From: a phage | Direction: 5' to 3' (one strand) | DNA length: 64,000 bases | NCBI GenBank assembly: GCA_017864995.1 | Contig: GCA_017864995.1_4097.1 | The notes under the pieces: generated by a model | Databases searched by the model: none | What the model was told of the DNA's origin: nothing | The model's input: the letters and a program-made list of their open reading frames with translations, nothing else | Translations under genes and position numbers: made by a program | Shown: piece after piece, positions 1 through 64,000 of the stretch | Position numbering within the stretch: the stretch's first letter is position 1 | Layout of the letters: the number at the start of each line of letters is the position of its first letter

Positions 1-35
1 AAAAAAAAAGCCAGTATCAAGTACTGGCATTCAAT

Positions 36-1202
36 TTATTGTAAAAAGGACATATCTACTTCTGTATAATTAAGAACGTTCTGTCCAGAAATACCACCCA
101 TTACTACTATTGCAAGGCCACAATAATATAATTTTCCAGTATCCGTAAGTATAAGTGATCCAGATGAACTGCGTACCAAATCACACGAACTATTAAAAGA
201 AGTATAAGAAGGAGTATAGGAGTACTGATTATTATTATTACCAACACCTAATTGCCCAAACCCATTCGATCCAGAAGCATATAGAACTTCATCTGCTTTG
301 ACAATATGTGATGCCATGTTACCAACACAAGTATATAGAGTATAAACTCCTGAACTCAATAATGTCGGAGTTTTATATTGTATATCTGTAGATGTAGAAG
401 TACCACCTGTACCAAATTCGTTCCCATATTGTGCACCGAACTGTTTACCACAAGCGTACAAATTATTATCCGATTTGATAAAAAATGTACTCTGATAACT
501 TACATTAAAATCTATAACATCCGAAGAAATCATCGTCACCCCAGTAATAGAAGTTTGATTACCCGTGCCCAACTGGTAGTAATAGTTAAAACCACAACCC
601 CATAAAGTATTATCTTCTCGCAAATAAATGTTACCAACTGCCTTTTTAACCGAAGTTATAGTATCTACTCTTTTGAATGTGTTAAAAGAATTAATGTTTG
701 TGCCATCACCAAATGATGATATGTTCGATATATTGTTAGTTCCACAACAATACAATGTACCATCGTTTGTTATCAAATTCACCTTCATATCATAAAAACT
801 ACTCATGTATTTTATATCAGAAACATTAATACCACTTGATGTTATCCACGTAGTACAGTCCGTCCACAAAGTTTTTCTATCAGTTACACCAGTGAATGCC
901 TTCGTGTTACCAGTGATAAAAACTTTTCCAGTACCTTTCTCTTCATACAATTGACAATCACTACTGTTATCTTCCAATAGAACTCGTTTAACATTCTCCG
1001 CACAAAGAATAAATTTACTCGATGTTACACCTGTACCAGTACCCCAATTCGCCGCAGAAGATGCATACAACTTATCAGTATAAGTATCATGAAGATACAT
1101 AGAATCACTGGAATATATTTTAAAACGCCCAGAGTTGGTAGGTGCTTCATTCCCATAATCAAACATTCTAACAAAAGGTAACATATTTCCTCCTTTATTC
1201 AT
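36..1202 (-). CDS. RCC1-like repeat (beta-propeller) protein
   Basis: 388-aa ORF, only convincing minus-strand gene; repeated LYACG/LWGCG/LYCCG/LYYCG and G-x-G-QLG-x-G units; alternative start M7 at 1184 preceded by AAAGGAGG. Confidence 0.6.
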   Translation of the reverse strand: MNKGGNMLPFVRMFDYGNEAPTNSGRFKIYSSDSMYLHDTYTDKLYASSAANWGTGTGVTSSKFILCAENVKRVLLEDNSSDCQLYEEKGTGKVFITGNTKAFTGVTDRKTLWTDCTTWITSSGINVSDIKYMSSFYDMKVNLITNDGTLYCCGTNNISNISSFGDGTNINSFNTFKRVDTITSVKKAVGNIYLREDNTLWGCGFNYYYQLGTGNQTSITGVTMISSDVIDFNVSYQSTFFIKSDNNLYACGKQFGAQYGNEFGTGGTSTSTDIQYKTPTLLSSGVYTLYTCVGNMASHIVKADEVLYASGSNGFGQLGVGNNNNQYSYTPSYTSFNSSCDLVRSSSGSLILTDTGKLYYCGLAIVVMGGISGQNVLNYTEVDMSFLQ

Positions 1203-1232
1203 TATATCATATTTACCCCATAAACAAAACCC

Positions 1233-1261
1233 TTGACATCCTTTCAGTACTGGTGTACTAT
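1233..1261 (+). promoter_or_regulatory. sigma70-like promoter for Fam1 array
   Basis: TTGACA-17nt-TACTAT, then AAGGAG RBS and ATG at 1287. Confidence 0.45.
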
Positions 1262-1286
1262 AGAAGGAATATAAGGAGAACTGTAC

Positions 1287-1514
1287 ATGACAACTACACT
1301 TAAGTACTACATTAATACTCTAAATGAACTAGAGTACGCGAAGTTTCTCGCGGATAGTTCGTGGCTAATTGAGCTAAAAACACATAACAGTACTGGATGT
1401 AACCTTATGCTGAACAATGCACTTGATACCCTTGTAGTGAGTATTTTACACAGCAACATCTGCGGGGATAGAAACAAACAATTATCAAAAATCTTAGTAC
1501 TGGTAGCTCTATGA
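1287..1514 (+). CDS. Fam1 small protein
   Basis: 75 aa; LKYYINTL N-term; first gene of tandem array. Confidence 0.5.
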   Translation: MTTTLKYYINTLNELEYAKFLADSSWLIELKTHNSTGCNLMLNNALDTLVVSILHSNICGDRNKQLSKILVLVAL

Positions 1515-1723
1515 ACACTATGAACATTGAACAGTACTACATTGATGCACTACCAACAAAAGGTCTACGAGAAAGCCTACTGTATACACAAAATAATTAT
1601 ATAAACCTCAAACATTGTCCTAAACTCTTGAACTCGTACAGGAATAATAAAATAAGAAATGCTGTACAAGGGGTAGAAAGTATGCAATACTATTACATCC
1701 TAACCCTTTTAATCGAACACTAA
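1511..1723 (+). CDS. Fam1 small protein
   Basis: MNTMNIEQYYIDAL; ATGA stop/start overlap with upstream gene. Confidence 0.55.
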   Translation: MNTMNIEQYYIDALPTKGLRESLLYTQNNYINLKHCPKLLNSYRNNKIRNAVQGVESMQYYYILTLLIEH

Positions 1724-1724
1724 T

Positions 1725-1910
1725 ATGTATAAAGAATTCTACTGTAGTAAGCTGCACAAACAATACAGAGATTCATTTCCCAATGAACCTATGGATATGA
1801 ATAGTCCCTTTTATAAATTTGACTTCAGACTGGAGACACGTTATGCAATAGAACATCAATTTCCTGAAACTAAGTACTTATCTATCATGAACCTCATCTT
1901 TAAGTTCTAA
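1725..1910 (+). CDS. Fam1 small protein
   Basis: MYKEFYCSKL; C-term MNLIFKF. Confidence 0.55.
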   Translation: MYKEFYCSKLHKQYRDSFPNEPMDMNSPFYKFDFRLETRYAIEHQFPETKYLSIMNLIFKF

Positions 1911-1921
1911 AAGAGTACTAT

Positions 1922-2134
1922 ATGAAAACAATGAACATACACCAGTACTACTTAGATATTCTCCCTAAAGATGTACAGTTCATCCTTAAACAAGAATACA
2001 GTACTTTAAAAAACCTTAAAAGAACCGCACCGAATGTATTAATCCTGCACCAAGAAAATGTAGTTGATAATATTCTACAAGGTGTACCAGGGACCGAGTA
2101 CTTTAACATAATCAGGCTAATTACATTACCATGA
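1922..2134 (+). CDS. Fam1 small protein
   Basis: MKTMNIHQYYLDIL; paralog of 1511. Confidence 0.55.
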   Translation: MKTMNIHQYYLDILPKDVQFILKQEYSTLKNLKRTAPNVLILHQENVVDNILQGVPGTEYFNIIRLITLP

Positions 2135-2316
2135 ATCATATATTATACTATTACCAAAATCTATCCGACAGGGACAAGTACACCCACAACTCCAATGTAT
2201 GGTACTACAAACGCGGTAGTATAAGAGACAAACAACATTACTTCTGTATTGCTATAAAAGAAGCACTAACAACTAAGTACACGTACAGAGCAGTACTGAA
2301 ACTTATTGATATGTAA
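2131..2316 (+). CDS. Fam1 small protein
   Basis: MNHILYYYQNL; C-term AVLKLIDM. Confidence 0.5.
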   Translation: MNHILYYYQNLSDRDKYTHNSNVWYYKRGSIRDKQHYFCIAIKEALTTKYTYRAVLKLIDM

Positions 2317-2326
2317 AGAGAATACT

Positions 2327-2509
2327 ATGAGCATTGAATTGTACTTAAGTAAATTACAGCCTGGCGATAGATTCATCTACAATAAGTTCGAATTCAACTA
2401 CAAGAACGGGAGCAACAAATATCGTCGAGGATACCTATATACAAGCACAAGAGATGCACAAAACGAAAAGTACACATACAGAGAAGTACTTAAACTAATC
2501 TCTATTTGA
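2327..2509 (+). CDS. Fam1 small protein
   Basis: start moved to internal Met MSIELYLSKL (track 2306); C-term EVLKLISI. Confidence 0.5.
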   Translation: MSIELYLSKLQPGDRFIYNKFEFNYKNGSNKYRRGYLYTSTRDAQNEKYTYREVLKLISI

Positions 2510-2517
2510 GGTAATAT

Positions 2518-2703
2518 ATGAATACATTTGAGTACTATACAAATAAACTATCTATGCCTGAAAGATCTCACCTCTATGTGTGGAGAAATGCGTATAAAAG
2601 CGGCAATAAACGTATACAAAGAAATTCCCTTACAGTGTGTACAAATTTAATTAAAGCAGAGTACCGCACATATATTGAAGTACTCAAACTGATAGCAATC
2701 TAA
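2518..2703 (+). CDS. Fam1 small protein
   Basis: MNTFEYYTNKL; C-term EVLKLIAI. Confidence 0.55.
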   Translation: MNTFEYYTNKLSMPERSHLYVWRNAYKSGNKRIQRNSLTVCTNLIKAEYRTYIEVLKLIAI

Positions 2704-2711
2704 GGTACTCT

Positions 2712-2891
2712 ATGCAAGAATTCTATATCTATAACCTCCAGCACAAAGATAGATACAACTATAATAAATTCCAAAGGTACTACACAGTCGGGAACAAAAG
2801 AGATAAAAAACGTTATCTACTCTCGTGTACAGTAGAAGCACAAAACGAAAAGTACACGTACAGAGAAGTACTTAAACTAATCTCAATCTAA
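2712..2891 (+). CDS. Fam1 small protein (59 aa, below track cutoff)
   Basis: hand-translated MQEFYIYNL...EVLKLISI; fills gap in array. Confidence 0.5.
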   Translation: MQEFYIYNLQHKDRYNYNKFQRYYTVGNKRDKKRYLLSCTVEAQNEKYTYREVLKLISI

Positions 2892-2898
2892 GGTAGAC

Positions 2899-3087
2899 AT
2901 GAACACTTTTGAGTACTACTTCAATAAACTAAACCACATAGAACAAAGTATGCACAACTCATTTATTCAGCACCATCAATCATCTGCACATGGAATTAAA
3001 AATATATCGATTGAGATTATCACTACCCGTGTACTGTCATCTGAACGTTATATGTATATTGATGTACTGAAACTCATCTCTATGTAA
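2899..3087 (+). CDS. Fam1 small protein
   Basis: MNTFEYYFNKL; C-term DVLKLISM. Confidence 0.55.
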   Translation: MNTFEYYFNKLNHIEQSMHNSFIQHHQSSAHGIKNISIEIITTRVLSSERYMYIDVLKLISM

Positions 3088-3095
3088 GGAATAAT

Positions 3096-3275
3096 ATGCA
3101 AGAATACTATATAGAACACATAAGCATTAAAGACCGTTTCATGTACGACACCTTCGTGAAGTACTACAACCTGGCAACTAACAGTACTAAAAATATTAAT
3201 CTCAATAGCTGCATTCATCACGCACTAACAAAAGATAATCCCTTCAGGGAAATCCTCGCACTAGCATCTGTATAA
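3096..3275 (+). CDS. Fam1 small protein (59 aa, below track cutoff)
   Basis: hand-translated MQEYYIEHISIKD...; fills gap in array. Confidence 0.5.
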   Translation: MQEYYIEHISIKDRFMYDTFVKYYNLATNSTKNINLNSCIHHALTKDNPFREILALASV

Positions 3276-3286
3276 AGGAAAACCAA

Positions 3287-3946
3287 ATGAAACTTAATGC
3301 ACACAGCAAACAATACCTTAAGCACTTTAAGTACCTCAACAGTATTCAAGCAGAATCTTTTACACCAGTATATACTTACGACCCGAATGTACTAAAGAAA
3401 CGAAATAAAAAGAAAAAATCCAGAAATGTTCTCGTATCTAAGAACCTCAAATCGTACTTGAAGAAAAATAATATAGCTCTTGCTTTTATTAATATCTATA
3501 ATACTGATTTAAAAGTATTGAGTACTAATACCAGCACAAAAGCACTAAAGAATGCATCTATCTATATACACATGGATAATATCCCGTGCACTATAATTCT
3601 ATCTTTCGGGAATGTATACTTCTTCGGGAATTGTAATAGCACCCATGATATCAGTACTGCACAATTCCAAATCGGAGATATGTACTGCATGGGTTCAGAA
3701 AAAATACACGATAACATGCACTTCTTCCAAAAGCAACGTACTAACGAAACTGATACAGTACTGCAATTCCTCAAAGAACTAGAACACAAAGAATTATCCG
3801 ACGAAGAAGAATTCATGTACAGTACTGTAATCGATAATCCAGGACTCTATAAAAACGCGTACAAACTAACAAAACATGTACAGGAACTTATCAGTACTGA
3901 TAAGAAATTTCATCACCTCATTACGTATATTACAAACTATGTATAA
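3287..3946 (+). CDS. hypothetical protein (219 aa) embedded in Fam1 array
   Basis: long ORF, RBS AAAGGA upstream; Lys-rich N-terminal region; no family motif. Confidence 0.5.
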   Translation: MKLNAHSKQYLKHFKYLNSIQAESFTPVYTYDPNVLKKRNKKKKSRNVLVSKNLKSYLKKNNIALAFINIYNTDLKVLSTNTSTKALKNASIYIHMDNIPCTIILSFGNVYFFGNCNSTHDISTAQFQIGDMYCMGSEKIHDNMHFFQKQRTNETDTVLQFLKELEHKELSDEEEFMYSTVIDNPGLYKNAYKLTKHVQELISTDKKFHHLITYITNYV

Positions 3947-4124
3947 AGAATACTACATAGATAAACTCCCAATGCATCTACAATACCTTGTACCAACAGA
4001 ACCATTGGGTATAGAAAAAGACTACGAAAAAGACTACTTCGTTAAGTGCACTAAATCCTCGATAGATATTGACGACTATAATCGAGTACTGTATCACATC
4101 ATTTTACTAATATATAAGTACTAA
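3939..4124 (+). CDS. Fam1 small protein
   Basis: start at internal Met MYKEYYIDKLPMHL (track 3876); ATGTATAA overlap with upstream stop. Confidence 0.55.
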   Translation: MYKEYYIDKLPMHLQYLVPTEPLGIEKDYEKDYFVKCTKSSIDIDDYNRVLYHIILLIYKY

Positions 4125-4125
4125 T

Positions 4126-4305
4126 ATGCACAAACATAAAGAATTCTACTTGTCGTACCTTAATTCCGATATAGTAACATCCAATACCTTCAGTACTAAA
4201 ATTATCTATAATGAATTAATGAAAGAATGTATTAAAGGTGCTATTAACCCTAAAGATACGTATGACTTGTACTATGCAGTACTAACCCTTGTTTTCACGA
4301 AATAA
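4126..4305 (+). CDS. Fam1 small protein (59 aa, below track cutoff)
   Basis: hand-translated MHKHKEFYLSYL... Confidence 0.5.
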   Translation: MHKHKEFYLSYLNSDIVTSNTFSTKIIYNELMKECIKGAINPKDTYDLYYAVLTLVFTK

Positions 4306-4313
4306 CACATAAT

Positions 4314-4502
4314 ATGAATAACCACAAAGAATACTACATAGAGAAACTCCCAATGTATCTCCAGAGCCAGATACCAAACGTTGCATTGGGCATAAAAGAT
4401 GACGCAAAAACAATGTTCCAAGAATGTACTAAGTACACCCTAATGTACGAGGATAGAACATATAAACTGTATTACATCCTCGCCCTAATATTCAAGTACT
4501 AA
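4314..4502 (+). CDS. Fam1 small protein
   Basis: MNNHKEYYIEKLPMYL; C-term YYILALIFKY. Confidence 0.55.
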   Translation: MNNHKEYYIEKLPMYLQSQIPNVALGIKDDAKTMFQECTKYTLMYEDRTYKLYYILALIFKY

Positions 4503-4512
4503 AGAGAACAAT

Positions 4513-4701
4513 ATGAATAACCACAAAGAATACTACACACAATTTCTCCCCAGTATTTTTGAACACTACGCCAGATATAAAGTCCCCCTGGATAACGATT
4601 TGGCAGTACTGGGATTCAATAATTGCATAGAACGCAGTATAGAAAATAGTAGTAGCTATGACCAATTATATAACACTATCCTACTTATATTCAGGTACTA
4701 A
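4513..4701 (+). CDS. Fam1 small protein
   Basis: MNNHKEYYTQFL; C-term ILLIFRY. Confidence 0.55.
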   Translation: MNNHKEYYTQFLPSIFEHYARYKVPLDNDLAVLGFNNCIERSIENSSSYDQLYNTILLIFRY

Positions 4702-4702
4702 T

Positions 4703-4891
4703 ATGCATAAAGAATACTACACAAAATATTTCCCAATGTACCTCAGTACTAATCTATTAGATAAACCTCGCGGTATCAATGCTCAAAACGATAAAGTGTA
4801 CTTTACTATGTGCACTAAAGCATGTATACTAGATTTTGATAGCTATCATCGAGTACTGTATCATACACTGTACCTAGCTTTCGTGTACTAA
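4703..4891 (+). CDS. Fam1 small protein
   Basis: start at internal Met MHKEYYTKYFPMYL (track 4658). Confidence 0.55.
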   Translation: MHKEYYTKYFPMYLSTNLLDKPRGINAQNDKVYFTMCTKACILDFDSYHRVLYHTLYLAFVY

Positions 4892-4901
4892 AGAGGCCAA
4901 T

Positions 4902-5108
4902 ATGAACGAACAGAAAGAATTTTACACCAAACACCTCAGTGCATCAGAACAAATGTTTCTAAGGAGTGTATCACCTTTACGTTTAGATACACCTCACGCC
5001 AGAGATTGCTTTAATAATTGTATACGTATTACTCTAGAAGCTTTAGAAAACAATAACAAAAATATTCAGTACTCAGGCGTAATGGGACTAATATTCTTCT
5101 ATGAATAA
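4902..5108 (+). CDS. Fam1 small protein
   Basis: MNEQKEFYTKHLSASEQMFL. Confidence 0.55.
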   Translation: MNEQKEFYTKHLSASEQMFLRSVSPLRLDTPHARDCFNNCIRITLEALENNNKNIQYSGVMGLIFFYE

Positions 5109-5289
5109 CAAAGAATTCTACTTAAACCATCTGGAACTAAACTCCCAAATGCTTATACCACTAAACCCAATAGATATCAAGGATAAGAAAAATACCAAAC
5201 AATTCCACTATCACACACTATGTGCTATCAACCCAGATTATAATACATATAAACTGTACTACATTCTCGCCCTAATATATAGGTACTAA
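5101..5289 (+). CDS. Fam1 small protein
   Basis: MNNKEFYLNHL; C-term ALIYRY. Confidence 0.55.
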   Translation: MNNKEFYLNHLELNSQMLIPLNPIDIKDKKNTKQFHYHTLCAINPDYNTYKLYYILALIYRY

Positions 5290-5290
5290 C

Positions 5291-5476
5291 ATGCATAGAG
5301 AATACTACACACAATTTGTTAAAGGGAACTACAAACACGCCGTCCCCGTAAACCCCTTAAATTCTAATGACCCAAGTACTATATTCTTGTTCCATGACGC
5401 AATACGTACAGTACTCAATACTAAAGATGAACAGGTGCAGTACGTATTCTTACTATTACTTATATACAGACACTAA
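5291..5476 (+). CDS. Fam1 small protein
   Basis: MHREYYTQFV; C-term LLLIYRH. Confidence 0.55.
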   Translation: MHREYYTQFVKGNYKHAVPVNPLNSNDPSTIFLFHDAIRTVLNTKDEQVQYVFLLLLIYRH

Positions 5477-5481
5477 CTAAT

Positions 5482-5691
5482 ATGAATAAAGAACATAAAG
5501 AATTCTACTCCAAACACCTCAGCCCCACAGAACAAATGTTTCTAAGGACTACAGCACCTTTAAGTACTGATACATATTTCGGCAGAGTATGCTACAATAA
5601 TTGTATTCAAATGACTTTAAACGCAAACGACAATAATAACAGTACTAATATGTACTCCGGCATCATAGGTATACTATTTCTATATGAATAA
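5482..5691 (+). CDS. Fam1 small protein
   Basis: MNKEHKEFYSKHLSPTEQMFL; close paralog of 4902. Confidence 0.55.
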   Translation: MNKEHKEFYSKHLSPTEQMFLRTTAPLSTDTYFGRVCYNNCIQMTLNANDNNNSTNMYSGIIGILFLYE

Positions 5692-5866
5692 AGAACATAA
5701 AGACTTCTACATAAGAAAACTAACATTCGTCCCCGTAAAAATATATAAAGAATGCGACCCAAGATTATACCTATGGCACTTCAATGAGTGCATAAAAGAT
5801 TCTATATACCCTAAGAACTATAAAGAACATTTGTTCTCAGTACTAACACTAGTACTATCATATTAA
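5684..5866 (+). CDS. Fam1 small protein
   Basis: MNKEHKDFYIRKL. Confidence 0.55.
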   Translation: MNKEHKDFYIRKLTFVPVKIYKECDPRLYLWHFNECIKDSIYPKNYKEHLFSVLTLVLSY

Positions 5867-5879
5867 TAGAGATAATACT

Positions 5880-6062
5880 ATGTATAAAGACTTCTATATA
5901 AGTAAACTCAAAGAGAATGAACAAGCATGGGTTAACAATTTAATCCCCCTGGCAATGACTCAATACGAATTTAATATGTGTACAAAGATTGTTTTAACTA
6001 CTAATGATATCTCTAATACGTACTACTTCCTATTAAGAGTACTATATGGTACTTTGAAATAA
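5880..6062 (+). CDS. Fam1 small protein
   Basis: MYKDFYISKLKENEQAWV. Confidence 0.55.
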   Translation: MYKDFYISKLKENEQAWVNNLIPLAMTQYEFNMCTKIVLTTNDISNTYYFLLRVLYGTLK

Positions 6063-6073
6063 TAAGGTATACT

Positions 6074-6280
6074 ATGCAGAACATAAAAAACTATAAAGAG
6101 TACTATATAAGTAAACTACCACCGACTGACCAAGCATGGATTAGATCTATAATAGTACTGGCATTTAATAGATATGCATTTAACAGATGTACCGAGATTG
6201 CTATAGACCCTTATAATATTAAAGAGAATGTACAGCATAATCAGTACTACTATATGTTAATGCTTATATATAGGAAGTAA
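6074..6280 (+). CDS. Fam1 small protein
   Basis: MQNIKNYKEYYISKLPPTDQAWI; last member. Confidence 0.55.
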   Translation: MQNIKNYKEYYISKLPPTDQAWIRSIIVLAFNRYAFNRCTEIAIDPYNIKENVQHNQYYYMLMLIYRK

Positions 6281-6289
6281 TTCAACATA

Positions 6290-8230
6290 TAGACAGGGGA
6301 AGCTCCGCAGGGAAAGCATTGGACAGGCTTTAACATATGTTATATATGTTAAAATTCAGCCTGGACAAATGCGATCACTAGGATTCTCCCCAGGCTAAAC
6401 CCCGTAATCATATGTAGTCATAAGTAATCATATATAAACATTTATATGAGCACCGTAGAATCACAGAATGATTATATATGATTCAGTACTGATTATTATA
6501 GACAAGATTACTCAAGAATGCTAGGGAAGGATTCAGTACTGCCCCAAAAGTATTCAGTACTGAAGGTGTCGATATGCCACTAAGTAGGCAGAGGAAGTCT
6601 GCCGTACTTTGTAGTTTCCAAGCTCCTTTTCCAATTTGCAAATTACATCAAATGTAATCAAAAGTAATCACGCAATGATTAGTACTGAATTATTACTTTC
6701 ACCTTAATTACAATTACCCTTTTACCCTTCGGGGTAAAATTCAATTACCCCTTGAGGCTCCAGCAAAAAGTTGGTTAGTACTCCATCCTAAATCTCGATC
6801 CTAAAAATTTTGGAGTACCTATGAAATAAAAGTTGGATCTTCGAAAGTTGAAATTTACGTTGGGACGTTTATGATTTGTGGGATATAATGATGTTTGTAG
6901 TCGGGTAGTTCTCAAGAATATCAGTACTGAAAGATGAAAGAAAGTTATTGACTTTATGATTCAGTACTGTATAATGTTCTACATAGGGTGATGAGTTGCT
7001 GCGAACAATTCATTTACTCTACCTCCTGTCGTGAGACAGTACAGAAAAGATAGTTCCTCCTGTGGTGGTGGTACATCTTTTTGAACCTCATATGAAAATC
7101 GTAATAACAGTACTGATATTAACAGAATGGTGTCAGTACTGATTTTAATCTAAAGCATTATGCCACCAGCTTGTGCTGGTGGATTCCCTCTAACAGTATT
7201 CAGTACTACATGATGGTCTTCATCCTCCTAGGGTAACATAGTGAGGGCTATGATGGCAGTACTGAATACTCCCTTTCAAAAGATAGATCTATGGTATAGT
7301 ACTGACGGATTTTGGGTGTAGTTACCCTGGATGGATTTTGGACGTAGATATGTCTAGCCCTCCAGAAGTCTGGAAGTAAAGATGGCTATCCATCTAGACG
7401 GCTAAACGGCTAGATTTCTGGATGGCTGGATGGCTAGACGTTTGGACGGCTAAACGGCTAGATGGTTACACGTCTGGAAGTATAGACGGCTAAATCAAAA
7501 TTTTATTTTGTTTTTTCCAATAGTTCCCCTACCGCGTGGGGATAGTTTCCCCGCAGTATCTGGTGTTAGATTTTTCTGAATCTGGAATCATTATCTTATA
7601 AACTGGGGGCAATGTCAACGACCTGGACGGATATTTTTAAAAATTTTTTCAGTACTGAATTTTGGGCGTAACTATGCACCCGGTGGGCTTGAGTCTTTCT
7701 CGACTTGATGGAACTATTATACAGTACTGAAAAAATAAAGCAATACCCTGGAAGCAAAAAAGTTTTAATTAATTTGCTTGCTATCCTGGGCCGGACTATG
7801 GTACTATATTTCAGTACTGAGAAAGTGCGTTTACCTGCTAGGGTGCGGGAGTGTATCCTTTTTTTATATCTTGAATTTTGGGCGTAATTCCGCACCCTCT
7901 GGGGTTTCCGCTTTCTCGCGTCTATGTAGTAATTATACGCTTTTTCAGGATCAAGTCAATACCTAAAAACAAAATAATTGAAAATAATTTAACGCGTTTA
8001 AACTGCCCGTAACGCCCTGGAATGATTGGAATGGTGCAAATGTATAGCTTAGGTGTACTAATGCGTTAGAATGCGTCTGAGGCCGTTTTACGGGGTATAG
8101 GGATGATTTAGTGGATTGATTCAGTACTGAATAATAGTACTACTATATAGAAAGATAGTTCCCCTGGATGGTTGCAGTACTGAATGATAGTTTCCCTATA
8201 TAGAAAGAAAACTATTTTAAAAGTATTTGT
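6290..8230. other. ~2 kb non-coding hub with dense palindromes and repeats
   Basis: no RBS-supported ORF; many CAGTACTG palindromes; hairpins incl. TTTTACCC-ttcg-GGGTAAAA at 6720-6739; track ORFs here rejected. Confidence 0.5.
7360..7500. repeat. iteron-like direct repeats (GGCTA core)
   Basis: about 8 copies of r-GA-y-GGCTA-r incl. ACGGCTAAACGGCTAGAT x2 and GTCTGGAAGTA-A/T-AGA-y-GGCTA x2. Confidence 0.5.
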
Positions 8231-8239
8231 AGAAAGTAC

Positions 8240-8267
8240 TTGCACCGTACTGATAAAAGCGTATAAT
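8240..8267 (+). promoter_or_regulatory. class I promoter (TTGCAC-16-TATAAT, then GTTTTACATC)
   Basis: near-consensus hexamers; same cassette recurs upstream of many genes. Confidence 0.6.
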
Positions 8268-8281
8268 GTTTTACATCGAGA

Positions 8282-8298
8282 GCGGGAACTCTTCCCGC
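8282..8298 (+). promoter_or_regulatory. 5'-UTR hairpin GCGGGAA-ctc-TTCCCGC
   Basis: perfect 7-bp inverted repeat ~15 nt after -10; no U-run; RBS follows. Confidence 0.5.
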
Positions 8299-8322
8299 TA
8301 CACTTTAAGAGAGATTAAAACG

Positions 8323-8685
8323 ATGGCAACTCAAATCACCAAAATTATTGCTAACCTGGTTAACTTCCGCGACGAGATGAAAGATCTTCCGGCGGTAACG
8401 GTTAAAACTCACATTGACGCATACCGCGAACTGATTAAAATGCTGCCGCTTAAGCGTGAACAATACGCCGCTACCGTGATGCTTGATGCGATGATCCATA
8501 AGATGATCTCCCATGATTTAACGATGGTTTATCAGTACATGGGCGAAAATTTCGCGGTGTGTAGTACGCCAGTACCAGGGATGGCAACAACTGAGGAATT
8601 GCACGGTTTAAATTTAAAACAAGATGCATGGGATAATATGCCTCGTTTCCTGGTATGGGCTGACAGTGGCAAAATTTACAAATAA
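8323..8685 (+). CDS. hypothetical protein (120 aa)
   Basis: start MATQITK after RBS TAAGAGAG (track start 8266 lies in hairpin). Confidence 0.6.
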   Translation: MATQITKIIANLVNFRDEMKDLPAVTVKTHIDAYRELIKMLPLKREQYAATVMLDAMIHKMISHDLTMVYQYMGENFAVCSTPVPGMATTEELHGLNLKQDAWDNMPRFLVWADSGKIYK

Positions 8686-8699
8686 GTTTAATAAAGTAC

Positions 8700-8727
8700 T
8701 TGCAAACTATGTTTAAAAGCGTATAAT
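8700..8727 (+). promoter_or_regulatory. class I promoter (TTGCAA-16-TATAAT)
   Basis: followed by hairpin GGGGAA-tag-TTCCCC at 8742-8756. Confidence 0.6.
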
Positions 8728-8779
8728 GTTTTACATCAGGTGGGGAATAGTTCCCCACTATAATTAAGAGATTAATTGT

Positions 8780-9013
8780 ATGAGTACTATTTTAACTGTT
8801 TCTCAATCCGTTGCACTGACTGACCTATTAAACGCTTTAAGCCGTTGCACTGAGGTTGGCTTGTTTGATGCGGTTGACGTTGCACCGGACGTTATTAATC
8901 ATTTTTGTGATGCGATGGAAGAATGTAAGGAAGATGATAGCCGTATGATGGCGGTCGCCTTTGAGGAAGTACAGCCAGGTGAGATCAAAGGTTTACCAGT
9001 ACTGAAAAAATAG
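8780..9013 (+). CDS. hypothetical protein (77 aa)
   Basis: MSTILTVSQ; RBS AAGAG; Cys/acidic-rich. Confidence 0.6.
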   Translation: MSTILTVSQSVALTDLLNALSRCTEVGLFDAVDVAPDVINHFCDAMEECKEDDSRMMAVAFEEVQPGEIKGLPVLKK

Positions 9014-9016
9014 TAC

Positions 9017-9044
9017 TTGCAAACTATGTTTAAAGGCGTATAAT
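9017..9044 (+). promoter_or_regulatory. class I promoter (TTGCAA-16-TATAAT)
   Basis: followed by hairpin GGGGAA-tag-TTCCCC at 9059-9073. Confidence 0.6.
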
Positions 9045-9095
9045 GTTTTACATCAGGTGGGGAATAGTTCCCCACTATATAAGAGGATTAAAAAA

Positions 9096-9335
9096 ATGGC
9101 TAAATCAAAAATGTTCTTAGGTCACAAAAACAAAACTCATTGGAATGTAAGCCTTTGGATTAATAACGATGAGGGATTGTATCGGTTGGCCCTGGATTTT
9201 ATTAACGATAACACTAATCGCAATGATGCGGCCCGTCATATGATGTTATTTTTAGAACAGACTGGACAAGATAAAACACCGGACGGATTCAAATATAGCA
9301 CTACTGCGATCCGTGCGGCGATGGTTGGAATGTAA
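9096..9335 (+). CDS. hypothetical protein, paralog of 11133-11372
   Basis: MAKSKMFLGHKNKTHWNVSLWINN...TPDGFKYSTTAIRAAMVGM shared with 11133 gene. Confidence 0.6.
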   Translation: MAKSKMFLGHKNKTHWNVSLWINNDEGLYRLALDFINDNTNRNDAARHMMLFLEQTGQDKTPDGFKYSTTAIRAAMVGM

Positions 9336-9349
9336 TAGAATTTATTTAA

Positions 9350-9383
9350 AGTACTATCATTTTTTGCGATAGTACTTTATAAT
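9350..9383 (+). promoter_or_regulatory. class II promoter (AGTACT...AGTACT-tt-TATAAT)
   Basis: two AGTACT hexamers 21 bp apart, second abutting TATAAT; weak -35. Confidence 0.4.
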
Positions 9384-9420
9384 AGTGTTTTATTCATACA
9401 CCAACGATAAGGGCAACAGC

Positions 9421-9687
9421 ATGAATATTAAGTATTTTGCGACGCGTGAACAAGCTCGGATCGCCGCACGCCAGGACGGGGCAACGTTTAAAGATATGGG
9501 CGTACAATCGGAACGTGGTAAACGTTGGGCCATTGTAAAGCGTAGTACCGCCAGATCATTACAGTACTGGTTAGCGGCCTTAAAAAGTCCCGATAGTGTA
9601 TCGCGTCGAGTGGTAGAAATAAAGCTCGACCGAAAGGGCAACCGCGTGACCGTGTACCGTACTAAAAAGATTGCAGTACTTGAATAA
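9421..9687 (+). CDS. hypothetical protein, paralog of 21258-21653
   Basis: MNIKYFATREQARIAARQDGATFKDMG...RKGNRVTVYRTKK shared with 21258 gene. Confidence 0.6.
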   Translation: MNIKYFATREQARIAARQDGATFKDMGVQSERGKRWAIVKRSTARSLQYWLAALKSPDSVSRRVVEIKLDRKGNRVTVYRTKKIAVLE

Positions 9688-9694
9688 AAAGTAC

Positions 9695-9722
9695 TTGCAA
9701 ACTATGTTTAAAGGCGTATAAT
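9695..9722 (+). promoter_or_regulatory. class I promoter (TTGCAA-16-TATAAT)
   Basis: followed by hairpin GCGGGAA-ctc-TTCCCGC at 9737-9753. Confidence 0.6.
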
Positions 9723-9774
9723 GTTTTACATCGAGAGCGGGAACTCTTCCCGCCTATAACCTGGAGTAATAAAA

Positions 9775-10005
9775 ATGACTAATATGTATATGACTGAAGT
9801 TAAAACCGTAAAAGATACTACCACGAATAAAACTACTTACTTACAGCGGATCTGTGGTGTATGGCAACGTATCAGCAAATCAAAGTACTTTAAATTAACA
9901 TCATATGCAAATCGTTCGGATTCATTCAGTACTGAAATAAAAGGTAATAAAGTACACCAATACGGCACTTATTATTATTATAGCCTGGACGCGATTGCAG
10001 TATAA
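9775..10005 (+). CDS. hypothetical protein (76 aa)
   Basis: MTNMYMTEVK; RBS CTGGAG. Confidence 0.55.
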   Translation: MTNMYMTEVKTVKDTTTNKTTYLQRICGVWQRISKSKYFKLTSYANRSDSFSTEIKGNKVHQYGTYYYYSLDAIAV

Positions 10006-10252
10006 GCAGTTTACAAATCTTTACAATTGCCGGTATTGACTTATTTTGTCAGTACTGGCATAATGTATTCATTGGCAGATAAGCCGTAGCCCATAGGGTG
10101 CGGGAGTGTATCTATAGCAAAATTAGTTTAGTATAGTTACAATTGTGCACCCGGTGGGTTAGCTGTTGTCATGGGGTATATTATGCCAGTACTTGATAAT
10201 GCTGTCAATACTTTTTTACTATTCAGTACTGAAAACTATTTTTAAAAAGTAC

Positions 10253-10280
10253 TTGCAAACTATGTTTAAAGGCGTATAAT
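10253..10280 (+). promoter_or_regulatory. class I promoter (TTGCAA-16-TATAAT)
   Basis: drives conserved leader element 10291-10369. Confidence 0.5.
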
Positions 10281-10290
10281 GTTTTACATC

Positions 10291-10369
10291 AGGACGGGGA
10301 ACGAAATAAGTAACTTCCCGTTAAGTAGCCCAGGAGTAAGGCACACGAAAAACTCCCCTGATAAAATAG
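10291..10369 (+). ncRNA. candidate structured leader/sRNA element (copy 1)
   Basis: AGGACGGGGAACGAAATAAGTAAC..CCCGTTAAGTAG..CAGGAGTAAG..ACGAAAAACTCCCCTG; near-identical copy at 20066-20143. Confidence 0.3.
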
Positions 10370-10370
10370 T

Positions 10371-10398
10371 TTGACAATAGAAAGTAAAAGCGTATAAT
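10371..10398 (+). promoter_or_regulatory. promoter TTGACA-16-TATAAT
   Basis: second promoter immediately upstream of 10431 gene. Confidence 0.5.
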
Positions 10399-10430
10399 AC
10401 TTACATCAACTACTGAATGAGGGTTACAAA

Positions 10431-11042
10431 ATGAAAACTATCACTACTACTACTTTTGTTATGGCTTTTTCTGAACTGAACGCAGAACAAAAAACGGCGG
10501 CTATCGAACTGGTTCGGGATCGTGAGCGTTCATGTGAGGATAATTTCTTTGCTGAGGGCGTTATCGAGTACTATAAAGAAACAGTACTACCAGAATACGG
10601 CATAGATGAAGCTGAATTGCAATACAGTGGTTTTTGGTCGCAAGGTGACGGTGCATCAATCAGTACTGACCACGTTGACGCAGTGAAGTTTTTACGCAAG
10701 GTAAGAGCATTAACTAAGTATCGCTCAATCCGTCACTTGCTGAATGAAGATGATTTGGCGATGAGTGTAGAACGTTCACACTCTCGCTACGCACACGAAA
10801 ACACGGTAAGCGGGTACATTGAATCGGCTTACACTGATTTAACCGCAAAACAAGAAACGTTAGTTAATGAGCTTGAGGAACTACTCACTGATACTATTCG
10901 TGAATTGTCCCGCAAGTTGTACCGTGATTTAGAGAATGCATATGAGGATCAATTCACTACTGAAAACATTACGGCACTGATTGAGGGTAACGAATATCAA
11001 TTCAATGTTATTGATGGCGTAGTGGAATCAATCGAATATTAA
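10431..11042 (+). CDS. hypothetical acidic protein (203 aa)
   Basis: MKTITTTTFVMAF; largest gene in this block; function unknown. Confidence 0.6.
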   Translation: MKTITTTTFVMAFSELNAEQKTAAIELVRDRERSCEDNFFAEGVIEYYKETVLPEYGIDEAELQYSGFWSQGDGASISTDHVDAVKFLRKVRALTKYRSIRHLLNEDDLAMSVERSHSRYAHENTVSGYIESAYTDLTAKQETLVNELEELLTDTIRELSRKLYRDLENAYEDQFTTENITALIEGNEYQFNVIDGVVESIEY

Positions 11043-11054
11043 TTTAAAAAGTAC

Positions 11055-11082
11055 TTGCAAACTAAGTTTAAAAGCGTATAAT
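11055..11082 (+). promoter_or_regulatory. class I promoter (TTGCAA-16-TATAAT)
   Basis: followed by hairpin GGCGGGGA..TCCCCGC. Confidence 0.6.
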
Positions 11083-11132
11083 ACTTTACATCAAGGCGGG
11101 GAGTGGTTCCCCGCTCAAACGAGGATTTAAAA

Positions 11133-11372
11133 ATGGCTAGTACTAAAACTTACAACGGACACAAAAACAAAACTCATTGGAATGTAAGCCTTTGGATTAA
11201 TAACGGTGAGTCATTGTATCGGCTTGCTCAAAGTTGCATCGCACAAAGTAGAACTAAAGATATTGCTGCGGAATGTATGTACCGCAGATTAAAAGCCAAC
11301 GGTACTACTACAACGCCGGACGGCTTTAAGTATAGCACTACTGCGATCCGTGCTGCAATGGTTGGAATGTAA
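11133..11372 (+). CDS. hypothetical protein, paralog of 9096-9335
   Basis: MASTKTYNGHKNKTHWNVSLWINN...; start at RBS-supported internal Met. Confidence 0.6.
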   Translation: MASTKTYNGHKNKTHWNVSLWINNGESLYRLAQSCIAQSRTKDIAAECMYRRLKANGTTTTPDGFKYSTTAIRAAMVGM

Positions 11373-11392
11373 TATTCAGTACTGAGATAATG

Positions 11393-11415
11393 GCGGGTAA
11401 TAGTTCCCGCCTTTA
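11393..11415 (+). terminator. intergenic hairpin GGCGGG-N7-CCCGCC (weak terminator or processing site)
   Basis: same hairpin type as the 5'-UTR hairpins but no promoter; weak T-run. Confidence 0.3.
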
Positions 11416-11429
11416 CTGAGGGTTATCTA

Positions 11430-11690
11430 ATGAGTAAAGTAATTAGCTATACAGCACTAAGCAAGACATTATCTATTAGCCAGTGCACCGATGGTTATTG
11501 GCTATTTGATGAAACGCGTGGCATGAATTTAGCCATGCGTGCAAAAACTGCTGAGGCGGCGTATCTTGAAGCATTGGAATACTACCAGGAACGTTTAAAG
11601 GAAGTAGAAGAAGATTATAAAAGCCTCAAAGCGAAAGTAGATCATTTCGTCGGTCAATTCATCGAGGAAGACGACGACAAACAATATTGA
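11430..11690 (+). CDS. hypothetical protein (86 aa)
   Basis: MSKVISYTALSK; RBS GAGGG. Confidence 0.55.
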   Translation: MSKVISYTALSKTLSISQCTDGYWLFDETRGMNLAMRAKTAEAAYLEALEYYQERLKEVEEDYKSLKAKVDHFVGQFIEEDDDKQY

Positions 11691-11776
11691 AAAAGTACTT
11701 GCAATTAGTTTTCAGTACTGTATAATGGTTTACATCAAAGGGAGAAATGGTTCTCCCTGGTAATGAGGAAAATACA

Positions 11777-11998
11777 ATGGCTAATATCACTACTCTTTCC
11801 CAACTGGAAGCACTGGTTAAATCTATGCGGGAACATGCCGACAAAATCGGCGTACAAGATCCAGCCGTTTGCTTCTGCGACGAATTGAATGATGATACCC
11901 TGGTAATAGCAGAAGTCCAGGACGTTTCTAACTATTCCTCGCGTTACACTGGCGGCGTAGCAAATAAAGGCGACTTCTGTTTATACCTTACAAAATAA
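11777..11998 (+). CDS. hypothetical protein (73 aa)
   Basis: start MANITTLSQ after class I promoter plus hairpin GGGAGAA..TTCTCCC. Confidence 0.55.
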   Translation: MANITTLSQLEALVKSMREHADKIGVQDPAVCFCDELNDDTLVIAEVQDVSNYSSRYTGGVANKGDFCLYLTK

Positions 11999-12002
11999 CA
12001 AC

Positions 12003-12035
12003 GCGGGGAGATAATAACTCCCCGTTACTTTTTCA
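12003..12035 (+). terminator. rho-independent terminator
   Basis: GGGGAG-ataataa-CTCCCC followed by TTACTTTTT. Confidence 0.5.
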
Positions 12036-12240
12036 GTACTGAATCATTTAATAGACGGATCTCGGCACCCGGTGGGTTAGTGACTGTTTCGTCTTGATGT
12101 AGTAATTATGCCAGTACTGGATGCACTTGTCAACAACTATTTTTCAAATACTTTTTATTAAAATACTTGCAATTAGTTTTTAAACGCGTATAATGTTTTG
12201 CATAGGGGGAGCGGTTCCCCTGGTAACTAAGGATAATCAA

Positions 12241-12540
12241 ATGAAAATTACAATCATCGCCCTGGCTTTATCTGTTTCCTCTTTCGCTGTTAATGCGTCA
12301 TTAGATGTAAGTAGTGAAAAATTCATTCAGTGCACTGTTGCAATGACCGATGAAAGTACTGGCGAGATTGTATTAAAGGATCTGGAGATTCAGCCGGAAG
12401 CATTTAAAAACGGCCCGTTCCATGAAGAAGACGAAAACGGTAGCACGACAATTTATTATGATGCCAGTACTAAACGCGGTTCGGTCACTGTCATGGATAC
12501 TGAGAAAGTAACTCATACCGGCGTTATTAATTGCCGTTGA
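12241..12540 (+). CDS. small secreted/periplasmic protein (signal peptide)
   Basis: start MKITIIALALSVSSFAVNA-SLD, typical signal peptide; class I promoter plus hairpin upstream. Confidence 0.55.
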   Translation: MKITIIALALSVSSFAVNASLDVSSEKFIQCTVAMTDESTGEIVLKDLEIQPEAFKNGPFHEEDENGSTTIYYDASTKRGSVTVMDTEKVTHTGVINCR

Positions 12541-12561
12541 TAGATACTACGGGGTAACATC

Positions 12562-12792
12562 ATGACTAAGCGAATTGTTTTACTTAACGAAAGCAGTACT
12601 ACACAACTACTTAACGCCGTGCATTATGATATTGAAACGAGCGTTAATCTTATCAGTACTGTAGTACTGTTGGACACTGGAAAGGTCGCCAATGATAAAG
12701 CGATTGCAGGTATATTAACGGATCTTGAGCCTGGTCGCAGTGCACCAATAACGTTAAATTGTAAAGTGTTTAATATTTTACTCACTGATTAA
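12562..12792 (+). CDS. hypothetical protein (76 aa)
   Basis: MTKRIVLLNESS; followed by strong terminator. Confidence 0.5.
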   Translation: MTKRIVLLNESSTTQLLNAVHYDIETSVNLISTVVLLDTGKVANDKAIAGILTDLEPGRSAPITLNCKVFNILLTD

Positions 12793-12798
12793 GTACAT

Positions 12799-12826
12799 AG
12801 CCCACCTGGTGGGCTTTTTTGTTTTT
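12799..12826 (+). terminator. rho-independent terminator
   Basis: AGCCCACC-t-GGTGGGCT then TTTTTTGTTTTT. Confidence 0.7.
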
Positions 12827-12874
12827 GTAGTATCGTAGTACTGAGATACTTTGAAAATAGTTTTAAGAAAGTAG

Positions 12875-12902
12875 TTGACATTACCGCAGAAAAGCGTAGA
12901 AT
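12875..12902 (+). promoter_or_regulatory. promoter TTGACA-16-TAGAAT
   Basis: followed by ~110-nt leader related to the 10291/20066 elements. Confidence 0.45.
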
Positions 12903-13031
12903 GTATTACATCAAGACGGGGAGCACTAAGTAGACCGCCAGTAAGTCGAACGAAAAACTGGACACGTCGAGAAAACTTTGATACACTAATAAACGTAAAC
13001 GTAAACTTAACTTTAATTGAGGATTTATAAA

Positions 13032-13514
13032 ATGGCTAATGTAAAATCATTCATCAAAGCACTGGTAGCAAATGAAACTAACGTCGCGGCTGAGATCCTG
13101 GCTGAACTGGATAACGATACCATGAAAGCGGTACGCAATAATTTTAACATCGCGTACAGTACTGCGAAAGAACTACAAGCAAATAAAGCGGCAGAAATTG
13201 AAGCGGCAAAGGCGGCCCGTGAAGCAGAACTAAAAGCAACAATTGAAAGTATCCAGGCGGCAGTAGTTGGATTGGATCTGGAAGTAGTTACAGAGATGGC
13301 ACAAAAAGCCCTGGCGGTTAAGTATGGGGAAGACAAGCCAGAAGTAAAAGCCAAAAAATGGATTCAGGAACGCGTAGCGGTAGTACTGGACAACGGGGAA
13401 GAATATCTGATTCCGGTGCGTGGTAACTGCATTGCGGTAGTACTGGACGCGATTAACTCCAGTGGTATGACTCGCGAGGAATGGATCGAAGCTCATCGCA
13501 AAGTTGAAGCATAA
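13032..13514 (+). CDS. hypothetical Ala/Glu/Lys-rich coiled-coil-like protein
   Basis: MANVKSFIKAL...AAEIEAAKAAREAELKATIESIQAA; RBS GAGGA. Confidence 0.6.
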   Translation: MANVKSFIKALVANETNVAAEILAELDNDTMKAVRNNFNIAYSTAKELQANKAAEIEAAKAAREAELKATIESIQAAVVGLDLEVVTEMAQKALAVKYGEDKPEVKAKKWIQERVAVVLDNGEEYLIPVRGNCIAVVLDAINSSGMTREEWIEAHRKVEA

Positions 13515-13535
13515 CAATTAAAGTACTGAATCACT

Positions 13536-13566
13536 AGCCCACCTTAAACGGTGGGCTTTTTTGTGT
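13536..13566 (+). terminator. rho-independent terminator
   Basis: AGCCCACC-ttaaac-GGTGGGCT then TTTTTTGTGTTT. Confidence 0.7.
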
Positions 13567-13716
13567 TTATCGTTTACCAGGCCACCAGCACCGCCTAGAA
13601 ACGATTCTAACGCATTAAACTGATTATCTGATGCATTGCCCTAGCTGGTGGCGGTAAGGTCGTTGTAATGCGATTGAGAGCGTTTAAAGTATTTTGCAAA
13701 AAGTAATAAAAAGTAC

Positions 13717-13744
13717 TTGCACGATTAAGAGATTAGCGTATAAT
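13717..13744 (+). promoter_or_regulatory. class I promoter (TTGCAC-16-TATAAT)
   Basis: followed by hairpin GAGAGGGGGAA..TTCTCC. Confidence 0.55.
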
Positions 13745-13799
13745 GTTTTACATCGAGAGGGGGAAACGGTTCTCCTTCCAAATCAAAGGAATCAAAACA

Positions 13800-14027
13800 A
13801 TGGCTATTATCATTACTCGCGTATCTGGTACTACTGGCAACGAACAAGTAGTTGCAGTCATTACCATCAAGGAAGGTGCGGAATTGCAAAATGCAATGAA
13901 TACCTGGGCCGTTAATGAGTTCGGTCAGTGGGCAAGTGTAGCATACATTGAAACCTATCAAGTGCCGTCGATTAGTTTAACTGATTTGGGCGTTGAGCGT
14001 ATCCTTTGCCTTGATGAATTAAATTAA
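13800..14027 (+). CDS. hypothetical protein (75 aa)
   Basis: start MAIIITRVSG (track start 13743 lies in promoter/hairpin). Confidence 0.55.
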   Translation: MAIIITRVSGTTGNEQVVAVITIKEGAELQNAMNTWAVNEFGQWASVAYIETYQVPSISLTDLGVERILCLDELN

Positions 14028-14112
14028 AAAGTACTTGCAAAGTAAATCGAATAAAGTATAATACATTACATCAAGGGGAGAAAATGGTTCTCCCCACTAC
14101 AAGGAAACTAAA

Positions 14113-14256
14113 ATGAAAACTTGTCAATGTGGTCAGAAATCTATTACTGGTTTAAAGCGGGGCGTTGCACTTTGCCAGTACCATTATAATTTACAAGTAT
14201 GGGGTAAAGAATGGGCCGACCAGGTGGAAGCAGCAAAGAAAGCAAAAAGTAAGTAA
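14113..14256 (+). CDS. tiny Cys-containing protein (47 aa, below track cutoff)
   Basis: MKTCQCGQKS...LCQYHYN; own class I promoter plus hairpin upstream. Confidence 0.45.
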   Translation: MKTCQCGQKSITGLKRGVALCQYHYNLQVWGKEWADQVEAAKKAKSK

Positions 14257-14275
14257 AAATATTATCACAGTACTA

Positions 14276-14304
14276 TTGACATAGTTTGATAGTACTGGCA
14301 TAAT
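14276..14304 (+). promoter_or_regulatory. class II promoter (AGTACTaTTGACA-N9-gatAGTACTGg-CATAAT)
   Basis: TTGACA-17-CATAAT flanked by two AGTACT; near-identical copies at 17116 and 25293. Confidence 0.5.
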
Positions 14305-14345
14305 AGATTTTATCAAGACAACATATTAATTTAAGGAATACTAAA

Positions 14346-14669
14346 ATGGCTAAAACTATCATTAACACCGTTTCCCTGGCTGCAATCCGTGCAATCAATG
14401 TTGACGGTAAACGTTGGACTGATTCATATGGCAATACTTATCATTCTTGTCATGTAAGCGTCGAACTGGATAACGGTTTGAATGATCTGGCGGTTGAATC
14501 ATTTACTTATGGCTATGAAGATGCATATCAACAAACGGCGTTAGATCTATTAAAGGAATCAGTAGACGGGCTTAATACTGATGAAACCTCCCTTACTCGT
14601 TTGTGCAATGATCTTAATATCCCGTTGCATTGTACTGTACATAATGTTAAACGCAAAAAAGATCTTTAA
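14346..14669 (+). CDS. hypothetical protein, paralog of 20839-21162
   Basis: shared RWTDSYGNTYHSC..FTYGY..VKRKKD with 20839 gene. Confidence 0.6.
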   Translation: MAKTIINTVSLAAIRAINVDGKRWTDSYGNTYHSCHVSVELDNGLNDLAVESFTYGYEDAYQQTALDLLKESVDGLNTDETSLTRLCNDLNIPLHCTVHNVKRKKDL

Positions 14670-14749
14670 TTAGCTTTACTTTATGCAGATACTTTGATAT
14701 AGTGTCTGCATAGGGGAAAGAAATTAAATTAACTTAAGAGGAACGTATA

Positions 14750-15019
14750 ATGAAAAATATCAGTACTTTAATCGATGCAGGTACTCATGTTCGTCGGTCT
14801 ATGGTTGCAACCAGTACTACAAAACAAGTACCAAGCGGTTATCTTGTATTTGTGTACGATGGTAAACTCCTGGAACGTTCAATCAATTTTGATGTTAAAA
14901 ACAATTGCCGTTTTATTATCTTTAAGCGTGAACAATATAAAATTGATTTACCAGCAAAGCCCATAAGCGGGGCGTACAACGTGCAATCATTGTTTGAACG
15001 TCAACCATACACCTATTAA
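14750..15019 (+). CDS. hypothetical protein (89 aa)
   Basis: MKNISTLIDAG; RBS AAGAGGAA. Confidence 0.55.
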   Translation: MKNISTLIDAGTHVRRSMVATSTTKQVPSGYLVFVYDGKLLERSINFDVKNNCRFIIFKREQYKIDLPAKPISGAYNVQSLFERQPYTY

Positions 15020-15070
15020 TCAAAACATCGTTAGCGGTCGATTTAGGCCGCTTATATTGGGGATTATACC

Positions 15071-15343
15071 ATGAACGTTAATCAAGTACTGAATGAAGTT
15101 GAAAGCATCATTAAACCAATGAAACGCATTGATGCTATGTTAACACCGGAAGAATGCCGCCTTTATGAGCGTTACAGCGTCGAACAAGTCCAGGCGATGG
15201 CTATGGCTACCCCAGCCGTTAAACCGCCTGAGAATGCGTTACAGGACGTTACAGGGGATTATATCATCAATCCAGTACTAGGGAAGATGGCTGCAATCAC
15301 CGAAGATCAACAAGACTACTTAAGCCAGTACTTAAAAGGTTAA
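15071..15343 (+). CDS. hypothetical protein (90 aa)
   Basis: MNVNQVLNEVES; RBS GGGGA. Confidence 0.55.
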   Translation: MNVNQVLNEVESIIKPMKRIDAMLTPEECRLYERYSVEQVQAMAMATPAVKPPENALQDVTGDYIINPVLGKMAAITEDQQDYLSQYLKG

Positions 15344-15348
15344 TTAAT

Positions 15349-15558
15349 ATGCTTACTGTACAGGATAAGATCGACATCTTAAAGGTTAATATGTATGTGA
15401 TTGATGCAGTACCTGGTAAAGTATTTGCATACGATGACACCACTGTAAGCGATTTCTACTATAGCCAGGACGTGGGGGATCTTTCTGTACAGTCGGTTAT
15501 TGAAAACGTAGTTAATGCAGCGTATGAGCATTTACTTTCAAATAGTACTTGCAATTAG
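15349..15558 (+). CDS. hypothetical protein (69 aa)
   Basis: MLTVQDKIDILK; closely follows upstream gene. Confidence 0.5.
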   Translation: MLTVQDKIDILKVNMYVIDAVPGKVFAYDDTTVSDFYYSQDVGDLSVQSVIENVVNAAYEHLLSNSTCN

Positions 15559-15627
15559 TTTTTAAACGCGTATAATGTTTTACATGAAGGGGAGAAATGA
15601 TTCTCCCCACTAATTAAGGAATATGAA

Positions 15628-15774
15628 ATGAAAGCATCAAAAAAGAGTAATACTAAGAAAGCACGTTCACCTTTCGCTGGGGTATTCCCTTTACGTTTCG
15701 TTGATGAAGTAGTTTCCTACCCGCCGGGCCTTACTCCTGAGATGGTAGAAAGTTTGCGTAAATCTAAAAAATAG
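15628..15774 (+). CDS. small basic protein (48 aa, below track cutoff)
   Basis: MKASKKSNTKKARSPFAG...; class I promoter plus hairpin GGGGAGAA..TTCTCCCC upstream. Confidence 0.45.
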   Translation: MKASKKSNTKKARSPFAGVFPLRFVDEVVSYPPGLTPEMVESLRKSKK

Positions 15775-15855
15775 TACTTGCAATTAGTTTTTAGTACTGT
15801 ATAATGTTTTACATGAAGGGGAGAAATGATTCTCCCCAATAACAGGAGAATCAAA

Positions 15856-16008
15856 ATGAAACAATACAACGCTCGGTTTGATGTTACTATCGGTAACGGC
15901 AAAGGTCAATTCTCTTTCAGTACTCGCAAAAGTTATACAGAAAACTTCCTGCGTAATTGTGCACTGACCGCCGCACAAATTAAACATTATTTTCAGGCTA
16001 AAAAATGA
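15856..16008 (+). CDS. hypothetical protein (50 aa)
   Basis: start MKQYNARFD after RBS CAGGAGAA; class I promoter plus hairpin upstream. Confidence 0.5.
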   Translation: MKQYNARFDVTIGNGKGQFSFSTRKSYTENFLRNCALTAAQIKHYFQAKK

Positions 16009-16094
16009 AAACATTAGCTTACTATAGTTCGGCCCTGGTCGGTGCATTGATCGCGGCGTTGTTAGTAACCTATCTATTCTTTATGGTGATTTAA
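16005..16094 (+). CDS. candidate 29-aa single-pass membrane peptide
   Basis: MKTLAYYSSALVGALIAALLVTYLFFMVI; ATGA overlap with upstream stop. Confidence 0.35.
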   Translation: MKTLAYYSSALVGALIAALLVTYLFFMVI

Positions 16095-16238
16095 ATGAAT
16101 CCAACAGGTTTAAACTATAAAAGTTGTTCGGCATTTACGAAAGCAAATAAAGCGAATGCACGTAAAGCGAAAGTACAAGAATACATCAAGCAAGGCATGA
16201 CGCGAAAGGCGGCGATTCTAAAAGCTAAAAATAAATGA
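16095..16238 (+). CDS. small basic protein (47 aa)
   Basis: MNPTGLNYKSCSAFTKANKANARKAKVQEYIKQG; abuts upstream ORF. Confidence 0.4.
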   Translation: MNPTGLNYKSCSAFTKANKANARKAKVQEYIKQGMTRKAAILKAKNK

Positions 16239-16459
16239 AAAAAGTGGTTGACTCCGGTCAGCCATTTTGCTATTATATATTCATTGAGAGATAGCTCACT
16301 AGCCCACAGGGTGCATAAGTGTATCTATTATATAAGTATTGAGTACTGAAAACTATTTTAAAAGTATTTGTAGAAAGTACTTGCAAACTATCTCAATAAG
16401 CGTATAATGTTTTACATCGAAAGGGGAAACGGTTTCCCCTGGTAATAAGGAAACGAATC

Positions 16460-16801
16460 ATGACTATCTCAATTGCTCAATCTAACTTTGAAAATGAAAT
16501 CATCGCCCAGGCACTGCGTTTAAATGATGGTCGGGCCGAAATTAATTACGGTTTCAATTCAGGCGGTTGCGAAAACTATCAGTACTTTGTAACGGCTGAT
16601 GGCGGTGTCCTGGGTATCAATACAGTTATTGTAAACATCCAAAAAATTAATTTCAATGATCCAGACGATAGCCAGTTTTACATCACTGGCGTAGACGTGA
16701 ACTATGAGGATGACTCACTAACTGATGATTACACTGGCGAGCGGTTAGAAAGTGCATACGGTGAAGATGATTATCAGTCCGGTCCAGAAGATTTCGAATA
16801 A
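16460..16801 (+). CDS. hypothetical acidic protein (113 aa)
   Basis: MTISIAQSNF; Asp/Glu-rich C-term; class I promoter plus hairpin upstream. Confidence 0.6.
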   Translation: MTISIAQSNFENEIIAQALRLNDGRAEINYGFNSGGCENYQYFVTADGGVLGINTVIVNIQKINFNDPDDSQFYITGVDVNYEDDSLTDDYTGERLESAYGEDDYQSGPEDFE

Positions 16802-16897
16802 TATAAAAAAATAGTTTGACAATAGATTATAGTACTGTATAATAGTTTACATCAAGGGGAGAGATGATTCTCCCCACTAACAGAGAGAGAAAACAAA

Positions 16898-17110
16898 ATG
16901 GCTAATATCTGCACTGTACTGAAAAATGCAAAACAAGTTTTATTTTCTGATCACGATCATTTAAACAAGGATATTACTGGCGTTCGGAATATCAAAGATG
17001 TAAAAAGTGTTATGGGTATCTATTGCAATATGAAACGTGTTGGAACGTTCGGCGACAAAGTACTATACCAGGCAGGGGATTACAATTTTACACTGACTAT
17101 CATTAACTAA
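16898..17110 (+). CDS. hypothetical protein (70 aa)
   Basis: MANICTVLKNAK; promoter TTGACA-16-TATAAT plus hairpin upstream. Confidence 0.55.
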   Translation: MANICTVLKNAKQVLFSDHDHLNKDITGVRNIKDVKSVMGIYCNMKRVGTFGDKVLYQAGDYNFTLTIIN

Positions 17111-17193
17111 AAATATTATCACAGTACTATTGACATAGTTTGATAGTACTGACATAATAACTTTTATCAACTACACTACTAAGGAATTAAAAA

Positions 17194-17373
17194 ATGGCTA
17201 TCATCGCAAAAACTGAAATCGTTGGTCTGGATTCTATCATCATGACGTTTGAAGATCAAAAAGGTATGTATGTAGTTTCATATGGTGATTATGTTCGGGA
17301 GTATGAAACGGTAGACGAAGCCTTTGAAAGTTATATTCGCCAGGTGAATAAAGCATACGACGACTACCGCTAA
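17194..17373 (+). CDS. hypothetical protein (59 aa, below track cutoff)
   Basis: MAIIAKTEIVGLD; class II promoter upstream; RBS AAGGAA. Confidence 0.5.
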   Translation: MAIIAKTEIVGLDSIIMTFEDQKGMYVVSYGDYVREYETVDEAFESYIRQVNKAYDDYR

Positions 17374-17463
17374 AATATATTACCAGTACTATTGACAACG
17401 TTTGATAGTACTGTATAATAAGTTTTATAAACAGTAGTTAACTTAACCTAAGAGAGAAATAAA

Positions 17464-17607
17464 ATGATCGCACTGGATTCATTCATCGACGCAGTACTGG
17501 CAAAAACTGGCGAGGATCTGACCGCAGAACAATACGCGATGATCGAGCAATGTCAGCAAAACGGTAAATCGGTGAAAGATACTGTTAAGATTATCCGCAA
17601 GATGTAA
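17464..17607 (+). CDS. hypothetical protein (47 aa)
   Basis: MIALDSFIDAVLAK; class II promoter upstream; terminator downstream. Confidence 0.45.
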   Translation: MIALDSFIDAVLAKTGEDLTAEQYAMIEQCQQNGKSVKDTVKIIRKM

Positions 17608-17613
17608 TATTAT

Positions 17614-17643
17614 AGCCCACTGGTTAACGCTGGTGGGCTTTAA
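17614..17643 (+). terminator. terminator-like hairpin
   Basis: AGCCCAC-N12-GTGGGCT then TTTAATC; stem contains GCTGGTGG. Confidence 0.45.
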
Positions 17644-17706
17644 TCATTTACCCTATACAATGCCAGTACTCAACCGTTTATCTCGTTAGAATGCGTTACA
17701 GGACGT

Positions 17707-17919
17707 TTGACAATGATTAGCATGAAATCAGTACAAAAACAAATAGAAACATTATCAAAAATTAAACGTAAACAGTACTCGTTAGAATATACAATCAATG
17801 GTAACTATCATCTAATGAAAGAGAATAATTTCATTGTCATTGATGAATCATTGCAAGTTATTAGTATAGTACTGAAAGCATTAATCAATGACAGAAAAAA
17901 AATTAAAATAATCTATTGA
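17707..17919 (+). CDS. hypothetical protein (70 aa)
   Basis: ORF only; weak RBS and no clear promoter. Confidence 0.3.
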   Translation: MTMISMKSVQKQIETLSKIKRKQYSLEYTINGNYHLMKENNFIVIDESLQVISIVLKALINDRKKIKIIY

Positions 17920-18240
17920 CAATATCCTCCAGTACTGGCATAATACTTACATCAAGACGAGAACGTCACTAACCCATAGGGTGCACAAATGTAACTATAT
18001 AATATCGATCAATAAATGATCAAAAAAGTACTGGATCAATTTAGCATAAGGCGTATAATTCTGATCAATTCTTGATCAAAGGCAATATACGCAGTTGAAT
18101 TTATATAGACAGTACAAAGGCGTTACTATCCGTGGTAATGCTGGTGGATATGTAGTATCATGTGGTTTGAATAAGATTAGCACTAGTAGTATTATTGTAG
18201 CATTACAGTACTATAGTATTTTTATAATGAGGTTAAAATA

Positions 18241-18498
18241 ATGGCAGTAGGATACGCGAAAGACGGGGCCGAACAAGACGAGATTAACGCAGTGATTCAG
18301 GCAGCCGTTAACCACGCTAGAAAGCAAATTAACGCACAAAGAGAATCACTGGTACATTGCCTCGACTGCGGCGATAAAATCCCTGAGAATCGACGCCAGG
18401 CCGTTATAGGGTGCATGTATTGTATTACTTGCCAGGAGGATCATGATAGTACTTTTAAAAGAGATCCGCGTAATTGTTGGCATAGATCTATGAGATAA
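18241..18498 (+). CDS. TraR/DksA-family C4 zinc-finger protein
   Basis: RKQINAQ...CLDCGDKIPENRRQAVIGCMYCITCQ matches the TraR-type C-x2-C-G-x2-IPE-x-RR...C-x2-CQ pattern. Confidence 0.7.
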   Translation: MAVGYAKDGAEQDEINAVIQAAVNHARKQINAQRESLVHCLDCGDKIPENRRQAVIGCMYCITCQEDHDSTFKRDPRNCWHRSMR

Positions 18499-18505
18499 AA
18501 AGTAA

Positions 18506-18533
18506 TTGACAGTACTGAAAGATAGTGTATAAT
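18506..18533 (+). promoter_or_regulatory. promoter TTGACA-16-TATAAT
   Basis: AGTACTG in spacer; upstream of GNAT-like gene. Confidence 0.5.
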
Positions 18534-18562
18534 GTTTTATATCTTAACTGAGGATAGTAATC

Positions 18563-18919
18563 ATGGGAATACAACATATCACGCGTACTACTGACAATGG
18601 CGAGATCACTGGTTATCAGGTACAGGGCAAAGTAGCACAATTGCAGTACTGGTTTGTTAAACGTGGAATCATTGCACCGGATCTTGATTATGACCGTGTA
18701 GCGTTTATTGATTCTCTTTATGTTGATCCTGATAGTCGGGGCAATGGTGAAGGTAACGAATTAATGAATGCCTTTATTGATGCCGCCGATGATTCAGATT
18801 GTATCATCTTAGAATGCGATACGGGAGAAGATAACGCCTTTAATCTTAAAGAATGGTACGAAGGTTTCGGATTCGAGGTATTGATAGATAGTGAATATCC
18901 TATCATGATTTTATCATAG
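18563..18919 (+). CDS. putative GNAT-like acetyltransferase (small)
   Basis: LYVDPDSRGNGEGNELMNAFIDAA resembles GNAT motif A (R-x-x-G-x-G/A); weak call. Confidence 0.35.
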   Translation: MGIQHITRTTDNGEITGYQVQGKVAQLQYWFVKRGIIAPDLDYDRVAFIDSLYVDPDSRGNGEGNELMNAFIDAADDSDCIILECDTGEDNAFNLKEWYEGFGFEVLIDSEYPIMILS

Positions 18920-18996
18920 TACTTGCATTTAGTTTTCAGTACTGTTATAGTACTTGCATCAAGGGGAAATATCTTCCCCTACTAAGAGGAAATAAA

Positions 18997-19185
18997 ATGG
19001 AAAACTTATCAAGTATTTTAGTACAAGATGATTTCGGTAATCCTGGAAGTGCTATCATTGTTCGGGGCAATAAAGCAACGTTTGTTATTGCTGGTGGACC
19101 CGTACAGCGTAGCATTAAAAATAATGCTGTTACCATTAATAATGTACGCTATCGCTTAGATAAAGAATTAATTCATAAACTGTAA
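18997..19185 (+). CDS. hypothetical protein (62 aa)
   Basis: MENLSSILVQDD; promoter plus hairpin GGGGAAAT..TTCCCC upstream. Confidence 0.55.
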   Translation: MENLSSILVQDDFGNPGSAIIVRGNKATFVIAGGPVQRSIKNNAVTINNVRYRLDKELIHKL

Positions 19186-19270
19186 AAAAGTACTGGACAA
19201 TAGATTATAGTACTGTATAATAGTTTACATGAAGGGGAGAAATGATTCTCCCCACTAAGAGGAAAGAAAA

Positions 19271-19483
19271 ATGCAAGGTCAACTAATCGTTCGTAAATGG
19301 TCTGATACTAACGAAAAACCGTGGGATGTACAATACATCGCCCCCAATGGTGAATCCAGATATCAACCAGGTGTAACGCATAGTACTGAGCAATTCGCCG
19401 CCGCTCATCGCGAACGTCTGTTACAATCAATGCAGCAAGGTTCCGGTGAAAAATTCATTCAGGATCATTGGCTGAAAGATTAA
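19271..19483 (+). CDS. hypothetical protein (70 aa)
   Basis: MQGQLIVRKW; promoter plus hairpin upstream. Confidence 0.55.
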   Translation: MQGQLIVRKWSDTNEKPWDVQYIAPNGESRYQPGVTHSTEQFAAAHRERLLQSMQQGSGEKFIQDHWLKD

Positions 19484-19569
19484 AAAGTACTTGCACAGTA
19501 CTGAATAAAGTGTATAATGTTTTATATCGGAAGGGGAATAGTTCCCCTCCGAACAAAGAGGAAAGTATA

Positions 19570-19743
19570 ATGGTCCAGGTAGAATTAACAGTACTGAAAG
19601 ATCTGTTTTATCGGATTGGTACTACTGGCGAATATCCGAAGGGTGATAATGCAAAACTTTACGTATCACTCGACTTATGGCAACGCGAACAATTAGCAAC
19701 AGCCTGGCGTAAAGGCAAAGCAGATAGCGAGGTGAAAGCATGA
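19570..19743 (+). CDS. hypothetical protein (57 aa)
   Basis: start MVQVELTVLK after RBS AAAGAGGAAAG; track start 19468 lies in promoter. Confidence 0.5.
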   Translation: MVQVELTVLKDLFYRIGTTGEYPKGDNAKLYVSLDLWQREQLATAWRKGKADSEVKA

Positions 19744-19889
19744 AAGAATTCTTATTTGAAGTAGTGTTTCAAGGTGTCGGCAATAACCAACTGATTCGAT
19801 CAAGTGGTTATAATGTTAACCAGGCATGGAATAACATTAAACAAATGTACCCGAACGCTATCACATATCGCAACCCGAAAGAAGTTTAA
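19740..19889 (+). CDS. hypothetical protein (49 aa)
   Basis: MKEFLFEVVFQGVGNN; ATGA overlap with upstream stop. Confidence 0.4.
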   Translation: MKEFLFEVVFQGVGNNQLIRSSGYNVNQAWNNIKQMYPNAITYRNPKEV

Positions 19890-20204
19890 AAAATAATTGA
19901 AAAAGGGATTGACTCCGGTCAGTCCCTTTGCTATTATATACGCATAGAAACAAATCAGCCCACCGGGTGCATAAATGTATCTATTGTTTGCTGGTGGCTA
20001 GTACTGAAAACTATTTTTAAAAAGTACTTGCATTGTACTTATAATCAAGTATAATGTTTTACATCAGGACGGGGAACGAAATAAGTAACCCCGTTAAGTA
20101 GTCCAGGAGTAAGACATACGAAAAACTCCCCTGATAAAATAGTTTGACAATAGAAAGTAAACGAGTATAATACTTACATCAACCACTGATAAGGAAACAT
20201 AAAA

Positions 20205-20480
20205 ATGCGGATTCTACTGACAGCTAACGAAATCGAACAAGTACTGACTACTAACCTGGAAGACTGGAAACGTGAAGCAGATATCCAGGCGGTTCAATGG
20301 TTAAATGATAAGTTAACGCCGGATGACTTAAGCAAGATTGTAGATCCTCAATTCTACGAAGATATCCACGACACCGCGTTAAGCGTCGAGGATGTACTAG
20401 ATAAGCACTTTATTGATACTGATTTGCAGGTTTACGGTCGTAAAAACTTTATCACTATTCACGACATTTACAATAATTAA
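20205..20480 (+). CDS. hypothetical protein (91 aa)
   Basis: MRILLTANEIEQ; downstream of leader element copy 2 and a second promoter. Confidence 0.55.
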   Translation: MRILLTANEIEQVLTTNLEDWKREADIQAVQWLNDKLTPDDLSKIVDPQFYEDIHDTALSVEDVLDKHFIDTDLQVYGRKNFITIHDIYNN

Positions 20481-20567
20481 GTATTGACAAAGTATCTTAG
20501 TACTGTATAATAGTTTACATCGAGAGGGGGGAATGGTTCCCCTCCTAACTAAAAGAGAGAAATAAAA

Positions 20568-20750
20568 ATGGCTAAGTGCACTATCTGCAAGAAAGAAATA
20601 GTATTAGTTCCAAGTGCCCGTGAACGTGCCGCTCGGTTCGGTGGCAAAGCGTCAGACTATACAAAAATGTTTACTACCCATACAGCTTGCCAGGTAGCAA
20701 AACGTTCACAAGAAAGCGTAGAATTAATGCGTAAACTTTCCAAAAAATAA
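20568..20750 (+). CDS. small Cys-containing protein (possible zinc ribbon)
   Basis: MAKCTICKKE...HTAC; promoter plus hairpin upstream. Confidence 0.5.
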   Translation: MAKCTICKKEIVLVPSARERAARFGGKASDYTKMFTTHTACQVAKRSQESVELMRKLSKK

Positions 20751-20838
20751 GTATTGACAAAGTATCTTAGTACTGTATAATAGTTTACATCAAGTGAGGG
20801 GAAACGGTTCCCCTCCTAACAAAGAGAGAGAAATAAAA

Positions 20839-21162
20839 ATGGCTATGATCCTTGCCCAGAAAGTAGAATTGAAAATTGTAACCTCCTTTGACATTAACGT
20901 TAATCGGTGGACTGATTCACACGGCAATACTTACCACTCTTGCTACGTGTCTGCGTTAATTGGCGACCGCTGGGAAGACCTGGGACACGAAACCTTTACA
21001 TACGGTTACGGTACACAAGGCGAATACACGGGCTTGGAGATCATTAAAGAAACCGTTATAGGTTTCAACCCGAAAGAAAAAGTTATTCACCGCATCGAGG
21101 AAGAGATCAACAAAGAAATAACAGTTCGCTACCACGATGTAAAACGTAAGAAAGACATGTAA
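20839..21162 (+). CDS. hypothetical protein, paralog of 14346-14669
   Basis: MAMILAQKVEL..NRWTDSHGNTYHSC..FTYGYG..VKRKKDM. Confidence 0.6.
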   Translation: MAMILAQKVELKIVTSFDINVNRWTDSHGNTYHSCYVSALIGDRWEDLGHETFTYGYGTQGEYTGLEIIKETVIGFNPKEKVIHRIEEEINKEITVRYHDVKRKKDM

Positions 21163-21257
21163 TAGAATCCATTTAAAGTACTATTTGACATTGCCCAGAT
21201 AGTACTTTATAATAGACTCTAACTTGTAGTACTAACTCAACCAATAGGATGTATACC

Positions 21258-21653
21258 ATGATTACTAAATTCTACGCTACCCGTGAAGCTGCCCGTATTG
21301 TTGCACGCGAGGAAGGAGCAGCATTTAAAGACATGGGAACGACAGCACCGAAAGGTCAACGCTGGGCCGTACAGTTCAAAGAAATCTCTGATATTGTGAA
21401 TTCACCTGAGCCAGTACTAACAGCAGCAGAACTAAAACGAGCGGATATGCTGGCGGCAATACTTGACGCACAAGATGAGTTTATCGCTGATTCTGATATC
21501 AAAGTACAGGTAAACCACACCGCATGGACTCACGCGGATCACCTGGCAAACCTTAAGCGTCCAAGTGAACTGATTCGCAACCAGAAAGAGATCCGACATG
21601 ATCGTAAGGGTAATCGTGTAACAGTATACAGTAAACGCCGCCAGGTTATCTAA
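21258..21653 (+). CDS. hypothetical protein, paralog of 9421-9687
   Basis: MITKFYATREAARIVAREEGAAFKDMG...RKGNRVTVYSKRR. Confidence 0.6.
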   Translation: MITKFYATREAARIVAREEGAAFKDMGTTAPKGQRWAVQFKEISDIVNSPEPVLTAAELKRADMLAAILDAQDEFIADSDIKVQVNHTAWTHADHLANLKRPSELIRNQKEIRHDRKGNRVTVYSKRRQVI

Positions 21654-21675
21654 TAACTTGCAGTACTAACAACAC

Positions 21676-21700
21676 GGCGGGATCAGTTCCCGCCTTTTTT
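21676..21700 (+). terminator. rho-independent terminator
   Basis: GGCGGG-atcagtt-CCCGCC then TTTTTT. Confidence 0.65.
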
Positions 21701-21714
21701 ATAGGACAAACAAA

Positions 21715-21969
21715 ATGATTAAGGTTCAACTATATAAAGATAACATCTTACGGGTACACTATAAAGCACCGAAGAGAATCATCACAAAGGCCGTACAGCT
21801 TGCTAATGAGTTTATTAATGGTAACCTATTACCTAGGAAGTTAAGCAACGGGAAACTGCGTGTAATCGACGTGGACACTAACAACAGGATAGTAATCGAG
21901 AACACAGGAAAGATAAACCTTTATGAGCATCAACAATACAATAAGAAAATAAAACTAATATCACGTTGA
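21715..21969 (+). CDS. hypothetical basic protein (84 aa)
   Basis: MIKVQLYKDN; RBS AGGA. Confidence 0.5.
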   Translation: MIKVQLYKDNILRVHYKAPKRIITKAVQLANEFINGNLLPRKLSNGKLRVIDVDTNNRIVIENTGKINLYEHQQYNKKIKLISR

Positions 21970-22022
21970 CAGTACTCAATTGTTTTAGTACTATGTACAC
22001 ATACCAACACGGGAGAAACAAA

Positions 22023-22241
22023 ATGAAATTATCTAAAATCGAAAAGAAAACTATTGATGAAGCAGTTAAGCACGGTTATACCTTTCGTAATGATTCACAT
22101 TTTACCAATTTTCAACAAGGGTATCGTACTATTAAAAAACTAATTGACAAAGGTTTATTAGTTGAAGTCAATAACGGTAACGGTATCGAGTATCAACCAA
22201 CACAGGACGCATTTTATTTTAAGAAATATAATATTATCTAA
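22023..22241 (+). CDS. hypothetical protein (72 aa)
   Basis: start MKLSKIEKK; shares a duplicated ~60-nt promoter/leader with 22299 gene. Confidence 0.5.
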   Translation: MKLSKIEKKTIDEAVKHGYTFRNDSHFTNFQQGYRTIKKLIDKGLLVEVNNGNGIEYQPTQDAFYFKKYNII

Positions 22242-22298
22242 TTGACAGTACTCAAATGTTTTAGTACTATATGTACATACCAACACGGGGGAAACAAA

Positions 22299-22541
22299 AT
22301 GATTACTTTAGAAAAACGTATCAAAGAAACTACATCGCTGGTGGAACTGTTAACAGTACTCAAATGTAAAACAACACCATTCAGCACGCCGGACTTTATT
22401 AATATGGTTGATGTTAATGGTCGCTATCGTATCACGGTCGAACAAGGAGCGGCGAAAGTATTCAGTACTAAAAACACGAAGGAAGTGATCCACGCCGTTA
22501 ATGTTAAAAAAGTAGTTGCCATTGATAGTAAAGTACTGTAA
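22299..22541 (+). CDS. hypothetical protein (80 aa)
   Basis: start MITLEKRIKE; promoter/leader 22243-22301 near-identical to 21966-22025. Confidence 0.5.
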   Translation: MITLEKRIKETTSLVELLTVLKCKTTPFSTPDFINMVDVNGRYRITVEQGAAKVFSTKNTKEVIHAVNVKKVVAIDSKVL

Positions 22542-22572
22542 TATAGTTTCATTAACTCAAGGAGAACATGCA

Positions 22573-23157
22573 ATGCGTAATTATACAAAATTCATCCGTA
22601 CACTGTCAGAAATGGAAACCAACAAAGAGATCCTTTCAGCTTGTCGGTTAGCTGACCTGGAGATCATCGGTGCTGGTTCTTCCCGTATAGTTTTCGCTTT
22701 AAATGATCGGTTAGTGATTAAGGTCGCGAATTGTGATGCGGGTGTCGAACAAAATGAAACTGAATGTAAGGTATGGAATTTTTTAGACTATGACCGCCCT
22801 CAGTTGAAACAGTACTTTGCAAAGGTGCATATGCATTTATGCGATCCTGATAATATGTTTATCGTTATGGATCGGTTGAGTACTGCAAGCAAAGGCAGTG
22901 TGAAGCACGTAAACGCGTGCAATGAATTAAAGTACAATATTAAACGTAATGCAATCGAACGCCAGCACCGCTTTGCTGATGCACTACAACACGTTGATGA
23001 TACATTATCAACACTAACGATAAGAGATATCAGAAAACAGAATATCGGCCAGGATCGTAATGGACTTATTAAAGTACTTGATTACGGTTTAACCAGCAAT
23101 ATCTGGAATCAGTACTATAAAAAGCGTGATGTGGCAGCAAGTAAAGTAACACGATAA
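22573..23157 (+). CDS. putative protein-kinase-like protein
   Basis: IGAGSSRIVF (Gly-rich loop), VIKVA (Lys), IRDIRKQNIG (HRD-like loop), LDYG (DFG-like); RBS AAGGAGAA. Confidence 0.4.
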   Translation: MRNYTKFIRTLSEMETNKEILSACRLADLEIIGAGSSRIVFALNDRLVIKVANCDAGVEQNETECKVWNFLDYDRPQLKQYFAKVHMHLCDPDNMFIVMDRLSTASKGSVKHVNACNELKYNIKRNAIERQHRFADALQHVDDTLSTLTIRDIRKQNIGQDRNGLIKVLDYGLTSNIWNQYYKKRDVAASKVTR

Positions 23158-23378
23158 AAAAGATTAAAAAAGGGATTGACTTCGGTCAGTCCCTTTGCTA
23201 TTATATATTCATTGAGAGATAACTCACTGACCCATAGGGTGCGGAAGTGTATCTATTATATAAGTATTCAGTACTGAAAACTATTTTTAAAAAAGTACTT
23301 GCATTGTACTTAGAATCAAGTATAATGTTTTATATCGAGAGGGGGAAATGGTTCTCCCTGGCAATAAGGAATAAAATC

Positions 23379-23600
23379 ATGACTACAATGACTTGCATTT
23401 ACGCTTCCAATCGTCTGAATGATGCGGCCTTTAATGTTGATTCAGAATATCAATGTTATCGGGATGAAAATAAAAAAGTTTTTGTAGTTGATAATAATGG
23501 TTTCCATATTGAATTGCAATCCGGCTTCACTGGCGTTGATGGTAAATCAGTATGGGGCGTACAGGATGATAAAGGTACATATCATTTTAAACGTAATTAA
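23379..23600 (+). CDS. hypothetical protein (73 aa)
   Basis: start MTTMTCIYASN after promoter plus hairpin. Confidence 0.5.
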   Translation: MTTMTCIYASNRLNDAAFNVDSEYQCYRDENKKVFVVDNNGFHIELQSGFTGVDGKSVWGVQDDKGTYHFKRN

Positions 23601-23683
23601 GTATTGACAAAGTATCTTAGTACTGTATAATAGTTTACATCAAGGGGAGAATAGTTCTCCCCAATACAATAAGGAATAAAATC

Positions 23684-24091
23684 ATGTCTACTACTACTAA
23701 TCTCGCTCGGAACATCACTAACGATAAAAATCATGCTGCAATGGTCGCTGGTTACATTGAAGCTATGCAATTCAGTACTGTACATAATGATAACGGCGAT
23801 TACCTGGAAGATTATGAGTTATCTGATGAAGCACGTCAAGCGGCGGTGATTGCATGTTCTCGCTTCATTGAGAAACACGGTAATGATCTGGAAGTAGTTC
23901 GCGGTATGTTTATTGATTACGGTTATGAGCAAGCTGGTCATGATCTGTTCCTTACCCGCGAAGGTCACGGAACTGGTTTTTGGGATCGTGGTTTAGGTCA
24001 CTATGGCGATGTATTCACGAAGTACTGCGAAGAAATCAACGTTTGCGATCCCTATGTAGGCGATGATAACTTAATCTATATGGGCGAATAA
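23684..24091 (+). CDS. hypothetical acidic protein (135 aa)
   Basis: MSTTTNLARN; promoter plus hairpin GGGGAGAA..TTCTCCCC upstream. Confidence 0.6.
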   Translation: MSTTTNLARNITNDKNHAAMVAGYIEAMQFSTVHNDNGDYLEDYELSDEARQAAVIACSRFIEKHGNDLEVVRGMFIDYGYEQAGHDLFLTREGHGTGFWDRGLGHYGDVFTKYCEEINVCDPYVGDDNLIYMGE

Positions 24092-24178
24092 AAGTATTTG
24101 ACAAAGTATATCAGTACTGTATAATAGTTTACATCAAGGGGAGAACTATTCTCCCCACCAATAAAAGGAAACAAAATT

Positions 24179-24451
24179 ATGTCCAGCTACTCCGCTACTA
24201 TGATCATTAAAGATATGAACGGTAATCCTACTTCTGCTGGTGGATCATTTGGAAATATTAACTTAGATGGGCGGTTATCCATGCAATCAGCCATCGATGC
24301 AGCGAAAGAAGTTTTTAAGAATGAATGTACTGTTAGTAAGCTGGATTATATGGGATTCGCTATCGAGAAAACTACTCGTTTTGTGAACTACAAAAATCCA
24401 CTGATGATTGATACTAACCTGAAAGCTAACGAAGTGGGGTACTTATTATGA
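24179..24451 (+). CDS. hypothetical protein (90 aa)
   Basis: MSSYSATMIIKD; promoter plus hairpin upstream. Confidence 0.55.
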   Translation: MSSYSATMIIKDMNGNPTSAGGSFGNINLDGRLSMQSAIDAAKEVFKNECTVSKLDYMGFAIEKTTRFVNYKNPLMIDTNLKANEVGYLL

Positions 24452-24639
24452 CAGTAGAAGAAGTTAAAAAAGTACTGGCAGTACTACGATATCATAATCA
24501 TTGCAAGGTGAAGAATGATCCTGATTATCTTGATTCATCCCTGGAGGAAGACACCTTGAACGCTATAAGCCATATGCAGACATTAGCAAAGCGTATGACT
24601 GAAAAGAACATGCCGGACTATATCGGAAATAAAATTTAA
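24448..24639 (+). CDS. hypothetical protein (63 aa)
   Basis: MTVEEVKKVLAV; ATGA overlap with upstream stop. Confidence 0.5.
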   Translation: MTVEEVKKVLAVLRYHNHCKVKNDPDYLDSSLEEDTLNAISHMQTLAKRMTEKNMPDYIGNKI

Positions 24640-24726
24640 AAAGTACTTGCATTGTAGTTAGATTAACGTATAATGTTTTATATCGAGAGGGGGAAATGGT
24701 TTCCCCTCAAGTCCAGGAGATACACC

Positions 24727-24990
24727 ATGAACACTATCGAAATCACTATCAATGCACACGTATACGACAACGTAGTACTGCAAACTACTATGACCGCCAA
24801 TGATACCAGTACTTTGCGGAATACTGTTATTAGTGCCGTATGTGCCGCTATCGGTGATGTCGCCCTGGAAAATGCAAAACACGTAAACGATGGTTTCACT
24901 ATGTGCAAACGTGATAACGCAAAACATATCATCGTGGAAGGTTACGGCGGTGTAGAATTTAATGTTTATATGAAAAAAGTACTTGCATAA
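24727..24990 (+). CDS. hypothetical protein (87 aa)
   Basis: start MNTIEITINAH after RBS CAGGAGA; track start 24673 lies in promoter. Confidence 0.55.
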   Translation: MNTIEITINAHVYDNVVLQTTMTANDTSTLRNTVISAVCAAIGDVALENAKHVNDGFTMCKRDNAKHIIVEGYGGVEFNVYMKKVLA

Positions 24991-25057
24991 TAACTAAAAC
25001 AAAGTATAATGTTTTGCATAGGGGGAGATATCCTCCCCCACTAAAAGGAGTAATAAA

Positions 25058-25282
25058 ATGGCTAACTTTGATGAACTGATGCGGGAAGTAGCTAACCTGG
25101 CAGAAGAGAAGAAATCATTCGATTCTATCTATAACACCGCTCACCGTGATTCAGTACTGGCATGTAACCAGGAACAAAAAGATGAACTAATCGCCACCTA
25201 TCATGAAGCATGGAAGTACTACCGACAATGGGAGAAAGAAGAAAGTGAGTCTACCATTGACGGCCTCAATAATCTAATCTAA
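25058..25282 (+). CDS. hypothetical protein (74 aa)
   Basis: MANFDELMREVA; promoter plus hairpin GGGGGAGATATCCTCCCCC upstream. Confidence 0.55.
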   Translation: MANFDELMREVANLAEEKKSFDSIYNTAHRDSVLACNQEQKDELIATYHEAWKYYRQWEKEESESTIDGLNNLI

Positions 25283-25358
25283 AAGTTTTATTTCAGTACT
25301 ATTGACATAGCTTGATAGTACTGATGTAATAACTTTACTAACTACAAGGGGAAACATA

Positions 25359-25616
25359 ATGGATCAGTTCACACAATATCGGGTAAATCCTCAAGCTATG
25401 GCCTACGTAGAAGACCATAAAACGTTACCAGTACTGCAACCAGTTAAAGGCCATATCTATCGTGCAATGTCGTGGTGTACGGCCCAGGATGGCTATAAAA
25501 CCGTAGCCGTTGGTATGTATTGCGGTAATGGTGAATGGTTTGATCCAAATAATCCGGTAGCCATTGACAGTACTGAAAAAATGAAATGGGCCGACTACAT
25601 CGAAGATATTTCATAA
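25359..25616 (+). CDS. hypothetical protein (85 aa)
   Basis: MDQFTQYRVNPQ; class II promoter upstream. Confidence 0.55.
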   Translation: MDQFTQYRVNPQAMAYVEDHKTLPVLQPVKGHIYRAMSWCTAQDGYKTVAVGMYCGNGEWFDPNNPVAIDSTEKMKWADYIEDIS

Positions 25617-25706
25617 AAACTATTTGACAGTACTAACCAGTAATGTATAATGTTTTACATAGAGCGGGGGAATAGTTCTCCCGCCAATAGTTTGGAGTAA
25701 AACATT

Positions 25707-25907
25707 ATGTCTATCGCTATCGCCCTGGTTGAAGTACTGAAAGAAGCTAAAGCCAACCAGATCGACGTAAAGATCCAGGAACTACAAAACGGCTTAATCG
25801 GCTGTACTTGTACCGCTGGTGGAGCGGCAGACTATCGAGAACACGAATCACTCGAATCACTGGTTCGGTATCTTACCATGATCGTTGATGATTGGAGAAT
25901 CATCTAA
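25707..25907 (+). CDS. hypothetical protein (66 aa)
   Basis: MSIAIALVEVLK; promoter plus hairpin GCGGGGGAA..TTCTCCCGC upstream. Confidence 0.55.
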   Translation: MSIAIALVEVLKEAKANQIDVKIQELQNGLIGCTCTAGGAADYREHESLESLVRYLTMIVDDWRII

Positions 25908-26152
25908 CAAAAAAGAATAAAAAAAGGGATTGACTCCGGTCAGTCCCTTTGCTATTATATACGCATAGACAAAAACTAGCCCACAGGGTGCATAGGTGTA
26001 TCCAAAATATATAGTTAATAACGGTGAGTAACTATCTGCTGGTGGAGTGAAAACTATTAATAAAAAAGTATTGACAAAGTATATCAGTACTGCGATAATG
26101 TATCTCGTAGGGCGGCAATGGTGCGACGGCCCACAAAGTTAGGAGATTCACC

Positions 26153-26488
26153 ATGAGTACTTCAATCGCTATCGTTAAAGCTTTCATCCGTACCAATGAT
26201 TCATCTGTATACTGCGACGGCCTTGATCGTAAAGTATCATTCTCATTCATTGTCGCACAAACGGCTGACGGTTCTCGGTATATCCTTAACGATAGCGAAG
26301 TAAATCATTACTACTTCACTAAAGCTACTGGCTTTAAACGCATCGATGCTGATGTAGTATACGCTAAGATGAATAAGCTGGTAGATAAGATTAACGCTAA
26401 AGGGACTATCGATTTACTGTACTGGACCGAAACCGATCCAGAATACGGCTCTCACCGTTACCTGAATCCAGGTATTAAAATGAAATAG
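26153..26488 (+). CDS. hypothetical protein (111 aa)
   Basis: MSTSIAIVKAF; RBS AGGAGA. Confidence 0.55.
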   Translation: MSTSIAIVKAFIRTNDSSVYCDGLDRKVSFSFIVAQTADGSRYILNDSEVNHYYFTKATGFKRIDADVVYAKMNKLVDKINAKGTIDLLYWTETDPEYGSHRYLNPGIKMK

Positions 26489-26573
26489 TACTTGCATAGT
26501 ACTTAGATTCATGTATAATGTTTTACATAGAGAGGGGGAAATGGTTCTCCCTCCTAAATTAAGGAGTTTTATC

Positions 26574-26975
26574 ATGACCTTCTCAATCACTTCCTTCGCT
26601 GACGTTTTAGTACTGGCCCGGACTTTTGGTAAAGCTGGCCTTGAACACGCTGTAAGTAATGGTCATATGCACCCTGAATATTGCCGCATCATTGGAAGCT
26701 GCAAACGTTGGGCAGTGTCCCGTAATATTGAGATTGAAAACTTCAATGACGGCAACAACGAATATACAGTTGATGCAGTATTCGAAGCCGTTGATCTCGG
26801 CGGTATCTATAACACTAACCTGAATGATGTGCGTATCGTTCGCACGGGGTTCGGTGCTTATGATGTATCTATCCGTGACGCTATGGACAAGGGATACATT
26901 AGCAAGGACCAGTTAGCTTACATCATGCAGCAAACTAAGGAGCGTAATGAAGCACGTACTATCTTAGGGTTGTAA
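26574..26975 (+). CDS. hypothetical protein (133 aa)
   Basis: start MTFSITSFADV after RBS AAGGAG; promoter plus hairpin upstream. Confidence 0.55.
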   Translation: MTFSITSFADVLVLARTFGKAGLEHAVSNGHMHPEYCRIIGSCKRWAVSRNIEIENFNDGNNEYTVDAVFEAVDLGGIYNTNLNDVRIVRTGFGAYDVSIRDAMDKGYISKDQLAYIMQQTKERNEARTILGL

Positions 26976-27033
26976 GCGTTACACATCATAGGCCGCTCTC
27001 TAGCGGCCTTAACTATATCAGGAGTACATACAC

Positions 27034-27243
27034 ATGATCTATACAGTATATAGCGTTCTAGGCACTATTACAGGCGTACATGATAACGTCGATGGTGCTA
27101 TGCGTACAGTACTGCAACAGGTTCCACTAAAGCCTAAGACCATTAAGCAGATGACAGCACGACTAACCAGGGCGACGGCTGGCGTGGAAGTATGGCAGGA
27201 CTATGGGGATACACAGATAATCGTAAGCGTAACGAAGGATTAA
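27034..27243 (+). CDS. hypothetical protein (69 aa)
   Basis: MIYTVYSVLGTI; RBS CAGGAG. Confidence 0.5.
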   Translation: MIYTVYSVLGTITGVHDNVDGAMRTVLQQVPLKPKTIKQMTARLTRATAGVEVWQDYGDTQIIVSVTKD

Positions 27244-27271
27244 TGCGTAAAGGGATTTAGTACTGAATCAT

Positions 27272-27335
27272 AAAAAAGTCAAGGCATTTTTAAACTTCAG
27301 CGTTAAAAAAATGCATAGGTAATCCCTTGACTTTT
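27272..27335. repeat. nested inverted repeat (large palindrome)
   Basis: AAAAAGTCAAGG..GCATTTTTAAAC-ttcagc-GTTAAAAAAATGC..CCTTGACTTTT. Confidence 0.45.
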
Positions 27336-27434
27336 ATGAATAAAAAGGGATTGGACTATGGCAAAATGCGTAGGGGGCTAAAGGGCGGGTAACCTTAGCG
27401 ACTTCGATAAAGGGGTATTACTAATAAAATGTTA

Positions 27435-27462
27435 TTGACTTTTTATACGAATCGTATATTAT
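27435..27462 (+). promoter_or_regulatory. promoter TTGACT-16-TATTAT for Fam2 array
   Basis: only clear promoter between 27250 and the first Fam2 gene. Confidence 0.5.
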
Positions 27463-27492
27463 AGGATTGATATTATTTTTAATGGAGTCCCT

Positions 27493-27690
27493 ATGCGTAT
27501 TTTAACTCAAGAAGAGCACAACCACACACTCATATCCAACATGGCATATATCCTACATATGTCACATATCCGTGGTATTGCATATAAGCGTGAATTGGTT
27601 ATGAAACTTTTCATAGGAACTAACTATCAAGAAAAGTATATCGAACTATACTTACAAGAATTACGAAGGGACATAAAAGGTAGACTATGA
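27493..27690 (+). CDS. Fam2 small protein
   Basis: motif FIGTNYQEKYI; first of tandem array. Confidence 0.55.
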   Translation: MRILTQEEHNHTLISNMAYILHMSHIRGIAYKRELVMKLFIGTNYQEKYIELYLQELRRDIKGRL

Positions 27691-27881
27691 TAATTTTAAA
27701 TAAAGAAGAATATCAAGAACTGTTACGTAAAAACTACGTAAAGATTTACAATACAGACACACACGTAGAACGAATGGAGTTATACCTTTTGATTACTTTG
27801 GGAACTAACTATCAGGAAAGATGGGTGATTCAATATATGGATACATTGAAAAATAAAATATTGTCCACGAGGAAACAATGA
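27687..27881 (+). CDS. Fam2 small protein
   Basis: ITLGTNYQERWV; ATGA overlap. Confidence 0.55.
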   Translation: MIILNKEEYQELLRKNYVKIYNTDTHVERMELYLLITLGTNYQERWVIQYMDTLKNKILSTRKQ

Positions 27882-28087
27882 AAACTATAACACGAACCCA
27901 ATCATTCGGTCTTATCTTGAAATACATGGACTTAATGTTTGATATCAGCAAAGACCTTTCTAAAACTGAAATCCAAGTTGCAAGAGCAGAGATCCGCATG
28001 TTGGCTGTACTGAACACAAACCATCAGGAAGAGTATGTTGACGATTGGATTCATTTTTTAATAGAAGATATTAAGAGTAAACTATGA
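27878..28087 (+). CDS. Fam2 small protein
   Basis: AVLNTNHQEEYV. Confidence 0.55.
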   Translation: MKTITRTQSFGLILKYMDLMFDISKDLSKTEIQVARAEIRMLAVLNTNHQEEYVDDWIHFLIEDIKSKL

Positions 28088-28296
28088 TTTTTTTAACACC
28101 AGAAGAATATAAGATACGTTTTGTTTCTGTCCAGAATAAAATCTTAATTATATACAATTCAAATGCAGACCTTAACTTATCAAGGGTATTAGAAAAAGAT
28201 TTACTTATGGGTGCATTTTTGGATACAGACTTTCAGGAGTATTATGTAGGGGAATACTTAATTGCACTCCAGAATTACATTAAGAGTAAACTATGA
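28084..28296 (+). CDS. Fam2 small protein
   Basis: GAFLDTDFQEYYV. Confidence 0.55.
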   Translation: MIFLTPEEYKIRFVSVQNKILIIYNSNADLNLSRVLEKDLLMGAFLDTDFQEYYVGEYLIALQNYIKSKL

Positions 28297-28505
28297 ATAG
28301 CATTAACTCAAATCTATATACCGAACGCGTCGCTGCAAGACAACTTGAAATTCTCATAGTATATGAAGAGACTGATGATTTAAACTTAGCATTAGTATTG
28401 GAAAATGATATACTATTGGGTGCATTCCTCGGCACAGATTATCAGGAGCACTTCTTGAATGAGTATATAATTGCACTCCAGAAATACATTAAGAGCAAAC
28501 TATGA
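28293..28505 (+). CDS. Fam2 small protein
   Basis: GAFLGTDYQEHFL; close paralog of 28084. Confidence 0.55.
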   Translation: MNSINSNLYTERVAARQLEILIVYEETDDLNLALVLENDILLGAFLGTDYQEHFLNEYIIALQKYIKSKL

Positions 28506-28720
28506 AACATTTAAGTAATTCCGAGAAGAATAAAATTATCATTGCTGCAATAAACAAATATTTTACACTTCCTCACACAGAAGGTTTATGTGTAAGGGAA
28601 CACAGGATAAACACCACCGATATACGCATGATGGCTGTACTGGGGACGAACTTTCAGGAAGAGTATGTTGTTGCACACATAGTTGCCCTCACTGATCTAA
28701 TAAGGGACAAATGTAAATGA
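28502..28720 (+). CDS. Fam2 small protein
   Basis: AVLGTNFQEEYV. Confidence 0.55.
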   Translation: MKHLSNSEKNKIIIAAINKYFTLPHTEGLCVREHRINTTDIRMMAVLGTNFQEEYVVAHIVALTDLIRDKCK

Positions 28721-28974
28721 AACACTTAACTGATGATGAATTTGAAACTATAATTCGTAAACTAACCCCCATCACAAGGATAGTCTACGGTGACCCCAGC
28801 CTTACATGGAACCAAATGCGAGCTAAAGTTAATGAGCTATGGTTGCTGTACTTTATGGGGACTCAATATCAAGATAAGTTTTGCACAGAATATATCGAAC
28901 AATTAACGAATGTTATACAGGATAAACTAGATGATTATTTGCTCACAAAACATGAAGACTTTATCAGGAGTTGA
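28717..28974 (+). CDS. Fam2 small protein
   Basis: YFMGTQYQDKFC. Confidence 0.55.
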   Translation: MKHLTDDEFETIIRKLTPITRIVYGDPSLTWNQMRAKVNELWLLYFMGTQYQDKFCTEYIEQLTNVIQDKLDDYLLTKHEDFIRS

Positions 28975-29203
28975 GTATCAAACTGCCCTATTCTCTTTAA
29001 TCCATGCCCTTAGAAAAAACAATGCCTTATATGGTGCACCTGAAGTGGATGTTATCAACGGTGAACTTTATCTTATGAAATTCATTGGAACAAACTATCA
29101 AGATCTGTTCATTCAACGATACTTATCAGCATTAAGAAACCAAATCCAATATAAAACCATCAAGGCAAAAAAAGAATGGAATAAACAATGCGACACAGAC
29201 TAA
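28931..29203 (+). CDS. Fam2 small protein
   Basis: KFIGTNYQDLFI; alternative start at 28952. Confidence 0.5.
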   Translation: MIICSQNMKTLSGVEYQTALFSLIHALRKNNALYGAPEVDVINGELYLMKFIGTNYQDLFIQRYLSALRNQIQYKTIKAKKEWNKQCDTD

Positions 29204-29439
29204 ATCACAAAATGTATTGTAAACTATTGCAGACACTGGCACAGAAACACTATGACACGGTATCTGGAATATTACCCTATGATATCATGCGTTTACTTCA
29301 CTGTGAGGCCGAGATGCTTGTACTGATGACAGGCACAGATAAAAAAGCAATTGCCAAATCAATAGATATGTTCATCGAAGCACAATGTCAACACATTAGA
29401 ACCGAGATATGGAGGCGAGAGAATGATAACACTAAATGA
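29188..29439 (+). CDS. Fam2-like small protein (degenerate motif)
   Basis: LMTGTDKKAI in motif position. Confidence 0.45.
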   Translation: MRHRLNHKMYCKLLQTLAQKHYDTVSGILPYDIMRLLHCEAEMLVLMTGTDKKAIAKSIDMFIEAQCQHIRTEIWRRENDNTK

Positions 29440-29638
29440 GTATCAGTATCATTGGAGGTTACAAGCTATAAGAAGGAAAGTTGTTAGTATTTCTTTAGAC
29501 AAGTCTATTGCACAAGAGGACAAATGTGTTATAATAGCTGAAATGAAGTTGGGTGCTTTCGTAGGAACAAACTATCAAAACATCTACACTGACGTATTGT
29601 TAAGTGCCTTACGTAACAAGGTGATATCAAAAGAATGA
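29423..29638 (+). CDS. Fam2 small protein
   Basis: AFVGTNYQNIYT. Confidence 0.55.
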   Translation: MITLNEYQYHWRLQAIRRKVVSISLDKSIAQEDKCVIIAEMKLGAFVGTNYQNIYTDVLLSALRNKVISKE

Positions 29639-29853
29639 GAAAATTACAAGGCTTTGAATACATCAGACTCCTGAAAACATGTGCCAACAGAAGAGTAAAG
29701 ATTCAATCTGATAAGAGCATCCCTGCCAACCTAAAACATGCATTGATAGCTGAACTCTATGCAGGGGCACTCATAGGGACAAACTATCAACAAATGTATA
29801 TAGACATGTGGGTTGATGCATTAGTCAAGGAGGTCAAAAGTAAATGCAAATGA
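29635..29853 (+). CDS. Fam2 small protein
   Basis: ALIGTNYQQMYI. Confidence 0.55.
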   Translation: MRKLQGFEYIRLLKTCANRRVKIQSDKSIPANLKHALIAELYAGALIGTNYQQMYIDMWVDALVKEVKSKCK

Positions 29854-30062
29854 TTAATTTAAGTAAAGATGAATATTATGAACGTCTTGCAAAAACTTAT
29901 CCAGCACGTAACGCCGTTTATAATAGTAACATTATTGAACGCTCAAAGAAGTTGATTGTAGTAAATGAGATTAAGATGCTTTCAGTCTTAGGAACAAACT
30001 ATCAAGAGAATGCTGTACTGTTGTTAATTGATGCCCTCAAGAGAGAGATACAAAGTAAATGA
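29844..30062 (+). CDS. Fam2 small protein
   Basis: SVLGTNYQENAV; N-term MQMINLSKDEY. Confidence 0.55.
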   Translation: MQMINLSKDEYYERLAKTYPARNAVYNSNIIERSKKLIVVNEIKMLSVLGTNYQENAVLLLIDALKREIQSK

Positions 30063-30307
30063 TTAATTTATCTTTCCATGAATATCAAAAACGTTTAAAT
30101 GCATCAAGGGATATAAGGATTCAAATCTTTAATAACAAAAGATTGAAACCTGACACCAGAAGAATCAAAATAATAGAAGCAGAGTTATGCAACTTCCTGG
30201 GGACGAACCATCAGGAAGGTAAGATAAAAAACTATCTTAGAGAACTCATGATTTGTATCGAAAATAAATGTGAGGTTGATGAACATGCAAATGATCAATT
30301 TAAGTAA
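30059..30307 (+). CDS. Fam2 small protein
   Basis: NFLGTNHQEGKI. Confidence 0.55.
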   Translation: MINLSFHEYQKRLNASRDIRIQIFNNKRLKPDTRRIKIIEAELCNFLGTNHQEGKIKNYLRELMICIENKCEVDEHANDQFK

Positions 30308-30548
30308 AGATGAATATACCGAGCGTATGACAAAAATTACACACAAACGTAATACAATCTATCACGACCAAAAAATTCAACACAGTAAGAAAATGATTAT
30401 GATGCGTGAGTTAAAGATGGGTGTATTCTTGGGAACAAACTATCAAGAGCCAGAAGTAAATCGCTTAATCGCGGAGTTACTACTGGAAATCAGAGGTAAG
30501 CTGTACTTTCATCAAATGACCCAACCACTGAGGTGTACTGATCGATGA
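30285..30548 (+). CDS. Fam2 small protein
   Basis: VFLGTNYQEPEV; start MQMINLSKDEY as in 29844 gene (track 30270). Confidence 0.5.
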   Translation: MQMINLSKDEYTERMTKITHKRNTIYHDQKIQHSKKMIMMRELKMGVFLGTNYQEPEVNRLIAELLLEIRGKLYFHQMTQPLRCTDR

Positions 30549-30796
30549 ATGCGATGAATAAAATTAATAACATCAGAATAGCAGAAAGATTTGATAGACT
30601 TGGGGAAGCTCTGAGACGATACGATAAGGAATATGGTCATTTGAGCTTTTCTATAGAAAAGAGATATGAACTTGAAGCAGAGTTTAAAATGCAGTTCCTT
30701 TTAGGTACACAGTATCAAAACCAATATGTAGAAAAATGGATTTCACTTTTAATCCAGACAATTTACGTAAGGAACATTAAATGCAAAATGAAATGA
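30545..30796 (+). CDS. Fam2 small protein
   Basis: FLLGTQYQNQYV. Confidence 0.55.
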   Translation: MNAMNKINNIRIAERFDRLGEALRRYDKEYGHLSFSIEKRYELEAEFKMQFLLGTQYQNQYVEKWISLLIQTIYVRNIKCKMK

Positions 30797-31017
30797 TATA
30801 CTTAACACATGATGAGTTAACAGAAAGACTAGATAAATCCAAAAAACTTACAAAATATCTTCCACACAACCCAAACCAAACCCCAGCAGAAAGGAGTGCA
30901 GAAGTTTTATTTCATCAACTATCATACCTTCTTGGAACTGATAGACAAGAGTATCACATTGAACGTATAATTAAATATCTTAAAATTACTATTATGGAAA
31001 AAGTAAATGCAAAGTGA
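30781..31017 (+). CDS. Fam2 small protein
   Basis: YLLGTDRQEYHI; N-term MQNEMIYLTHDE. Confidence 0.55.
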   Translation: MQNEMIYLTHDELTERLDKSKKLTKYLPHNPNQTPAERSAEVLFHQLSYLLGTDRQEYHIERIIKYLKITIMEKVNAK

Positions 31018-31237
31018 AATGATATACTTAACGAATGAAGAATTTCAAGAGAAGATGTTAAAAGCCAATAACATTACTCTTAAGTTCGTTCCAAATCAAT
31101 CAATATATGAAATGTCTGCGAATGTATTGTTTCAGAAGCTACCATACGTTCTTGGAACTGATAAACAAGAATTTATGGTTCAAAATATGATTGAACATCT
31201 TGTAATGAGTATTAAGGAAAAAGTAAATGCAAAATGA
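31007..31237 (+). CDS. Fam2 small protein
   Basis: YVLGTDKQEFMV; N-term MQSEMIYLTNEE. Confidence 0.55.
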   Translation: MQSEMIYLTNEEFQEKMLKANNITLKFVPNQSIYEMSANVLFQKLPYVLGTDKQEFMVQNMIEHLVMSIKEKVNAK

Positions 31238-31484
31238 AATGAAATACTTAACAGACGATGAGTTAAAAGAACGATTAATTAAATCCAGAAAACTTACAAA
31301 TCAACTTCCAAACGACACAAACAAGTCACATGCCGAAAGGAGTGCAGAAGTTTTATACATTCAACTCCTGTACTTTCTTGGAACTGACAGACAAGAGTAT
31401 TACATTGAAAGTATGCTTCGATATCTTAAATTCTCTATAAAGGAAAAGATACATGCTCAAGAATTTAAAAATCCTAACAGTTAA
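31227..31484 (+). CDS. Fam2 small protein
   Basis: YFLGTDRQEYYI; N-term MQNEMKYLTDDE. Confidence 0.55.
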   Translation: MQNEMKYLTDDELKERLIKSRKLTNQLPNDTNKSHAERSAEVLYIQLLYFLGTDRQEYYIESMLRYLKFSIKEKIHAQEFKNPNS

Positions 31485-31695
31485 TGAATATCATAAGATT
31501 GTAATGAAAACTAATAGTGCAATTTCTAAAAAATCAAACCCAAAGTACATACTGGAACACACATTTGAAGAACGTCAATTAGCTTTAGTTGAAGCAAAAC
31601 TTCTTGCACTCCTAGGAACAAACTACCAAGAAGAATACATCAGAAAACTAATATACCTTTTAACTAAACACATCAGGAAAAGAAAAAAAGCATGA
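31453..31695 (+). CDS. Fam2 small protein
   Basis: ALLGTNYQEEYI. Confidence 0.55.
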   Translation: MLKNLKILTVNEYHKIVMKTNSAISKKSNPKYILEHTFEERQLALVEAKLLALLGTNYQEEYIRKLIYLLTKHIRKRKKA

Positions 31696-31922
31696 AGCAC
31701 TTGACAGATGATGAACATGGGCTTATAGTAATGGATGTAATCAACATCGAATACAAAAAGTTGATACGCTACCGTTGTTATGAAGATAAGCAACTCGTTC
31801 TAGCAGAACAGAAGTTGTTTCGACTCTTAAACACAAACTTCCAAGCACAATACGAAGAATCGTATATGTACCTTTTGGCGAGGAAAGCAAAAAGAGATTA
31901 TGAAAATTTTAAACCACAGTGA
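31692..31922 (+). CDS. Fam2 small protein
   Basis: RLLNTNFQAQYE. Confidence 0.5.
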   Translation: MKHLTDDEHGLIVMDVINIEYKKLIRYRCYEDKQLVLAEQKLFRLLNTNFQAQYEESYMYLLARKAKRDYENFKPQ

Positions 31923-32115
31923 ACAAACAGAATTGTTAATCTTTAATACAAGTAAATTCTTAAACATAACATTGTCTGATATAGATGAGGATGAAAAAGA
32001 GTTACTTAGAGCAGATTTAAGAGTTCTTTTATATGTTGGAACTAACTTCCAAGAGCAATTCGTTGAGGACTACATCGATGAACTTAAAGAATCTGTACTG
32101 AGAACATGCAAATGA
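31900..32115 (+). CDS. Fam2 small protein
   Basis: LYVGTNFQEQFV. Confidence 0.55.
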   Translation: MKILNHSEQTELLIFNTSKFLNITLSDIDEDEKELLRADLRVLLYVGTNFQEQFVEDYIDELKESVLRTCK

Positions 32116-32321
32116 AAATCCTTTCACCAAGTGAATACCACGAACTATTAAGTAGTTTAATTCTAAAATTGTATATAGCAAAGACCACAGATTTACCTGA
32201 TGAAGAAAAAAATATTCTAATGAGTGAAATCTATGTTCAAGCTACCCTAGGGACTAACTATCAAGAATGTAATATTAATGATTACATCAAAGAACTAAAA
32301 AGGTTTATCCAATGCAAATGA
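32106..32321 (+). CDS. Fam2 small protein
   Basis: ATLGTNYQECNI. Confidence 0.55.
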   Translation: MQMKILSPSEYHELLSSLILKLYIAKTTDLPDEEKNILMSEIYVQATLGTNYQECNINDYIKELKRFIQCK

Positions 32322-32563
32322 AAATCATTACCGAAGCAGAATACCTAACAATCATAAATGGACTGTTTTCGAAGTTATTTGCCATTAACACATCAAAACT
32401 TCCAGATACTGATAAAATTATTAAGTTAAATGAAATCTACGTTCAAGCAACTCTAGGAACAAACTATCAAGAAGCCAATGTGTATAATTACATTAATACA
32501 CTCAAAAGGGTAATACAATTAAAATGCACAGACAGCACAAACAGCCAATACACAAACCCCTAG
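32312..32563 (+). CDS. Fam2 small protein
   Basis: ATLGTNYQEANV; close paralog of 32106. Confidence 0.55.
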   Translation: MQMKIITEAEYLTIINGLFSKLFAINTSKLPDTDKIIKLNEIYVQATLGTNYQEANVYNYINTLKRVIQLKCTDSTNSQYTNP

Positions 32564-32763
32564 GAACAGCAGAATACATTGAACTAATGGCTGCAAACTT
32601 CTCATCCTTTAAGAAACTGATGCAAGAATCAAATAATGATTTAGAATATCATATCAAAAGTTCAGATTTAAGATTACTACTCACTCTAGGAACAGACAGT
32701 CAGTACAAATTCGTACAGGAACATATTAGAGCACTTTTAAATGGCATCAGGGATAAACTATGA
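32524..32763 (+). CDS. Fam2 small protein
   Basis: LTLGTDSQYKFV. Confidence 0.5.
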   Translation: MHRQHKQPIHKPLGTAEYIELMAANFSSFKKLMQESNNDLEYHIKSSDLRLLLTLGTDSQYKFVQEHIRALLNGIRDKL

Positions 32764-32975
32764 AGGAAATATCAAATCAAGAGTACTTGGCACTATTCAG
32801 GAAGAATAATCACAAATATATGGCACTTGATTCAAGAACTGATATAAGTGAACTTGAAAAAAATCTTTTGCGTTCAGAGATGATAGTACTGACACTCTTA
32901 GGAACACAGCATCAAGAGAGAACTGTTAATTCACACATAGGTATTCTTATACAGATAGTACAGGAAAAGATATGA
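32760..32975 (+). CDS. Fam2 small protein
   Basis: LLGTQHQERTV. Confidence 0.55.
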   Translation: MKEISNQEYLALFRKNNHKYMALDSRTDISELEKNLLRSEMIVLTLLGTQHQERTVNSHIGILIQIVQEKI

Positions 32976-33193
32976 GAATCATAACACAACAAGATATTCT
33001 TAAGTTCACAAGGGTTCATGCATCTGAATTTGATGCTATATTATCAAAAAGTTACAACAACCCTTATACAGAAGATGTACACTACAATGAATTATGGATG
33101 TATATACTTTTAGGTACAGATCATCAAGAGCAAGCAGTACAGAAGTATTTGTTAGCTTTACGTGATGCTACTGCTAATGGAGTACGTGTTTAA
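32972..33193 (+). CDS. Fam2 small protein
   Basis: ILLGTDHQEQAV. Confidence 0.55.
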   Translation: MRIITQQDILKFTRVHASEFDAILSKSYNNPYTEDVHYNELWMYILLGTDHQEQAVQKYLLALRDATANGVRV

Positions 33194-33194
33194 T

Positions 33195-33446
33195 ATGAAA
33201 GTACTGACAGAACTAGAAATGTATCATAGATTTAATAAGTACTATCATTTACTTAAGCCTATACAGAGAATTAAATGTCCATTTGAAGAGAAACAGGTTT
33301 TAATCTATGAGCACAAGTTCTTTGTATCATTAGGTACAGATCAACAAGAGTACTATTTGACGTTGTACTTGATTACATTAATAGATTTCATTCACTATAA
33401 AACCACACAATCTAAACAAGCTAAGAAAGAGCAATATGAAAACTAA
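33195..33446 (+). CDS. Fam2 small protein
   Basis: VSLGTDQQEYYL; start MKVLTELEMY (track 33162). Confidence 0.5.
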   Translation: MKVLTELEMYHRFNKYYHLLKPIQRIKCPFEEKQVLIYEHKFFVSLGTDQQEYYLTLYLITLIDFIHYKTTQSKQAKKEQYEN

Positions 33447-33774
33447 TATAAAACTCAAGGTATATAAATCATTTGCAAGTACATACATCAAATGCCATAC
33501 ATGTAACTCTGTAATGGACTACAAAGGTAAGCCATTTGCACTTACTTATGATAATACAAGAGGTTTTTATATATCTTTTGCTGATTACAAATATAACATA
33601 TACGAACACATTGACATTGAAGATTTAAGTACTTTATCCGAAGAGGAATACTTTCAAGAATCATTAGTATGGGATTTGGAGTTTCCTATGCCATTAGTAC
33701 ATAAGATGATAGTACTAATAAAAGAAACTAAACCTGTACCTAATGGTTATGAAGAACACATTATTGAGTATTAA
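33436..33774 (+). CDS. Fam3 protein (E-E-x-Y-F-Q motif family)
   Basis: motif LSEEEYFQESLVWD; N-term MKTNIKLKVY. Confidence 0.6.
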   Translation: MKTNIKLKVYKSFASTYIKCHTCNSVMDYKGKPFALTYDNTRGFYISFADYKYNIYEHIDIEDLSTLSEEEYFQESLVWDLEFPMPLVHKMIVLIKETKPVPNGYEEHIIEY

Positions 33775-33788
33775 TATATAAGGTAACT

Positions 33789-34130
33789 ATGAAAACTAAT
33801 ATACAACTCAATGTATACAGTTCAGAAGAACATACATATATCAAATGTAGTCTATGTAAAGATGTAATGGACTACAAAGGTAAGCCATTCACAATTACCT
33901 ATGATTCTGATGTTAATGATTTATATATATCATTTCTTAATTACGAAAATAAAATATACAAGCACGTTGATATTAAAGATTTAAGTACTTTATCACCAGA
34001 GGAATACTTTCAGGAATCGTTAGTATGGGATTTGGAGTTTCCTATGTCATTAGTACATAAAATGGTAGTCCAAATGAAAGAAGCTAAACCAGAGTTTAAC
34101 GGTTATGAAGAACACACAATTGAGTATTAA
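33789..34130 (+). CDS. Fam3 protein
   Basis: SPEEYFQESLVWD; close paralog of 33436. Confidence 0.6.
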   Translation: MKTNIQLNVYSSEEHTYIKCSLCKDVMDYKGKPFTITYDSDVNDLYISFLNYENKIYKHVDIKDLSTLSPEEYFQESLVWDLEFPMSLVHKMVVQMKEAKPEFNGYEEHTIEY

Positions 34131-34133
34131 ACC

Positions 34134-34349
34134 ATGAAAAGATTATCATACGAAGATTATCGCAAGATTCGCGGTATGTTGCGACCAGAAATTCAAAGAA
34201 TTAATTCACTTCCTATATCTAATGCAGAATGTTCAGTACTGAAAGATGAGTTAATATTAAAACACACAGTAGGAACTAACTATCAAGCTGATAGTGTTCG
34301 ATATCTAATTTGGGGATTAATATGCATAATAAAGTCCAGACAAGCTTGA
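34134..34349 (+). CDS. Fam2 small protein (dispersed copy)
   Basis: HTVGTNYQADSV. Confidence 0.5.
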   Translation: MKRLSYEDYRKIRGMLRPEIQRINSLPISNAECSVLKDELILKHTVGTNYQADSVRYLIWGLICIIKSRQA

Positions 34350-34374
34350 CAGTACTTTTCATTACTGATATAGT
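34346..34374 (+). promoter_or_regulatory. promoter TTGACA-17-TGaTATAGT
   Basis: extended -10; upstream of 34404 ORF. Confidence 0.5.
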
Positions 34375-34403
34375 ACCTGTACGTTAATCATGGGGTAAAA
34401 ATT

Positions 34404-34649
34404 ATGTTGAATTTTTTAAATTTCCTTATCGTCTTGTGTATTGTTCTTGGGATTGCACCATTTGTATTGTATTTCATGGAGTCCGATGAAATGCAAAAGA
34501 TGAATTGCACAAGGACAGGACAGAGTAGAGAAGAGACGATTCTTATGCCTGTTACCGTTATTGTTAATAATATGCCCATTACAAACATGGTCCCTACCCT
34601 AACGACAACGTACCAGTACTCTTGTACAGACGGAGAGAGGTGGAGATAA
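34404..34649 (+). CDS. small membrane protein (N-terminal TM helix)
   Basis: MLNFLNFLIVLCIVLGIAPFVLYF hydrophobic segment; own promoter. Confidence 0.45.
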   Translation: MLNFLNFLIVLCIVLGIAPFVLYFMESDEMQKMNCTRTGQSREETILMPVTVIVNNMPITNMVPTLTTTYQYSCTDGERWR

Positions 34650-34972
34650 TGCGTAAGTTCAATTGTATTGTACGTAAGAATTCATGTTACATTGTAGTAG
34701 CTGATTTTAATACAGGTTCTGGGTTGAAGATATTTGAGTACAGAAAATGCAATAATTCTTTTCATTGGAAATTGGGTGCAAGAAAAGCAAAAACAATTTC
34801 AGTACCGAATTTATGTTCTATCTCTGAAGAAGAAGAGTTTCAGTACTTGTTAGTACATGATGATTCTTTAGGATTTACATTCGAAGACATGAAGGAAGTA
34901 CAAAAGCAGATGATTGCACATTGTCATCTTCCAAAGAATTTTGTTCAACACGTATGTGAATTCTACATATAA
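34649..34972 (+). CDS. Fam3 protein
   Basis: SEEEEFQYLLVHDD; start MRKFNCIV after RBS GAGAGAGGTGGAG (track 34622). Confidence 0.55.
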   Translation: MRKFNCIVRKNSCYIVVADFNTGSGLKIFEYRKCNNSFHWKLGARKAKTISVPNLCSISEEEEFQYLLVHDDSLGFTFEDMKEVQKQMIAHCHLPKNFVQHVCEFYI

Positions 34973-34981
34973 GAGAAGAAT

Positions 34982-35293
34982 ATGAAATTTAATATAGCAA
35001 AAACATCGAGTATATGTATTTTTGGTTATGCAGAAGAGTTAGGTGATATTGACATTCTTTTGTACAAAAAAGATGGTGTTATGCATTTCAAGTACCAGGA
35101 TGAAGAGGCAGACAATTATCTTTTACCTAATTTAGTACAAATGCAGGAAGAGGAATTATTCCAGTACAGCTTAATATACGACATTGATATTTGCACGATG
35201 CCAGTATTAATTAGTATTCAAAAAGTGATGCTCGATATGTATGATAAGCTAATACAAGGTATGTCAGGGAGGATCATTGAAATCGATATATAA
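34982..35293 (+). CDS. Fam3 protein
   Basis: QEEELFQYSLIYD. Confidence 0.55.
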   Translation: MKFNIAKTSSICIFGYAEELGDIDILLYKKDGVMHFKYQDEEADNYLLPNLVQMQEEELFQYSLIYDIDICTMPVLISIQKVMLDMYDKLIQGMSGRIIEIDI

Positions 35294-35312
35294 GAATATA
35301 CCTAATGCATAT

Positions 35313-35489
35313 ATGTTGAAGTACAAAGAGTTTATTAAAGATGTATATGTAGATCCTTTCAATATAAAATTATCAGAGTTCGAAGTATCATTTTATCTAG
35401 GGACAATAGTACAGGATCAATACGTTGATAATCTAATAAGGTGCATGAAAAAGGAGATACAATGCAGACCCAAAGGTATAAAAAGATAG
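35313..35489 (+). CDS. Fam2-like small protein
   Basis: FYLGTIVQDQYV; track start 35277 is TTG, ATG at 35313 preferred. Confidence 0.4.
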   Translation: MLKYKEFIKDVYVDPFNIKLSEFEVSFYLGTIVQDQYVDNLIRCMKKEIQCRPKGIKR

Positions 35490-35725
35490 ATGCTTATTTG
35501 TATGCTTCAAAGTACAGGGATTTTTGTTTACGAGGGGGAGAGGAAGATTTCGCTCTGAGATTATCTGAATTTAATATGTTATTTTATCTTGGTACAAAAG
35601 AACAAGAAGATACAGTACAGAAATTTCTCAATCATCTTGTACAAAAAATTAATATGCAAATTTTGATGCATAAGTTACAGAATGAGATAAATGAATATGA
35701 ATCCAGAAATAGTTCAGGATCTTAA
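35462..35725 (+). CDS. Fam2-like small protein
   Basis: FYLGTKEQEDTV; start MQTQRYKK after RBS AAGGAGA (track 35441 is GTG). Confidence 0.45.
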   Translation: MQTQRYKKIDAYLYASKYRDFCLRGGEEDFALRLSEFNMLFYLGTKEQEDTVQKFLNHLVQKINMQILMHKLQNEINEYESRNSSGS

Positions 35726-36101
35726 AAAAGTAATATTTCTTTTGAATACAAGAAGCTCTTTATATAAGGAGTTCAAGGATATTAAAACATCGTGTAATAT
35801 AGATTTTTTTGAAACCATACATGCGGAGTTTCGTGATTTAATTGCAGATGCATTGTTTGAATTTTCCGAGAAATATCAAGGTACAGTCTTCGGTGTTAAG
35901 AATGTTCTTCGTCCAAGTACAGGTACAAGGAAGATTGAGTTATCACATTTTACAATTGGTAACAACGATTTATTCAGTTATAACCCCAGTACATCTTTAT
36001 ATTTTATTCCTGTTTCAGACAAAAATCATCCTATTCATTACGGATGGATTATATCTTATACAATAAATGGAACGGAGTATCCTATTAAATGGCACGATTA
36101 G
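35691..36101 (+). CDS. hypothetical protein (136 aa)
   Basis: MNMNPEIVQDLK; no family motif. Confidence 0.5.
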   Translation: MNMNPEIVQDLKKVIFLLNTRSSLYKEFKDIKTSCNIDFFETIHAEFRDLIADALFEFSEKYQGTVFGVKNVLRPSTGTRKIELSHFTIGNNDLFSYNPSTSLYFIPVSDKNHPIHYGWIISYTINGTEYPIKWHD

Positions 36102-36240
36102 GGTGTGAAGATTATAATATGAATATATTATTAAGAAATATTAATGCAGATTATTGTGTATGGGTTAAGAATAGAGATATGATGTATTATGATTTTTATT
36201 TAGATTGTGCCATTAAGCGTTTTTTAAGAGAAGAACATTA

Positions 36241-36423
36241 ATGAAAACCGTTAATACAAAAGCAATAAATGATTTAAATGATTCTTTATTAGTAAGTATC
36301 AAGATGTATTACAATATACATTTAAAGGGTGGTATAGATAATTACAATTATTATCTTTCATTAGTTACAATAGAACATTTAAATTATATAGATCAGTTAT
36401 TACATCCAAATCCACCAAATTAA
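36241..36423 (+). CDS. hypothetical protein (60 aa)
   Basis: MKTVNTKAINDL; no motif. Confidence 0.4.
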   Translation: MKTVNTKAINDLNDSLLVSIKMYYNIHLKGGIDNYNYYLSLVTIEHLNYIDQLLHPNPPN

Positions 36424-36434
36424 GGAATACCAAT

Positions 36435-36995
36435 ATGAATGATATTGAGTTATTGGTACATAAGATTTGCACAATATCGTTAGTGCTGAACAATGCGAAT
36501 ACAGTACAGAGTTCCCTTTTAAGAATTAATAAAGTTGGGAGTAGTTTATATTTGGAAGTAAAAGCTGGTTTTGCAGGACAGTACAATGATAAAATCAAAG
36601 AAGAAGTTAAGGGAAATGAAGATGCTTACATTGAGGTTTGTGCAACAGTTGGTTCAAATCCAATTTCAGTATCACCTTTAATGCGAAATGAAAATCCAGA
36701 ATTTGATTCCAGTTTTGAAGGTTATTTGTGGTACAATTATGGTGATGATTATTTTATATATCAGAATTCCAAAACGGATTATAGTGAAGAAGGTATAAAA
36801 TTCATTGATCCTTACAATGAAGCAGAAGTATTTCAGACATCCCTAATATACAATACAAATCAAATGAAGTATCTTATGTTGTTTAGTACAATGCATTTGA
36901 ATCCATTGAAAGATAATTTAAAATTTTTCATTCGTTTAGAATTAGTTGATATTGCTTATGATCTTTTAATGCAAGGATATAGTTATGAAGTATAA
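36435..36995 (+). CDS. Fam3 protein
   Basis: NEAEVFQTSLIYN; C-term DLLMQGYSYEV shared with 37072 gene. Confidence 0.6.
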   Translation: MNDIELLVHKICTISLVLNNANTVQSSLLRINKVGSSLYLEVKAGFAGQYNDKIKEEVKGNEDAYIEVCATVGSNPISVSPLMRNENPEFDSSFEGYLWYNYGDDYFIYQNSKTDYSEEGIKFIDPYNEAEVFQTSLIYNTNQMKYLMLFSTMHLNPLKDNLKFFIRLELVDIAYDLLMQGYSYEV

Positions 36996-37065
36996 AATGC
37001 TTTATACAAAAGATATGATTTATGTTGAATTAGAAGACAATGACGATGTATCCATCAATAGGTAA
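36985..37065 (+). pseudogene. truncated remnant of MKYKxLYT..IYVELE-type Fam3 gene
   Basis: 26-aa ORF MKYKMLYTKDMIYVELEDNDD matches N-termini of 37568 and 37885 genes, then stops. Confidence 0.35.
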
Positions 37066-37071
37066 TAATAT

Positions 37072-37578
37072 ATGAATGAGATAGAATTATTAGCACACAA
37101 GATTAGTACAGTAATGCTTATGCTCAAGAATAATCATTCTATGCATAAGTACATTTTTATAGGTGATTTACGCATAGAAGATAGATATGATAAATTATCG
37201 TTTATGTTTAAAGATGAAAGTAATGCAAAAGTTTGTTTTGCAGCATTTGCCCAAGGCAATCCAGAACAAGCATCTCCTGTTATATACGAAAATAGTGAAG
37301 GGTATTTGTGGGTCAACACAAACGATTATTTCTTTTATGTTTTGAAACAAGATGATGAAGTAGAAGCACGAATTGATTTAATTGATATTAGTTCAGATTG
37401 TAGTGCTGAATTATTTCAGAAATCGTTATTATACAGTCCTCGTCAAATACATTATCTAAAGTTATTCAGTTCATTGTACGCGAATCCTTTAATTAAGGGT
37501 TTTAAATTTTATATCAAAATTCCGCACCTTTCAAACGTTTATGATTTATTAATGCAAGGATATAGTTATGAAGTATAA
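37072..37578 (+). CDS. Fam3 protein
   Basis: SAELFQKSLLYS; paralog of 36435. Confidence 0.6.
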   Translation: MNEIELLAHKISTVMLMLKNNHSMHKYIFIGDLRIEDRYDKLSFMFKDESNAKVCFAAFAQGNPEQASPVIYENSEGYLWVNTNDYFFYVLKQDDEVEARIDLIDISSDCSAELFQKSLLYSPRQIHYLKLFSSLYANPLIKGFKFYIKIPHLSNVYDLLMQGYSYEV

Positions 37579-37879
37579 AATTCTTTATACATTAACATTA
37601 ATATATGTAGAATTAGAATCCGATTCAGATGCATGGAATTTGGTTAAAGAGGTCGATACCAATCAATGGTACATGGCAAATTTAGACGAACATGTTGTTA
37701 CGGATTATTTTATAGATTTTAATACATTATCTGAAGAAGAATTTTTCCAAATGCAATTGGTGGTTGACATGTACGGACATGACATGGTAACATTAAGAAA
37801 TATACAGAAAGTCGTTAATGAATTCCAAAGCAAGAAAGATTATGAGGTAGGAGCGTATTATGACATCGACGTACAGTGA
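37568..37879 (+). CDS. Fam3 protein
   Basis: SEEEFFQMQLVVD; N-term MKYKILYTLTLIYVELE. Confidence 0.6.
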   Translation: MKYKILYTLTLIYVELESDSDAWNLVKEVDTNQWYMANLDEHVVTDYFIDFNTLSEEEFFQMQLVVDMYGHDMVTLRNIQKVVNEFQSKKDYEVGAYYDIDVQ

Positions 37880-37884
37880 AAGCA

Positions 37885-38226
37885 ATGAGTACAATAGTTA
37901 TGATATATAAAATGCTTTATACAGTATCGGGGATATATGTAGAATTAGAACCCGATTATCCAGATGGATGGAATTTTATTAAACGCTCCGAAAGAAATAC
38001 ATGGCACATGGCACATTTGGATAATGACGTAATATTAGACAATTTTGTGGATTTTAATACATTATCAGAAGAAGAATTCTTCCAAATGCAATGTGTGCTT
38101 GACACAAAAGGATTTGATGTGCTATTATTAAAGAATATACAGAAAGCTGTTAACGAATTAATATCCAATGACGAGTTAGGCAAAGTGAGGCTGTTCCATG
38201 ATCTCGAAGTACAGTACCAGCAATGA
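37885..38226 (+). CDS. Fam3 protein
   Basis: SEEEFFQMQCVLD; paralog of 37568; track start 37876 is GTG, ATG 37885 or 37900 likely. Confidence 0.55.
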   Translation: MSTIVMIYKMLYTVSGIYVELEPDYPDGWNFIKRSERNTWHMAHLDNDVILDNFVDFNTLSEEEFFQMQCVLDTKGFDVLLLKNIQKAVNELISNDELGKVRLFHDLEVQYQQ

Positions 38227-38767
38227 AATTCAGTACACCTACGCTAATGCAATCCTAATGGGACAAAAGTTAGCTTGTATTGTTGCAGCCTTATATAATG
38301 TACAAAAAGCAGCACATAATAAAAAACCATATACAAGAATCATTAACGCATTCATGGGGTTTAAACCATCTGATTTTGATTCACATATTGCGTGCACAAG
38401 TTATTTTGACAAACGATTCAATACACCTGATACCCCAAATGCCCGTAGTGTTATTAGTCTTTTACAGTTTAATCCAACACCAGTTATATCAAAGAATGAT
38501 TTGGATTACACTTGGTACAATTCAAATCAAGATTCATTTTATTCTAATGATCAATCGATTGAATATAATAAAATTAAATCAGAGGAAGCATTTTTTCAGG
38601 AATCATTATTTACACATGAACGTTCTTTGTTTTATAGTGTTATGTTGAGTACAGTATACAATAGTCCATTACACAAGAATAACAAAATTAATTTCAGTTT
38701 TTGTGCTTATGCGATTGATGGTGTTTATGAGTGCTTAATGGAGGTATTGAGTTATGAAGCTGAATAA
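38198..38767 (+). CDS. Fam3 protein
   Basis: SEEAFFQESLFTHE. Confidence 0.55.
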   Translation: MISKYSTSNEIQYTYANAILMGQKLACIVAALYNVQKAAHNKKPYTRIINAFMGFKPSDFDSHIACTSYFDKRFNTPDTPNARSVISLLQFNPTPVISKNDLDYTWYNSNQDSFYSNDQSIEYNKIKSEEAFFQESLFTHERSLFYSVMLSTVYNSPLHKNNKINFSFCAYAIDGVYECLMEVLSYEAE

Positions 38768-39095
38768 TACATTTGATATTAAGAAGTTAAGAGAATGGTT
38801 TTATAGTATTGAAATTGAAGCCATTCCTTATCATAGATATGAACAAAGTGATTTACAAAGTATTGATATCAGAGAGTTGTACAAATATTATCAGAGTGCA
38901 TTAGAGATGCATAAGTTATTTTTGAGTACAAATTTCATTCTAAATTACAATTTTGAGGAATTTAATAATTATAATTTAGTACAGAAATATGTAGTAGCAA
39001 AGTACATGTACAATCAAGGTATCAAAGGTTGCATCGAATTCAATACCGTTCTTATTTTAGTTGAGGTAATTTTATGCACCGCATGTCTGATTTAG
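38754..39095 (+). CDS. hypothetical protein (113 aa)
   Basis: MKLNNTFDIKKL; no clear motif. Confidence 0.5.
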   Translation: MKLNNTFDIKKLREWFYSIEIEAIPYHRYEQSDLQSIDIRELYKYYQSALEMHKLFLSTNFILNYNFEEFNNYNLVQKYVVAKYMYNQGIKGCIEFNTVLILVEVILCTACLI

Positions 39096-39571
39096 AGTTC
39101 AGTTTAGATGCAGCCTTTAAATTTGTTCACAAAATAGAAACAATATATCGTACATTATGTGCAATAACATCAGTATCAAAAGAGTTTGATGTTGGTGAAA
39201 GGTATCAGGTGTGGAATAATTCATTTTATAATAAAGAACATTCTGCGACGGCATTTTATATTTTAGCATTTAATCCCAGCAATTGTTACCCAGAGAAGCA
39301 TGAACGTTATCCAAATGACGACATGTGGTTTGAGTACAAAGAAGATGCTGATATGTCGTCAATTGTAGTTCCTGATGATTTTAATGCACAAGATTTAACA
39401 GAAGAGTGGTGGTTCCAGCAGAATTTAGTACATGATGATATTGATTTATTTTTCTATATTGCATTTAAAATGCTTTATCACAACAATATAGTTAAAGAAA
39501 GTTTATCGTTTTCATGTCTATATATTGATGATTTGTACAATGAAATTCAAATAAACATGCCTGTATCGTAA
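39074..39571 (+). CDS. Fam3 protein
   Basis: TEEWWFQQNLVHDD. Confidence 0.55.
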   Translation: MHRMSDLEFSLDAAFKFVHKIETIYRTLCAITSVSKEFDVGERYQVWNNSFYNKEHSATAFYILAFNPSNCYPEKHERYPNDDMWFEYKEDADMSSIVVPDDFNAQDLTEEWWFQQNLVHDDIDLFFYIAFKMLYHNNIVKESLSFSCLYIDDLYNEIQINMPVS

Positions 39572-39589
39572 GATATGGGCTTTTTTTGT

Positions 39590-39618
39590 TTGACACGAGT
39601 ACAAATGCATGGTACAAT
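39590..39618 (+). promoter_or_regulatory. promoter TTGACA-17-TACAAT (internal to Fam3 array)
   Basis: follows G/C segment plus T-run (possible terminator) at 39575-39588. Confidence 0.5.
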
Positions 39619-39643
39619 GTGTAATCATTTTAAGGAGATACCT

Positions 39644-40219
39644 ATGGAAAATTTTAAAATACCAGATGATTTCAATTCAGTACAAGAGATTGTACACAAG
39701 GTTCATTATATTTTTAATGAATTAATTATTGCCAATTCATCCGGTATGCAAATTGAGTTAAAGGATATTGATAGAGAAGAAGTTTTTTTGGGTTCCCCAA
39801 ATTCAATCATTCCTTTTTATGGACAAGATCGTTTATGGTTCATGAGAGATATCCCAATTGACAAATACAAAATACAAACAAAATCAGATTTTTATTCTAT
39901 TTTTGAATATCTTAATATTACATTACAAACACAAGATATAAGTGCAATAAATGCAATGAGTGCAGAGGAATATTTTCAGTACAGTACATTGCATAGTCCA
40001 GAAGAAATCTTTGTTGTTATGCTCGTTGCAAAATTGAGTACAGTTGATTTTGGGACGTACCCAAATAAATCATTCAAGATTATTATTCCTGCATTCGTCG
40101 ATCTTTATGATTTCATTGTGCACAAGAAAGAAAGTACAGTGTACGATATGTATCGTTCAAATATCAGTTTATTTGCATCAAGTGCAGTAAATGCAGTGAT
40201 TACAGGGGAATTAAAATGA
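39644..40219 (+). CDS. Fam3 protein
   Basis: SAEEYFQYSTLHSPEE; start MENFKIPDD after RBS TAAGGAGA (track 39575 lies in promoter). Confidence 0.6.
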   Translation: MENFKIPDDFNSVQEIVHKVHYIFNELIIANSSGMQIELKDIDREEVFLGSPNSIIPFYGQDRLWFMRDIPIDKYKIQTKSDFYSIFEYLNITLQTQDISAINAMSAEEYFQYSTLHSPEEIFVVMLVAKLSTVDFGTYPNKSFKIIIPAFVDLYDFIVHKKESTVYDMYRSNISLFASSAVNAVITGELK

Positions 40220-40824
40220 ACATAGATCAATTAATGAAGTACAGTACAAATACAATTCCAGTGCTAAGTAAAGCATTAGATGCATTCAATGCTAAGTACC
40301 CTGAAGGTTCAGAGTTAAATATTCCTTTTACCACAGAAGGGATTGTTGATACGTACATTGTAAACATTAGTAGTACAGGTATTGTTTTGAAGCAAAAGTA
40401 CGGCGAAAGTGAATATTATGGATTGAAGCTGGATAATATTTCAGGAGAGAAGACACCTTATGAGTTTTGGGTTCCGAATAACATTGAGTCATGGAAAACA
40501 AATATTAATAAGAGAGACGAAAGAAATTTACCTCTTGTACAAAATAATGAAAAAAGAATTGACGTATTTTATTATTACAGTACAGCCCAGTTTCCAGAAG
40601 AGATTTATTTAAATTCAGAGGTGCATGAAGATATTGAATCATTTTTCTTTCAGTTATCATTGGTACAGGATATCATGCCTGTGCAAATGTTCAGGGATGA
40701 AATAAATTTAGCGAAAGAGATTTCGGATATGTTACCTGAATTTAGTGTTCTTTATGGTAGTAGAGCTTTACCTGAAAATGTTTACAAAGAATTTATTTCC
40801 ATTGTTAAAGGGTTGAATATATAA
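40216..40824 (+). CDS. Fam3 protein
   Basis: ESFFFQLSLVQD. Confidence 0.55.
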   Translation: MNIDQLMKYSTNTIPVLSKALDAFNAKYPEGSELNIPFTTEGIVDTYIVNISSTGIVLKQKYGESEYYGLKLDNISGEKTPYEFWVPNNIESWKTNINKRDERNLPLVQNNEKRIDVFYYYSTAQFPEEIYLNSEVHEDIESFFFQLSLVQDIMPVQMFRDEINLAKEISDMLPEFSVLYGSRALPENVYKEFISIVKGLNI

Positions 40825-40825
40825 T

Positions 40826-41020
40826 ATGACCGCCTATGATATCAAACAAAGGCATACGAAGTTTGATTTGTTCACATACCAATTCCACAATGATATAGTG
40901 AATTTTAACATCAATGCGTCCTTGCATCCTACATCACAAGATGATTTTGACAACAGAGTGCTTAACATAGTGGTGCTTTTGTGTTATAATCATTTCAGTG
41001 AATATTTTAACACAAGATAA
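40826..41020 (+). CDS. hypothetical small protein (64 aa)
   Basis: MTAYDIKQRHTK; no motif. Confidence 0.4.
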   Translation: MTAYDIKQRHTKFDLFTYQFHNDIVNFNINASLHPTSQDDFDNRVLNIVVLLCYNHFSEYFNTR

Positions 41021-41033
41021 GGTTGAGGCACAC

Positions 41034-41552
41034 ATGTATCAGGCCAAGTACAATACATCATATGCATTTGCACACAACATTTTGAAGATCATCAAAGCGT
41101 TAGAGGGTGGATTGCTTAGTCATAAGTACACCAAAGTAGGTGACAATTGGTTCAGAAATGATGATGAGTTCAGAAGTCATAAGATTGTTTACAGCAATAA
41201 TTACAGTGCAAATTACCTTCAGGATGTTGCTATGTGCTTCGAATACGTGTTACAGTTCAGGGGTTCCATCAGTTCTGAGCTAAGAGAACACATGTACATT
41301 CGATACCTACCAATGCTTAAGGATGAGAAATCAATATTCAATTCAGTACACCACAGAGTACGAGAGAGAACATTCAGGGATATTTTAGAAGATGAAGCTG
41401 CATATTTCCAGCAATCATTGATTGATGCTCCTGATGTGTTACAGATGCAGAATTTGTATAATGTATTAGATGTGAACATCGATACGGATATCTTTTTTTC
41501 CTTAAGTGATTATGAAACATTTTTGGAAGATTTAAAGGAAATAGGATTATGA
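41034..41552 (+). CDS. Fam3 protein
   Basis: DEAAYFQQSLIDAPD; start MYQAKYNTSY after RBS AAGGTTGAGG (track 40998). Confidence 0.55.
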   Translation: MYQAKYNTSYAFAHNILKIIKALEGGLLSHKYTKVGDNWFRNDDEFRSHKIVYSNNYSANYLQDVAMCFEYVLQFRGSISSELREHMYIRYLPMLKDEKSIFNSVHHRVRERTFRDILEDEAAYFQQSLIDAPDVLQMQNLYNVLDVNIDTDIFFSLSDYETFLEDLKEIGL

Positions 41553-41893
41553 GTAGATTTTCAGTTTATATAGTAAACGTCAGTAAAGATGGTAGTTTAA
41601 TTGAATTTGATGTAGTTGATAACAATGATAATTCATATGGTATTAAGGTACAGGACAATGATGTACAGTTCAGTACAAGGACAAATTTTGAGAATCCAGT
41701 CCAAGTTCCGCATTTCATAGAAGATGAAGCTGCACGATTCCAACACGAAACGGCCTTTGATAATTTAGCGATGCATATTATTATGCAACAGAGTTTAGTT
41801 CAATTGCTTCAGGTATTCAGACAAAATATATATGTACATGAAGTGTCGATTAATGGCATTCAAAGTTCCGTTTTATTCGGTACAAATATGTAA
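41549..41893 (+). CDS. Fam3 protein
   Basis: DEAARFQHETAFDN. Confidence 0.5.
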   Translation: MSRFSVYIVNVSKDGSLIEFDVVDNNDNSYGIKVQDNDVQFSTRTNFENPVQVPHFIEDEAARFQHETAFDNLAMHIIMQQSLVQLLQVFRQNIYVHEVSINGIQSSVLFGTNM

Positions 41894-41903
41894 GGAAAGT
41901 ACA

Positions 41904-42458
41904 ATGAGTTCAATGAGTTTATTAGATACATTAGAAAAAGACAGAAGTGCCATTAAGAGATTAAAAAATCTTGTCCAGAGCATTGCGAACAATGCTGAGA
42001 AGTTCAGTGACAATCTTAGTATAGGTGATATAACCAGTACAGGAATAAAATCCCTGAAGTCAGATTTATTAATTCATAAGGAAGATAAATTATTATTTGT
42101 ATTGAGTTCAGATTTAATGGTTGCAAGTAATGGTTTCAATTCGATATCAACACAAGATGGTAGCACAGGATTATATCTATCACAGGGTGTCCAGACGAAC
42201 GAACAAAAGTGTTTTAGTTCAGGAGTACAGAATCCCTTTAAGTTCAGTACAGAACAAGCTACAGAGCTTTTAGATGCTTCAGAAGAGATGTTATTTCAGT
42301 ACAAAACGGTTCATACAGATTTTGAATTACGATGCATGTACGCTGTTAAGCATTATGTTCAGGAGTTCGAGGATTTAAGTTATCTTTTAGTTCGAACGAA
42401 TACAAAGAACATTGGTGCATTAGAAGATTACATTTCAAAAGTTGTTAAAGGGTGCTAA
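41904..42458 (+). CDS. Fam3 protein
   Basis: SEEMLFQYKTVHTD; start MSSMSLLD after RBS AAGGAAAG (track 41832). Confidence 0.55.
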   Translation: MSSMSLLDTLEKDRSAIKRLKNLVQSIANNAEKFSDNLSIGDITSTGIKSLKSDLLIHKEDKLLFVLSSDLMVASNGFNSISTQDGSTGLYLSQGVQTNEQKCFSSGVQNPFKFSTEQATELLDASEEMLFQYKTVHTDFELRCMYAVKHYVQEFEDLSYLLVRTNTKNIGALEDYISKVVKGC

Positions 42459-42621
42459 AGTGTGCTGATGAAAGAGTTATTTGAAGAACAGTTCGATACA
42501 TATGTGGATAATATTCTTTATTCTAGTCGTGCTAGTCAACGAGGAAATCGTGCTTACAACATAGATTACCTATTAACGGTGCTGAGTTCACAGTACACCT
42601 ACGCTGTGCAGAGGACATATT

Positions 42622-42825
42622 ATGGATAATTTTAGAGATGTTGCAAAGGAGAAGTTCAAGTGCAGTTTAGATTACGGTTTAAATGATTTTCTTACATGCA
42701 CAATGTACAGGAATGATGATTATGAGCAATCCGTAATTTCGTTGCACAGATATTTCGAAATAATTTACGCAAGATATCTTAGAAGGTTAGATGGGATAGG
42801 GGATTGGAATTATGATTACGTTTGA
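42622..42825 (+). CDS. hypothetical small protein (67 aa)
   Basis: MDNFRDVAKEKF; no motif. Confidence 0.45.
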   Translation: MDNFRDVAKEKFKCSLDYGLNDFLTCTMYRNDDYEQSVISLHRYFEIIYARYLRRLDGIGDWNYDYV

Positions 42826-43027
42826 AGAGCCGGAAGTGGTATATTGCTATAGTGTGAAAGGTTTTGAATACATGATGGATTCGATTTTGAAGGATACATA
42901 TTTGGTTCAGATTGCAGTTGCAGATGATGCAGTACAACGAGTATTGAATATATACGAGAAGACGAGTCGAAGGCTTTGTGCGATGAAAAGGATTGAAGAA
43001 ATCAAGCTTTCTAGGCTGAATAAATAG
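42812..43027 (+). CDS. hypothetical small protein (71 aa)
   Basis: MITFEEPEVVYC; no motif; followed by ~190 nt non-coding stretch. Confidence 0.45.
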   Translation: MITFEEPEVVYCYSVKGFEYMMDSILKDTYLVQIAVADDAVQRVLNIYEKTSRRLCAMKRIEEIKLSRLNK

Positions 43028-43222
43028 AGACGTTTCGTTTTCACAGGCCGCAGGGGGGGTCAAAAAAATTTTCGCTGAAAAACATGTTAAGGTATATGTT
43101 TAATATAAAGTTTTAAAATGTGTTTTCAGAGTACAGTTCATGTTTCCTGAAACAAAAAATACCCCGCCGCGAACGTTCTCCTTATATTGGAGTTTACCTT
43201 ATTAATTACAGTAGAGATTATT

Positions 43223-43600
43223 ATGGAAATAAAATATAAAGAATTTAGTATAGGGACATGGATGTACACGGGTGAGTTGATTACGTGTTGTAATTTGTAC
43301 AAAGGTGATTTAAACTACACAAGGGGCAAGGTTATAAAGTTCTGGAATTCACAATTTTATTTAATGGATCTTGGTACTGGATTTAGTTGTAAAGCAACCG
43401 ATATGCTGGACTATACCTTAATGGATGATGCTGCACTATTTCAGGAGTCATTAGTATTTGACAAGAAGTACATCTGTACATTAGAAGAGATTGTTGAAAT
43501 CCAGCGTAGAATTAAATGCATTCACAGGGAATGTATAGATAAATGGTGTAAAACTGGTGAAACTAATTTTAGTAATCATTTCAATCTAGGGGAAGAGTGA
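43223..43600 (+). CDS. Fam3 protein
   Basis: DDAALFQESLVFDKKY; start MEIKYKEF (track 43187). Confidence 0.55.
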   Translation: MEIKYKEFSIGTWMYTGELITCCNLYKGDLNYTRGKVIKFWNSQFYLMDLGTGFSCKATDMLDYTLMDDAALFQESLVFDKKYICTLEEIVEIQRRIKCIHRECIDKWCKTGETNFSNHFNLGEE

Positions 43601-43956
43601 TGGAATTTGATTTTGTAATATCAGTACATTCTTTTAAGAACAGTTTTCAGTACTTTTGTAATTTAAACAAAGGTGATTTGATGCACAGTGCGAATGAGTA
43701 TATTCATTACACTCAGGGTAAATTTACATTCATTGATTACAGTTCATTACAGTATCCACACCAAGATATGCCGGACTATACATTAATGGATACCGCAGAA
43801 CTATTCCAAGAATCATTAGTATTTGATAAGAAGTACTTGTGTACATTTGAAGAAGTTATTGCAATACAAAATGAAATGAAAGAGTATGCTGCTTTGCATA
43901 AACCCAATGCAAGTATTAATCAAGAATACAAATTCAATTTAGGAATTCAAGAATGA
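43597..43956 (+). CDS. Fam3 protein
   Basis: DTAELFQESLVFDKKY; paralog of 43223. Confidence 0.6.
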   Translation: MMEFDFVISVHSFKNSFQYFCNLNKGDLMHSANEYIHYTQGKFTFIDYSSLQYPHQDMPDYTLMDTAELFQESLVFDKKYLCTFEEVIAIQNEMKEYAALHKPNASINQEYKFNLGIQE

Positions 43957-44312
43957 CATATGATTATTCTATGTACTATTATAAGTTACCTAAAGGATGG
44001 GACTTGTGCTGTAATCTTATTAAGGGCGACTCGGAACATGAGTTGAGTTTATATATGCATTACAAAGATTCTTGTTTTAAATTTATTCATGTATCACATG
44101 ATGACTATGACTATGAATCTGAGAGTCTTATAGATTATACAGTACTGGACGATGGTGAACTATTTCAGGCTGCATTAGTGTTTGATAAGAATAAGTACTC
44201 CTGTACATTTGAAGAAATGGTTTCTTTGCAAAATGAAATGAAGAGATTTGAAAAAGAAAACGTATTTAATCCATCCCCATCAAGAACGAATAATTATTAT
44301 TTCAATATATGA
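43953..44312 (+). CDS. Fam3 protein
   Basis: DDGELFQAALVFDKNKY; paralog of 43223. Confidence 0.6.
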   Translation: MTYDYSMYYYKLPKGWDLCCNLIKGDSEHELSLYMHYKDSCFKFIHVSHDDYDYESESLIDYTVLDDGELFQAALVFDKNKYSCTFEEMVSLQNEMKRFEKENVFNPSPSRTNNYYFNI

Positions 44313-44321
44313 GATTATAAA

Positions 44322-44813
44322 ATGACATTACAGAGTTCATTGGAAAAAGCAAAGAAGATTCATGAGTACATGAATATGGCAAAAGAAGGTTCAGTTTACG
44401 GTGTTTTCAAAGACACAAGTACTCAATATTATGTACCGGATAACCTCCTTTATAATGACTGCTCAGATACAGAAACGTGCGTACTGGATACAGAAACGTG
44501 CATACTAGATACCGACCCTAATGATTATGAATGCTACATTAATATGCATAATGAGTACATGGTCTATATTAATGATACAAATACCATCTACAGTACTGAC
44601 AGCGATTCCGATGACATTATAATTCCGAGTGAAGTACTGGAAGGTCCGTGGGATAGTGAAGAGTATTACTTCCAACAAAGTACTGTTTACGATGATGAAG
44701 TACTTGATGTTATTATAATTATGTGGTACTTTAAAAGTATTGGTTCTGGGAACTTCTATTTCGATTACAAATACGTAAAGAAAACTGTAGATAACGGTAT
44801 TAACAGGGGTTAA
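44322..44813 (+). CDS. Fam3 protein (MSLxSAL subfamily)
   Basis: WDSEEYYFQQSTVYDDE; N-term MTLQSSLEKAKKIHEYM. Confidence 0.6.
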   Translation: MTLQSSLEKAKKIHEYMNMAKEGSVYGVFKDTSTQYYVPDNLLYNDCSDTETCVLDTETCILDTDPNDYECYINMHNEYMVYINDTNTIYSTDSDSDDIIIPSEVLEGPWDSEEYYFQQSTVYDDEVLDVIIIMWYFKSIGSGNFYFDYKYVKKTVDNGINRG

Positions 44814-44814
44814 A

Positions 44815-45285
44815 ATGAGTTTAGAAAGAGCATTAGAGATTGCGAAGTTAATTGATTTATGTAAAAAGGAAATAGTACTCAATCAACTCAATGGGTATCT
44901 ATTCAAGGAAGGTAAAGCTTATTGTCGAATGATATACGATGACAGTAGTGAGTACATTCACATGTACGAAGAAAACTTAGATTCTTCTGAAACAACACTC
45001 ACTGGGTGTGATGTTAATCTGGAAGATAATTACATGTACTTCTGTCGTGATGCTGATATTTTAATACAATATACTGACATTATAACTGGTGCAGCAGAGA
45101 AACATCTTCCGTATTCAGTACTGGATAATGACTGGGGAAGTGAAGAGTTCTACTTCCAGCAGAATACTATCTACGAGGAATATGTGCTTGACAAGCTTGT
45201 CATTCTGTGGTACTTTAATAATACCGATTGTCCTAGCTTCTATCTGGACTTGGATCTACTACGAGTTATTAAAGAGGATATATGA
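44815..45285 (+). CDS. Fam3 protein (MSLxSAL subfamily)
   Basis: WGSEEFYFQQNTIYEEY. Confidence 0.6.
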   Translation: MSLERALEIAKLIDLCKKEIVLNQLNGYLFKEGKAYCRMIYDDSSEYIHMYEENLDSSETTLTGCDVNLEDNYMYFCRDADILIQYTDIITGAAEKHLPYSVLDNDWGSEEFYFQQNTIYEEYVLDKLVILWYFNNTDCPSFYLDLDLLRVIKEDI

Positions 45286-45722
45286 GTTTAGCAAGTGCAC
45301 TTAAACTGGCACACAAAATACATCACTTCCACGATAACATAAAAAGTGGTTTCTATGGTGATAAAGTAAGTGCATTTGGTAATGAGTATTATCTATCAGG
45401 TATAAAGACATACTCTGATGATATTTTACTTATGGGCCATGATAAAGACAATACTATACAGTACTCTTCATGTAGTCAATATACTAGTTTTTTTGTATAT
45501 ATTCCAGGTACTAAGATTACTTTTGACACATCAAATACACCTGTTGACTTCGGGGTACTTGATGGGCCGTGGGGTACTGAAGAGTATTACTTCCAACAGA
45601 GTCTTATTTTTAACCAAGAAATGCTTGATTCCTTGGTTGTTTTGTGGTACTTTAAGGAATTGAATTTTGAACCCTTCTTCCTTGACTGGGGAGCATGTGA
45701 ATATTTAAGTACAGGGGATTAG
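45282..45722 (+). CDS. Fam3 protein (MSLxSAL subfamily)
   Basis: WGTEEYYFQQSLIFNQE. Confidence 0.6.
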   Translation: MSLASALKLAHKIHHFHDNIKSGFYGDKVSAFGNEYYLSGIKTYSDDILLMGHDKDNTIQYSSCSQYTSFFVYIPGTKITFDTSNTPVDFGVLDGPWGTEEYYFQQSLIFNQEMLDSLVVLWYFKELNFEPFFLDWGACEYLSTGD

Positions 45723-45724
45723 TA

Positions 45725-46213
45725 ATGTCATTAGAAAGTGCATTGAAAGAAGCAAAGAAGATTCATGAGTACATGATTATGGTACAAGAAGGTTCAGTGC
45801 CTGGTGTGTATAAAACATCTGATACTGAATTTTTTGTAAAAGACCGCGACGATTATGATGAGTCAGAGATATGTGCAGAAACGTTAGTACTACACACTGA
45901 TACGGGTGATACTGATGACTGTGAATATCATATGTACAATCAGTACATTAGTTATTGTAGAGATGAAGATATTATAATTTACAGCCCTGATTACGATGAT
46001 GATGACACAATCATTCCGTATTCAGTACTGGAAGGTCCGTGGGATAGTGAAGAATATTACTTCCAGAACAGTACTGTGTACAATGAAGAAGAATTAGATG
46101 TTATTGTAATTATGTGGTACTTTAAAAGTATTGGTTCTTGTAGTTTCTATTTCGATTATGAATACGTAGAGAATACTGTAGGGGAAGATAATGTCATTAC
46201 GAAGTGCTCTTGA
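45725..46213 (+). CDS. Fam3 protein (MSLxSAL subfamily)
   Basis: WDSEEYYFQNSTVYNEE; close paralog of 44322. Confidence 0.6.
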   Translation: MSLESALKEAKKIHEYMIMVQEGSVPGVYKTSDTEFFVKDRDDYDESEICAETLVLHTDTGDTDDCEYHMYNQYISYCRDEDIIIYSPDYDDDDTIIPYSVLEGPWDSEEYYFQNSTVYNEEELDVIVIMWYFKSIGSCSFYFDYEYVENTVGEDNVITKCS

Positions 46214-46634
46214 TAAAGCAAAAGAACTACAGGCATATATTGAAGATATTAAGGCTGGGAAGTTCGAAGAAGTATACAAAGCCGAGAATGGTAACTACTA
46301 CAAGGATTGTGATTTTGCTACAACTACAGTTATTCTTGGGTTGAATTCCAAAAGTCCCGCAGATTTTTCACAATACAATCCAGATGCAGAATTTATCAGT
46401 TATGCTTATGGTGGTGAAATCCGTTTTTATAATCGCAGCAGACCTTTAAAATTGAACTTTGAAGTACTGAAAGGTCCGTGGGATAGTGAAGAGTATTACT
46501 TTCAGAATAGTACTTTGTATGATGATGAAGTACTAGATACTTTAGTTATTATGTGGTACTTTAAAAGTATTGATAGCACAAGATTTTATTTGGATTATGA
46601 ATATGTACGTGCAGCACATAAGGGTAAACGATGA
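46191..46634 (+). CDS. Fam3 protein (MSLxSAL subfamily)
   Basis: WDSEEYYFQNSTLYDDE. Confidence 0.6.
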   Translation: MSLRSALDKAKELQAYIEDIKAGKFEEVYKAENGNYYKDCDFATTTVILGLNSKSPADFSQYNPDAEFISYAYGGEIRFYNRSRPLKLNFEVLKGPWDSEEYYFQNSTLYDDEVLDTLVIMWYFKSIDSTRFYLDYEYVRAAHKGKR

Positions 46635-46945
46635 AATTATTATACAGTATTCAGTACATTCCAGGTACAATTAGTTTAATGTATTTCTTCGATCATGATA
46701 ATTTCCAGCACCTTGCCGTTAGAAGATGTAATGAATCTTTAATGATTGAATATCTTCACGATTGTGATTATATTCCTGACTTCCTTGAATGTGATTACAG
46801 AGATGATCATGAAACATTTCTTTTTCAGGAATCACTTGTATGGGATAAGAGAATTAATTTTTATGCTTTACTTGAGATACAAAAACAAGTGAAGTACTAC
46901 TGGGATTACTTAATTACCCAAAAATATATAGAGATTGAAATATAA
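46631..46945 (+). CDS. Fam3 protein
   Basis: DHETFLFQESLVWDKR. Confidence 0.55.
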   Translation: MKLLYSIQYIPGTISLMYFFDHDNFQHLAVRRCNESLMIEYLHDCDYIPDFLECDYRDDHETFLFQESLVWDKRINFYALLEIQKQVKYYWDYLITQKYIEIEI

Positions 46946-47394
46946 TGTACGAAAGTGATCTTAAGCACGCTGAAGAATTAGTTAATATAGTAAAGTTCTT
47001 TCAAAATAATGTAAAGTACTTAGACTATAAAGGGGCATATATTAGTACTATAAGTGTTGGTACAGATATACTAGGATTAGGTAATGAATATAAGTACGAG
47101 TCCCATGATTATGATTTGGAATTCAAGTACTTCGTATGGGATTCTGGAACTTTCTATTCTATAGAGGAAGATGGCAAATATTTTGAATTCACAGAAGAAG
47201 AAGTACTATTTTTAAATTCAGAAGATGCTTACTTCCAGTACAGTACTATATACCCAAATGGGGCGTTAAGAGCTTTAGTAGTTTTTAATGCATTCCTGAA
47301 AGAGAACTTTAATAATTCTATATTCATTGATTTAGATTATGTATATGAACTAAATCAGGTAATATATATGGAGTCCAGAAAAAATGAGTTATGA
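46945..47394 (+). CDS. Fam3 protein
   Basis: SEDAYFQYSTIYPNG. Confidence 0.55.
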   Translation: MYESDLKHAEELVNIVKFFQNNVKYLDYKGAYISTISVGTDILGLGNEYKYESHDYDLEFKYFVWDSGTFYSIEEDGKYFEFTEEEVLFLNSEDAYFQYSTIYPNGALRALVVFNAFLKENFNNSIFIDLDYVYELNQVIYMESRKNEL

Positions 47395-47830
47395 AAGTGC
47401 AATCAAGAAAGCAAATGATATTCTAAAAGTTGTTAAGTTCTTCAAAGAAAATCCTGAATACGTAGATGATGAACGAAGAGAAGTTTCTAATGGCACGAAG
47501 ATTACAATTGATTCTTTATTTGACACTAGCAACAACAACTGTAGTACTATTGAATTAGCATACGATTATATTTCATTGAACAGAAAATATGATGAAGTTA
47601 CGATAGAGCATCATGAGAATGAAGAATCTTTTAAAATTTCTGATATTTTATCTCTGAGTACAGAAGAAGGGTACTTCCAGGGAAGTACTGTTTATAATGA
47701 AGGAACACTTGACAATCTATGTACATTTAGTGTACTATATCAGAAGTCAGTACTGGATATATTTTATCTAGACACTGAAAAACTTGATAGGTTAGTTGAT
47801 TTCGTTACTATAGAAGAGGCATCCTTTTGA
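47384..47830 (+). CDS. Fam3 protein
   Basis: STEEGYFQGSTVYNEG (closest instance to E-x-x-Y-x-Q-G). Confidence 0.55.
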   Translation: MSYESAIKKANDILKVVKFFKENPEYVDDERREVSNGTKITIDSLFDTSNNNCSTIELAYDYISLNRKYDEVTIEHHENEESFKISDILSLSTEEGYFQGSTVYNEGTLDNLCTFSVLYQKSVLDIFYLDTEKLDRLVDFVTIEEASF

Positions 47831-48363
47831 GAAAAATTAACATTAATGATTATGATGCATTACAAGATTTATCAAAAAAGATTCGCACTATCGTACCAGT
47901 ACTGAAGAAATGCAGTACTGGATTAATCGATCCTAGTACTGTTGTTAATGAGAAGTACAATTTTCATTATGTATTACAGGGTACTGGGGCATTCCAGAAG
48001 TGTGAGGTGCGTGAGAAACACGTAATTGATACATCATTGTTTTCTATTGGTGCACCTATGTCGAATAATACTATTTTCCTGGATGACGCAGGAAATATTC
48101 AACAATTAACATTTAAGAAAAGGAAAAAGAACAATAACATTGGTGTGTACGCGATGAAGTGGGGTCAACCTGATTTGAAGCGTGAAATTCACATCCCTAA
48201 GTACAATTACAATTCATTTGAAGAACAGTGTTTTCAACTATCGTGTACTGACCCTGACTATGCTATCATTCAGTTCTATATGGAATTGCAGATTGCATTT
48301 AACAGTAATTTGTATATTAACTTATTGGCGATGAACATCGATGAAGTATTCAAAAACATTTAA
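47827..48363 (+). CDS. Fam3 protein
   Basis: FEEQCFQLSCTDPDY. Confidence 0.5.
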   Translation: MRKININDYDALQDLSKKIRTIVPVLKKCSTGLIDPSTVVNEKYNFHYVLQGTGAFQKCEVREKHVIDTSLFSIGAPMSNNTIFLDDAGNIQQLTFKKRKKNNNIGVYAMKWGQPDLKREIHIPKYNYNSFEEQCFQLSCTDPDYAIIQFYMELQIAFNSNLYINLLAMNIDEVFKNI

Positions 48364-48559
48364 TCGAATTGAATACATGAGAACTGTGAGTGCAGTGTGG
48401 GACATATGGTTCACTACTAAACCAAAAATGGATTACCATGACTTTAAGCTATTGTTCTTCGTTGGCTCTAACAAACAGGATGTTGCAATGAAGGGTTATA
48501 TTCAGCACTTACAGGAACTAATCCAGAAGAGAATATATGAAAATAATAGACCAAGATGA
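48341..48559 (+). CDS. Fam2-like small protein (dispersed copy)
   Basis: FFVGSNKQDVAM. Confidence 0.4.
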   Translation: MKYSKTFNRIEYMRTVSAVWDIWFTTKPKMDYHDFKLLFFVGSNKQDVAMKGYIQHLQELIQKRIYENNRPR

Positions 48560-48728
48560 TATTGCCAAACTATTCAATATATATTCTTCTAAAATGATGC
48601 AAATTGACTCATATAGTACTGAATTCAAAGAATTAAAAGTACTGATGTATTTGGGTACACAGTATCAGGAACAAGTTGTTAAAGAATATATTGATTCTTT
48701 ACAGAAGGATATCCGTTATGTACAATGA
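48537..48728 (+). CDS. Fam2 small protein (dispersed copy)
   Basis: MYLGTQYQEQVV. Confidence 0.5.
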   Translation: MKIIDQDDIAKLFNIYSSKMMQIDSYSTEFKELKVLMYLGTQYQEQVVKEYIDSLQKDIRYVQ

Positions 48729-49272
48729 ACTTGACTTAGCATTTGAGCGTGTAAAAATCTTCATTGAAACTTATCTTATGCATGAAACTATACTGAAAAC
48801 AAAAGGAATATGGTTCACTGATAAATTTCTTACTCTATCTATGAGAGGTGGAATGAAACATCTGTACTGCACAGATAATGCAAGAATTTCAGTACTGAAT
48901 TATGATGAAAGTGTAGCATCCAGTACCAGTTTAATTTCTACATACAATGATAATGTTATTAGTATTATGTTCAATATGAATGTCCCATCTATTTCTGTAT
49001 ATAAAAACTGTGATAGTTCATTGGAGTACAAGATTGAGCAGTACTTATATCCTAACACAGAAGAAAACATCTTTCAAAATAGTCTTATGTGGGATGATAC
49101 ATCTACTAAGTGCATATATCTTTATAATAAATTAAAAGAGTACATTGTTGATAGTTCAATTAGTACTGCTGTATTCAGTGTTACTGTTTTTAATGATAAT
49201 CGTGAAGATATGAGTTATTACAGAGACATTGTAAGAATACATGCAATGTATAAGGATCTACTATGTTATTAA
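48718..49272 (+). CDS. Fam3 protein
   Basis: TEENIFQNSLMWDD; start MYNELDLAFERV (track 48676). Confidence 0.55.
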   Translation: MYNELDLAFERVKIFIETYLMHETILKTKGIWFTDKFLTLSMRGGMKHLYCTDNARISVLNYDESVASSTSLISTYNDNVISIMFNMNVPSISVYKNCDSSLEYKIEQYLYPNTEENIFQNSLMWDDTSTKCIYLYNKLKEYIVDSSISTAVFSVTVFNDNREDMSYYRDIVRIHAMYKDLLCY

Positions 49273-49865
49273 ATGCAAATAAATGTTGTAGTACTGAGGT
49301 TCATTTGTATTTTAAGAAATTAGTAAATGATATTATCTATATGCAAGAAATCATTTATCACAAAAGAATGGACTTAGAAAAAGCATTAGTTCAGTTCTCT
49401 TTTAATCTCGATGGTGATATATCGTTAGATGGTGATGGATTGCGTATAGCATTTGACGGTAATACAAATAGGGTTTTCTTTTGGATAGATAATAAATTAT
49501 GTTCATCAATATGTCGTACTTTTTATAACCCTATTTCGGACTTATATCAATTGGTGTATTCTAAAGGTGCAGTTGAAGCATCATACGGTGATAGCTTTGC
49601 CCTAGGGAAGAGTATCCCATATATGCAATCATTTGATATTGAATTGGTCAGTACTGATGAAGATGCGATGTTCACAAATGATATAACAATGCAGCGTGAA
49701 TCTGCAATGAGATATATTACAAATTCTATGCATACATTCTTCGAAAGAACAGAATTTGATAATGTGTATATAGCAAATGTAAATATTTTTACTGACCTTT
49801 GTCAGTTCTTGAGAAGTATTTTTGATTTCGATGAAAGCTATTGTAAGCTTTATACTGAGGTTTAA
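49263..49865 (+). CDS. Fam3-like protein (degenerate motif)
   Basis: DEDAMFTNDITMQ in motif position. Confidence 0.45.
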   Translation: MLLNANKCCSTEVHLYFKKLVNDIIYMQEIIYHKRMDLEKALVQFSFNLDGDISLDGDGLRIAFDGNTNRVFFWIDNKLCSSICRTFYNPISDLYQLVYSKGAVEASYGDSFALGKSIPYMQSFDIELVSTDEDAMFTNDITMQRESAMRYITNSMHTFFERTEFDNVYIANVNIFTDLCQFLRSIFDFDESYCKLYTEV

Positions 49866-49870
49866 ATGCC

Positions 49871-50230
49871 ATGAATACCATTAGTATTACGTACTACACA
49901 ACGAAAAAATACGTTTGTTGTTTACTTTCGTTAAAGACAAATGATGATATGTTTGAAATGGCGGCATATACATTAGAATTATCAGAAGATGGTTTTCAAT
50001 GTCATGAAGCGTACTCAAATACACGTGAAGATACAATTGATACTACGCTAATGCAAGAAGATGAGTTATTTCAAGAAAGTTTAGTATGGGATAAAAAATA
50101 CTATTGTGATTTTGATTTTCTTTGTTTAATCCAGAAAGAAATGAAAAGGATCTTCGACAATTATCCGGTGAAGAGATTGAGTACTAAGCCGGAGCAGTAC
50201 AGGAGAATTTTATTCCGTTATGAAGACTGA
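49871..50230 (+). CDS. Fam3 protein
   Basis: QEDELFQESLVWDKKYYC. Confidence 0.55.
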   Translation: MNTISITYYTTKKYVCCLLSLKTNDDMFEMAAYTLELSEDGFQCHEAYSNTREDTIDTTLMQEDELFQESLVWDKKYYCDFDFLCLIQKEMKRIFDNYPVKRLSTKPEQYRRILFRYED

Positions 50231-50558
50231 ATTAGTAAAAATAATGTACGCAACTCACACTAAGTTATTATTGGTTAAAATGAATTATAACAGAAAACAT
50301 AATGAATTCTGTACATTAATCCGAAATGAGGAATCATTTACATTGCGTACCAATGATAAGCCAATGCTAACTATAAATGATTTTTCATGTTTAGATACAG
50401 GTGAATTGTTCCAGGAGTCATTAGTACTGGATAGTAGTATACATTTGGAAATTGAAGTACTACAACAGTACCAGATACTTTTGAATCGTATTATGGAAAA
50501 TTATCCATGTGAAGTTGGTGGACCAATGCAATTCAAATCAAAGATGTATGAACTATGA
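50220..50558 (+). CDS. Fam3 protein
   Basis: DTGELFQESLVLDSS. Confidence 0.55.
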   Translation: MKTELVKIMYATHTKLLLVKMNYNRKHNEFCTLIRNEESFTLRTNDKPMLTINDFSCLDTGELFQESLVLDSSIHLEIEVLQQYQILLNRIMENYPCEVGGPMQFKSKMYEL

Positions 50559-50565
50559 GGTTAGT

Positions 50566-51099
50566 ATGTTAGATAAAATAAAGAACGAGGGAACTCTATA
50601 CAATCATCTTAAGTTGGATACGTTCGAGGCAGCTATCAGTACTGCACAAGATATAATTGATATTATCAAGTACATTAAAGAAAATAAGATAAAATGTTTA
50701 AAAAAGATAAATCATTCAATGTACAAAGATGACGACATTCATGTATCAGTTCTAAAGCCAAAAGATAAAGTAAATGGGAGAGATTTCTATAATAACAGTG
50801 GACAGTATGAATGTGAATATGATCCCGAATTTAGAGGTGGATTCATGTGCTTCAGTAAAACAGATACTTCACATGTTGAGATACGTACATTAAAAGGTCT
50901 AGGTAGATTTGAGTTCATGGATATAGAACTAAATGAAGAAAACTACTTCCAACAATCATTACTTAATACTGAATACAATTTAGGTGTACTATTCATGTAC
51001 AAGTACTTATATGAGCACTTAAATGAAGACTTCTATCTGGACTTAGAAGATTACCATTTAGTATGGAAAGAAATGGTAGAACTTCGTGAGAACTCTTGA
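50566..51099 (+). CDS. Fam3 protein
   Basis: NEENYFQQSLLNTEY; start MLDKIKNEG (track 50509). Confidence 0.5.
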   Translation: MLDKIKNEGTLYNHLKLDTFEAAISTAQDIIDIIKYIKENKIKCLKKINHSMYKDDDIHVSVLKPKDKVNGRDFYNNSGQYECEYDPEFRGGFMCFSKTDTSHVEIRTLKGLGRFEFMDIELNEENYFQQSLLNTEYNLGVLFMYKYLYEHLNEDFYLDLEDYHLVWKEMVELRENS

Positions 51100-51125
51100 C
51101 ACCCTCCAAATCTTTGTGATATAAT
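51096..51125 (+). promoter_or_regulatory. promoter TTGACA-18-TGaTATAAT (internal to Fam3 array)
   Basis: consensus -35, extended -10; upstream of 51159. Confidence 0.55.
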
Positions 51126-51158
51126 CTCTTTATATTAATTGTAAAGGGTTATATCACA

Positions 51159-51638
51159 ATGTCCAAAGACCTATCATTTAGCAATGCACAAAAAATCGCA
51201 CAAAATATCATTAAACTTCATAAGTTCTTTGTAACAGTTAAAGAGAATATAATTCTCCCACGATGCACACTTTATGCGTACAAAAATTATTTGTCAATGA
51301 ATAGCAATTTGTTGCATACTACAGATGAGAATTTCTGTGGTATTCGTGTACTTGACGATGCACCATCAGGGGATTTTATCTCATATTGTTTCCATACATC
51401 TGATAGTTTTAAGTACTATCATCCTAGATCTGATGATGATGATGAATATGACACATTTAATGTTAGATCAGAAGAAGAATTCTTCCAGTACAGTACTTTG
51501 TACAATGAGAGAATCGTGTTTAGTTCTACAATTTTTACAGTACTTAAAGATGAACTCAATGACGCAAATGATAGATTCTATATGGATTTAAACTTCGTAG
51601 ATGAAATCATTGAGTACATGGAGAAAAATGGTCTATGA
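51159..51638 (+). CDS. Fam3 protein
   Basis: SEEEFFQYSTLYNER. Confidence 0.6.
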   Translation: MSKDLSFSNAQKIAQNIIKLHKFFVTVKENIILPRCTLYAYKNYLSMNSNLLHTTDENFCGIRVLDDAPSGDFISYCFHTSDSFKYYHPRSDDDDEYDTFNVRSEEEFFQYSTLYNERIVFSSTIFTVLKDELNDANDRFYMDLNFVDEIIEYMEKNGL

Positions 51639-52117
51639 TTACAACAGAATATGATTACGATGGTGTTTTAGAATTTGCATCTAACATTCATCGCATTGCA
51701 AAGGAGTTCAGAAGTCCCCAACCTTTCGGTGGAATGCCTTTTGGTGGAATGTTCCAATATGACCAATTCAGTTCAACCAAAGGAAGACTTGCCTTTAAAA
51801 ATAATAAGGGCAATCAAGTATATGCTGAGTTCTTTGACGATAATGACTTTCACTACAGAGCTGAATATATTTCATATTGCCAAGGGTCTGATTTGAAGAT
51901 TAACATTGATACATTTAGAGATTCAGTGTTTATCCCTTATAGTGAGTTAGTTTTCATGACAGAAGAAATGTACTTCCAAGGGTCTTGTATTCATGATGCA
52001 AAAGTACTTAATGCTATATTACTTTATGGTGCACTACTTCATCATTACAAATACAAACAACGATTCTTTATAGATTTAGTTGTATACCATCAATGCGTGG
52101 ATTATTTGAATGCATAA
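51635..52117 (+). CDS. Fam3 protein
   Basis: TEEMYFQGSCIHDAK. Confidence 0.55.
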   Translation: MITTEYDYDGVLEFASNIHRIAKEFRSPQPFGGMPFGGMFQYDQFSSTKGRLAFKNNKGNQVYAEFFDDNDFHYRAEYISYCQGSDLKINIDTFRDSVFIPYSELVFMTEEMYFQGSCIHDAKVLNAILLYGALLHHYKYKQRFFIDLVVYHQCVDYLNA

Positions 52118-52472
52118 TACAACAACAATTCAGTACATGACGGATGGCAATGATTGCTTTGCTTCAAGATATGAATTCATCAAGAACCATTTCGTAACCT
52201 ATATCCCTGAATATAATCAGTTTTATCTACAGATTTACCAAAATGATTCATATATGAATGAGATATATTCTGAAATAAAAATCCCTGATTATAGTACTTT
52301 ATCAGAAGAGGAATTGTTTCAGGAGAGCACTGTCAATACTGAAGATGTGTACGAACTAATGGAATACCAGAAGGTACTTAAATATTTCCATGAAGTTCAG
52401 GATATACAAATGGATAGTGTTAAAACGTGGAATTATAACACATACGAGGTAAATTATGTTCGAAATGATTAA
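52110..52472 (+). CDS. Fam3 protein
   Basis: SEEELFQESTVNTED. Confidence 0.55.
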   Translation: MHNTTTIQYMTDGNDCFASRYEFIKNHFVTYIPEYNQFYLQIYQNDSYMNEIYSEIKIPDYSTLSEEELFQESTVNTEDVYELMEYQKVLKYFHEVQDIQMDSVKTWNYNTYEVNYVRND

Positions 52473-52869
52473 AATTATGCAACGATGCATTGTTGACCAA
52501 CATGGAATATATGGATATAGTTTAAGTGCAGCTATTGACAAAAACAAAACAACATATGTAAGCTATAATGCAGTACTTGGATTTGATATATTCATTAATG
52601 CCAACAATAAAATCAAACAAGCCAAGGATGTATCTATAATGACCCCTGATGAGCTATTTCAGTACAGCTTAGTTCTGCCGGGCTGTATTGATTTACAACG
52701 TCTAGGAGCTATACAGAAGGTTTTACGCGAACATAAAGTACAACCAAATAAAATCACACACATTCCAGAAACATTCTACAAACCCATAGAAGTAGAAACA
52801 CCTGATTATATGTTAAGTGATGATGAGTTCTACAAGAAACACTTCCCTGGTAAAGTTTGGAGAGACTAA
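52456..52869 (+). CDS. Fam3 protein
   Basis: TPDELFQYSLVLPG. Confidence 0.55.
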   Translation: MFEMIKIMQRCIVDQHGIYGYSLSAAIDKNKTTYVSYNAVLGFDIFINANNKIKQAKDVSIMTPDELFQYSLVLPGCIDLQRLGAIQKVLREHKVQPNKITHIPETFYKPIEVETPDYMLSDDEFYKKHFPGKVWRD

Positions 52870-53351
52870 TGAACCGAAAGTACAGAGAAACTATGAAGTT
52901 CGCTAAGGAGTGTTTAGAGACAGTTGATTTCATTTTCGATAACAAAGACTCATTGGGTCGCCACTTCGTAATTACAAAGAAAGAAGATAAGAGATACAAA
53001 TGTCAACGATTAGGATACAGTATTGAGTTCTCCTTAATGATTGATGGTATGATAAACTCCTTATATGAATGTGGTAAGACTGATTACATTTCATTTAGAT
53101 CTTGGAGTGAACGTGTCATGTTCTTGACTCCAAATGGAGTTGTATATCCTTTTCTTGATGATTTATCAGAAGAAAGTTACTTTCAAAATAGTTTAATTTA
53201 CACAGAAAAAGAACTCAAAATGCTATTCATTATGTCGTACTTTAAAAAGTACTGCAAATTTAAATCATTAGCTTTTGAGATTTCTGCAATGAAAGTATTC
53301 ATTAAAAATGTAAAAGAATTAAAGAGGATTTACGATGTACATAGAAAATGA
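52869..53351 (+). CDS. Fam3 protein
   Basis: SEESYFQNSLIYTEK; start MNRKYRE in TAATG overlap (track 52857). Confidence 0.55.
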   Translation: MNRKYRETMKFAKECLETVDFIFDNKDSLGRHFVITKKEDKRYKCQRLGYSIEFSLMIDGMINSLYECGKTDYISFRSWSERVMFLTPNGVVYPFLDDLSEESYFQNSLIYTEKELKMLFIMSYFKKYCKFKSLAFEISAMKVFIKNVKELKRIYDVHRK

Positions 53352-53877
53352 TAATGTAAAATGCATTGCCGACATTTGTATAAAATTAATGAAAATTTTC
53401 ATTAACCCAAAATACAAGACTCGTTCTTTACGTCATGACATTGATGAACATTGTGTAATTACTATTCTAGGTGGTATGCTTGATGTAAAGTACGATGGTA
53501 AATTGTTATTCGGTATACGAGAAGAGAAGATAGATGATGTCTTCTTTTCGCCTAAAGATAAGTTTGAACCTTCTGATTATAAAGTAATTATTCGTGATGA
53601 TAGCATCTACATTAGTAGTGATCATTCAAATTACGTCGAACAGATATACACTGAAAATGTTGACTACAACCATGAACTACTAGATTTACCAAAATCAGAC
53701 ATAGATATGGAGAGAATCAAATTTTCATTATCAAATAATGAGTACTTAGGTATACAAACATATTATGCACTTCAGGGAAAGATTCCACCTGCGATGTATA
53801 TAAGAATTGAGATTGGTAATGTATTCAGTGATAAGGTTATATCAATTGCTGATAAAATATTGAAGGTACAATTATGA
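53335..53877 (+). CDS. Fam3-like protein (motif not clear)
   Basis: MYIENDNVKC; in array, same orientation. Confidence 0.45.
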   Translation: MYIENDNVKCIADICIKLMKIFINPKYKTRSLRHDIDEHCVITILGGMLDVKYDGKLLFGIREEKIDDVFFSPKDKFEPSDYKVIIRDDSIYISSDHSNYVEQIYTENVDYNHELLDLPKSDIDMERIKFSLSNNEYLGIQTYYALQGKIPPAMYIRIEIGNVFSDKVISIADKILKVQL

Positions 53878-54440
53878 ATTTTATGAATTTTACTAATTAT
53901 AATTTCCATAGACTTGAATTACGTCATTGTATTGCATTTGCAAAAACATTAATGTGCATCATTGATACACTATCATCTAAAACTTTTCGAAAGGATAATG
54001 ATTTATGCCTTAAAAAAGGTAAAGTACAAAAATACGATTATACAGATGAAACGTATTTTTATATCTTTTTGGGAACAAATGATAGTACAAGAGTAGGATG
54101 TTTGGGAACAGTTGGAACACATTGCTTTACATGGAATCCAAATTCAAGTACAGTACGAATTGACACCAACGATACATGTTATGCTGACCTTAGTACTGAA
54201 TCTGATTTAGAATCAGTTATGTTCCAACACATGTTAATTCATAAACCAAATGAAATTCTTTATCTTGTTGCTTTTAGTTATCTCTTACAAAATTATAAAT
54301 CAGGTTTTACTATTGAAACTGATATCGATGAGATTATGGATGAGATTCCTAGTTTAAAAGATATTCTTGAAGAAAAAGATTTCTATCAGGACTTTAGAGA
54401 TTTATACAACATGCACAGGGAGTTATCTGATAATGAATAA
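53874..54440 (+). CDS. Fam3 protein
   Basis: DLESVMFQHMLIHKPN. Confidence 0.5.
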   Translation: MNFMNFTNYNFHRLELRHCIAFAKTLMCIIDTLSSKTFRKDNDLCLKKGKVQKYDYTDETYFYIFLGTNDSTRVGCLGTVGTHCFTWNPNSSTVRIDTNDTCYADLSTESDLESVMFQHMLIHKPNEILYLVAFSYLLQNYKSGFTIETDIDEIMDEIPSLKDILEEKDFYQDFRDLYNMHRELSDNE

Positions 54441-54951
54441 AGATGATATTCTAATCAGACTAATCAACAGTCTGTTAAAATTCGTGAATAGTGATAGCGA
54501 TACACACAATGTAGGTGACATTGAATTCAAATCATTTGGAATGTACGGTGAGGACAAAACATATTATGCATCAATGAAATTCCAAGATTATTATGAAATG
54601 TTAATTGCGTTAACATACGAAGATGTGGACCCAAGATGGAGTTCCAGTATTTCTCTGTCGAGAATGGTAATTCGTAGTAAACATCGTTACATTTCGTCAA
54701 AGAATACTCCTAATTTGTTTGATATTGTTTTGAATGAAAATACCAACCCCCCATCTAAACATGATATCGTACCTTTAACTGATGAAGTACAGTTTCAATT
54801 GAGTACCATTTGTGATGAAGATGTGATATCATGTATGAAAATTTACGAGAAGATTGGTAGTGATATCCCTAAGAACTATTACATAACAATAGATGGAACG
54901 TACCTCCGAGATGAGGCTCTAGCGTACATTGACAGCGTTTTACCAAAATAA
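54433..54951 (+). CDS. Fam3 protein
   Basis: TDEVQFQLSTICDED; start MNKDDILIRL (track 54367). Confidence 0.5.
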   Translation: MNKDDILIRLINSLLKFVNSDSDTHNVGDIEFKSFGMYGEDKTYYASMKFQDYYEMLIALTYEDVDPRWSSSISLSRMVIRSKHRYISSKNTPNLFDIVLNENTNPPSKHDIVPLTDEVQFQLSTICDEDVISCMKIYEKIGSDIPKNYYITIDGTYLRDEALAYIDSVLPK

Positions 54952-54972
54952 AGACCCTTATGGGTCTTTTTG
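54952..54972 (+). terminator. rho-independent terminator
   Basis: AAGACCC-ttat-GGGTCTT then TTTTGTGTTT. Confidence 0.65.
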
Positions 54973-54982
54973 TGTTTAGTGC

Positions 54983-55011
54983 TTTACAGGAGCATTCAGG
55001 TGTGTTATAAT
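54983..55011 (+). promoter_or_regulatory. promoter TTTACA-17-TGtTATAAT
   Basis: extended -10; RBS CAGGAGAAG then ATG 55039. Confidence 0.5.
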
Positions 55012-55038
55012 CGCTTTTAACAGAGTACAGGAGAAGAT

Positions 55039-55602
55039 ATGAGTACTGAATTAATTAAAGAAATCACATTGTTGGTAAAGCATTGTTTTAAGTTCATTGA
55101 TGATAATGGTTCACGCCAGTACATTAAAGTTAATGAGAAATATAACATTAACGTCCTAAAGAATGAAACCGTTAACAGTTATGCAAACATTGAGTTAGAT
55201 GTTGAGGACAAATACACAGCATTACACATCATTTCGTCCGGCGATAGAAAACAAGATTATCGTTCTACATTTTATGATGATAGTGTTACTGTTGGTTATA
55301 AATTTCATAAAAATAAAATTGCTTATAAGAATACATACACACATGAAGTAATTGAAGAGTACAATTATAAAATTAAAAAAGACGAGTACGATGTACTTTT
55401 ATTCAATGCGAACCTCATACACAACGCTGGAACTGTTCGCAATCTTATGTTAGCATATGAAATTCCAAAGATTATAGAAAGAAATGAATTGATAATCTTT
55501 AAAACTATATTAAAATTCAGTACGGAAGAATTAGAAGATCTAGTACTGGCTCTTAAGACGTTCATCAATGAACATGTACCTGTTAAATTAGAGGACTTAT
55601 AA
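55039..55602 (+). CDS. Fam3-like protein (degenerate motif)
   Basis: MSTELIKEITLL; KDEYDVLLFNANLIHN in motif position. Confidence 0.45.
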   Translation: MSTELIKEITLLVKHCFKFIDDNGSRQYIKVNEKYNINVLKNETVNSYANIELDVEDKYTALHIISSGDRKQDYRSTFYDDSVTVGYKFHKNKIAYKNTYTHEVIEEYNYKIKKDEYDVLLFNANLIHNAGTVRNLMLAYEIPKIIERNELIIFKTILKFSTEELEDLVLALKTFINEHVPVKLEDL

Positions 55603-56186
55603 TGCAAGCTGAACACATTCAAATTATGAAATTGATGCATGACATTGCAGAACTATCTGAAAAGCACAACATTACTGAACATGAGCCTATTGGAAATTAT
55701 CGTCTTAAAGTTGAATGCAAATCACCATATCGTTTTGGTTCAGTAGTACTGGAGTCTTATAAAGTTTACGATTATGGAACGACGAAAAAAGGTTCATGGG
55801 ATACTATGGCAATGTATATCCGCACATCAAGGCATAGTGAGCGAATCGGTTCCATTACCCCAAACATGATATTTGTCAATGCTTTACATGAAGATATTAA
55901 TCGAATTGTCGAATCCAATTTTGATGACGTAGAGAATGATACATATTTGGAAATTCCACCAGAACTAGATCAATGTGAAGACATTCGCGAAGGATACATT
56001 TTTCAGAGATCAGTACTTGACAACTTCAAGGAGTTTGAGTACATGATGCTTTGCTATGAAACTGCAAAAGCTATTGACACTGGTGAATTGGTAATGTATA
56101 GTAAGTTCATTAACTGTGAATCCGATACATTAAAAGAGCTACACACGGCAATCAAAAACATCAAGGATACATATGAACGCTTATAG
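55602..56186 (+). CDS. Fam3 protein
   Basis: REGYIFQRSVLDNFKE. Confidence 0.5.
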   Translation: MQAEHIQIMKLMHDIAELSEKHNITEHEPIGNYRLKVECKSPYRFGSVVLESYKVYDYGTTKKGSWDTMAMYIRTSRHSERIGSITPNMIFVNALHEDINRIVESNFDDVENDTYLEIPPELDQCEDIREGYIFQRSVLDNFKEFEYMMLCYETAKAIDTGELVMYSKFINCESDTLKELHTAIKNIKDTYERL

Positions 56187-56751
56187 TTATATGACAGCCC
56201 GACACCAACAGCTATATGATATCAGTACAAAGATGCTACACATTGTTGGTAGTGCCAAAGAAATTAACAAACATTACCTCATCCGTGATGTGTCATTTTC
56301 ATCTAAATGTATGTCCAAAGAATATTACGATCACGGTATTCTTACTATTTCTGGTGCCAGGAATATTTGTATTGTAAAAAATAATAGTAAAAGTAATGAA
56401 GAGTGCGAGATTAGATCCGATATCCAAATTAATGATGATGGAAGTTTTTCACACCATCCATTTCATATTAGTACTGTTGGTGTTTTATATAATATTAAAG
56501 TACTATTCGGTGATAAAGAGTATGAGTTAAAAGCTATCAATCCAGAATCAAGTACAGTTGATGAAGAACTGTTTCAGATGAGCACCGTTATACCGGAAGA
56601 GGTTCTTAGTACTGTTGTTTTTTGTAGTTTAATTTATCACACATACAAAAAGAACCAGTTCGATTTCCACATTTTAGGAACGTACATCTTCAATACTTTG
56701 AATGTTGATCGTTTAAAAGCATTAAATGCAGCAATGGACAAGGTGCTATAA
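56173..56751 (+). CDS. Fam3 protein
   Basis: VDEELFQMSTVIPEE. Confidence 0.55.
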   Translation: MNAYSYMTARHQQLYDISTKMLHIVGSAKEINKHYLIRDVSFSSKCMSKEYYDHGILTISGARNICIVKNNSKSNEECEIRSDIQINDDGSFSHHPFHISTVGVLYNIKVLFGDKEYELKAINPESSTVDEELFQMSTVIPEEVLSTVVFCSLIYHTYKKNQFDFHILGTYIFNTLNVDRLKALNAAMDKVL

Positions 56752-57179
56752 TGACAAGAGATGAATGCTTATACATATGGGATATAATTGAAACTACACT
56801 TTCAAATCCAGAAAATTATAAAACAAAAAAAAGACAACGACACAAAATATGGATAGATTTGTTCGTTGAGGGCACACACGCAGTGACTATTTGGGATTCA
56901 CCGAGGGCATCATCATCTACTCTGTTGGACAATGAATGCATTGATTGCATTAATTCCAATTTTCATCTCCACGGTACTACATATTTCGGCACATTTCTGG
57001 ATATTGAAAGTAAAGATGATATTGATTCACTTGCTTTACAATACGGAGTACTGTATGATACTAAATTAATTTACGATTTAGTACTAGCTTCTTATGTGTA
57101 TAAATTAATGATGAAATACAATCACATTTCTGTATCAGTTTATACTAAGGATATTCTTTCATTAAGAGACAAAACATGA
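56751..57179 (+). CDS. Fam3-like protein (degenerate motif)
   Basis: IDSLALQYGVLYDTK. Confidence 0.45.
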   Translation: MTRDECLYIWDIIETTLSNPENYKTKKRQRHKIWIDLFVEGTHAVTIWDSPRASSSTLLDNECIDCINSNFHLHGTTYFGTFLDIESKDDIDSLALQYGVLYDTKLIYDLVLASYVYKLMMKYNHISVSVYTKDILSLRDKT

Positions 57180-57682
57180 GTTTATTAAATGCACGAGAAT
57201 TAGTTGAGATGTATGAGATCTTATCTTCATATAAAAATTCCCCAAAAGATGTAATTCTAAACAAAAAGTTCCATGTCAATGTTGATCATATGAAAAATAT
57301 AGATATGATTTCTTTAGTGGAAAGTCGTAAATCGGGTATTGAGCGTGATATCATGCGTTTGATTTATATTACCAAACCATCATATACTAATGATAGTTCA
57401 ATTAGTAATGAGACGTTTTTGTACACTCCTTATACTGATTGTACTTTAGTTTCAATGTCTAATCAGAAACAAGATACTATCCAATTCATCAATACCAGTA
57501 CTGATAACATTGAAGAAAATGAATTCCAAAACAATACATTAAGTTCATGTAGTAGTGTTATAACCTTTATGTCATATCTGTGGTCAATCAAATCAAATGC
57601 AATTGTATATAGTTCTAATTACACACAAGATTGTATTGTTGAATCATTTAAAGTTCTAAAGGAATACTATGAAAATAACTAA
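57176..57682 (+). CDS. Fam3 protein
   Basis: IEENEFQNNTLSSCS. Confidence 0.5.
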   Translation: MSLLNARELVEMYEILSSYKNSPKDVILNKKFHVNVDHMKNIDMISLVESRKSGIERDIMRLIYITKPSYTNDSSISNETFLYTPYTDCTLVSMSNQKQDTIQFINTSTDNIEENEFQNNTLSSCSSVITFMSYLWSIKSNAIVYSSNYTQDCIVESFKVLKEYYENN

Positions 57683-58250
57683 TGATTTTATTAGAAGCTT
57701 AGTGCACCCTATGCTTGGTGTTATGAAAAAACTACAGACTCTACCTGAAGACAACGATTACAAGTTTAATCGTTTTGATTCGGATGTGTTTTGTATTGAA
57801 ATGGAAATTAATAACAATCGTTATTTTCATTTAAAATTCAAAGAATCGTCGAGTTCGCACTACAACTTTGACATGAATTTTAAAATAAGCAATGATATTG
57901 AAGAAAACGCAATATCAAATCATATTAGCAGAAATGGTTTCATGCATAGAACTAATATGTTCAATAATAAAAACAGTATTATATCTAAATGGAATCATCA
58001 ATTCACTAAAATTTGTGATATTGATTGCAGTACATTTGGTGAAGAACAATACTTTCAGTTAAGTACAATACATGAACTTCCACCATATGATTGTGTAAAA
58101 ACATGGTTTGATATTCATAATATAATTGATGATGCAATCGTACTTCCATTTGGGTTGTCAATATCATATACTGCACCTAAAACGTTTGTTTTTACTGAAG
58201 ATATGATTATGAAAAAGATATGGGCGATGATGCCACTTATGCTTGATTAA
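57669..58250 (+). CDS. Fam3 protein
   Basis: GEEQYFQLSTIHELP. Confidence 0.55.
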   Translation: MKITNDFIRSLVHPMLGVMKKLQTLPEDNDYKFNRFDSDVFCIEMEINNNRYFHLKFKESSSSHYNFDMNFKISNDIEENAISNHISRNGFMHRTNMFNNKNSIISKWNHQFTKICDIDCSTFGEEQYFQLSTIHELPPYDCVKTWFDIHNIIDDAIVLPFGLSISYTAPKTFVFTEDMIMKKIWAMMPLMLD

Positions 58251-58261
58251 CGGAGAACTAC

Positions 58262-58813
58262 ATGAATCAAAGTCATGATCTTTTTAAATTATGTGCATCC
58301 AAAGATGTGGAAGGATGGGCAGATAAAATCAATACAATTATCAACCGTTATCTTGGCTTCTGTGCACGATCACGAAGTGAAGGTTCAATGCGTTTCCAAA
58401 TAACCATGACAATCGATGGTGTTACGATTTATGTCAACGAAGAGCGTCTTGGTATTAATCTCTATGATAGTTGTGTCTTTGCTATTCACCAGAAAATGGG
58501 GGCAGGTTGGGGTTGTAATAATATGAACACCAATGCTTTTTTCTGGGTAGGTCATAGCAACACAGTACTTGATCCTTCAACTAAATCAAACCTATTAGAT
58601 GATAATATCGTATATGATTTAGCTTACTCTGAAGAACAACATTTTCAGTTAAGTACATTGCATAATTTAGTCAAATATGAAGATTGTATCAAAGCATTAG
58701 AATTATGTCATTCACTTGAACTTAAAGAAAAATTGATACAAATTTACCCGTTGTTCTTCCATGAAGAAGTTCAATGCACTTTAGATCATATTTTATATGG
58801 GTACGACAAATGA
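58262..58813 (+). CDS. Fam3 protein
   Basis: SEEQHFQLSTLHNLV; paralog of 57669. Confidence 0.55.
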   Translation: MNQSHDLFKLCASKDVEGWADKINTIINRYLGFCARSRSEGSMRFQITMTIDGVTIYVNEERLGINLYDSCVFAIHQKMGAGWGCNNMNTNAFFWVGHSNTVLDPSTKSNLLDDNIVYDLAYSEEQHFQLSTLHNLVKYEDCIKALELCHSLELKEKLIQIYPLFFHEEVQCTLDHILYGYDK

Positions 58814-59412
58814 GAAAAAGTTATCAAGAAGCTATTGACCTAATTCGAGAAGTTATTAAGGTGGCTCCTGATGCGATAGCATTCAAGAAGTCCCTATATA
58901 AAAAGTATGGTCCCATGTCAAGTATGTGCTGTCAAAAGAAACGTAGTAAATTCACTACGCAGTACTGGCATGATTCTATTATCCTGAGTAATGAACATCA
59001 GCGTATTTTAACAATCGAATCAGTAGATAATCAATATGGTGAAGGAATGATTTGTGTTCCTGACTATGATGAAATTAATTTCAATTGTGGAGATTATGAG
59101 ACTACATTATTATTACACGAGGGTTACCCTGAAGGTGATGTAATGGCAGAGTATAACCCAAAAACCAAAATACTGAAACGTGGTATGCAGTTCAAAATCA
59201 ATAACAAAGATGATGTGGAAGCAGCACTAATGCAACTTAGTACTAGTGAACCTATCACTATTGATGTAGAAGAGTTATGGGGCATCATTTCAGTACTTAA
59301 TGAGTGTTATAAAATTAAATCATTACACAAGTACGCTATCATTTTACATACTAATTGTGCAATGATAAAATGCAAGAACATACAAGAGATGGCGGTTCCA
59401 GATGAACTTTAA
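58810..59412 (+). CDS. Fam3-like protein (degenerate motif)
   Basis: VEAALMQLSTSEPI; start MRKSYQEAI (track 58774). Confidence 0.45.
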   Translation: MRKSYQEAIDLIREVIKVAPDAIAFKKSLYKKYGPMSSMCCQKKRSKFTTQYWHDSIILSNEHQRILTIESVDNQYGEGMICVPDYDEINFNCGDYETTLLLHEGYPEGDVMAEYNPKTKILKRGMQFKINNKDDVEAALMQLSTSEPITIDVEELWGIISVLNECYKIKSLHKYAIILHTNCAMIKCKNIQEMAVPDEL

Positions 59413-59986
59413 AGAAATAGAAAGTAAAATTAAGTACTTTAAAGATATTAAAAAACTTTGGGAAAAGTATAAAATTGATTATCAATTCCAAGATGATGAT
59501 ACTGTTCAAAACATTGATATTAATATTCGTGTAAAGTTCAAGAATGGCAATTATGGCGAAGTTAAATTGAATGCTATTGGTGTATTCCTTAAGGATTATG
59601 ATGGTTCTTCACTCGCTCAATTCGATTTCACACCTGATCCTGATGATATGTTATTGAGTGAAGTCAATGCATATGACCTTGAGATGTTTAATGGTAAACC
59701 TTTACTATTCCGCTTATCAGATGAATGGGATGAGATTTACTACACATACAAAGATGGTGTGATTCGAGACGCAAATGATGAAGTAGTAAATGATATGGAA
59801 GAACGTCTATTTCAAGAATCATGTGTGTCATCGGAGTCATATACATATCAATATCTACTTGACATGTTCGATTTGTATAGTAAAATAGATTCAGAAATGA
59901 GTACATTGGGTATTCATTATCTTACAATCAACGACTTTGCACAACTTGAAACAGCGGTTAAAGCCCTGGTCAAAGTACTGAAATAG
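59402..59986 (+). CDS. Fam3 protein
   Basis: MEERLFQESCVSSES. Confidence 0.55.
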   Translation: MNFKEIESKIKYFKDIKKLWEKYKIDYQFQDDDTVQNIDINIRVKFKNGNYGEVKLNAIGVFLKDYDGSSLAQFDFTPDPDDMLLSEVNAYDLEMFNGKPLLFRLSDEWDEIYYTYKDGVIRDANDEVVNDMEERLFQESCVSSESYTYQYLLDMFDLYSKIDSEMSTLGIHYLTINDFAQLETAVKALVKVLK

Positions 59987-59995
59987 GAATGAATT

Positions 59996-60409
59996 ATGAA
60001 ACTGTATCATGCGAGTACTGTAAAAATTGATAACTTTTATATCCCGTATGGTGGCCTTCATATGGGAGGTAAACACAGTGCTTTAGAAGCTGCATTACGC
60101 AAGCTGAGAAGCCCACTGAACGTTGTTGACGCTGATACAGTATACTTGCATACCTTAGAAGTTGATGTTGATAACGTGCTTCTGTGGACGGATATGGGCA
60201 GTGACGACGAATGGCGTGGAGTGATTGAGTACTGCGAAATTAACGGCTATGATGCAGTTCAGTACAAAAACGATTACGAACCAGATACAGTTCCTAGCTA
60301 TATGATTTGGGATACGTCTAAGGTTCGCATTGTTGAAGTTGATGCTATGCACATGGATGACGCAGAAATGATCATCGAAGATTTCCTTGATGAATATGAA
60401 GGTGTATAA
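59996..60409 (+). CDS. hypothetical acidic protein (137 aa)
   Basis: MKLYHASTVKID; no FQ motif; higher GC than neighbours. Confidence 0.55.
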   Translation: MKLYHASTVKIDNFYIPYGGLHMGGKHSALEAALRKLRSPLNVVDADTVYLHTLEVDVDNVLLWTDMGSDDEWRGVIEYCEINGYDAVQYKNDYEPDTVPSYMIWDTSKVRIVEVDAMHMDDAEMIIEDFLDEYEGV

Positions 60410-60927
60410 TGATTGAACCTATGACAGTACTAGCACGTACTAAATTATTATTGAAGATTGCTGAAATATTCACTGTTCTTATGTACAATAATAAAGACAT
60501 AAATGACTTAGATATTAAGCAACCGTGGCAAATTACAAAGTTCACGGCGTTCCACCGATTGTCATATAATGGTGAAACTGTTCTTGATTTTAATCCAAAA
60601 GCCAAGTTCGTGAATTACGCTGCATTATATGGATGTAATGGTGGATTAACAAATGACTTCACTAAAATAAAAGTACAATCAGAATCATTAGAATTTAATG
60701 ACTTACTATATCCAGAATTTAAGTTAACTGAAGAATCACTATTTCAGTACTCACTAATTATAAAAGATGTATATGATCTTGAGTACTACAAAGAGTTAGT
60801 AGATATTTTTAAGAATACTCGACTTTCAAAAGATATTGTGATATTCTGGTATGTTGAGTATGTTACAGAGGAATTGCTTGAAGAATTTCTTCTAAATATG
60901 ACAGCAATCAAGGAGAAGTTATGTTAG
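60409..60927 (+). CDS. Fam3 protein
   Basis: TEESLFQYSLIIKD. Confidence 0.55.
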   Translation: MIEPMTVLARTKLLLKIAEIFTVLMYNNKDINDLDIKQPWQITKFTAFHRLSYNGETVLDFNPKAKFVNYAALYGCNGGLTNDFTKIKVQSESLEFNDLLYPEFKLTEESLFQYSLIIKDVYDLEYYKELVDIFKNTRLSKDIVIFWYVEYVTEELLEEFLLNMTAIKEKLC

Positions 60928-61394
60928 ACATTTTAGGAAACATCGATACAGCAAATTATTTTATTCAAGATGCACTGTTCAATACAGTACAGAAAGGGTT
61001 GGATGTACGATGTAATATCCATCAGGGAGATGGGTATTTTGTTGATATCACTGAAACACGCAAGAACGTGTTCAATTTAAACATTACCACATTGACACGT
61101 CAGAACATTGCACGTATTTTGGTTAATAAAGATGAAATAGTTCTTCGTTATAATTCCAAATTCTTGTTCACATACAAGAAGAAGACTGACATGTTCAGTA
61201 CTAATTTGTTTGATGAACCCTTCAATCTGGAAGACTTAGAAGCAACTTTCTTTACACAGAACACTATGCTGAAATTCAATGATGTTGAATTTTCATCAGA
61301 AGTAATGTCTGAAACACTACAAATGGTTAAGGTAGTATTCTATGCTTTTCAACAGTTTAACGAAGAACGAAACAAGGTTAACAACAACAGATGA
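60921..61394 (+). CDS. Fam3-like protein (degenerate motif)
   Basis: LEATFFTQNTMLKFN. Confidence 0.45.
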   Translation: MLDILGNIDTANYFIQDALFNTVQKGLDVRCNIHQGDGYFVDITETRKNVFNLNITTLTRQNIARILVNKDEIVLRYNSKFLFTYKKKTDMFSTNLFDEPFNLEDLEATFFTQNTMLKFNDVEFSSEVMSETLQMVKVVFYAFQQFNEERNKVNNNR

Positions 61395-61755
61395 ACTAAT
61401 CGCGGCGATGGAAGCCAATGAGAAATACTTCAATGGGATTCATTTTTTTAAAACGGATCTTAGTGAAAGTAAAGTACTATATGTGTATGGCTCCCAGTAC
61501 TGCATTGTTACAAAGCACCCCGATGCGATTTCACTAAAATTTAATACTTATTCAAAAAACTTCTTGACGATTAATAAAAGCAATGTTACTATGTCTGGTA
61601 TAGGGAATCAGGTTGTTGAGATTCCTTTGGACTCAATTGATTCTATTGAGTTCTTTCAATACGAGTGCTTAGGTGTTGATTTTGGTACTGTCAGTACTGA
61701 ATCTATGCGAACATTAATTAATTTACTTAAAGGTAAAGTTCATGCTTTTAACTAA
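61342..61755 (+). CDS. Fam3 protein
   Basis: DSIEFFQYECLGVDF; start uncertain. Confidence 0.45.
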   Translation: MLFNSLTKNETRLTTTDELIAAMEANEKYFNGIHFFKTDLSESKVLYVYGSQYCIVTKHPDAISLKFNTYSKNFLTINKSNVTMSGIGNQVVEIPLDSIDSIEFFQYECLGVDFGTVSTESMRTLINLLKGKVHAFN

Positions 61756-62242
61756 TTCGATGAAGTATTCATTTAAAATTATCAAAGAAATACTAAATGG
61801 ATCTAAAAATCATAGTGGGTCTTCCTTTACTAGTGACCAGATCCAACACAGTACAAAGGATTGTACTGTAATCTTTGGGTTACATAGTCTGCGTTTGACA
61901 ATAGTAAATAATATTGATAACACAGCAATTGTAATCACCCCATGTCATATTCAGAATGATACTGGTGTATACTTACACCACATGGGGACTGTATTCTACA
62001 TCTTCAATACTGAAGAAAACATTGTTAAAGAATACAACACACTCAATGTTGATGCAGGTGAGTTATTCCAATTGAGTACTGTCAATGATTGTAACTTCAG
62101 TGACAATGCAGAAGTACTTCCATTGTTTCTAAGTCTTCTCAATAACATGGAAAAACTAACCACTGCATACAACAAAAGTGACGTACCGCAAGCAGTATTG
62201 AATATCACCGAAGCAATGGAGAAATACAAAGCTGTGACCTAA
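61742..62242 (+). CDS. Fam3 protein
   Basis: DAGELFQLSTVNDCN. Confidence 0.55.
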   Translation: MLLTNSMKYSFKIIKEILNGSKNHSGSSFTSDQIQHSTKDCTVIFGLHSLRLTIVNNIDNTAIVITPCHIQNDTGVYLHHMGTVFYIFNTEENIVKEYNTLNVDAGELFQLSTVNDCNFSDNAEVLPLFLSLLNNMEKLTTAYNKSDVPQAVLNITEAMEKYKAVT

Positions 62243-62284
62243 TATATGTGCACATGGAGTGCCTTTGAAGATCAAGGATAGATC

Positions 62285-62758
62285 ATGGAGATTAAAACTG
62301 TTGAGAATGGAAAGATAGATGACATTTTAGAGTTGGACGCATTCAAAGTTCATGATATAATGTTCAATGTAAAGGACATAATTCAGTGCTTGTTTTTATG
62401 CAGTAAAACTATGCACGACTTCTTTCACAATCCAAATACTAATGTTTTCATACTAACAATCAGTACTAGTAATTCGTTTATCATGGGTATGCCTATGAGT
62501 ACAAATGACGAGTACATTGATTGTGTTATTCGTAACAATGATAATATTACCCCACAATCTGAAGTACGTAAGAAAAAGAATACATACACCATCAAAGATG
62601 ATAAAATCATGATGTGTTGTAGTAAAGGGTTTATTTTGGATAATTTTAAAGTGAAAGATAGTTATCATGATTTTAAAGTATCAGAGACACAAACTAATGT
62701 AGTTCTTTACGCAAGTGATATTGAAAGCCTAACAGTTAAAGATCCCGATTTGGAGTAA
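62285..62758 (+). CDS. hypothetical protein (157 aa)
   Basis: MEIKTVENGKID; no clear motif. Confidence 0.5.
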   Translation: MEIKTVENGKIDDILELDAFKVHDIMFNVKDIIQCLFLCSKTMHDFFHNPNTNVFILTISTSNSFIMGMPMSTNDEYIDCVIRNNDNITPQSEVRKKKNTYTIKDDKIMMCCSKGFILDNFKVKDSYHDFKVSETQTNVVLYASDIESLTVKDPDLE

Positions 62759-62760
62759 GT

Positions 62761-62892
62761 ATGGCTAAAAATGTAAACAACTTTGTACAAAAGCATATGA
62801 ATGAGTTTAATAAACCTCAAACACATGTGGACCGTAAAAAAGCAATGAAGAATGGTAAAGTAAAACACAAGTCGAGATTTATTCTCGACTAA
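62761..62892 (+). CDS. small basic protein (43 aa, below track cutoff)
   Basis: MAKNVNNFVQKHMNEFNKPQTHVDRKKAMKNGKVKHKSRFILD; 2 nt after upstream stop. Confidence 0.35.
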   Translation: MAKNVNNFVQKHMNEFNKPQTHVDRKKAMKNGKVKHKSRFILD

Positions 62893-62925
62893 TTTTTTGT
62901 CCGAAATTTAGGAGATTGTATTACG

Positions 62926-63771
62926 ATGGATATCGCAGATTTTCGTAATTTCAAAAAGTATTCAGTACTTGAGCATATAAATGAATTTCTGAATTCCCCA
63001 ACACCGTTTGGTATCAGTTCATCAGATGTATACGATGGGTATACAATCTTCCCATGCAATGACTTTCAAATTTCTGTCAAAAAAGGTACTTCAAAAGAAG
63101 TTGCAATTCGTGATGTAGTACTGTATAGCGATTCTTCTATTTCTTACTGTCATGATGTGAACAAGTTTGAATCTCTTGCAACACCTAATTGTTCATACTA
63201 CAAATCACATGACACGATGATGTATAAAGAACAACATATCAATGGTGTTTCGTTCTATAAAACTAGCAGTGATAAATCATATACATCTAGAGATGATTTT
63301 GGAAAATACACATGTACTATGCACACGGATAATGAAAAAACAAATTACACTCATTCATTCGAGACAAAATTCCAAGAGAGTGAAGTTTCAAATATCACTA
63401 TACGAGAACAGGTTTCAGAAGGCATTGTATATCGTAGCACTGCATTCTTTCGCATGAAAGATATTGCCACAGGCAGACCAATGATGTACAATATTGAGAT
63501 ATACATGAAAGGTGATATATCCGAAGTAGTGATTAGTACTGGTTATCGTACCAACTACACATTTACAATGGAATCACCTGATGCATCGTTGGTACATCTA
63601 TTCAACAATTTATATACTTTCCAATTCGAACTTGGTTTCGAAACAAATGAATATCAAATATTTGAGATATTAAAAAGTAATATTATTAATAAATTGGAAT
63701 ATTACTTCAAGTTAGGTGGGAAGATGAACATAGTTAATACTATGTTACGCAACATAAAAGAAACAATGTAA
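62926..63771 (+). CDS. hypothetical protein (281 aa)
   Basis: MDIADFRNFKKY; RBS AGGAG; largest + strand gene in array. Confidence 0.6.
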   Translation: MDIADFRNFKKYSVLEHINEFLNSPTPFGISSSDVYDGYTIFPCNDFQISVKKGTSKEVAIRDVVLYSDSSISYCHDVNKFESLATPNCSYYKSHDTMMYKEQHINGVSFYKTSSDKSYTSRDDFGKYTCTMHTDNEKTNYTHSFETKFQESEVSNITIREQVSEGIVYRSTAFFRMKDIATGRPMMYNIEIYMKGDISEVVISTGYRTNYTFTMESPDASLVHLFNNLYTFQFELGFETNEYQIFEILKSNIINKLEYYFKLGGKMNIVNTMLRNIKETM

Positions 63772-63787
63772 TTATGGAGGATTTGGT

Positions 63788-64000
63788 ATGGATACTAAAT
63801 TCAAACTTATTTTCAAAACAGAGCCGTATATCCCTTATACTGGTGAACGTTTTATTCCACCTGGTGCAGTGGAGATTGAGCATCCTGATGGAACAAAATT
63901 GTATCTCAGCCCATGTTCGTATGAACGTGCAGTTGAAATGCTAATTATGAATAGCAAACATTGTAGTAATAAGTACATTAGCTACTTATACAATGAACAT
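63788..64000 (+). CDS. hypothetical protein, 3'-truncated by window end
   Basis: MDTKFKLIFKTEPYIPYTGE; RBS GGAGGA; open to 64000. Confidence 0.5.
   Translation, partial: MDTKFKLIFKTEPYIPYTGERFIPPGAVEIEHPDGTKLYLSPCSYERAVEMLIMNSKHCSNKYISYLYNEH

Follow-up and report, generated by a model that had tools for sequence, protein, structure and literature searches.

The direct terminal repeat of a RaK2-like jumbo phage

The window, the whole 64-kb stretch of DNA analysed here, has as its closest relatives E. coli phages of the genus Asteriusvirus, and by sequence its source is assigned to this genus, as a RaK2-like jumbo phage of E. coli of 350-380 kb. An enterobacterial host, suggested in the preliminary description, is thus borne out. 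The central part of the window is collinear with the annotated 21,525-bp direct terminal repeat (DTR) of vB_Ec-M-J at 94-96% identity. Position 1 of the vB_Ec-M-J record corresponds to window position 6583, and the final 25 nt of its DTR end at window position 27395; window positions 1-6444 match the right unique end of vB_Ec-M-J and those from 27396 onward its left unique start. DTRs of 20,993 bp (PhageTerm and restriction digests) and 20,668 bp have been reported for congeners. The DTR is present at both ends of the virion DNA. The features treated below are as follows.

6583-27395, no strand: DTR, one collapsed copy of ~20.8 kb, placed by collinearity with the vB_Ec-M-J DTR
7163-7182, no strand: palindromic Chi pair CCACCAGC-ttgt-GCTGGTGG, supplying both orientations
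13582-13589, minus: bottom-strand Chi, intergenic, 7.0 kb inside the left DTR boundary, after a terminator at 13536-13557
13644-13651, plus: top-strand Chi, intergenic, distal arm of an inverted repeat whose other arm is 13582
17629-17636, plus: top-strand Chi within an intergenic terminator-type hairpin, on its 3' arm, AGCCCACTGGttaaCGCTGGTGGGCT (z -4.4)
18140-18147, plus: top-strand Chi upstream of a DksA-like gene, lineage-specific
19090-19097, plus: top-strand Chi, coding, frame GCT GGT GGA (Ala-Gly-Gly), ORF 18997-19185
19990-19997, plus: top-strand Chi, intergenic, inside one copy of a repeated cassette (four-copy alignment)
22337-22344, plus: top-strand Chi, coding, frame xxG CTG GTG Gxx (Leu-Val), ORF 22299-22541
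24236-24243, plus: top-strand Chi, coding, Ala-Gly-Gly frame, ORF 24179-24451
25815-25822, plus: top-strand Chi, coding, Ala-Gly-Gly frame, ORF 25707-25907
26038-26045, plus: last top-strand Chi toward the right, intergenic, 1,350 bp inside the right DTR boundary

The DTR is an early-gene region with ~55 small plus-strand ORFs, each with a sigma-70-like promoter, and its GC content (0.36-0.41) lies above that of the flanks. Its building blocks are short promoter-gene-terminator cassettes, among which intergenic blocks recur, and it is highly mosaic among Asteriusviruses, which have only 36-83% of it in common, at 93-97% identity. Motifs other than Chi are also strongly over-represented in it. 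Annotated phage genes include UvsX, UvsY, SbcCD/gp46-47-like, DprA-like and endonuclease VII; those of the UvsX/UvsY/gp46-47 type are encoded 190-226 kb away. The possibility of a phage RecBCD inhibitor had been raised before, and no known family of RecBCD inhibitors or end protectors was found among 53 DTR ORFs. The ~50 function-unassigned DTR proteins could include a new RecBCD inhibitor, which would make Chi irrelevant.

The Chi octamer is enriched in the repeat far above chance

The octamer GCTGGTGG is given in the literature as the Chi sequence of enteric bacteria, and its identification as Chi in the preliminary description holds. Exact search of the 64 kb located ten copies on the plus strand (7175, 13644, 17629, 18140, 19090, 19990, 22337, 24236, 25815 and 26038) and two on the minus strand (7163 and 13582). 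All 12 lie inside the DTR, and the remaining 43 kb of the window contains none; there was no further copy anywhere in the 64 kb, tandem arrays included. Nine plus-strand and both minus-strand positions had been given correctly before, with 22337 missing, and the earlier impression that the tandem arrays lack copies was right. The cluster of ~19 kb described then is real and more strongly enriched than was noted, its organising unit being the ~20.8-kb DTR and not a loose cluster.

In 100 dinucleotide-preserving shuffles of the window, the octamer occurred on average 0.48 times and at most three times, against the 12 copies observed. Markov models of orders 0-4 predicted 0.12-0.53 plus-strand and 0.05-0.14 minus-strand copies inside the 20.8-kb block, far below the 10 and 2 found, and the Chi density in the ~21-kb terminal repeat is 20 to 80 times chance. 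Among the 168 octamers of the same base composition, Chi ranked first in the DTR with 10 copies, the others averaging 0.25. Enrichment of one-mismatch variants was looked for and not seen: tolerance of one mismatch added just 11 sites, with 13.6 expected for zero and one mismatch together, so the enrichment is restricted to the exact octamer. No extended consensus flanks it, the flanks differing among sites. Purines at +4 to +7 on the 3' side raise Chi activity (PMC5041463); at the DTR sites they make up 52% against a 55% background, and are not enriched.

The Chi pair at 7163-7182 lies 580-600 bp inside the left DTR boundary, in a gene-free terminal region of ~1.7 kb, and its arms pair perfectly over 8 bp around a 4-nt loop (dG -9.8, z -4.2). 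It is kept in vB_Ec-M-J and E9.1, and the DTR of phage fENko-Kae01 has an equivalent palindrome with the loop ttaa, 484-503 bp from its left end. Both minus-strand copies had been described as hairpin partners, which is correct for 7163/7175; 13582/13644 is a distant inverted repeat (z -2.2), for which 'hairpin' is generous since over 50 nt separate the two Chi arms in its predicted fold. The hairpin at 17629 has a counterpart in fENko-Kae01, where the Chi at 19354 is enclosed by the similar sequence ggccactggttaacGCTGGTGGcc. The copy at 18140 may lie in the Ala-Gly-Gly frame of a doubtful 48-aa ORF; vB_Ec-M-J has GCTGATGG at this locus, and E9.1 lacks the region. The cassette at 19990 has GTTTGCTGGTGGCT where two of the four copies read ATATA--AGTATT. 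The Chi at 26038, directly upstream of a promoter whose -35 element (TTGACA) starts at 26071, belongs to the same cassette family but occupies a different position within the cassette. Of the four copies of this intergenic cassette, two therefore gained Chi independently. Overall, seven of the 12 Chi are non-coding and four or five lie within coding frames.

In complete vB_Ec-M-J, the 21.5-kb DTR holds 11 Chi and the 335.5-kb unique region 23 (binomial P = 3e-6). Almost all of the latter are sense-strand Ala-Gly-Gly codon pairs, and their number is attributable to this dicodon bias; Chi is second among the 168 same-composition octamers in the unique region. Non-coding Chi density is 1.24 per kb in the DTR of this phage versus 0.05 per kb in its unique region.

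The octamers might have no function, being a by-product of composition, codon usage, duplicated Chi-containing segments or captured host DNA. The raised GC of the DTR, the similarity of terminator arms such as GGTGGGCT to Chi and the presence in Chi of the preferred codons GCT and GGT, with a codon-driven ~2-fold excess in the unique region, all lean this way. However, the first rank of Chi, at 30-90 times the mean of its same-composition octamers, the non-coding majority and the differing flanks oppose it; GCT and GGT are favoured less in the DTR than in the unique region, and the GC content of the DTR (0.386) is far from the 50.8% of E. coli. With the same pattern in four genera (see below), we regard an absence of function as very improbable, the Markov models, the one-mismatch test, the cassette gains and the same-composition ranking having largely refuted it.

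Chi enrichment recurs in terminal repeats of other enterobacterial jumbo phages

DTRs were mapped independently in four genera, represented by Asteriusvirus, the fENko-Kae01 group, Mimasvirus CBB and Alcyoneusvirus Muenster, and in each Chi ranked first of the 168 same-composition octamers. Its positions are mostly non-homologous across them. We counted 12 plus- and 2 minus-strand copies in the 19.7-kb DTR of fENko-Kae01 versus one of each in the following 30 kb, 7 and 2 in the 22.5-kb DTR of CBB versus 0 and 2 in 27.5 kb, and 7 and 1 in the 20-kb DTR of Muenster versus none in 25 kb. E9.1 has 9 and 2 in its initial ~20 kb versus none in the following 20 kb. Pooling of the window, fENko-Kae01, CBB and Muenster, with E9.1 left out, gave 43 Chi in 83 kb of DTR versus 4 in 126 kb (P = 1e-13). 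In 50 kb of DTR sequence from the Xanthomonas jumbo phage XacN1, Chi was not specially enriched and ranked fourth among many ties; by this contrast in sequence, Chi enrichment in DTRs appears to follow the host.

Alternatively, the octamer could be recognised, as a binding or regulatory element, by a phage- or host-encoded protein acting in, for instance, early transcription, packaging or DNA entry, and would then match Chi only by coincidence. Four Chi in fENko-Kae01 and one in CBB occupy promoter spacers, immediately before the -10 element, two in the window lie just upstream of promoter blocks, three window loci are in inverted repeats, and the DTR has its other over-represented motifs. Set against this, the octamer has no fixed position relative to promoters, terminators or ORFs, the coding copies are hard to reconcile with such a site, and an extended consensus is lacking. 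An arbitrary selected octamer would coincide with the host Chi by chance about once in 33,000, and all four host groups are Enterobacterales. Coincidental identity is therefore unlikely, and the promoter-spacer and hairpin-arm placements make some other DNA-level role of the Chi octamers possible.

Chi is arranged according to the genome ends

Only RecBCD that comes in at the right end responds to top-strand Chi (PMC12315714). The preliminary description stressed enrichment in one orientation. The 10:2 counts stand, but the order-3 compositional expectation is already ~75:25, so that the bias alone is not significant, and both orientations are enriched in the DTR. What is informative is that the two orientations are displaced toward different ends: across the pooled genera the mean relative DTR position was 0.63 for plus-strand and 0.27 for minus-strand Chi (Mann-Whitney P = 0.0012), and each orientation is thus nearer the end from which RecBCD reads it. 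Reading inward from the right end, the distance to a properly oriented Chi is 0.4-1.4 kb in all four genera; from the left end it is ~0.5 kb in two of them. The left end has only one or two bottom-strand Chi, two in the window, and in CBB and Muenster the nearest left-end Chi is 3.5-6.5 kb in. All of this is demonstrated for the DTRs: Chi is enriched, it is confined to the repeat, the pattern recurs from genus to genus, and orientation and position follow a common logic.

Chi might serve as hotspots for exchange between co-infecting relatives, speeding the shuffling of accessory early-gene cassettes, for which the mosaicism and cassette structure of the DTR could speak. Such exchange would still begin at genome ends, because RecBCD requires a double-strand end; the opposite-end skew is predicted by end entry and not by cassette exchange, and selection for evolvability is weak relative to a direct growth benefit. 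We consider this role quite unlikely.

A proposed role of Chi in rescuing genome ends

We favour, as the probable explanation, that the octamers are functional Chi selected in the DTR of this virulent RaK2-like jumbo coliphage to stop RecBCD and to direct RecA-loaded recombination between the repeats. Host RecBCD would load on a free genome end after injection, or on a later double-strand end, and unwind and degrade inward. Coming from the right end, it would meet ten correctly oriented top-strand Chi, the first at 1.35 kb, predicted to be that at 26038; from the left end, it would meet bottom-strand Chi at 0.58 kb and 7.0 kb, the latter being 13582, whose orientation is predicted to be active for a rightward-moving enzyme. 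On recognition, RecBCD would shift from destruction to production of a 3' single-strand tail and RecA loading. As all Chi lie inside the repeat, the tail would always find a homologous partner, namely the other repeat copy on the same or a sister molecule, so that strand invasion would save the end and yield circular or concatemeric, replication-priming forms. Such rescue would precede the existence of the phage's own UvsX/UvsY/gp46-47-type proteins, and less RecBCD-derived debris would be available for CRISPR spacer capture. We infer that RecBCD recognizes these Chi in vivo, with benefit to the phage; a search of the literature found no report on RaK2-like phages in recBCD or recA hosts.

Protection of linear DNA from RecBCD had been proposed before. 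A RecBCD-related role remains the best reading, but protection is only half of Chi action, and confinement to the DTR agrees no less well with recombination between the repeats mediated by RecA. In a pure shielding scheme, the Chi array would only attenuate RecBCD nuclease at exposed ends, limiting RecBCD-dependent spacer capture and letting early genes survive until a putative phage inhibitor is made, with repeat recombination uninvolved. Correctly oriented Chi near both ends, the promoter-dense early character of the DTR and a recombinase set of the phage's own for later recombination agree with this; yet in E. coli the loading of RecA and the survival of DNA beyond Chi are coupled (bioRxiv 10.1101/2021.07.08.451572), and shielding does not account for an enrichment that ends at the DTR boundary instead of fading gradually. 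We hold shielding alone to be rather doubtful; it overlaps with rescue of ends through Chi, and the two cannot be separated in silico. The UvsX-type recombination genes of the phage are a counterpoint to the favoured rescue of ends, and published surveys found Rec-proficient lambdoid phages to be mostly without Chi.

Comparison with other Chi-bearing DNA

Chi clustering is already known in P1 and LLS. P1 has 50 Chi in 94.8 kb, densest beside pac, in the region that becomes the 5-10 kb terminal redundancy, and they were proposed to drive RecBCD/RecA-dependent repeat recombination that circularises injected DNA (bioRxiv 10.1101/2021.07.08.451572). As in the window phage, host Chi in both orientations is concentrated in terminal-repeat DNA of the virion. 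P1, however, is temperate, its headful packaging leaves variable ends, its growth depends on host RecA/RecBCD, and its enrichment is genome-wide (1 per 1.9 kb). The window phage is a virulent myovirus of 350-380 kb whose DTRs are exact and ~21 kb long, and it has UvsX-type recombination genes of its own; its enrichment is limited to the DTR, the rest of the genome being at a codon-driven baseline.

The lambdoid phage LLS has terminally clustered Chi and growth aided by RecBCD, in a 'no Rec module - high Chi' class (Zheng et al. 2025, PMC12315714). It shares with the window phage the terminal clusters, mostly oriented for right-end RecBCD, Chi as the top octamer and a reading of the enrichment as selection for exploiting host RecBCD. 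By definition of its class it lacks recombination genes and a RecBCD inhibitor, whereas UvsX, UvsY, SbcCD-like and DprA-like genes are annotated in the jumbo phage; the ends of LLS are cohesive and a long repeat is lacking, so that its Chi have no second copy on the molecule as a target. Chi packed into DTRs suggests that the virus uses RecBCD, the host's destroyer of DNA ends, to save and join its own.

T5 likewise has a long exact DTR (10.2 kb) with small early genes and host-type promoters. This first-step-transfer DTR carries pre-early host-takeover genes and, by the annotation of the record, is the first part to enter the host cell. Counted in the DTR only, T5 has just two Chi, both top-strand (0.2 per kb). 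Its whole-genome Chi density is reported to be near that of E. coli (bioRxiv 10.1101/2021.07.08.451572), and the DTR density being about that value, T5 is without repeat-specific enrichment.

The same octamer is over-represented in the DTR and in the E. coli chromosome. Chromosomal Chi are co-oriented, and RecBCD entering at a break is stopped there and converted to repair. The DTR density, 1 per 1.7 kb and mostly non-coding, is ~2.5 times that of the chromosome (1 per 4.6 kb, largely codon-linked), a further point against an absence of function.

The window carries one copy of a ~20.8-kb direct terminal repeat

By megablast against phage records, the window was assigned to Asteriusvirus, whose members are jumbo myoviruses of E. 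coli, PBECO4/121Q-like and RaK2-like, with genomes of 350-380 kb. The top match, the complete relative vB_Ec-M-J, showed 95% identity across 83% of the 20 kb queried, and its record bears a 'Direct Terminal Repeats' feature of 21,525 bp at 1-21525. Position 1 of vB_Ec-M-J corresponds to window 6583, and the final 25 nt of its repeat stop at window 27395. On either side of the repeat, the window aligns with unique vB_Ec-M-J sequence: 1-6444 with the right end, immediately before the right repeat copy, and 27396 onward with the left region, directly behind the left copy. The window is therefore composed of the right unique end, one copy of the direct terminal repeat (DTR) and the left unique start, a junction such as a collapsed assembly or a concatemer would give. 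We infer the genome ends from homology to experimentally mapped DTRs. The congener fEgEco12, with a 20,993-bp DTR determined by PhageTerm and restriction digests (PMC13070987), has a record that begins at the same point as the vB_Ec-M-J repeat; in a further congener, Sharanji, the DTR is 20,668 bp by PhageTerm (PMC11895373).

The repeat holds ~55 small + strand ORFs (~66% coding) and ~45 strong sigma-70-like promoters on the + strand; judged from sequence, it is laid out as an early region for host takeover. Its GC content is 0.36-0.41 compared with 0.29-0.34 elsewhere in the window. A tRNA cluster was ruled out as the identity of this GC-richer block, the window being devoid of tRNA genes. 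The repeat is also richer in GC than its flank in all four RaK2-like genera compared below (0.386 vs 0.354, 0.373 vs 0.339, 0.378 vs 0.352 and 0.358 vs 0.272).

Phages of E. coli are the nearest relatives (among 226 matching records, 183 are named Escherichia), which supports the enterobacterial host proposed in the preliminary description; by these relatives, the host is probably E. coli. Megablast matches of the repeat region include 13 Campylobacter phage records (host Campylobacter jejuni), unexpected for such a host, and a few Phapecoctavirus, Justusliebigvirus, Erwinia and Acinetobacter records likewise match part of the region.

Exact Chi octamers are confined to the repeat

The octamer GCTGGTGG is the published Chi of enteric bacteria. 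Exact search found 12 copies in the window, all within the repeat and none in the other 43 kb.

Chi sites (GCTGGTGG) in the window, by start coordinate
7175, 13644, 17629, 18140, 19090, 19990, 22337, 24236, 25815, 26038: + strand (top), ten sites
7163, 13582: - strand (bottom), two sites

Every coordinate reported previously was correct, and the site at 22337 had been overlooked. Both bottom-strand copies had also been described as hairpin partners. This is accurate for 7163/7175, a perfect palindrome CCACCAGC-ttgt-GCTGGTGG that is predicted to fold into an 8-bp hairpin (z -4.2). Sites 13582 and 13644, by contrast, form a distant inverted repeat, with more than 50 nt enclosed between the two Chi arms in the predicted fold. 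The Chi at 17629 lies in the 3' arm of a terminator-type hairpin. A search of viral contigs for the palindrome CCACCAGCNNNNGCTGGTGG was uninformative, returning 46 loci, almost all in unrelated 5-90 kb contigs and a single one in a 348,532-bp contig.

Dinucleotide-preserving shuffles of the window gave a mean of 0.48 Chi and a maximum of 3, and Markov models of orders 0-4 predicted 0.12-0.53 top-strand and 0.05-0.14 bottom-strand copies in the repeat. Allowing one mismatch added merely 11 sites, whereas for exact and one-mismatch sites taken together 13.6 are expected; the excess is limited to the exact octamer because one-mismatch sites are not enriched. Among 168 composition-matched octamers, Chi ranked first in the repeat with 10 copies, the runner-up having 4 and the others a mean of 0.25. 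It was 13th when all octamers in the repeat were ranked by z-score, and those above it that could be placed derive from a repeated promoter, TTGCA-N16-GTATAATGTTTTACATCA, or from stems of the terminator type, for example TAGCCCAC. Purines (A/G) at +4 to +7 of the 3' flank, which raise Chi hotspot activity in a modulating, non-required manner (PMC5041463), were not enriched (73/140, or 52%, vs a strand background of 55%). The array in the repeat is real and statistically robust, and appears unreported in the searchable literature; our full-text searches returned nothing relevant on Chi in jumbo phages or direct terminal repeats, or on Asteriusvirus with RecBCD.

Chi enrichment in the repeat is distinct from a codon-driven baseline

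The complete vB_Ec-M-J sequence, assembled from nine pieces of its record, contains two identical repeat copies. Each 21.5-kb copy has 9 top-strand and 2 bottom-strand Chi, while the 335.5 kb of unique DNA has 14 and 9 (23 in all, 1 per 14.6 kb; binomial P = 3e-6 for the repeat/unique split). Top-strand Chi in the unique region exceeds Markov expectation (orders 3-6, 5.6-8.3) only about two-fold. Counted against the depositors' annotation, the unique-region sites lie mostly on the sense strand; 22 of the 23 are coding in our ORF model, and 10 of the 14 top-strand sites read in frame as GCT GGT GGN (Ala-Gly-Gly). In the unique region Ala-Gly-Gly is written as GCTGGTGG in 16 of 23 cases, which is striking against single-codon usage. 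Dicodon context accounts for this frequency: 40% of Ala-Gly pairs are GCT-GGT, and a Gly that precedes another Gly is encoded by GGT in 89% of cases. Genome-wide selection for Chi was hence rejected, and the two-fold baseline excess in the unique region is codon-driven. The densest group outside the repeat comprises six top-strand Chi in 22 kb (vB_Ec-M-J 213674-235745), across genes for DNA polymerase, terminase, SSB, UvsX/UvsY, helicase and primase; these are probably also codon-driven because most are in-frame Ala-Gly-Gly.

The repeat sites behave differently. Seven of the 12 repeat Chi are non-coding, and non-coding Chi reaches 1.24 per kb in the repeat vs 0.05 per kb in unique DNA. Coding Chi is denser as well (0.25 vs 0.07 per kb), and GCT and GGT are used less in the repeat than in the remaining genome, yet Chi is denser there.

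Chi arrays recur in terminal repeats of other RaK2-like genera

Eleven of the 12 window Chi are kept in vB_Ec-M-J and the congener E9.1. Only 18140 differs: vB_Ec-M-J has GCTGATGG there, and E9.1 lacks the segment that holds the site. In E9.1, 9+/2- Chi fall in the first ~20 kb and 0 in the following 20 kb. At ~95% identity, such conservation within the genus says little by itself. Stronger evidence of selection comes from three other genera with independently mapped repeats. As an anchor for DTRs of other genera, the first post-DTR gene of fENko-Kae01 reached 7 records only, and a DTR-borne protein kinase served instead.

Chi in mapped terminal repeats of three further genera
fENko-Kae01, Klebsiella: repeat 19,736 bp (PhageTerm); Chi 12+/2-; flank 1+/1- in the next 30 kb
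CBB, Pectobacterium (Mimasvirus): repeat 22,456 bp; Chi 7+/2-; flank 0+/2- in the preceding 27.5 kb
Muenster, Klebsiella (Alcyoneusvirus): repeat 20,030 bp (PhageTerm); Chi 7+/1-; flank 0 in the next 25 kb

fENko-Kae01 shares 28.6% ANI with fEgEco12 (PMC13070987), and the CBB repeat was mapped by read depth, with PFGE for genome size (PMC5259590). Chi ranked first of 168 composition-matched octamers in each repeat (fENko-Kae01, 12 vs 0.13; CBB, 7 vs 0.14; Muenster, 7 vs 0.08). Pooling the four genera gave 43 Chi in 83 kb of repeat vs 4 in 126 kb of adjoining unique DNA (P = 1e-13), the repeat sites being 36 top-strand and 7 bottom-strand. At 1 per 1.7-2.5 kb, Chi is denser in the repeats than in E. 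coli, which has 1 per 4.6 kb. In a negative control, the Xanthomonas jumbo phage XacN1 (50 kb of its 66-kb repeat; GC 52.8%), we counted 4+/2- Chi, no higher than many octamers of the same composition. Chi is therefore selected specifically in the terminal repeats of enterobacterial RaK2-like phages.

From genus to genus, the sequences flanking Chi are mostly unlike. The left-terminal palindrome also occurs in fENko-Kae01, 484-503 bp from the end and with the loop ttaa instead, and one Chi-bearing terminator hairpin is found there too. Alignment of four copies of an intergenic cassette revealed Chi created by local changes in one, inserted elsewhere in a second and absent from two. Chi at two different cassette positions indicates independent gains rather than copying, and duplication of Chi-bearing segments was rejected on this ground. 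In some relatives Chi sits within promoter spacers, which may be mere free sequence space; a role related to transcription is also allowed.

The kinase-like gene used as the anchor (194 aa, window 22573-23157) has counterparts of 27-39% identity among the RaK2-like phages that infect Escherichia, Klebsiella, Salmonella, Yersinia and Erwinia. It lies inside every mapped repeat and is thus a useful anchor for repeats in unannotated genomes.

Orientation and position of Chi fit RecBCD entry from the physical ends

Enrichment in a single orientation had been suggested as possible protection of linear phage DNA from RecBCD. The observed 10:2 ratio is not significant against an order-3 compositional expectation of ~75:25, and the strand comparison was therefore replaced by a test of positional skew. 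Across the four genera, top-strand Chi had a mean relative position in the repeat of 0.63 (rightward) and bottom-strand Chi of 0.27 (leftward; Mann-Whitney P = 0.0012).

Top-strand 5'-GCTGGTGG-3' is active for RecBCD coming in from the right end (PMC12315714). On the leftward path through the right copy, the first top-strand Chi (26038) is met at 1,350 bp, with nine further on. On the rightward path through the left copy, the bottom-strand Chi at 7163 is met at 580 bp, within a 1.7-kb gene-free leader ahead of the first gene, and the next at 7.0 kb. In the four genera, RecBCD would reach its first correctly oriented Chi 0.4-1.4 kb in from the right end and 0.5, 0.5, 3.5 and 6.5 kb in from the left end. 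Orientation and position of Chi thus fit RecBCD entry from the physical ends. With an illustrative recognition probability of 0.3 per site, ten sites would capture 97% of enzymes and two sites ~51%; in number of sites, the guard on the right end is five times that on the left.

A possible role for host RecBCD after injection

This is a virulent lineage of 350-380 kb with a T4-like recombination set, yet it has a dense Chi array in its terminal repeats only, and across four genera the number and geometry of the array are conserved while single sites turn over. The pattern points to a phage that relies on host RecBCD/RecA briefly after injection, either surviving RecBCD or using it for end joining. 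RecBCD would load at the exposed ends of the injected chromosome and, at Chi, would be turned to 3'-tail production and RecA loading. Since all Chi are inside the repeat, the tail would be homologous to the other repeat copy; the end could then be rescued and the genome circularised, concatemerised or primed for recombination-dependent replication. These steps would fall ahead of synthesis of the phage's own recombination proteins; the depositors annotate a UvsX-like recombinase, a UvsY mediator, an SbcC/SbcD-like nuclease, a DprA-like protein and endonuclease VII at 143-226 kb of vB_Ec-M-J.

Our tentative proposal, which we consider possible rather than probable, is that RaK2-like Enterobacterales phages carry in their ~20-kb repeats a conserved 'RecBCD-capture array', that RecBCD, the principal host nuclease against linear DNA, is obligatory or strongly pro-viral for them, and that Chi-directed RecA loading within the repeat makes a circular or concatemeric template for replication out of the linear chromosome after its injection. 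Circularisation via the repeats was already suggested in the fEgEco12 study, with Chi and RecBCD unmentioned (PMC13070987). A less favoured reading is that Chi simply shields the ends. Shielding and recombination overlap in what they predict computationally; we favour recombination because the enrichment stays within the repeat and because phage P1 provides a precedent. PHROGs searches of 53 repeat ORFs, most of whose proteins are of unknown function, found no RecBCD inhibitor (Gam, Abc2, gp5.9) or end-protector family, the only named matches being DksA-like, acetyltransferase and a small 'DNA ligase' family; the annotation of vB_Ec-M-J also lists no RecBCD inhibitor.

Among known cases, P1 and the LLS-type lambdoids come closest; this phage shares with them the host Chi octamer, terminal clustering and end-entry orientation. 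In P1, Chi density peaks in the DNA that becomes the terminal redundancy, and circularisation requires RecBCD/RecA (bioRxiv 10.1101/2021.07.08.451572). Unlike these phages, the present one is virulent and jumbo with exact ~21-kb repeats, its enrichment is found only inside the repeat with a genome-wide density below that of E. coli, and a conserved terminal Chi palindrome belongs to its lineage. It also has its own recombinase genes by annotation, whereas the published Chi-rich lambdoid class has no recombination module. The rule 'no Rec module - high Chi' was drawn from temperate or lambdoid phages lacking recombination genes (PMC12315714). Should RecBCD capture operate as proposed, which we regard as rather doubtful still, a recombination-proficient virulent phage using Chi would contradict the rule that Rec-proficient phages avoid Chi. 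The 10.2-kb repeat of T5 has just two Chi, top-strand copies at 8127 and 8689 in its right part, and no bottom-strand copy; these are too few to interpret.

If true, the proposal would provide an easy way to approach the establishment of giant phage chromosomes in the cell. It would also predict a host-dependency factor, such that recBCD, recA and Chi-recognition mutants should be poor hosts, and would make host-specific Chi density a signature for the terminal repeats and hosts of uncultivated jumbo phages. It would further open a route to testing whether end-located Chi limits CRISPR spacer capture.

Other motifs and genes in and beside the repeat

The hexamer AGTACT occurs 140 times in the repeat (6.7 per kb), 37 of them in the palindrome CAGTACTG. 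A further 47 copies precede the repeat (window 1-6582) and 94 follow it (27396-64000), and the unique 335 kb of vB_Ec-M-J has 841; the density of the hexamer is equal in fENko-Kae01, CBB and Muenster. It is found in a block, AAAAAGTACTTGCA, upstream of the -35 element and also as free-standing tCAGTACTGa. The first ~1.7 kb of the repeat (window 6583-8260) is without a convincing ORF and contains many CAGTACTG copies, the Chi palindrome and, at 7393-7492, a degenerate tandem array of 8/16/24-bp, GGCTAGACGG-like units; this stretch is a possible non-coding leader with a role in packaging or DNA entry.

A hairpin with a 12-bp stem, AAAGGGATTGACTCCGGTCAGTCCCTTT, is present in four copies.

Copies of the hairpin AAAGGGATTGACTCCGGTCAGTCCCTTT in the window
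16241-16268
19902-19929
23169-23196
25923-25950

Its 5' arm includes the -35 hexamer TTGACT, and after the hairpin comes a TG-extended -10, GCTATTATAT; together they look like a combined terminator/promoter cassette.

Genes and repeated units flanking the repeat
36-1202, - strand: RCC1-like repeat protein gene, closing the right unique arm
27493-30062: back-to-back paralogous ORFs of 64-90 aa, directly behind the repeat
33435-34130: 356-bp unit in two copies, 80% identity

In vB_Ec-M-J, 14 RCC1-like paralogues ('regulator of chromosome condensation') are annotated on the minus strand at 333206-350767, adjoining the right repeat, and CBB has kelch-like genes at the position matching this array. 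The 33435-34130 unit and the ORFs at 27493-30062 are tandemly amplified small early genes.

Follow-up and report, generated by a model that had tools for sequence, protein, structure and literature searches.

A PeSL-like promoter and stem-loop cassette repeated through the early region of an Asteriusvirus jumbo coliphage

A cassette of promoter, hairpin and ribosome-binding site (RBS) recurs far above chance in the 64,000-nucleotide stretch of phage DNA analysed here (the window), and it is a variant of the promoter-early stem-loop (PeSL) cassettes already known in T4-like phages (Arbiol et al. 2010, PMC2839356; Comeau et al. 2014, PMC4122927). We read it as a PeSL-like modular early-expression cassette whose 5'-UTR stem-loop probably acts as a nuclease barrier and as an insulator of the RBS, a reading to which we give roughly even odds (about 0.5). 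Using the motif GTACTTGCAA-N16-TATAAT with up to three mismatches allowed and shuffled sequence as control, we found 22 matches, all on the + strand between 8236 and 26519, compared to 2.3 expected and a shuffle maximum of 7. A second screen, joining a wider promoter scan to folding, finds hairpin cassettes beyond the strict motif: 25 consensus-like sigma-70 promoters, each combining an A-tract with the conserved start block (G/A)TTTACAT(C), are followed by a hairpin (Table 1). These results bear out the original prediction that the order promoter, hairpin, RBS and gene recurs at 20 or more genes; its common promoter motif holds for the 22 matches but is not universal, since some hairpin-bearing promoters have TTGACA as their -35. 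A further nine mRNA promoters of the region lack the hairpin, and two more carry it in a long-loop form.

Each cassette of ~95 bp runs from a UP-like A-tract through AGTAC and the -35 hexamer, a 16-nt spacer, TATAAT and the start block to a G-rich/C-rich stem-loop, a short A/U-rich linker, a purine-rich Shine-Dalgarno (SD) sequence and the ATG of a small gene, mostly without known function. Across the 25 cassettes the hairpin begins 11-15 nt past the -10 hexamer, has a stem of 6-9 bp, a loop of 3-6 nt and a dG of -10.6 to -16.4, and ends 16-23 nt before the ATG, with the ribosome site lying unpaired between the two. All 29 GC hairpins with a purine 5' arm on the + strand fall within 6.7-26.6 kb, and none was found in the remaining ~43 kb of the window.

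Table 1. Cassettes and related elements in the window, by window position; all on the + strand.
Feature	Position	-10 ends	Hairpin	ATG	Details
Equivalent of the ~21-kb direct terminal repeat (DTR) of Asteriusvirus phages	~6583..27400				alignment, GC profile
Cassette	8228..8325	8267	8281-8299	8323	-35 at 8240; AGCGGGAA ctc TTCCCGCT
Cassette	8688..8782	8727	8739-8759	8780	GGTGGGGAA tag TTCCCCACT
Cassette	9005..9098	9044	9056-9076	9096	
Cassette	9683..9777	9722	9737-9753	9775	GCGGGAA ctc TTCCCGC
Cassette	11043..11135	11082	11095-11115	11133	
Cassette	11687..11779	11726	11739-11758	11777	AGGGAGAA atgg TTCTCCCT
Cassette	12155..12243	12194	12203-12222	12241	indel breakpoint vs vB_Ec-M-J
Cassette	13705..13802	13744	13757-13778	13800	two G·U pairs
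Cassette	14023..14115	14062	14075-14095	14113	
Cassette	15537..15630	15576	15589-15608	15628	GGGGAGAA atga TTCTCCCC
Cassette	15766..15858	15805	15818-15837	15856	
Cassette	16369..16462	16408	16422-16440	16460	
Cassette	16804..16900	16843	16856-16875	16898	TTGACA -35
Cassette	18911..18999	18951	18962-18980	18997	TATAGT -10
Cassette	19182..19273	19221	19234-19253	19271	
Cassette	19479..19572	19518	19533-19547	19570	extendable to ~19527-19553
Cassette	20472..20570	20511	20526-20544	20568	TTGACA -35
Cassette	20742..20841	20781	20796-20815	20839	TTGACA -35
Cassette	23287..23381	23326	23340-23359	23379	
Cassette	23592..23686	23631	23644-23662	23684	TTGACA -35
Cassette	24086..24181	24125	24138-24156	24179	TTGACA -35
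Cassette	24635..24729	24674	24687-24708	24727	
Cassette	24971..25060	25010	25021-25039	25058	GGGGGAG atatc CTCCCCC
Cassette	25612..25709	25651	25664-25684	25707	TTGACA -35
Cassette	26480..26576	26519	26532-26553	26574	
Long variant, first copy	10241..10433	10280		10431	~95-nt non-coding leader: long-loop hairpin (GACGGGGAAC...TTCCCGTT), second stem, then second consensus promoter 10371-10398
Long variant, second copy	20016..20207			20205	promoters ending 20055 and 20171
Nine sigma-70-like mRNA promoters, unstructured leader, no hairpin	span 10371..22270				-35 starts 10371, 14276, 17130, 17392, 18506, 20144, 21185, 21966, 22242; promoter scan, folding
Cassette-type hairpin, no consensus promoter	11393..11412		11393-11412	11430	GGCGGGtAA tag TTcCCGCC, one mismatch; ATG 18 nt on
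Cassette-family hairpin then T-run, intrinsic-terminator-like	12003..12035				terminator scan
Cassette-family hairpin then TTTTTT, intrinsic-terminator-like	21676..21704				GGCGGGA tcagt TCCCGCC; terminator scan
Composite terminator/promoter	16241..16276				12-bp stem enclosing -35 hexamer, then TTTGCTATTAT; classic PeSL geometry
Further composite terminator/promoter copies	19902-19937, 23169-23204, 25923-25958				

The source of the window is a jumbo coliphage of the genus Asteriusvirus (PBECO4/121Q-type), and the region shares 94-97% identity with its counterparts in Asteriusvirus phages such as PBECO4 and JNE01. Position 1 of vB_Ec-M-J aligns to window position 6583 and the DTR is annotated there as 1-21525; the homologous stretch carries a DTR annotation in both vB_Ec-M-J and fENko-Kae01, and in fEgEco12 a DTR length of 20,993 bp was experimentally confirmed (PMC13070987). 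The equivalent region of the window has a GC content of 0.37-0.41, above that of the flanking DNA, and is packed with small early genes; the original prediction had not recognised it as the phage's DTR. The T5 pre-early region is also a terminal repeat transcribed by host RNA polymerase (RNAP), with small genes of unknown function and sigma-70 promoters. PA5oct, a related jumbo phage that relies on host RNAP and whose DTR is strongly transcribed early, resembles the present region in its long terminal repeat, small genes of unknown function and sigma-70 promoters at the start of infection (PMC7318152). What sets the window apart is the repeated promoter-plus-5'-UTR-hairpin module, which we did not find described in the literature for either T5 or the PA5oct DTR.

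Where related phages differ by the insertion or deletion of a single gene, the breaks fall in the cassettes: in seven single-gene indels relative to two relatives, both breakpoints lie inside cassette copies. Cassettes and some of the same genes recur in Vequintavirinae (unrelated rV5-like coliphages), with a near-identical counterpart of the cassette at 14023..14115 in the rV5-like phages A73 and A7_1 and the long variant of 10241..10433 in the rV5-like loci L006 and L007, while in Munch hairpin and unstructured leader classes stand side by side, as they do in the array of the window. The original prediction had noticed neither the PeSL-like recombination-module behaviour nor the presence of the design in rV5-like coliphages. 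Breakpoints within cassettes, cassettes common to unrelated lineages and the proposal that PeSLs are recombination sites in T4-like phages (PMC2839356, PMC4122927) would all suit an inverted repeat that is functionless or acts at the DNA level only, one that simply travels with a mobile cassette or promotes recombination and does nothing as RNA. We consider this very improbable, as the + strand tolerates G·T and avoids A·C, whereas a double-stranded palindrome would treat both alike, as the stems diverge far less than the loop and spacer beside them, and as the position of the hairpin is fixed relative to the RBS.

The original prediction had argued for selection on RNA structure and called for covariation statistics, which we computed for 49 distinct copies, taken from the window and from seven related loci and aligned with a covariance model. 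In this alignment 91% of cells pair and double changes occur in six of nine pairs; the covariation score is 0.378 compared to 0.203 in shuffles, none of 500 reaching 0.378, and slid partners score at most 0.185. One stem pair is AU in 19 copies, GC in 19, GU in 11 and nothing else, a separate pair census counted G·T 13 times at internal positions and A·C 3 times, and a foreign 3' arm folds as well as the cassette's own in just 11.5% of cases. Orthologous cassettes diverge by 1.6-2.4% in their stems, 11% in their loops and 6.4% in coding sequence. Within one cassette, divergence of the stem is ~4-6 times lower than that of the loop and ~3-4 times lower than that of the adjoining spacer, although part of the low stem figure could reflect gene conversion among cassettes. 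The stem is thus under purifying selection as a single + strand, that is, as RNA, and the earlier argument stands, with the exception that stems described as perfect and always complementary are not always perfect inverted repeats, because they include G·U pairs.

The stems are also strongly polar, with purines in the 5' arm (consensus GGGG(A/G)(G)AA), pyrimidines in the 3' arm (TT(C)(T/C)CCCC) and flipped pairs in only 14 of 348. Loops differ freely from copy to copy, in length as well as in sequence, and evolve faster than any other part. A pure structural barrier leaves the polarity of the stems unexplained; it could come from common descent or from sequence-specific recognition. An RNA operator would mean that the G-rich/C-rich stem is recognised by a protein of phage or host origin, either a nuclease or a translational regulator, which switches every early mRNA of the hairpin type off or on in concert once the first minutes of infection have passed; T4 treats its early mRNAs in this way by means of RegB and RegA. 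The presence of GGAG within the 5' arm, a stem sequence and polarity constrained far beyond the needs of pairing, and the coexistence of hairpin and unstructured leader classes in the array and in Munch, which fits two regulatory classes, favour such an operator, but common descent with transition-only drift also explains the polarity and the free loops speak against loop-specific recognition. Furthermore, no RNA-binding protein was identified among 50 DTR gene products, for which the only Pfam matches were ParE-like, DksA/TraR, GNAT and DUF. We regard an operator as rather unlikely, and the factor-bound hairpin originally proposed is unlikely in its loop-specific form because the loops vary so freely.

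The likeliest start is the A at position 8 past the -10. Of the 25 copies, 24 have this A and 24 have a pyrimidine just before that position, the frame-shifted copy p18923 being the sole exception in both respects; no mapped transcription start for the Asteriusvirus group was found in the literature. From this start the predicted unpaired leader ahead of the stem is 1-7 nt long, with a median of 5. At least two unpaired 5' nucleotides suffice for RppH and RNase E and at least three are preferred (PMC8833179), so that a leader of the predicted length gives RppH and the 5' sensor of RNase E enough to act on and makes classical 5'-end protection doubtful. The 5'-terminal stabilising stem-loop originally proposed is therefore near the 5' end but not demonstrably terminal, and the ~5 unpaired nucleotides predicted weaken the case for the hairpin as a putative stabiliser. 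The 5'-terminal stabilising stem-loops of E. coli ompA and papA mRNAs (Emory 1992; Bouvet and Belasco 1992; Arnold 1998; all listed in PMC3997798) resemble the predicted cassette leaders: a stable hairpin stands close to the 5' end, an accessible RBS comes after it, and the effect is independent of loop sequence. Those hairpins differ in that they have to lie at the 5' end or within ~1-2 nt of it to block RppH and RNase E (PMC8833179).

Folding left the SD window 87% unpaired when the leader was complete and 53% unpaired once the 5' arm was removed, with MFE folds in agreement. Shuffled 3' arms match that drop, at 0.54, which indicates an effect of composition rather than a specific design. 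The hairpin is not required for expression, since the array also contains nine working promoters that lack it.

These nine promoters also bear on a role at the stage of transcription, in which a nascent-RNA hairpin at ~+30 would prevent backtracking or aid sigma release. Such a role presumes that clearance is rate-limiting at promoters with near-consensus contacts, and it would agree with the near-consensus promoters and their UP-like A-tracts, the fixed distance of the hairpin from the -10 and the purine-rich, conserved start region before it. The nine hairpin-less promoters are, however, equally consensus, promoter escape is already complete before the hairpin can form, and the hairpin at 11393 precedes an RBS without a strong promoter, which ties the hairpin to the mRNA or RBS rather than to the promoter; we find this role quite improbable. 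The hairpin at 11393, described earlier as promoterless at 11393-11411, is indeed of the same type and without a consensus promoter, yet it holds an internal mismatch and starts 1 nt past a weak promoter-like site (TTGGAA-18-GATAAT), and is read as a degraded half-cassette.

The PeSLs share with these cassettes a repeated intergenic module of AT-rich tract, strong sigma-70 promoter, G/C stem-loop, SD and the beginning of a small ORFan; they too cluster in a hyperplastic early region, and gene-sized indels among close relatives break within them. In a PeSL, however, the stem-loop precedes the promoter, overlaps it or lies inside it and functions as a terminator, whereas here it occupies a fixed site past the predicted start, is followed by no T-run and covaries at the RNA level, in an array that fills the direct terminal repeat of an Asteriusvirus jumbo phage; four separate elements of the same region do show the classic PeSL geometry. 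The 8 nt 3' of each cassette stem hold 0-3 T, and the terminator scan flags, among family hairpins, just the two bearing T-runs, so the original statement that no U-run follows the stems is confirmed and cassette hairpins are ruled out as terminators. As nut sites they are ruled out too, boxA being absent and the loops variable.

A PeSL-type attenuator would instead stop RNA polymerase from upstream cassettes only in part, preventing a pile-up of expression. The PeSL stem-loop of RB49 and phi1 lowered read-through as strongly as rrnB T1 (PMC2839356), most cassettes lack any further terminator in the stretch that leads from the upstream stop codon to the promoter after it, and the family hairpins at 12003 and 21676 resemble real terminators. 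On the other hand, a hairpin 3' of the cassette's own predicted start would stop the cassette's own transcripts as well, and the scarcity of T past each stem and the separate composite terminator/promoter elements also weigh against attenuation, which we judge distinctly unlikely.

According to the PeSL-like expression cassette that we favour, host sigma-70 RNA polymerase would fire every cassette right after DNA entry, and the hairpin would form both in transcripts from its own promoter and in those reading through from upstream cassettes. Immediately 5' of the ribosome footprint it may act as a sequence-independent structural barrier which, together with the bound ribosome, would leave RNase E little naked RNA, and by sequestering its pyrimidine tract and upstream RNA it would keep the RBS open whatever gene or context is joined to it. 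The predicted outcome is early expression that is uniformly high and independent of context. Synthetic-biology standards such as 5' hairpin libraries and RBS insulators similarly set a fixed promoter, structured leader and RBS ahead of interchangeable genes for context-independent output, but those are engineered parts and this is a natural, evolving repeat family. The repeated cassette also supplies homology for recombination that adds, deletes or swaps genes, as described for PeSLs. In this way ~25 near-identical units would both drive the phage's first genes and serve as break-and-join points for gene swaps.

A repeated early cassette recurs along the terminal repeat of this Asteriusvirus phage; its stem-loop, which is selected at the RNA level and is not a terminator, follows the start region and precedes an open RBS. 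The motif GTACTTGCAA-N16-TATAAT, with up to 3 mismatches, has 22 matches, which are confined to the + strand and to positions 8236-26519, compared to an average of 2.3 and a maximum of 7 in shuffled sequence. A wider scan of the + strand from 7 to 28 kb found about 49 sigma-70-like sites, and 25 of these are followed by a (G/A)TTTACAT(C) block and then a hairpin with a stem of 6-9 bp, a loop of 3-6 nt and a dG of -10.6 to -16.4 kcal/mol, the stem starting 11-15 nt after the -10 hexamer. The recurrent promoter-hairpin-RBS-gene architecture described in the original prediction is therefore borne out, both by the motif count and by the 25 hairpin cassettes. The cassette promoters have consensus or near-consensus hexamers with A-tracts upstream, and the hairpin, which is found after perfect TTGACA -35 hexamers too, is not bound to the TTGCAA variant. 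Nine further promoters have a short unstructured leader with no hairpin, six drive short non-coding units, and two carry a long-loop variant in a non-coding leader of about 95 nt that reaches a second promoter. The leaders at these places, also found in the rV5-like phages A73 and A7_1 (table), are candidates for a small RNA or for a leader with a regulatory role. All 29 + strand GC hairpins with a purine 5' arm fall within 6.7-26.6 kb, and none occurs in the other ~43 kb of the window. One hairpin had been described as lacking a promoter, at 11393-11411; the hairpin itself is real (11393-11412, with one mismatch), and it sits 1 nt past a weak promoter-like site.

The stretch 8200-12400 is 94-97% identical to the Escherichia phages PBECO4, JNE01, BF17, UE-S1 and other members of Asteriusvirus, which are jumbo myoviruses of 350-385 kb. 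Since the homologous stretches lie within an annotated 21,525-bp direct terminal repeat in vB_Ec-M-J and a 19,736-bp repeat in Klebsiella phage fENko-Kae01, and in a blastn comparison the vB_Ec-M-J genome starts at window 6583 and its repeat ends near 27400, the interval under study is the terminal repeat of the phage. One cassette has a 100% identical copy in fEgEco12, a phage for which PhageTerm and restriction digests confirmed a terminal repeat of 20,993 bp (PMC13070987). The repeat has a GC content of 0.37-0.41 compared to 0.29-0.35 in the remaining window, and all of its genes are on the + strand. From 27490, just past the repeat, small ORFs are tightly packed and overlapping, with no individual promoters or cassettes, and the same change of layout is seen in vB_Ec-M-J past position 21624. 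A tRNA/tmRNA scan found none. Transcription in the related jumbo phage PA5oct is highest in the terminal repeat at 5 min, and infection needs the host RNA polymerase (PMC7318152).

The geometry of the leader is narrowly kept. Positions 7 and 8 after the -10 are a pyrimidine and an A in 24 of the 25 copies, the sole exception at both positions being p18923, a copy with a shifted -10. As E. coli RNA polymerase prefers a purine start 7-8 nt after the -10, the A at position 8 is the likely, predicted start; counted from it, 1-7 nt (median 5) are unpaired before the stem. The stem adjoins the SD on its upstream side and ends 16-23 nt before the ATG, and the SD window is 87% unpaired in the folded leader. 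When the 5' arm is deleted in silico, SD accessibility drops from 0.87 to 0.53; shuffled arms have an equal effect, for which reason we rejected the 3' arm as a specific anti-SD. The same result bears on a design in which the hairpin is a built-in switch or identity tag of early mRNAs, the 5' arm (GGGGAGAA) mimicking the SD and the 3' arm (UUCUCCCC) the anti-SD: once a phage factor, such as a GGAG-specific RegB-like nuclease, had cut or unwound the 5' arm, the freed pyrimidine arm would pair with the true SD 8-12 nt downstream and silence about 25 early genes together. Because shuffled arms reduce accessibility alike, nothing specific speaks for this design, which we consider very improbable. 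An AUG in the ATGG/ATGA loops was also rejected as the start of an N-terminal extension, as by hand translation only 3 of 9 are in frame and open, which is the chance level, and the spacing to the SD-like arm is too short.

In order to examine covariation, a covariance-model alignment was built because a whole-leader MAFFT alignment set the stems out of register. The model was seeded on ten copies of equal geometry and collected matches from the window and seven related loci; at E <=1 minus-strand matches were mixed in, and the alignment was therefore redone at E <=0.001, giving 63 matches, of which 49 are distinct. On these distinct copies, the covariation statistics that the original prediction had named as a check gave 91% pairing cells, changes on both sides in 6 of 9 pairs (54 cells) and a covariation score of 0.378 compared to 0.203 ± 0.014 in shuffles, reached by 0 of 500 shuffles and falling to 0.185 or less when partners were slid by 1-3 columns, figures that are only indicative, the model having shaped the alignment and the copies being related to one another. 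Three independent measures agree on selection at the RNA level. Pair 13-29 is AU in 19 copies, GC in 19 and GU in 11, and never A·C; a census of 44 unique hairpins counts 13 internal G·T against 3 A·C; and when a 5' arm is given a foreign 3' arm, the fold is as good as with its native partner in only 11.5% of cases. That G·U is tolerated and A·C is not is the signature of a single-stranded + strand transcript, which a double-stranded DNA palindrome would not show, and it speaks against the rival in which the hairpin is purely a passenger at the DNA level. The proposal that the covarying stems reflect selection on RNA structure has accordingly held up. When cassettes of the window are compared to their orthologues in 121Q or vB_Ec-M-J, the stem arms diverge by 1.6-2.4%, about equal to the -10 hexamer (1.6%), and the loop by 11%, the promoter spacer by 6.3% and coding sequence by 6.4%; the stem is kept, and the loop is free to vary.

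Whether the hairpin is a PeSL-type attenuator, that is, of the promoter-early stem-loop kind known from T4-like phages, is a question on which the sequence past the stem bears directly. With 0-3 T in the 8 nt after each of the 25 stems, the U-tract of an intrinsic terminator is lacking throughout, in agreement with the view from the outset that these are not terminators; within the hairpin family a terminator scan flagged only two, both with T-runs (table). A lambda-type nut-like site is unlikely, because the 32 boxA-like matches (29 expected) include none beside a cassette and the loops, at 3-6 nt, are variable in sequence with no conserved GNRA-like pentaloop. The variable loops also speak against loop-specific recognition in the rival of an RNA operator for coordinated control. 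Rfam gave no match in the whole window at gathering thresholds, and in 8-27 kb at E <=1 only a sub-threshold S15-leader match unrelated to the cassettes. A scan of IMG/VR with TATAATGTTTTACAT returned, besides 121Q, single matches in unrelated contigs, and as these are apparently due to chance the scan is uninformative.

The cassettes mediate gene gain and loss. Compared to vB_Ec-M-J the window is without two single genes, and the flanking alignments overlap at a cassette in each case; compared to 121Q it has five extra single genes, each between two cassette copies (table). Indels of this pattern at PeSLs were described for RB49/phi1, T4/PST and KVP40/nt-1 (PMC2839356, PMC4122927). The rV5-like Vequintavirinae A73 and A7_1 carry the same cassettes and at least one same gene (the HKNKTHWNVSLWIN family), as well as a promoter variant of their own with a GC hairpin at the corresponding place. 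Munch, a more distant jumbo phage, has leaders of both the hairpin and the unstructured type, and 26 kb of a Yersinia Eneladusvirus showed only one hairpin, which is unrelated. Two paralogous small genes of the repeat (MA..HKNKTHWNVSLWINN..LYRLA) recur in A7_1 (L007 4224-4463), so that unrelated lineages of coliphages have early genes in common. Few early proteins have a Pfam match: the 50 small ORF products between 8323 and 27240 matched only 13 families, each by one or two proteins. DUF7249 came up twice, and the other matches include a ParE-like toxin domain, a zinc finger of the DksA/TraR type and a GNAT acetyltransferase; the PHROG families listed for the early proteins have no functional description.

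The closest known kind is the PeSL, with which the cassettes share five features: a strong early promoter of the sigma-70 type preceded by an AT-rich tract, a G/C-rich stem-loop integral to the repeated motif, the SD and start codon of a small ORF of mostly unknown function at the 3' end, clustering in a hyperplastic region, and indel breakpoints of one gene each within the motif between close relatives. They differ in one defining feature, as the PeSL stem-loop lies upstream of, within or overlapping the promoter and acts as a terminator or attenuator, whereas the cassette stem follows the -10. Classic PeSL geometry is found in only four other elements of the repeat, which are composites of terminator and promoter with a 12-bp stem (table). 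Genome papers on CBB, rV5 and fEgEco12 give predicted sigma-70 promoters or nothing on regulation, with the hairpin module undescribed, and the literature retrieved on Asteriusvirus, Rak2-like and rV5 phages (motif strings, transcriptomes and promoter studies) offers only generic sigma-70 promoter predictions with the hairpin unmentioned. The PA5oct paper reports RNA-seq with promoter and terminator alignments and no hairpin module (PMC7318152).

Each of the four composite elements precedes a unit with the 12-nt motif CCCAYNGGGTGC, of which there are 9 copies compared to 0.01 expected, on both strands and only within the terminal repeat (7676-25991). The six + strand copies each lie roughly 25-40 nt past a sigma-70-like promoter that has no ORF behind it, and they therefore resemble short non-coding units; of the three minus-strand copies, two (10147 and 12065) have a promoter-like site about 20 nt upstream. 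The terminal-repeat loci of vB_Ec-M-J, 121Q, Munch and fENko-Kae01 have 8-9 copies each, and the units have no Rfam match. The only strong minus-strand promoters in the repeat, at 10208 and 12133, point into copies of the motif. The hexamer AGTACT occurs 281 times in the whole window compared to about 21 expected (13-fold), and CAGTACTG 64 times; in many promoters AGTACT immediately precedes the -35 hexamer and the -10 hexamer, but it is common in coding sequence too, and its distribution is patchy, the stretches 28-32 kb and 36-40 kb having no copy. The window lacks several other palindromic hexamers, for example CCATGG (0 compared to 6 expected).

Positions in the window of individual features of the terminal repeat
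Feature	Position	Remark
CCCAYNGGGTGC, + strand	10090, 16303, 17973, 19959, 23231, 25980	
CCCAYNGGGTGC, minus strand	7676, 10147, 12065	
12-bp stem (AAAGGGATTGACTCCGGTCAGTCCCTTT) enclosing the -35 hexamer, then TTTGCTATTAT	16241-16276, 19902-19937, 23169-23204, 25923-25958	
Convergent promoter pair	10036 (+), 10208 (-)	points into a CCCAYNGGGTGC copy (10036-10208)
Lone minus-strand promoter	12133	points into a CCCAYNGGGTGC copy (about 12060-12133)
Promoters with long-loop variant	10253, 20028	
Non-coding leaders	10280-10370, 20055-20143	also in A73 (L006 near 2615) and A7_1 (L007 near 2237)
Family hairpins with T-runs	12003, 21676	
Cassettes at indels against vB_Ec-M-J	12159-12243, 14246-14322	EcMJ_010, EcMJ_016; overlaps of 85 and 77 nt
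Extra genes against 121Q	8780-9013, 15628-15774, 20568-20750, 23684-24091, 24673-24990	121Q alignments overlap 43-103 nt
Paralogous small genes	9096-9335, 11133-11372	

Our best reading takes the hairpin as a structural element that may act independently of its sequence. With a ribosome seated immediately downstream, little of the leader RNA would be accessible, in primary as well as in read-through or processed transcripts, and the hairpin would keep the RBS open whatever the upstream or downstream context. We regard the description of the cassette as highly probable and this function of the hairpin as tentative, and give the best reading overall, description and function together, about an even chance (0.5). 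Its main weakness is the 5' end: a stabilising stem-loop of the ompA type requires fewer than about 2 unpaired 5' nt, whereas a leader of the length predicted here would not block RppH or RNase E, about 5 unpaired nt being enough for RppH and the 5' sensor of RNase E (PMC8833179). The hairpin is also dispensable at the nine promoters of the array that are without it, which also speaks against the rival in which it is a co-transcriptional aid, and the best reading does not account for the strict polarity of the arms, purine on one and pyrimidine on the other.

The roughly 25 natural leader variants before different genes, with the nine hairpin-less promoters as controls, are a ready-made experiment on how hairpins near the 5' end affect early phage mRNAs in E. 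coli, and the cassettes are a source of compact, strong and context-independent expression parts. The idea of the PeSL as a mobile cassette for expressing and shuffling accessory genes, which came from T4-like phages, is extended here to the terminal repeat of Asteriusvirus and to rV5-like phages, in a version in which the stem-loop has been turned into a selected RNA element of the 5' UTR. The cassettes also mark which of the genes without known function in these therapy-candidate phages are immediate-early.
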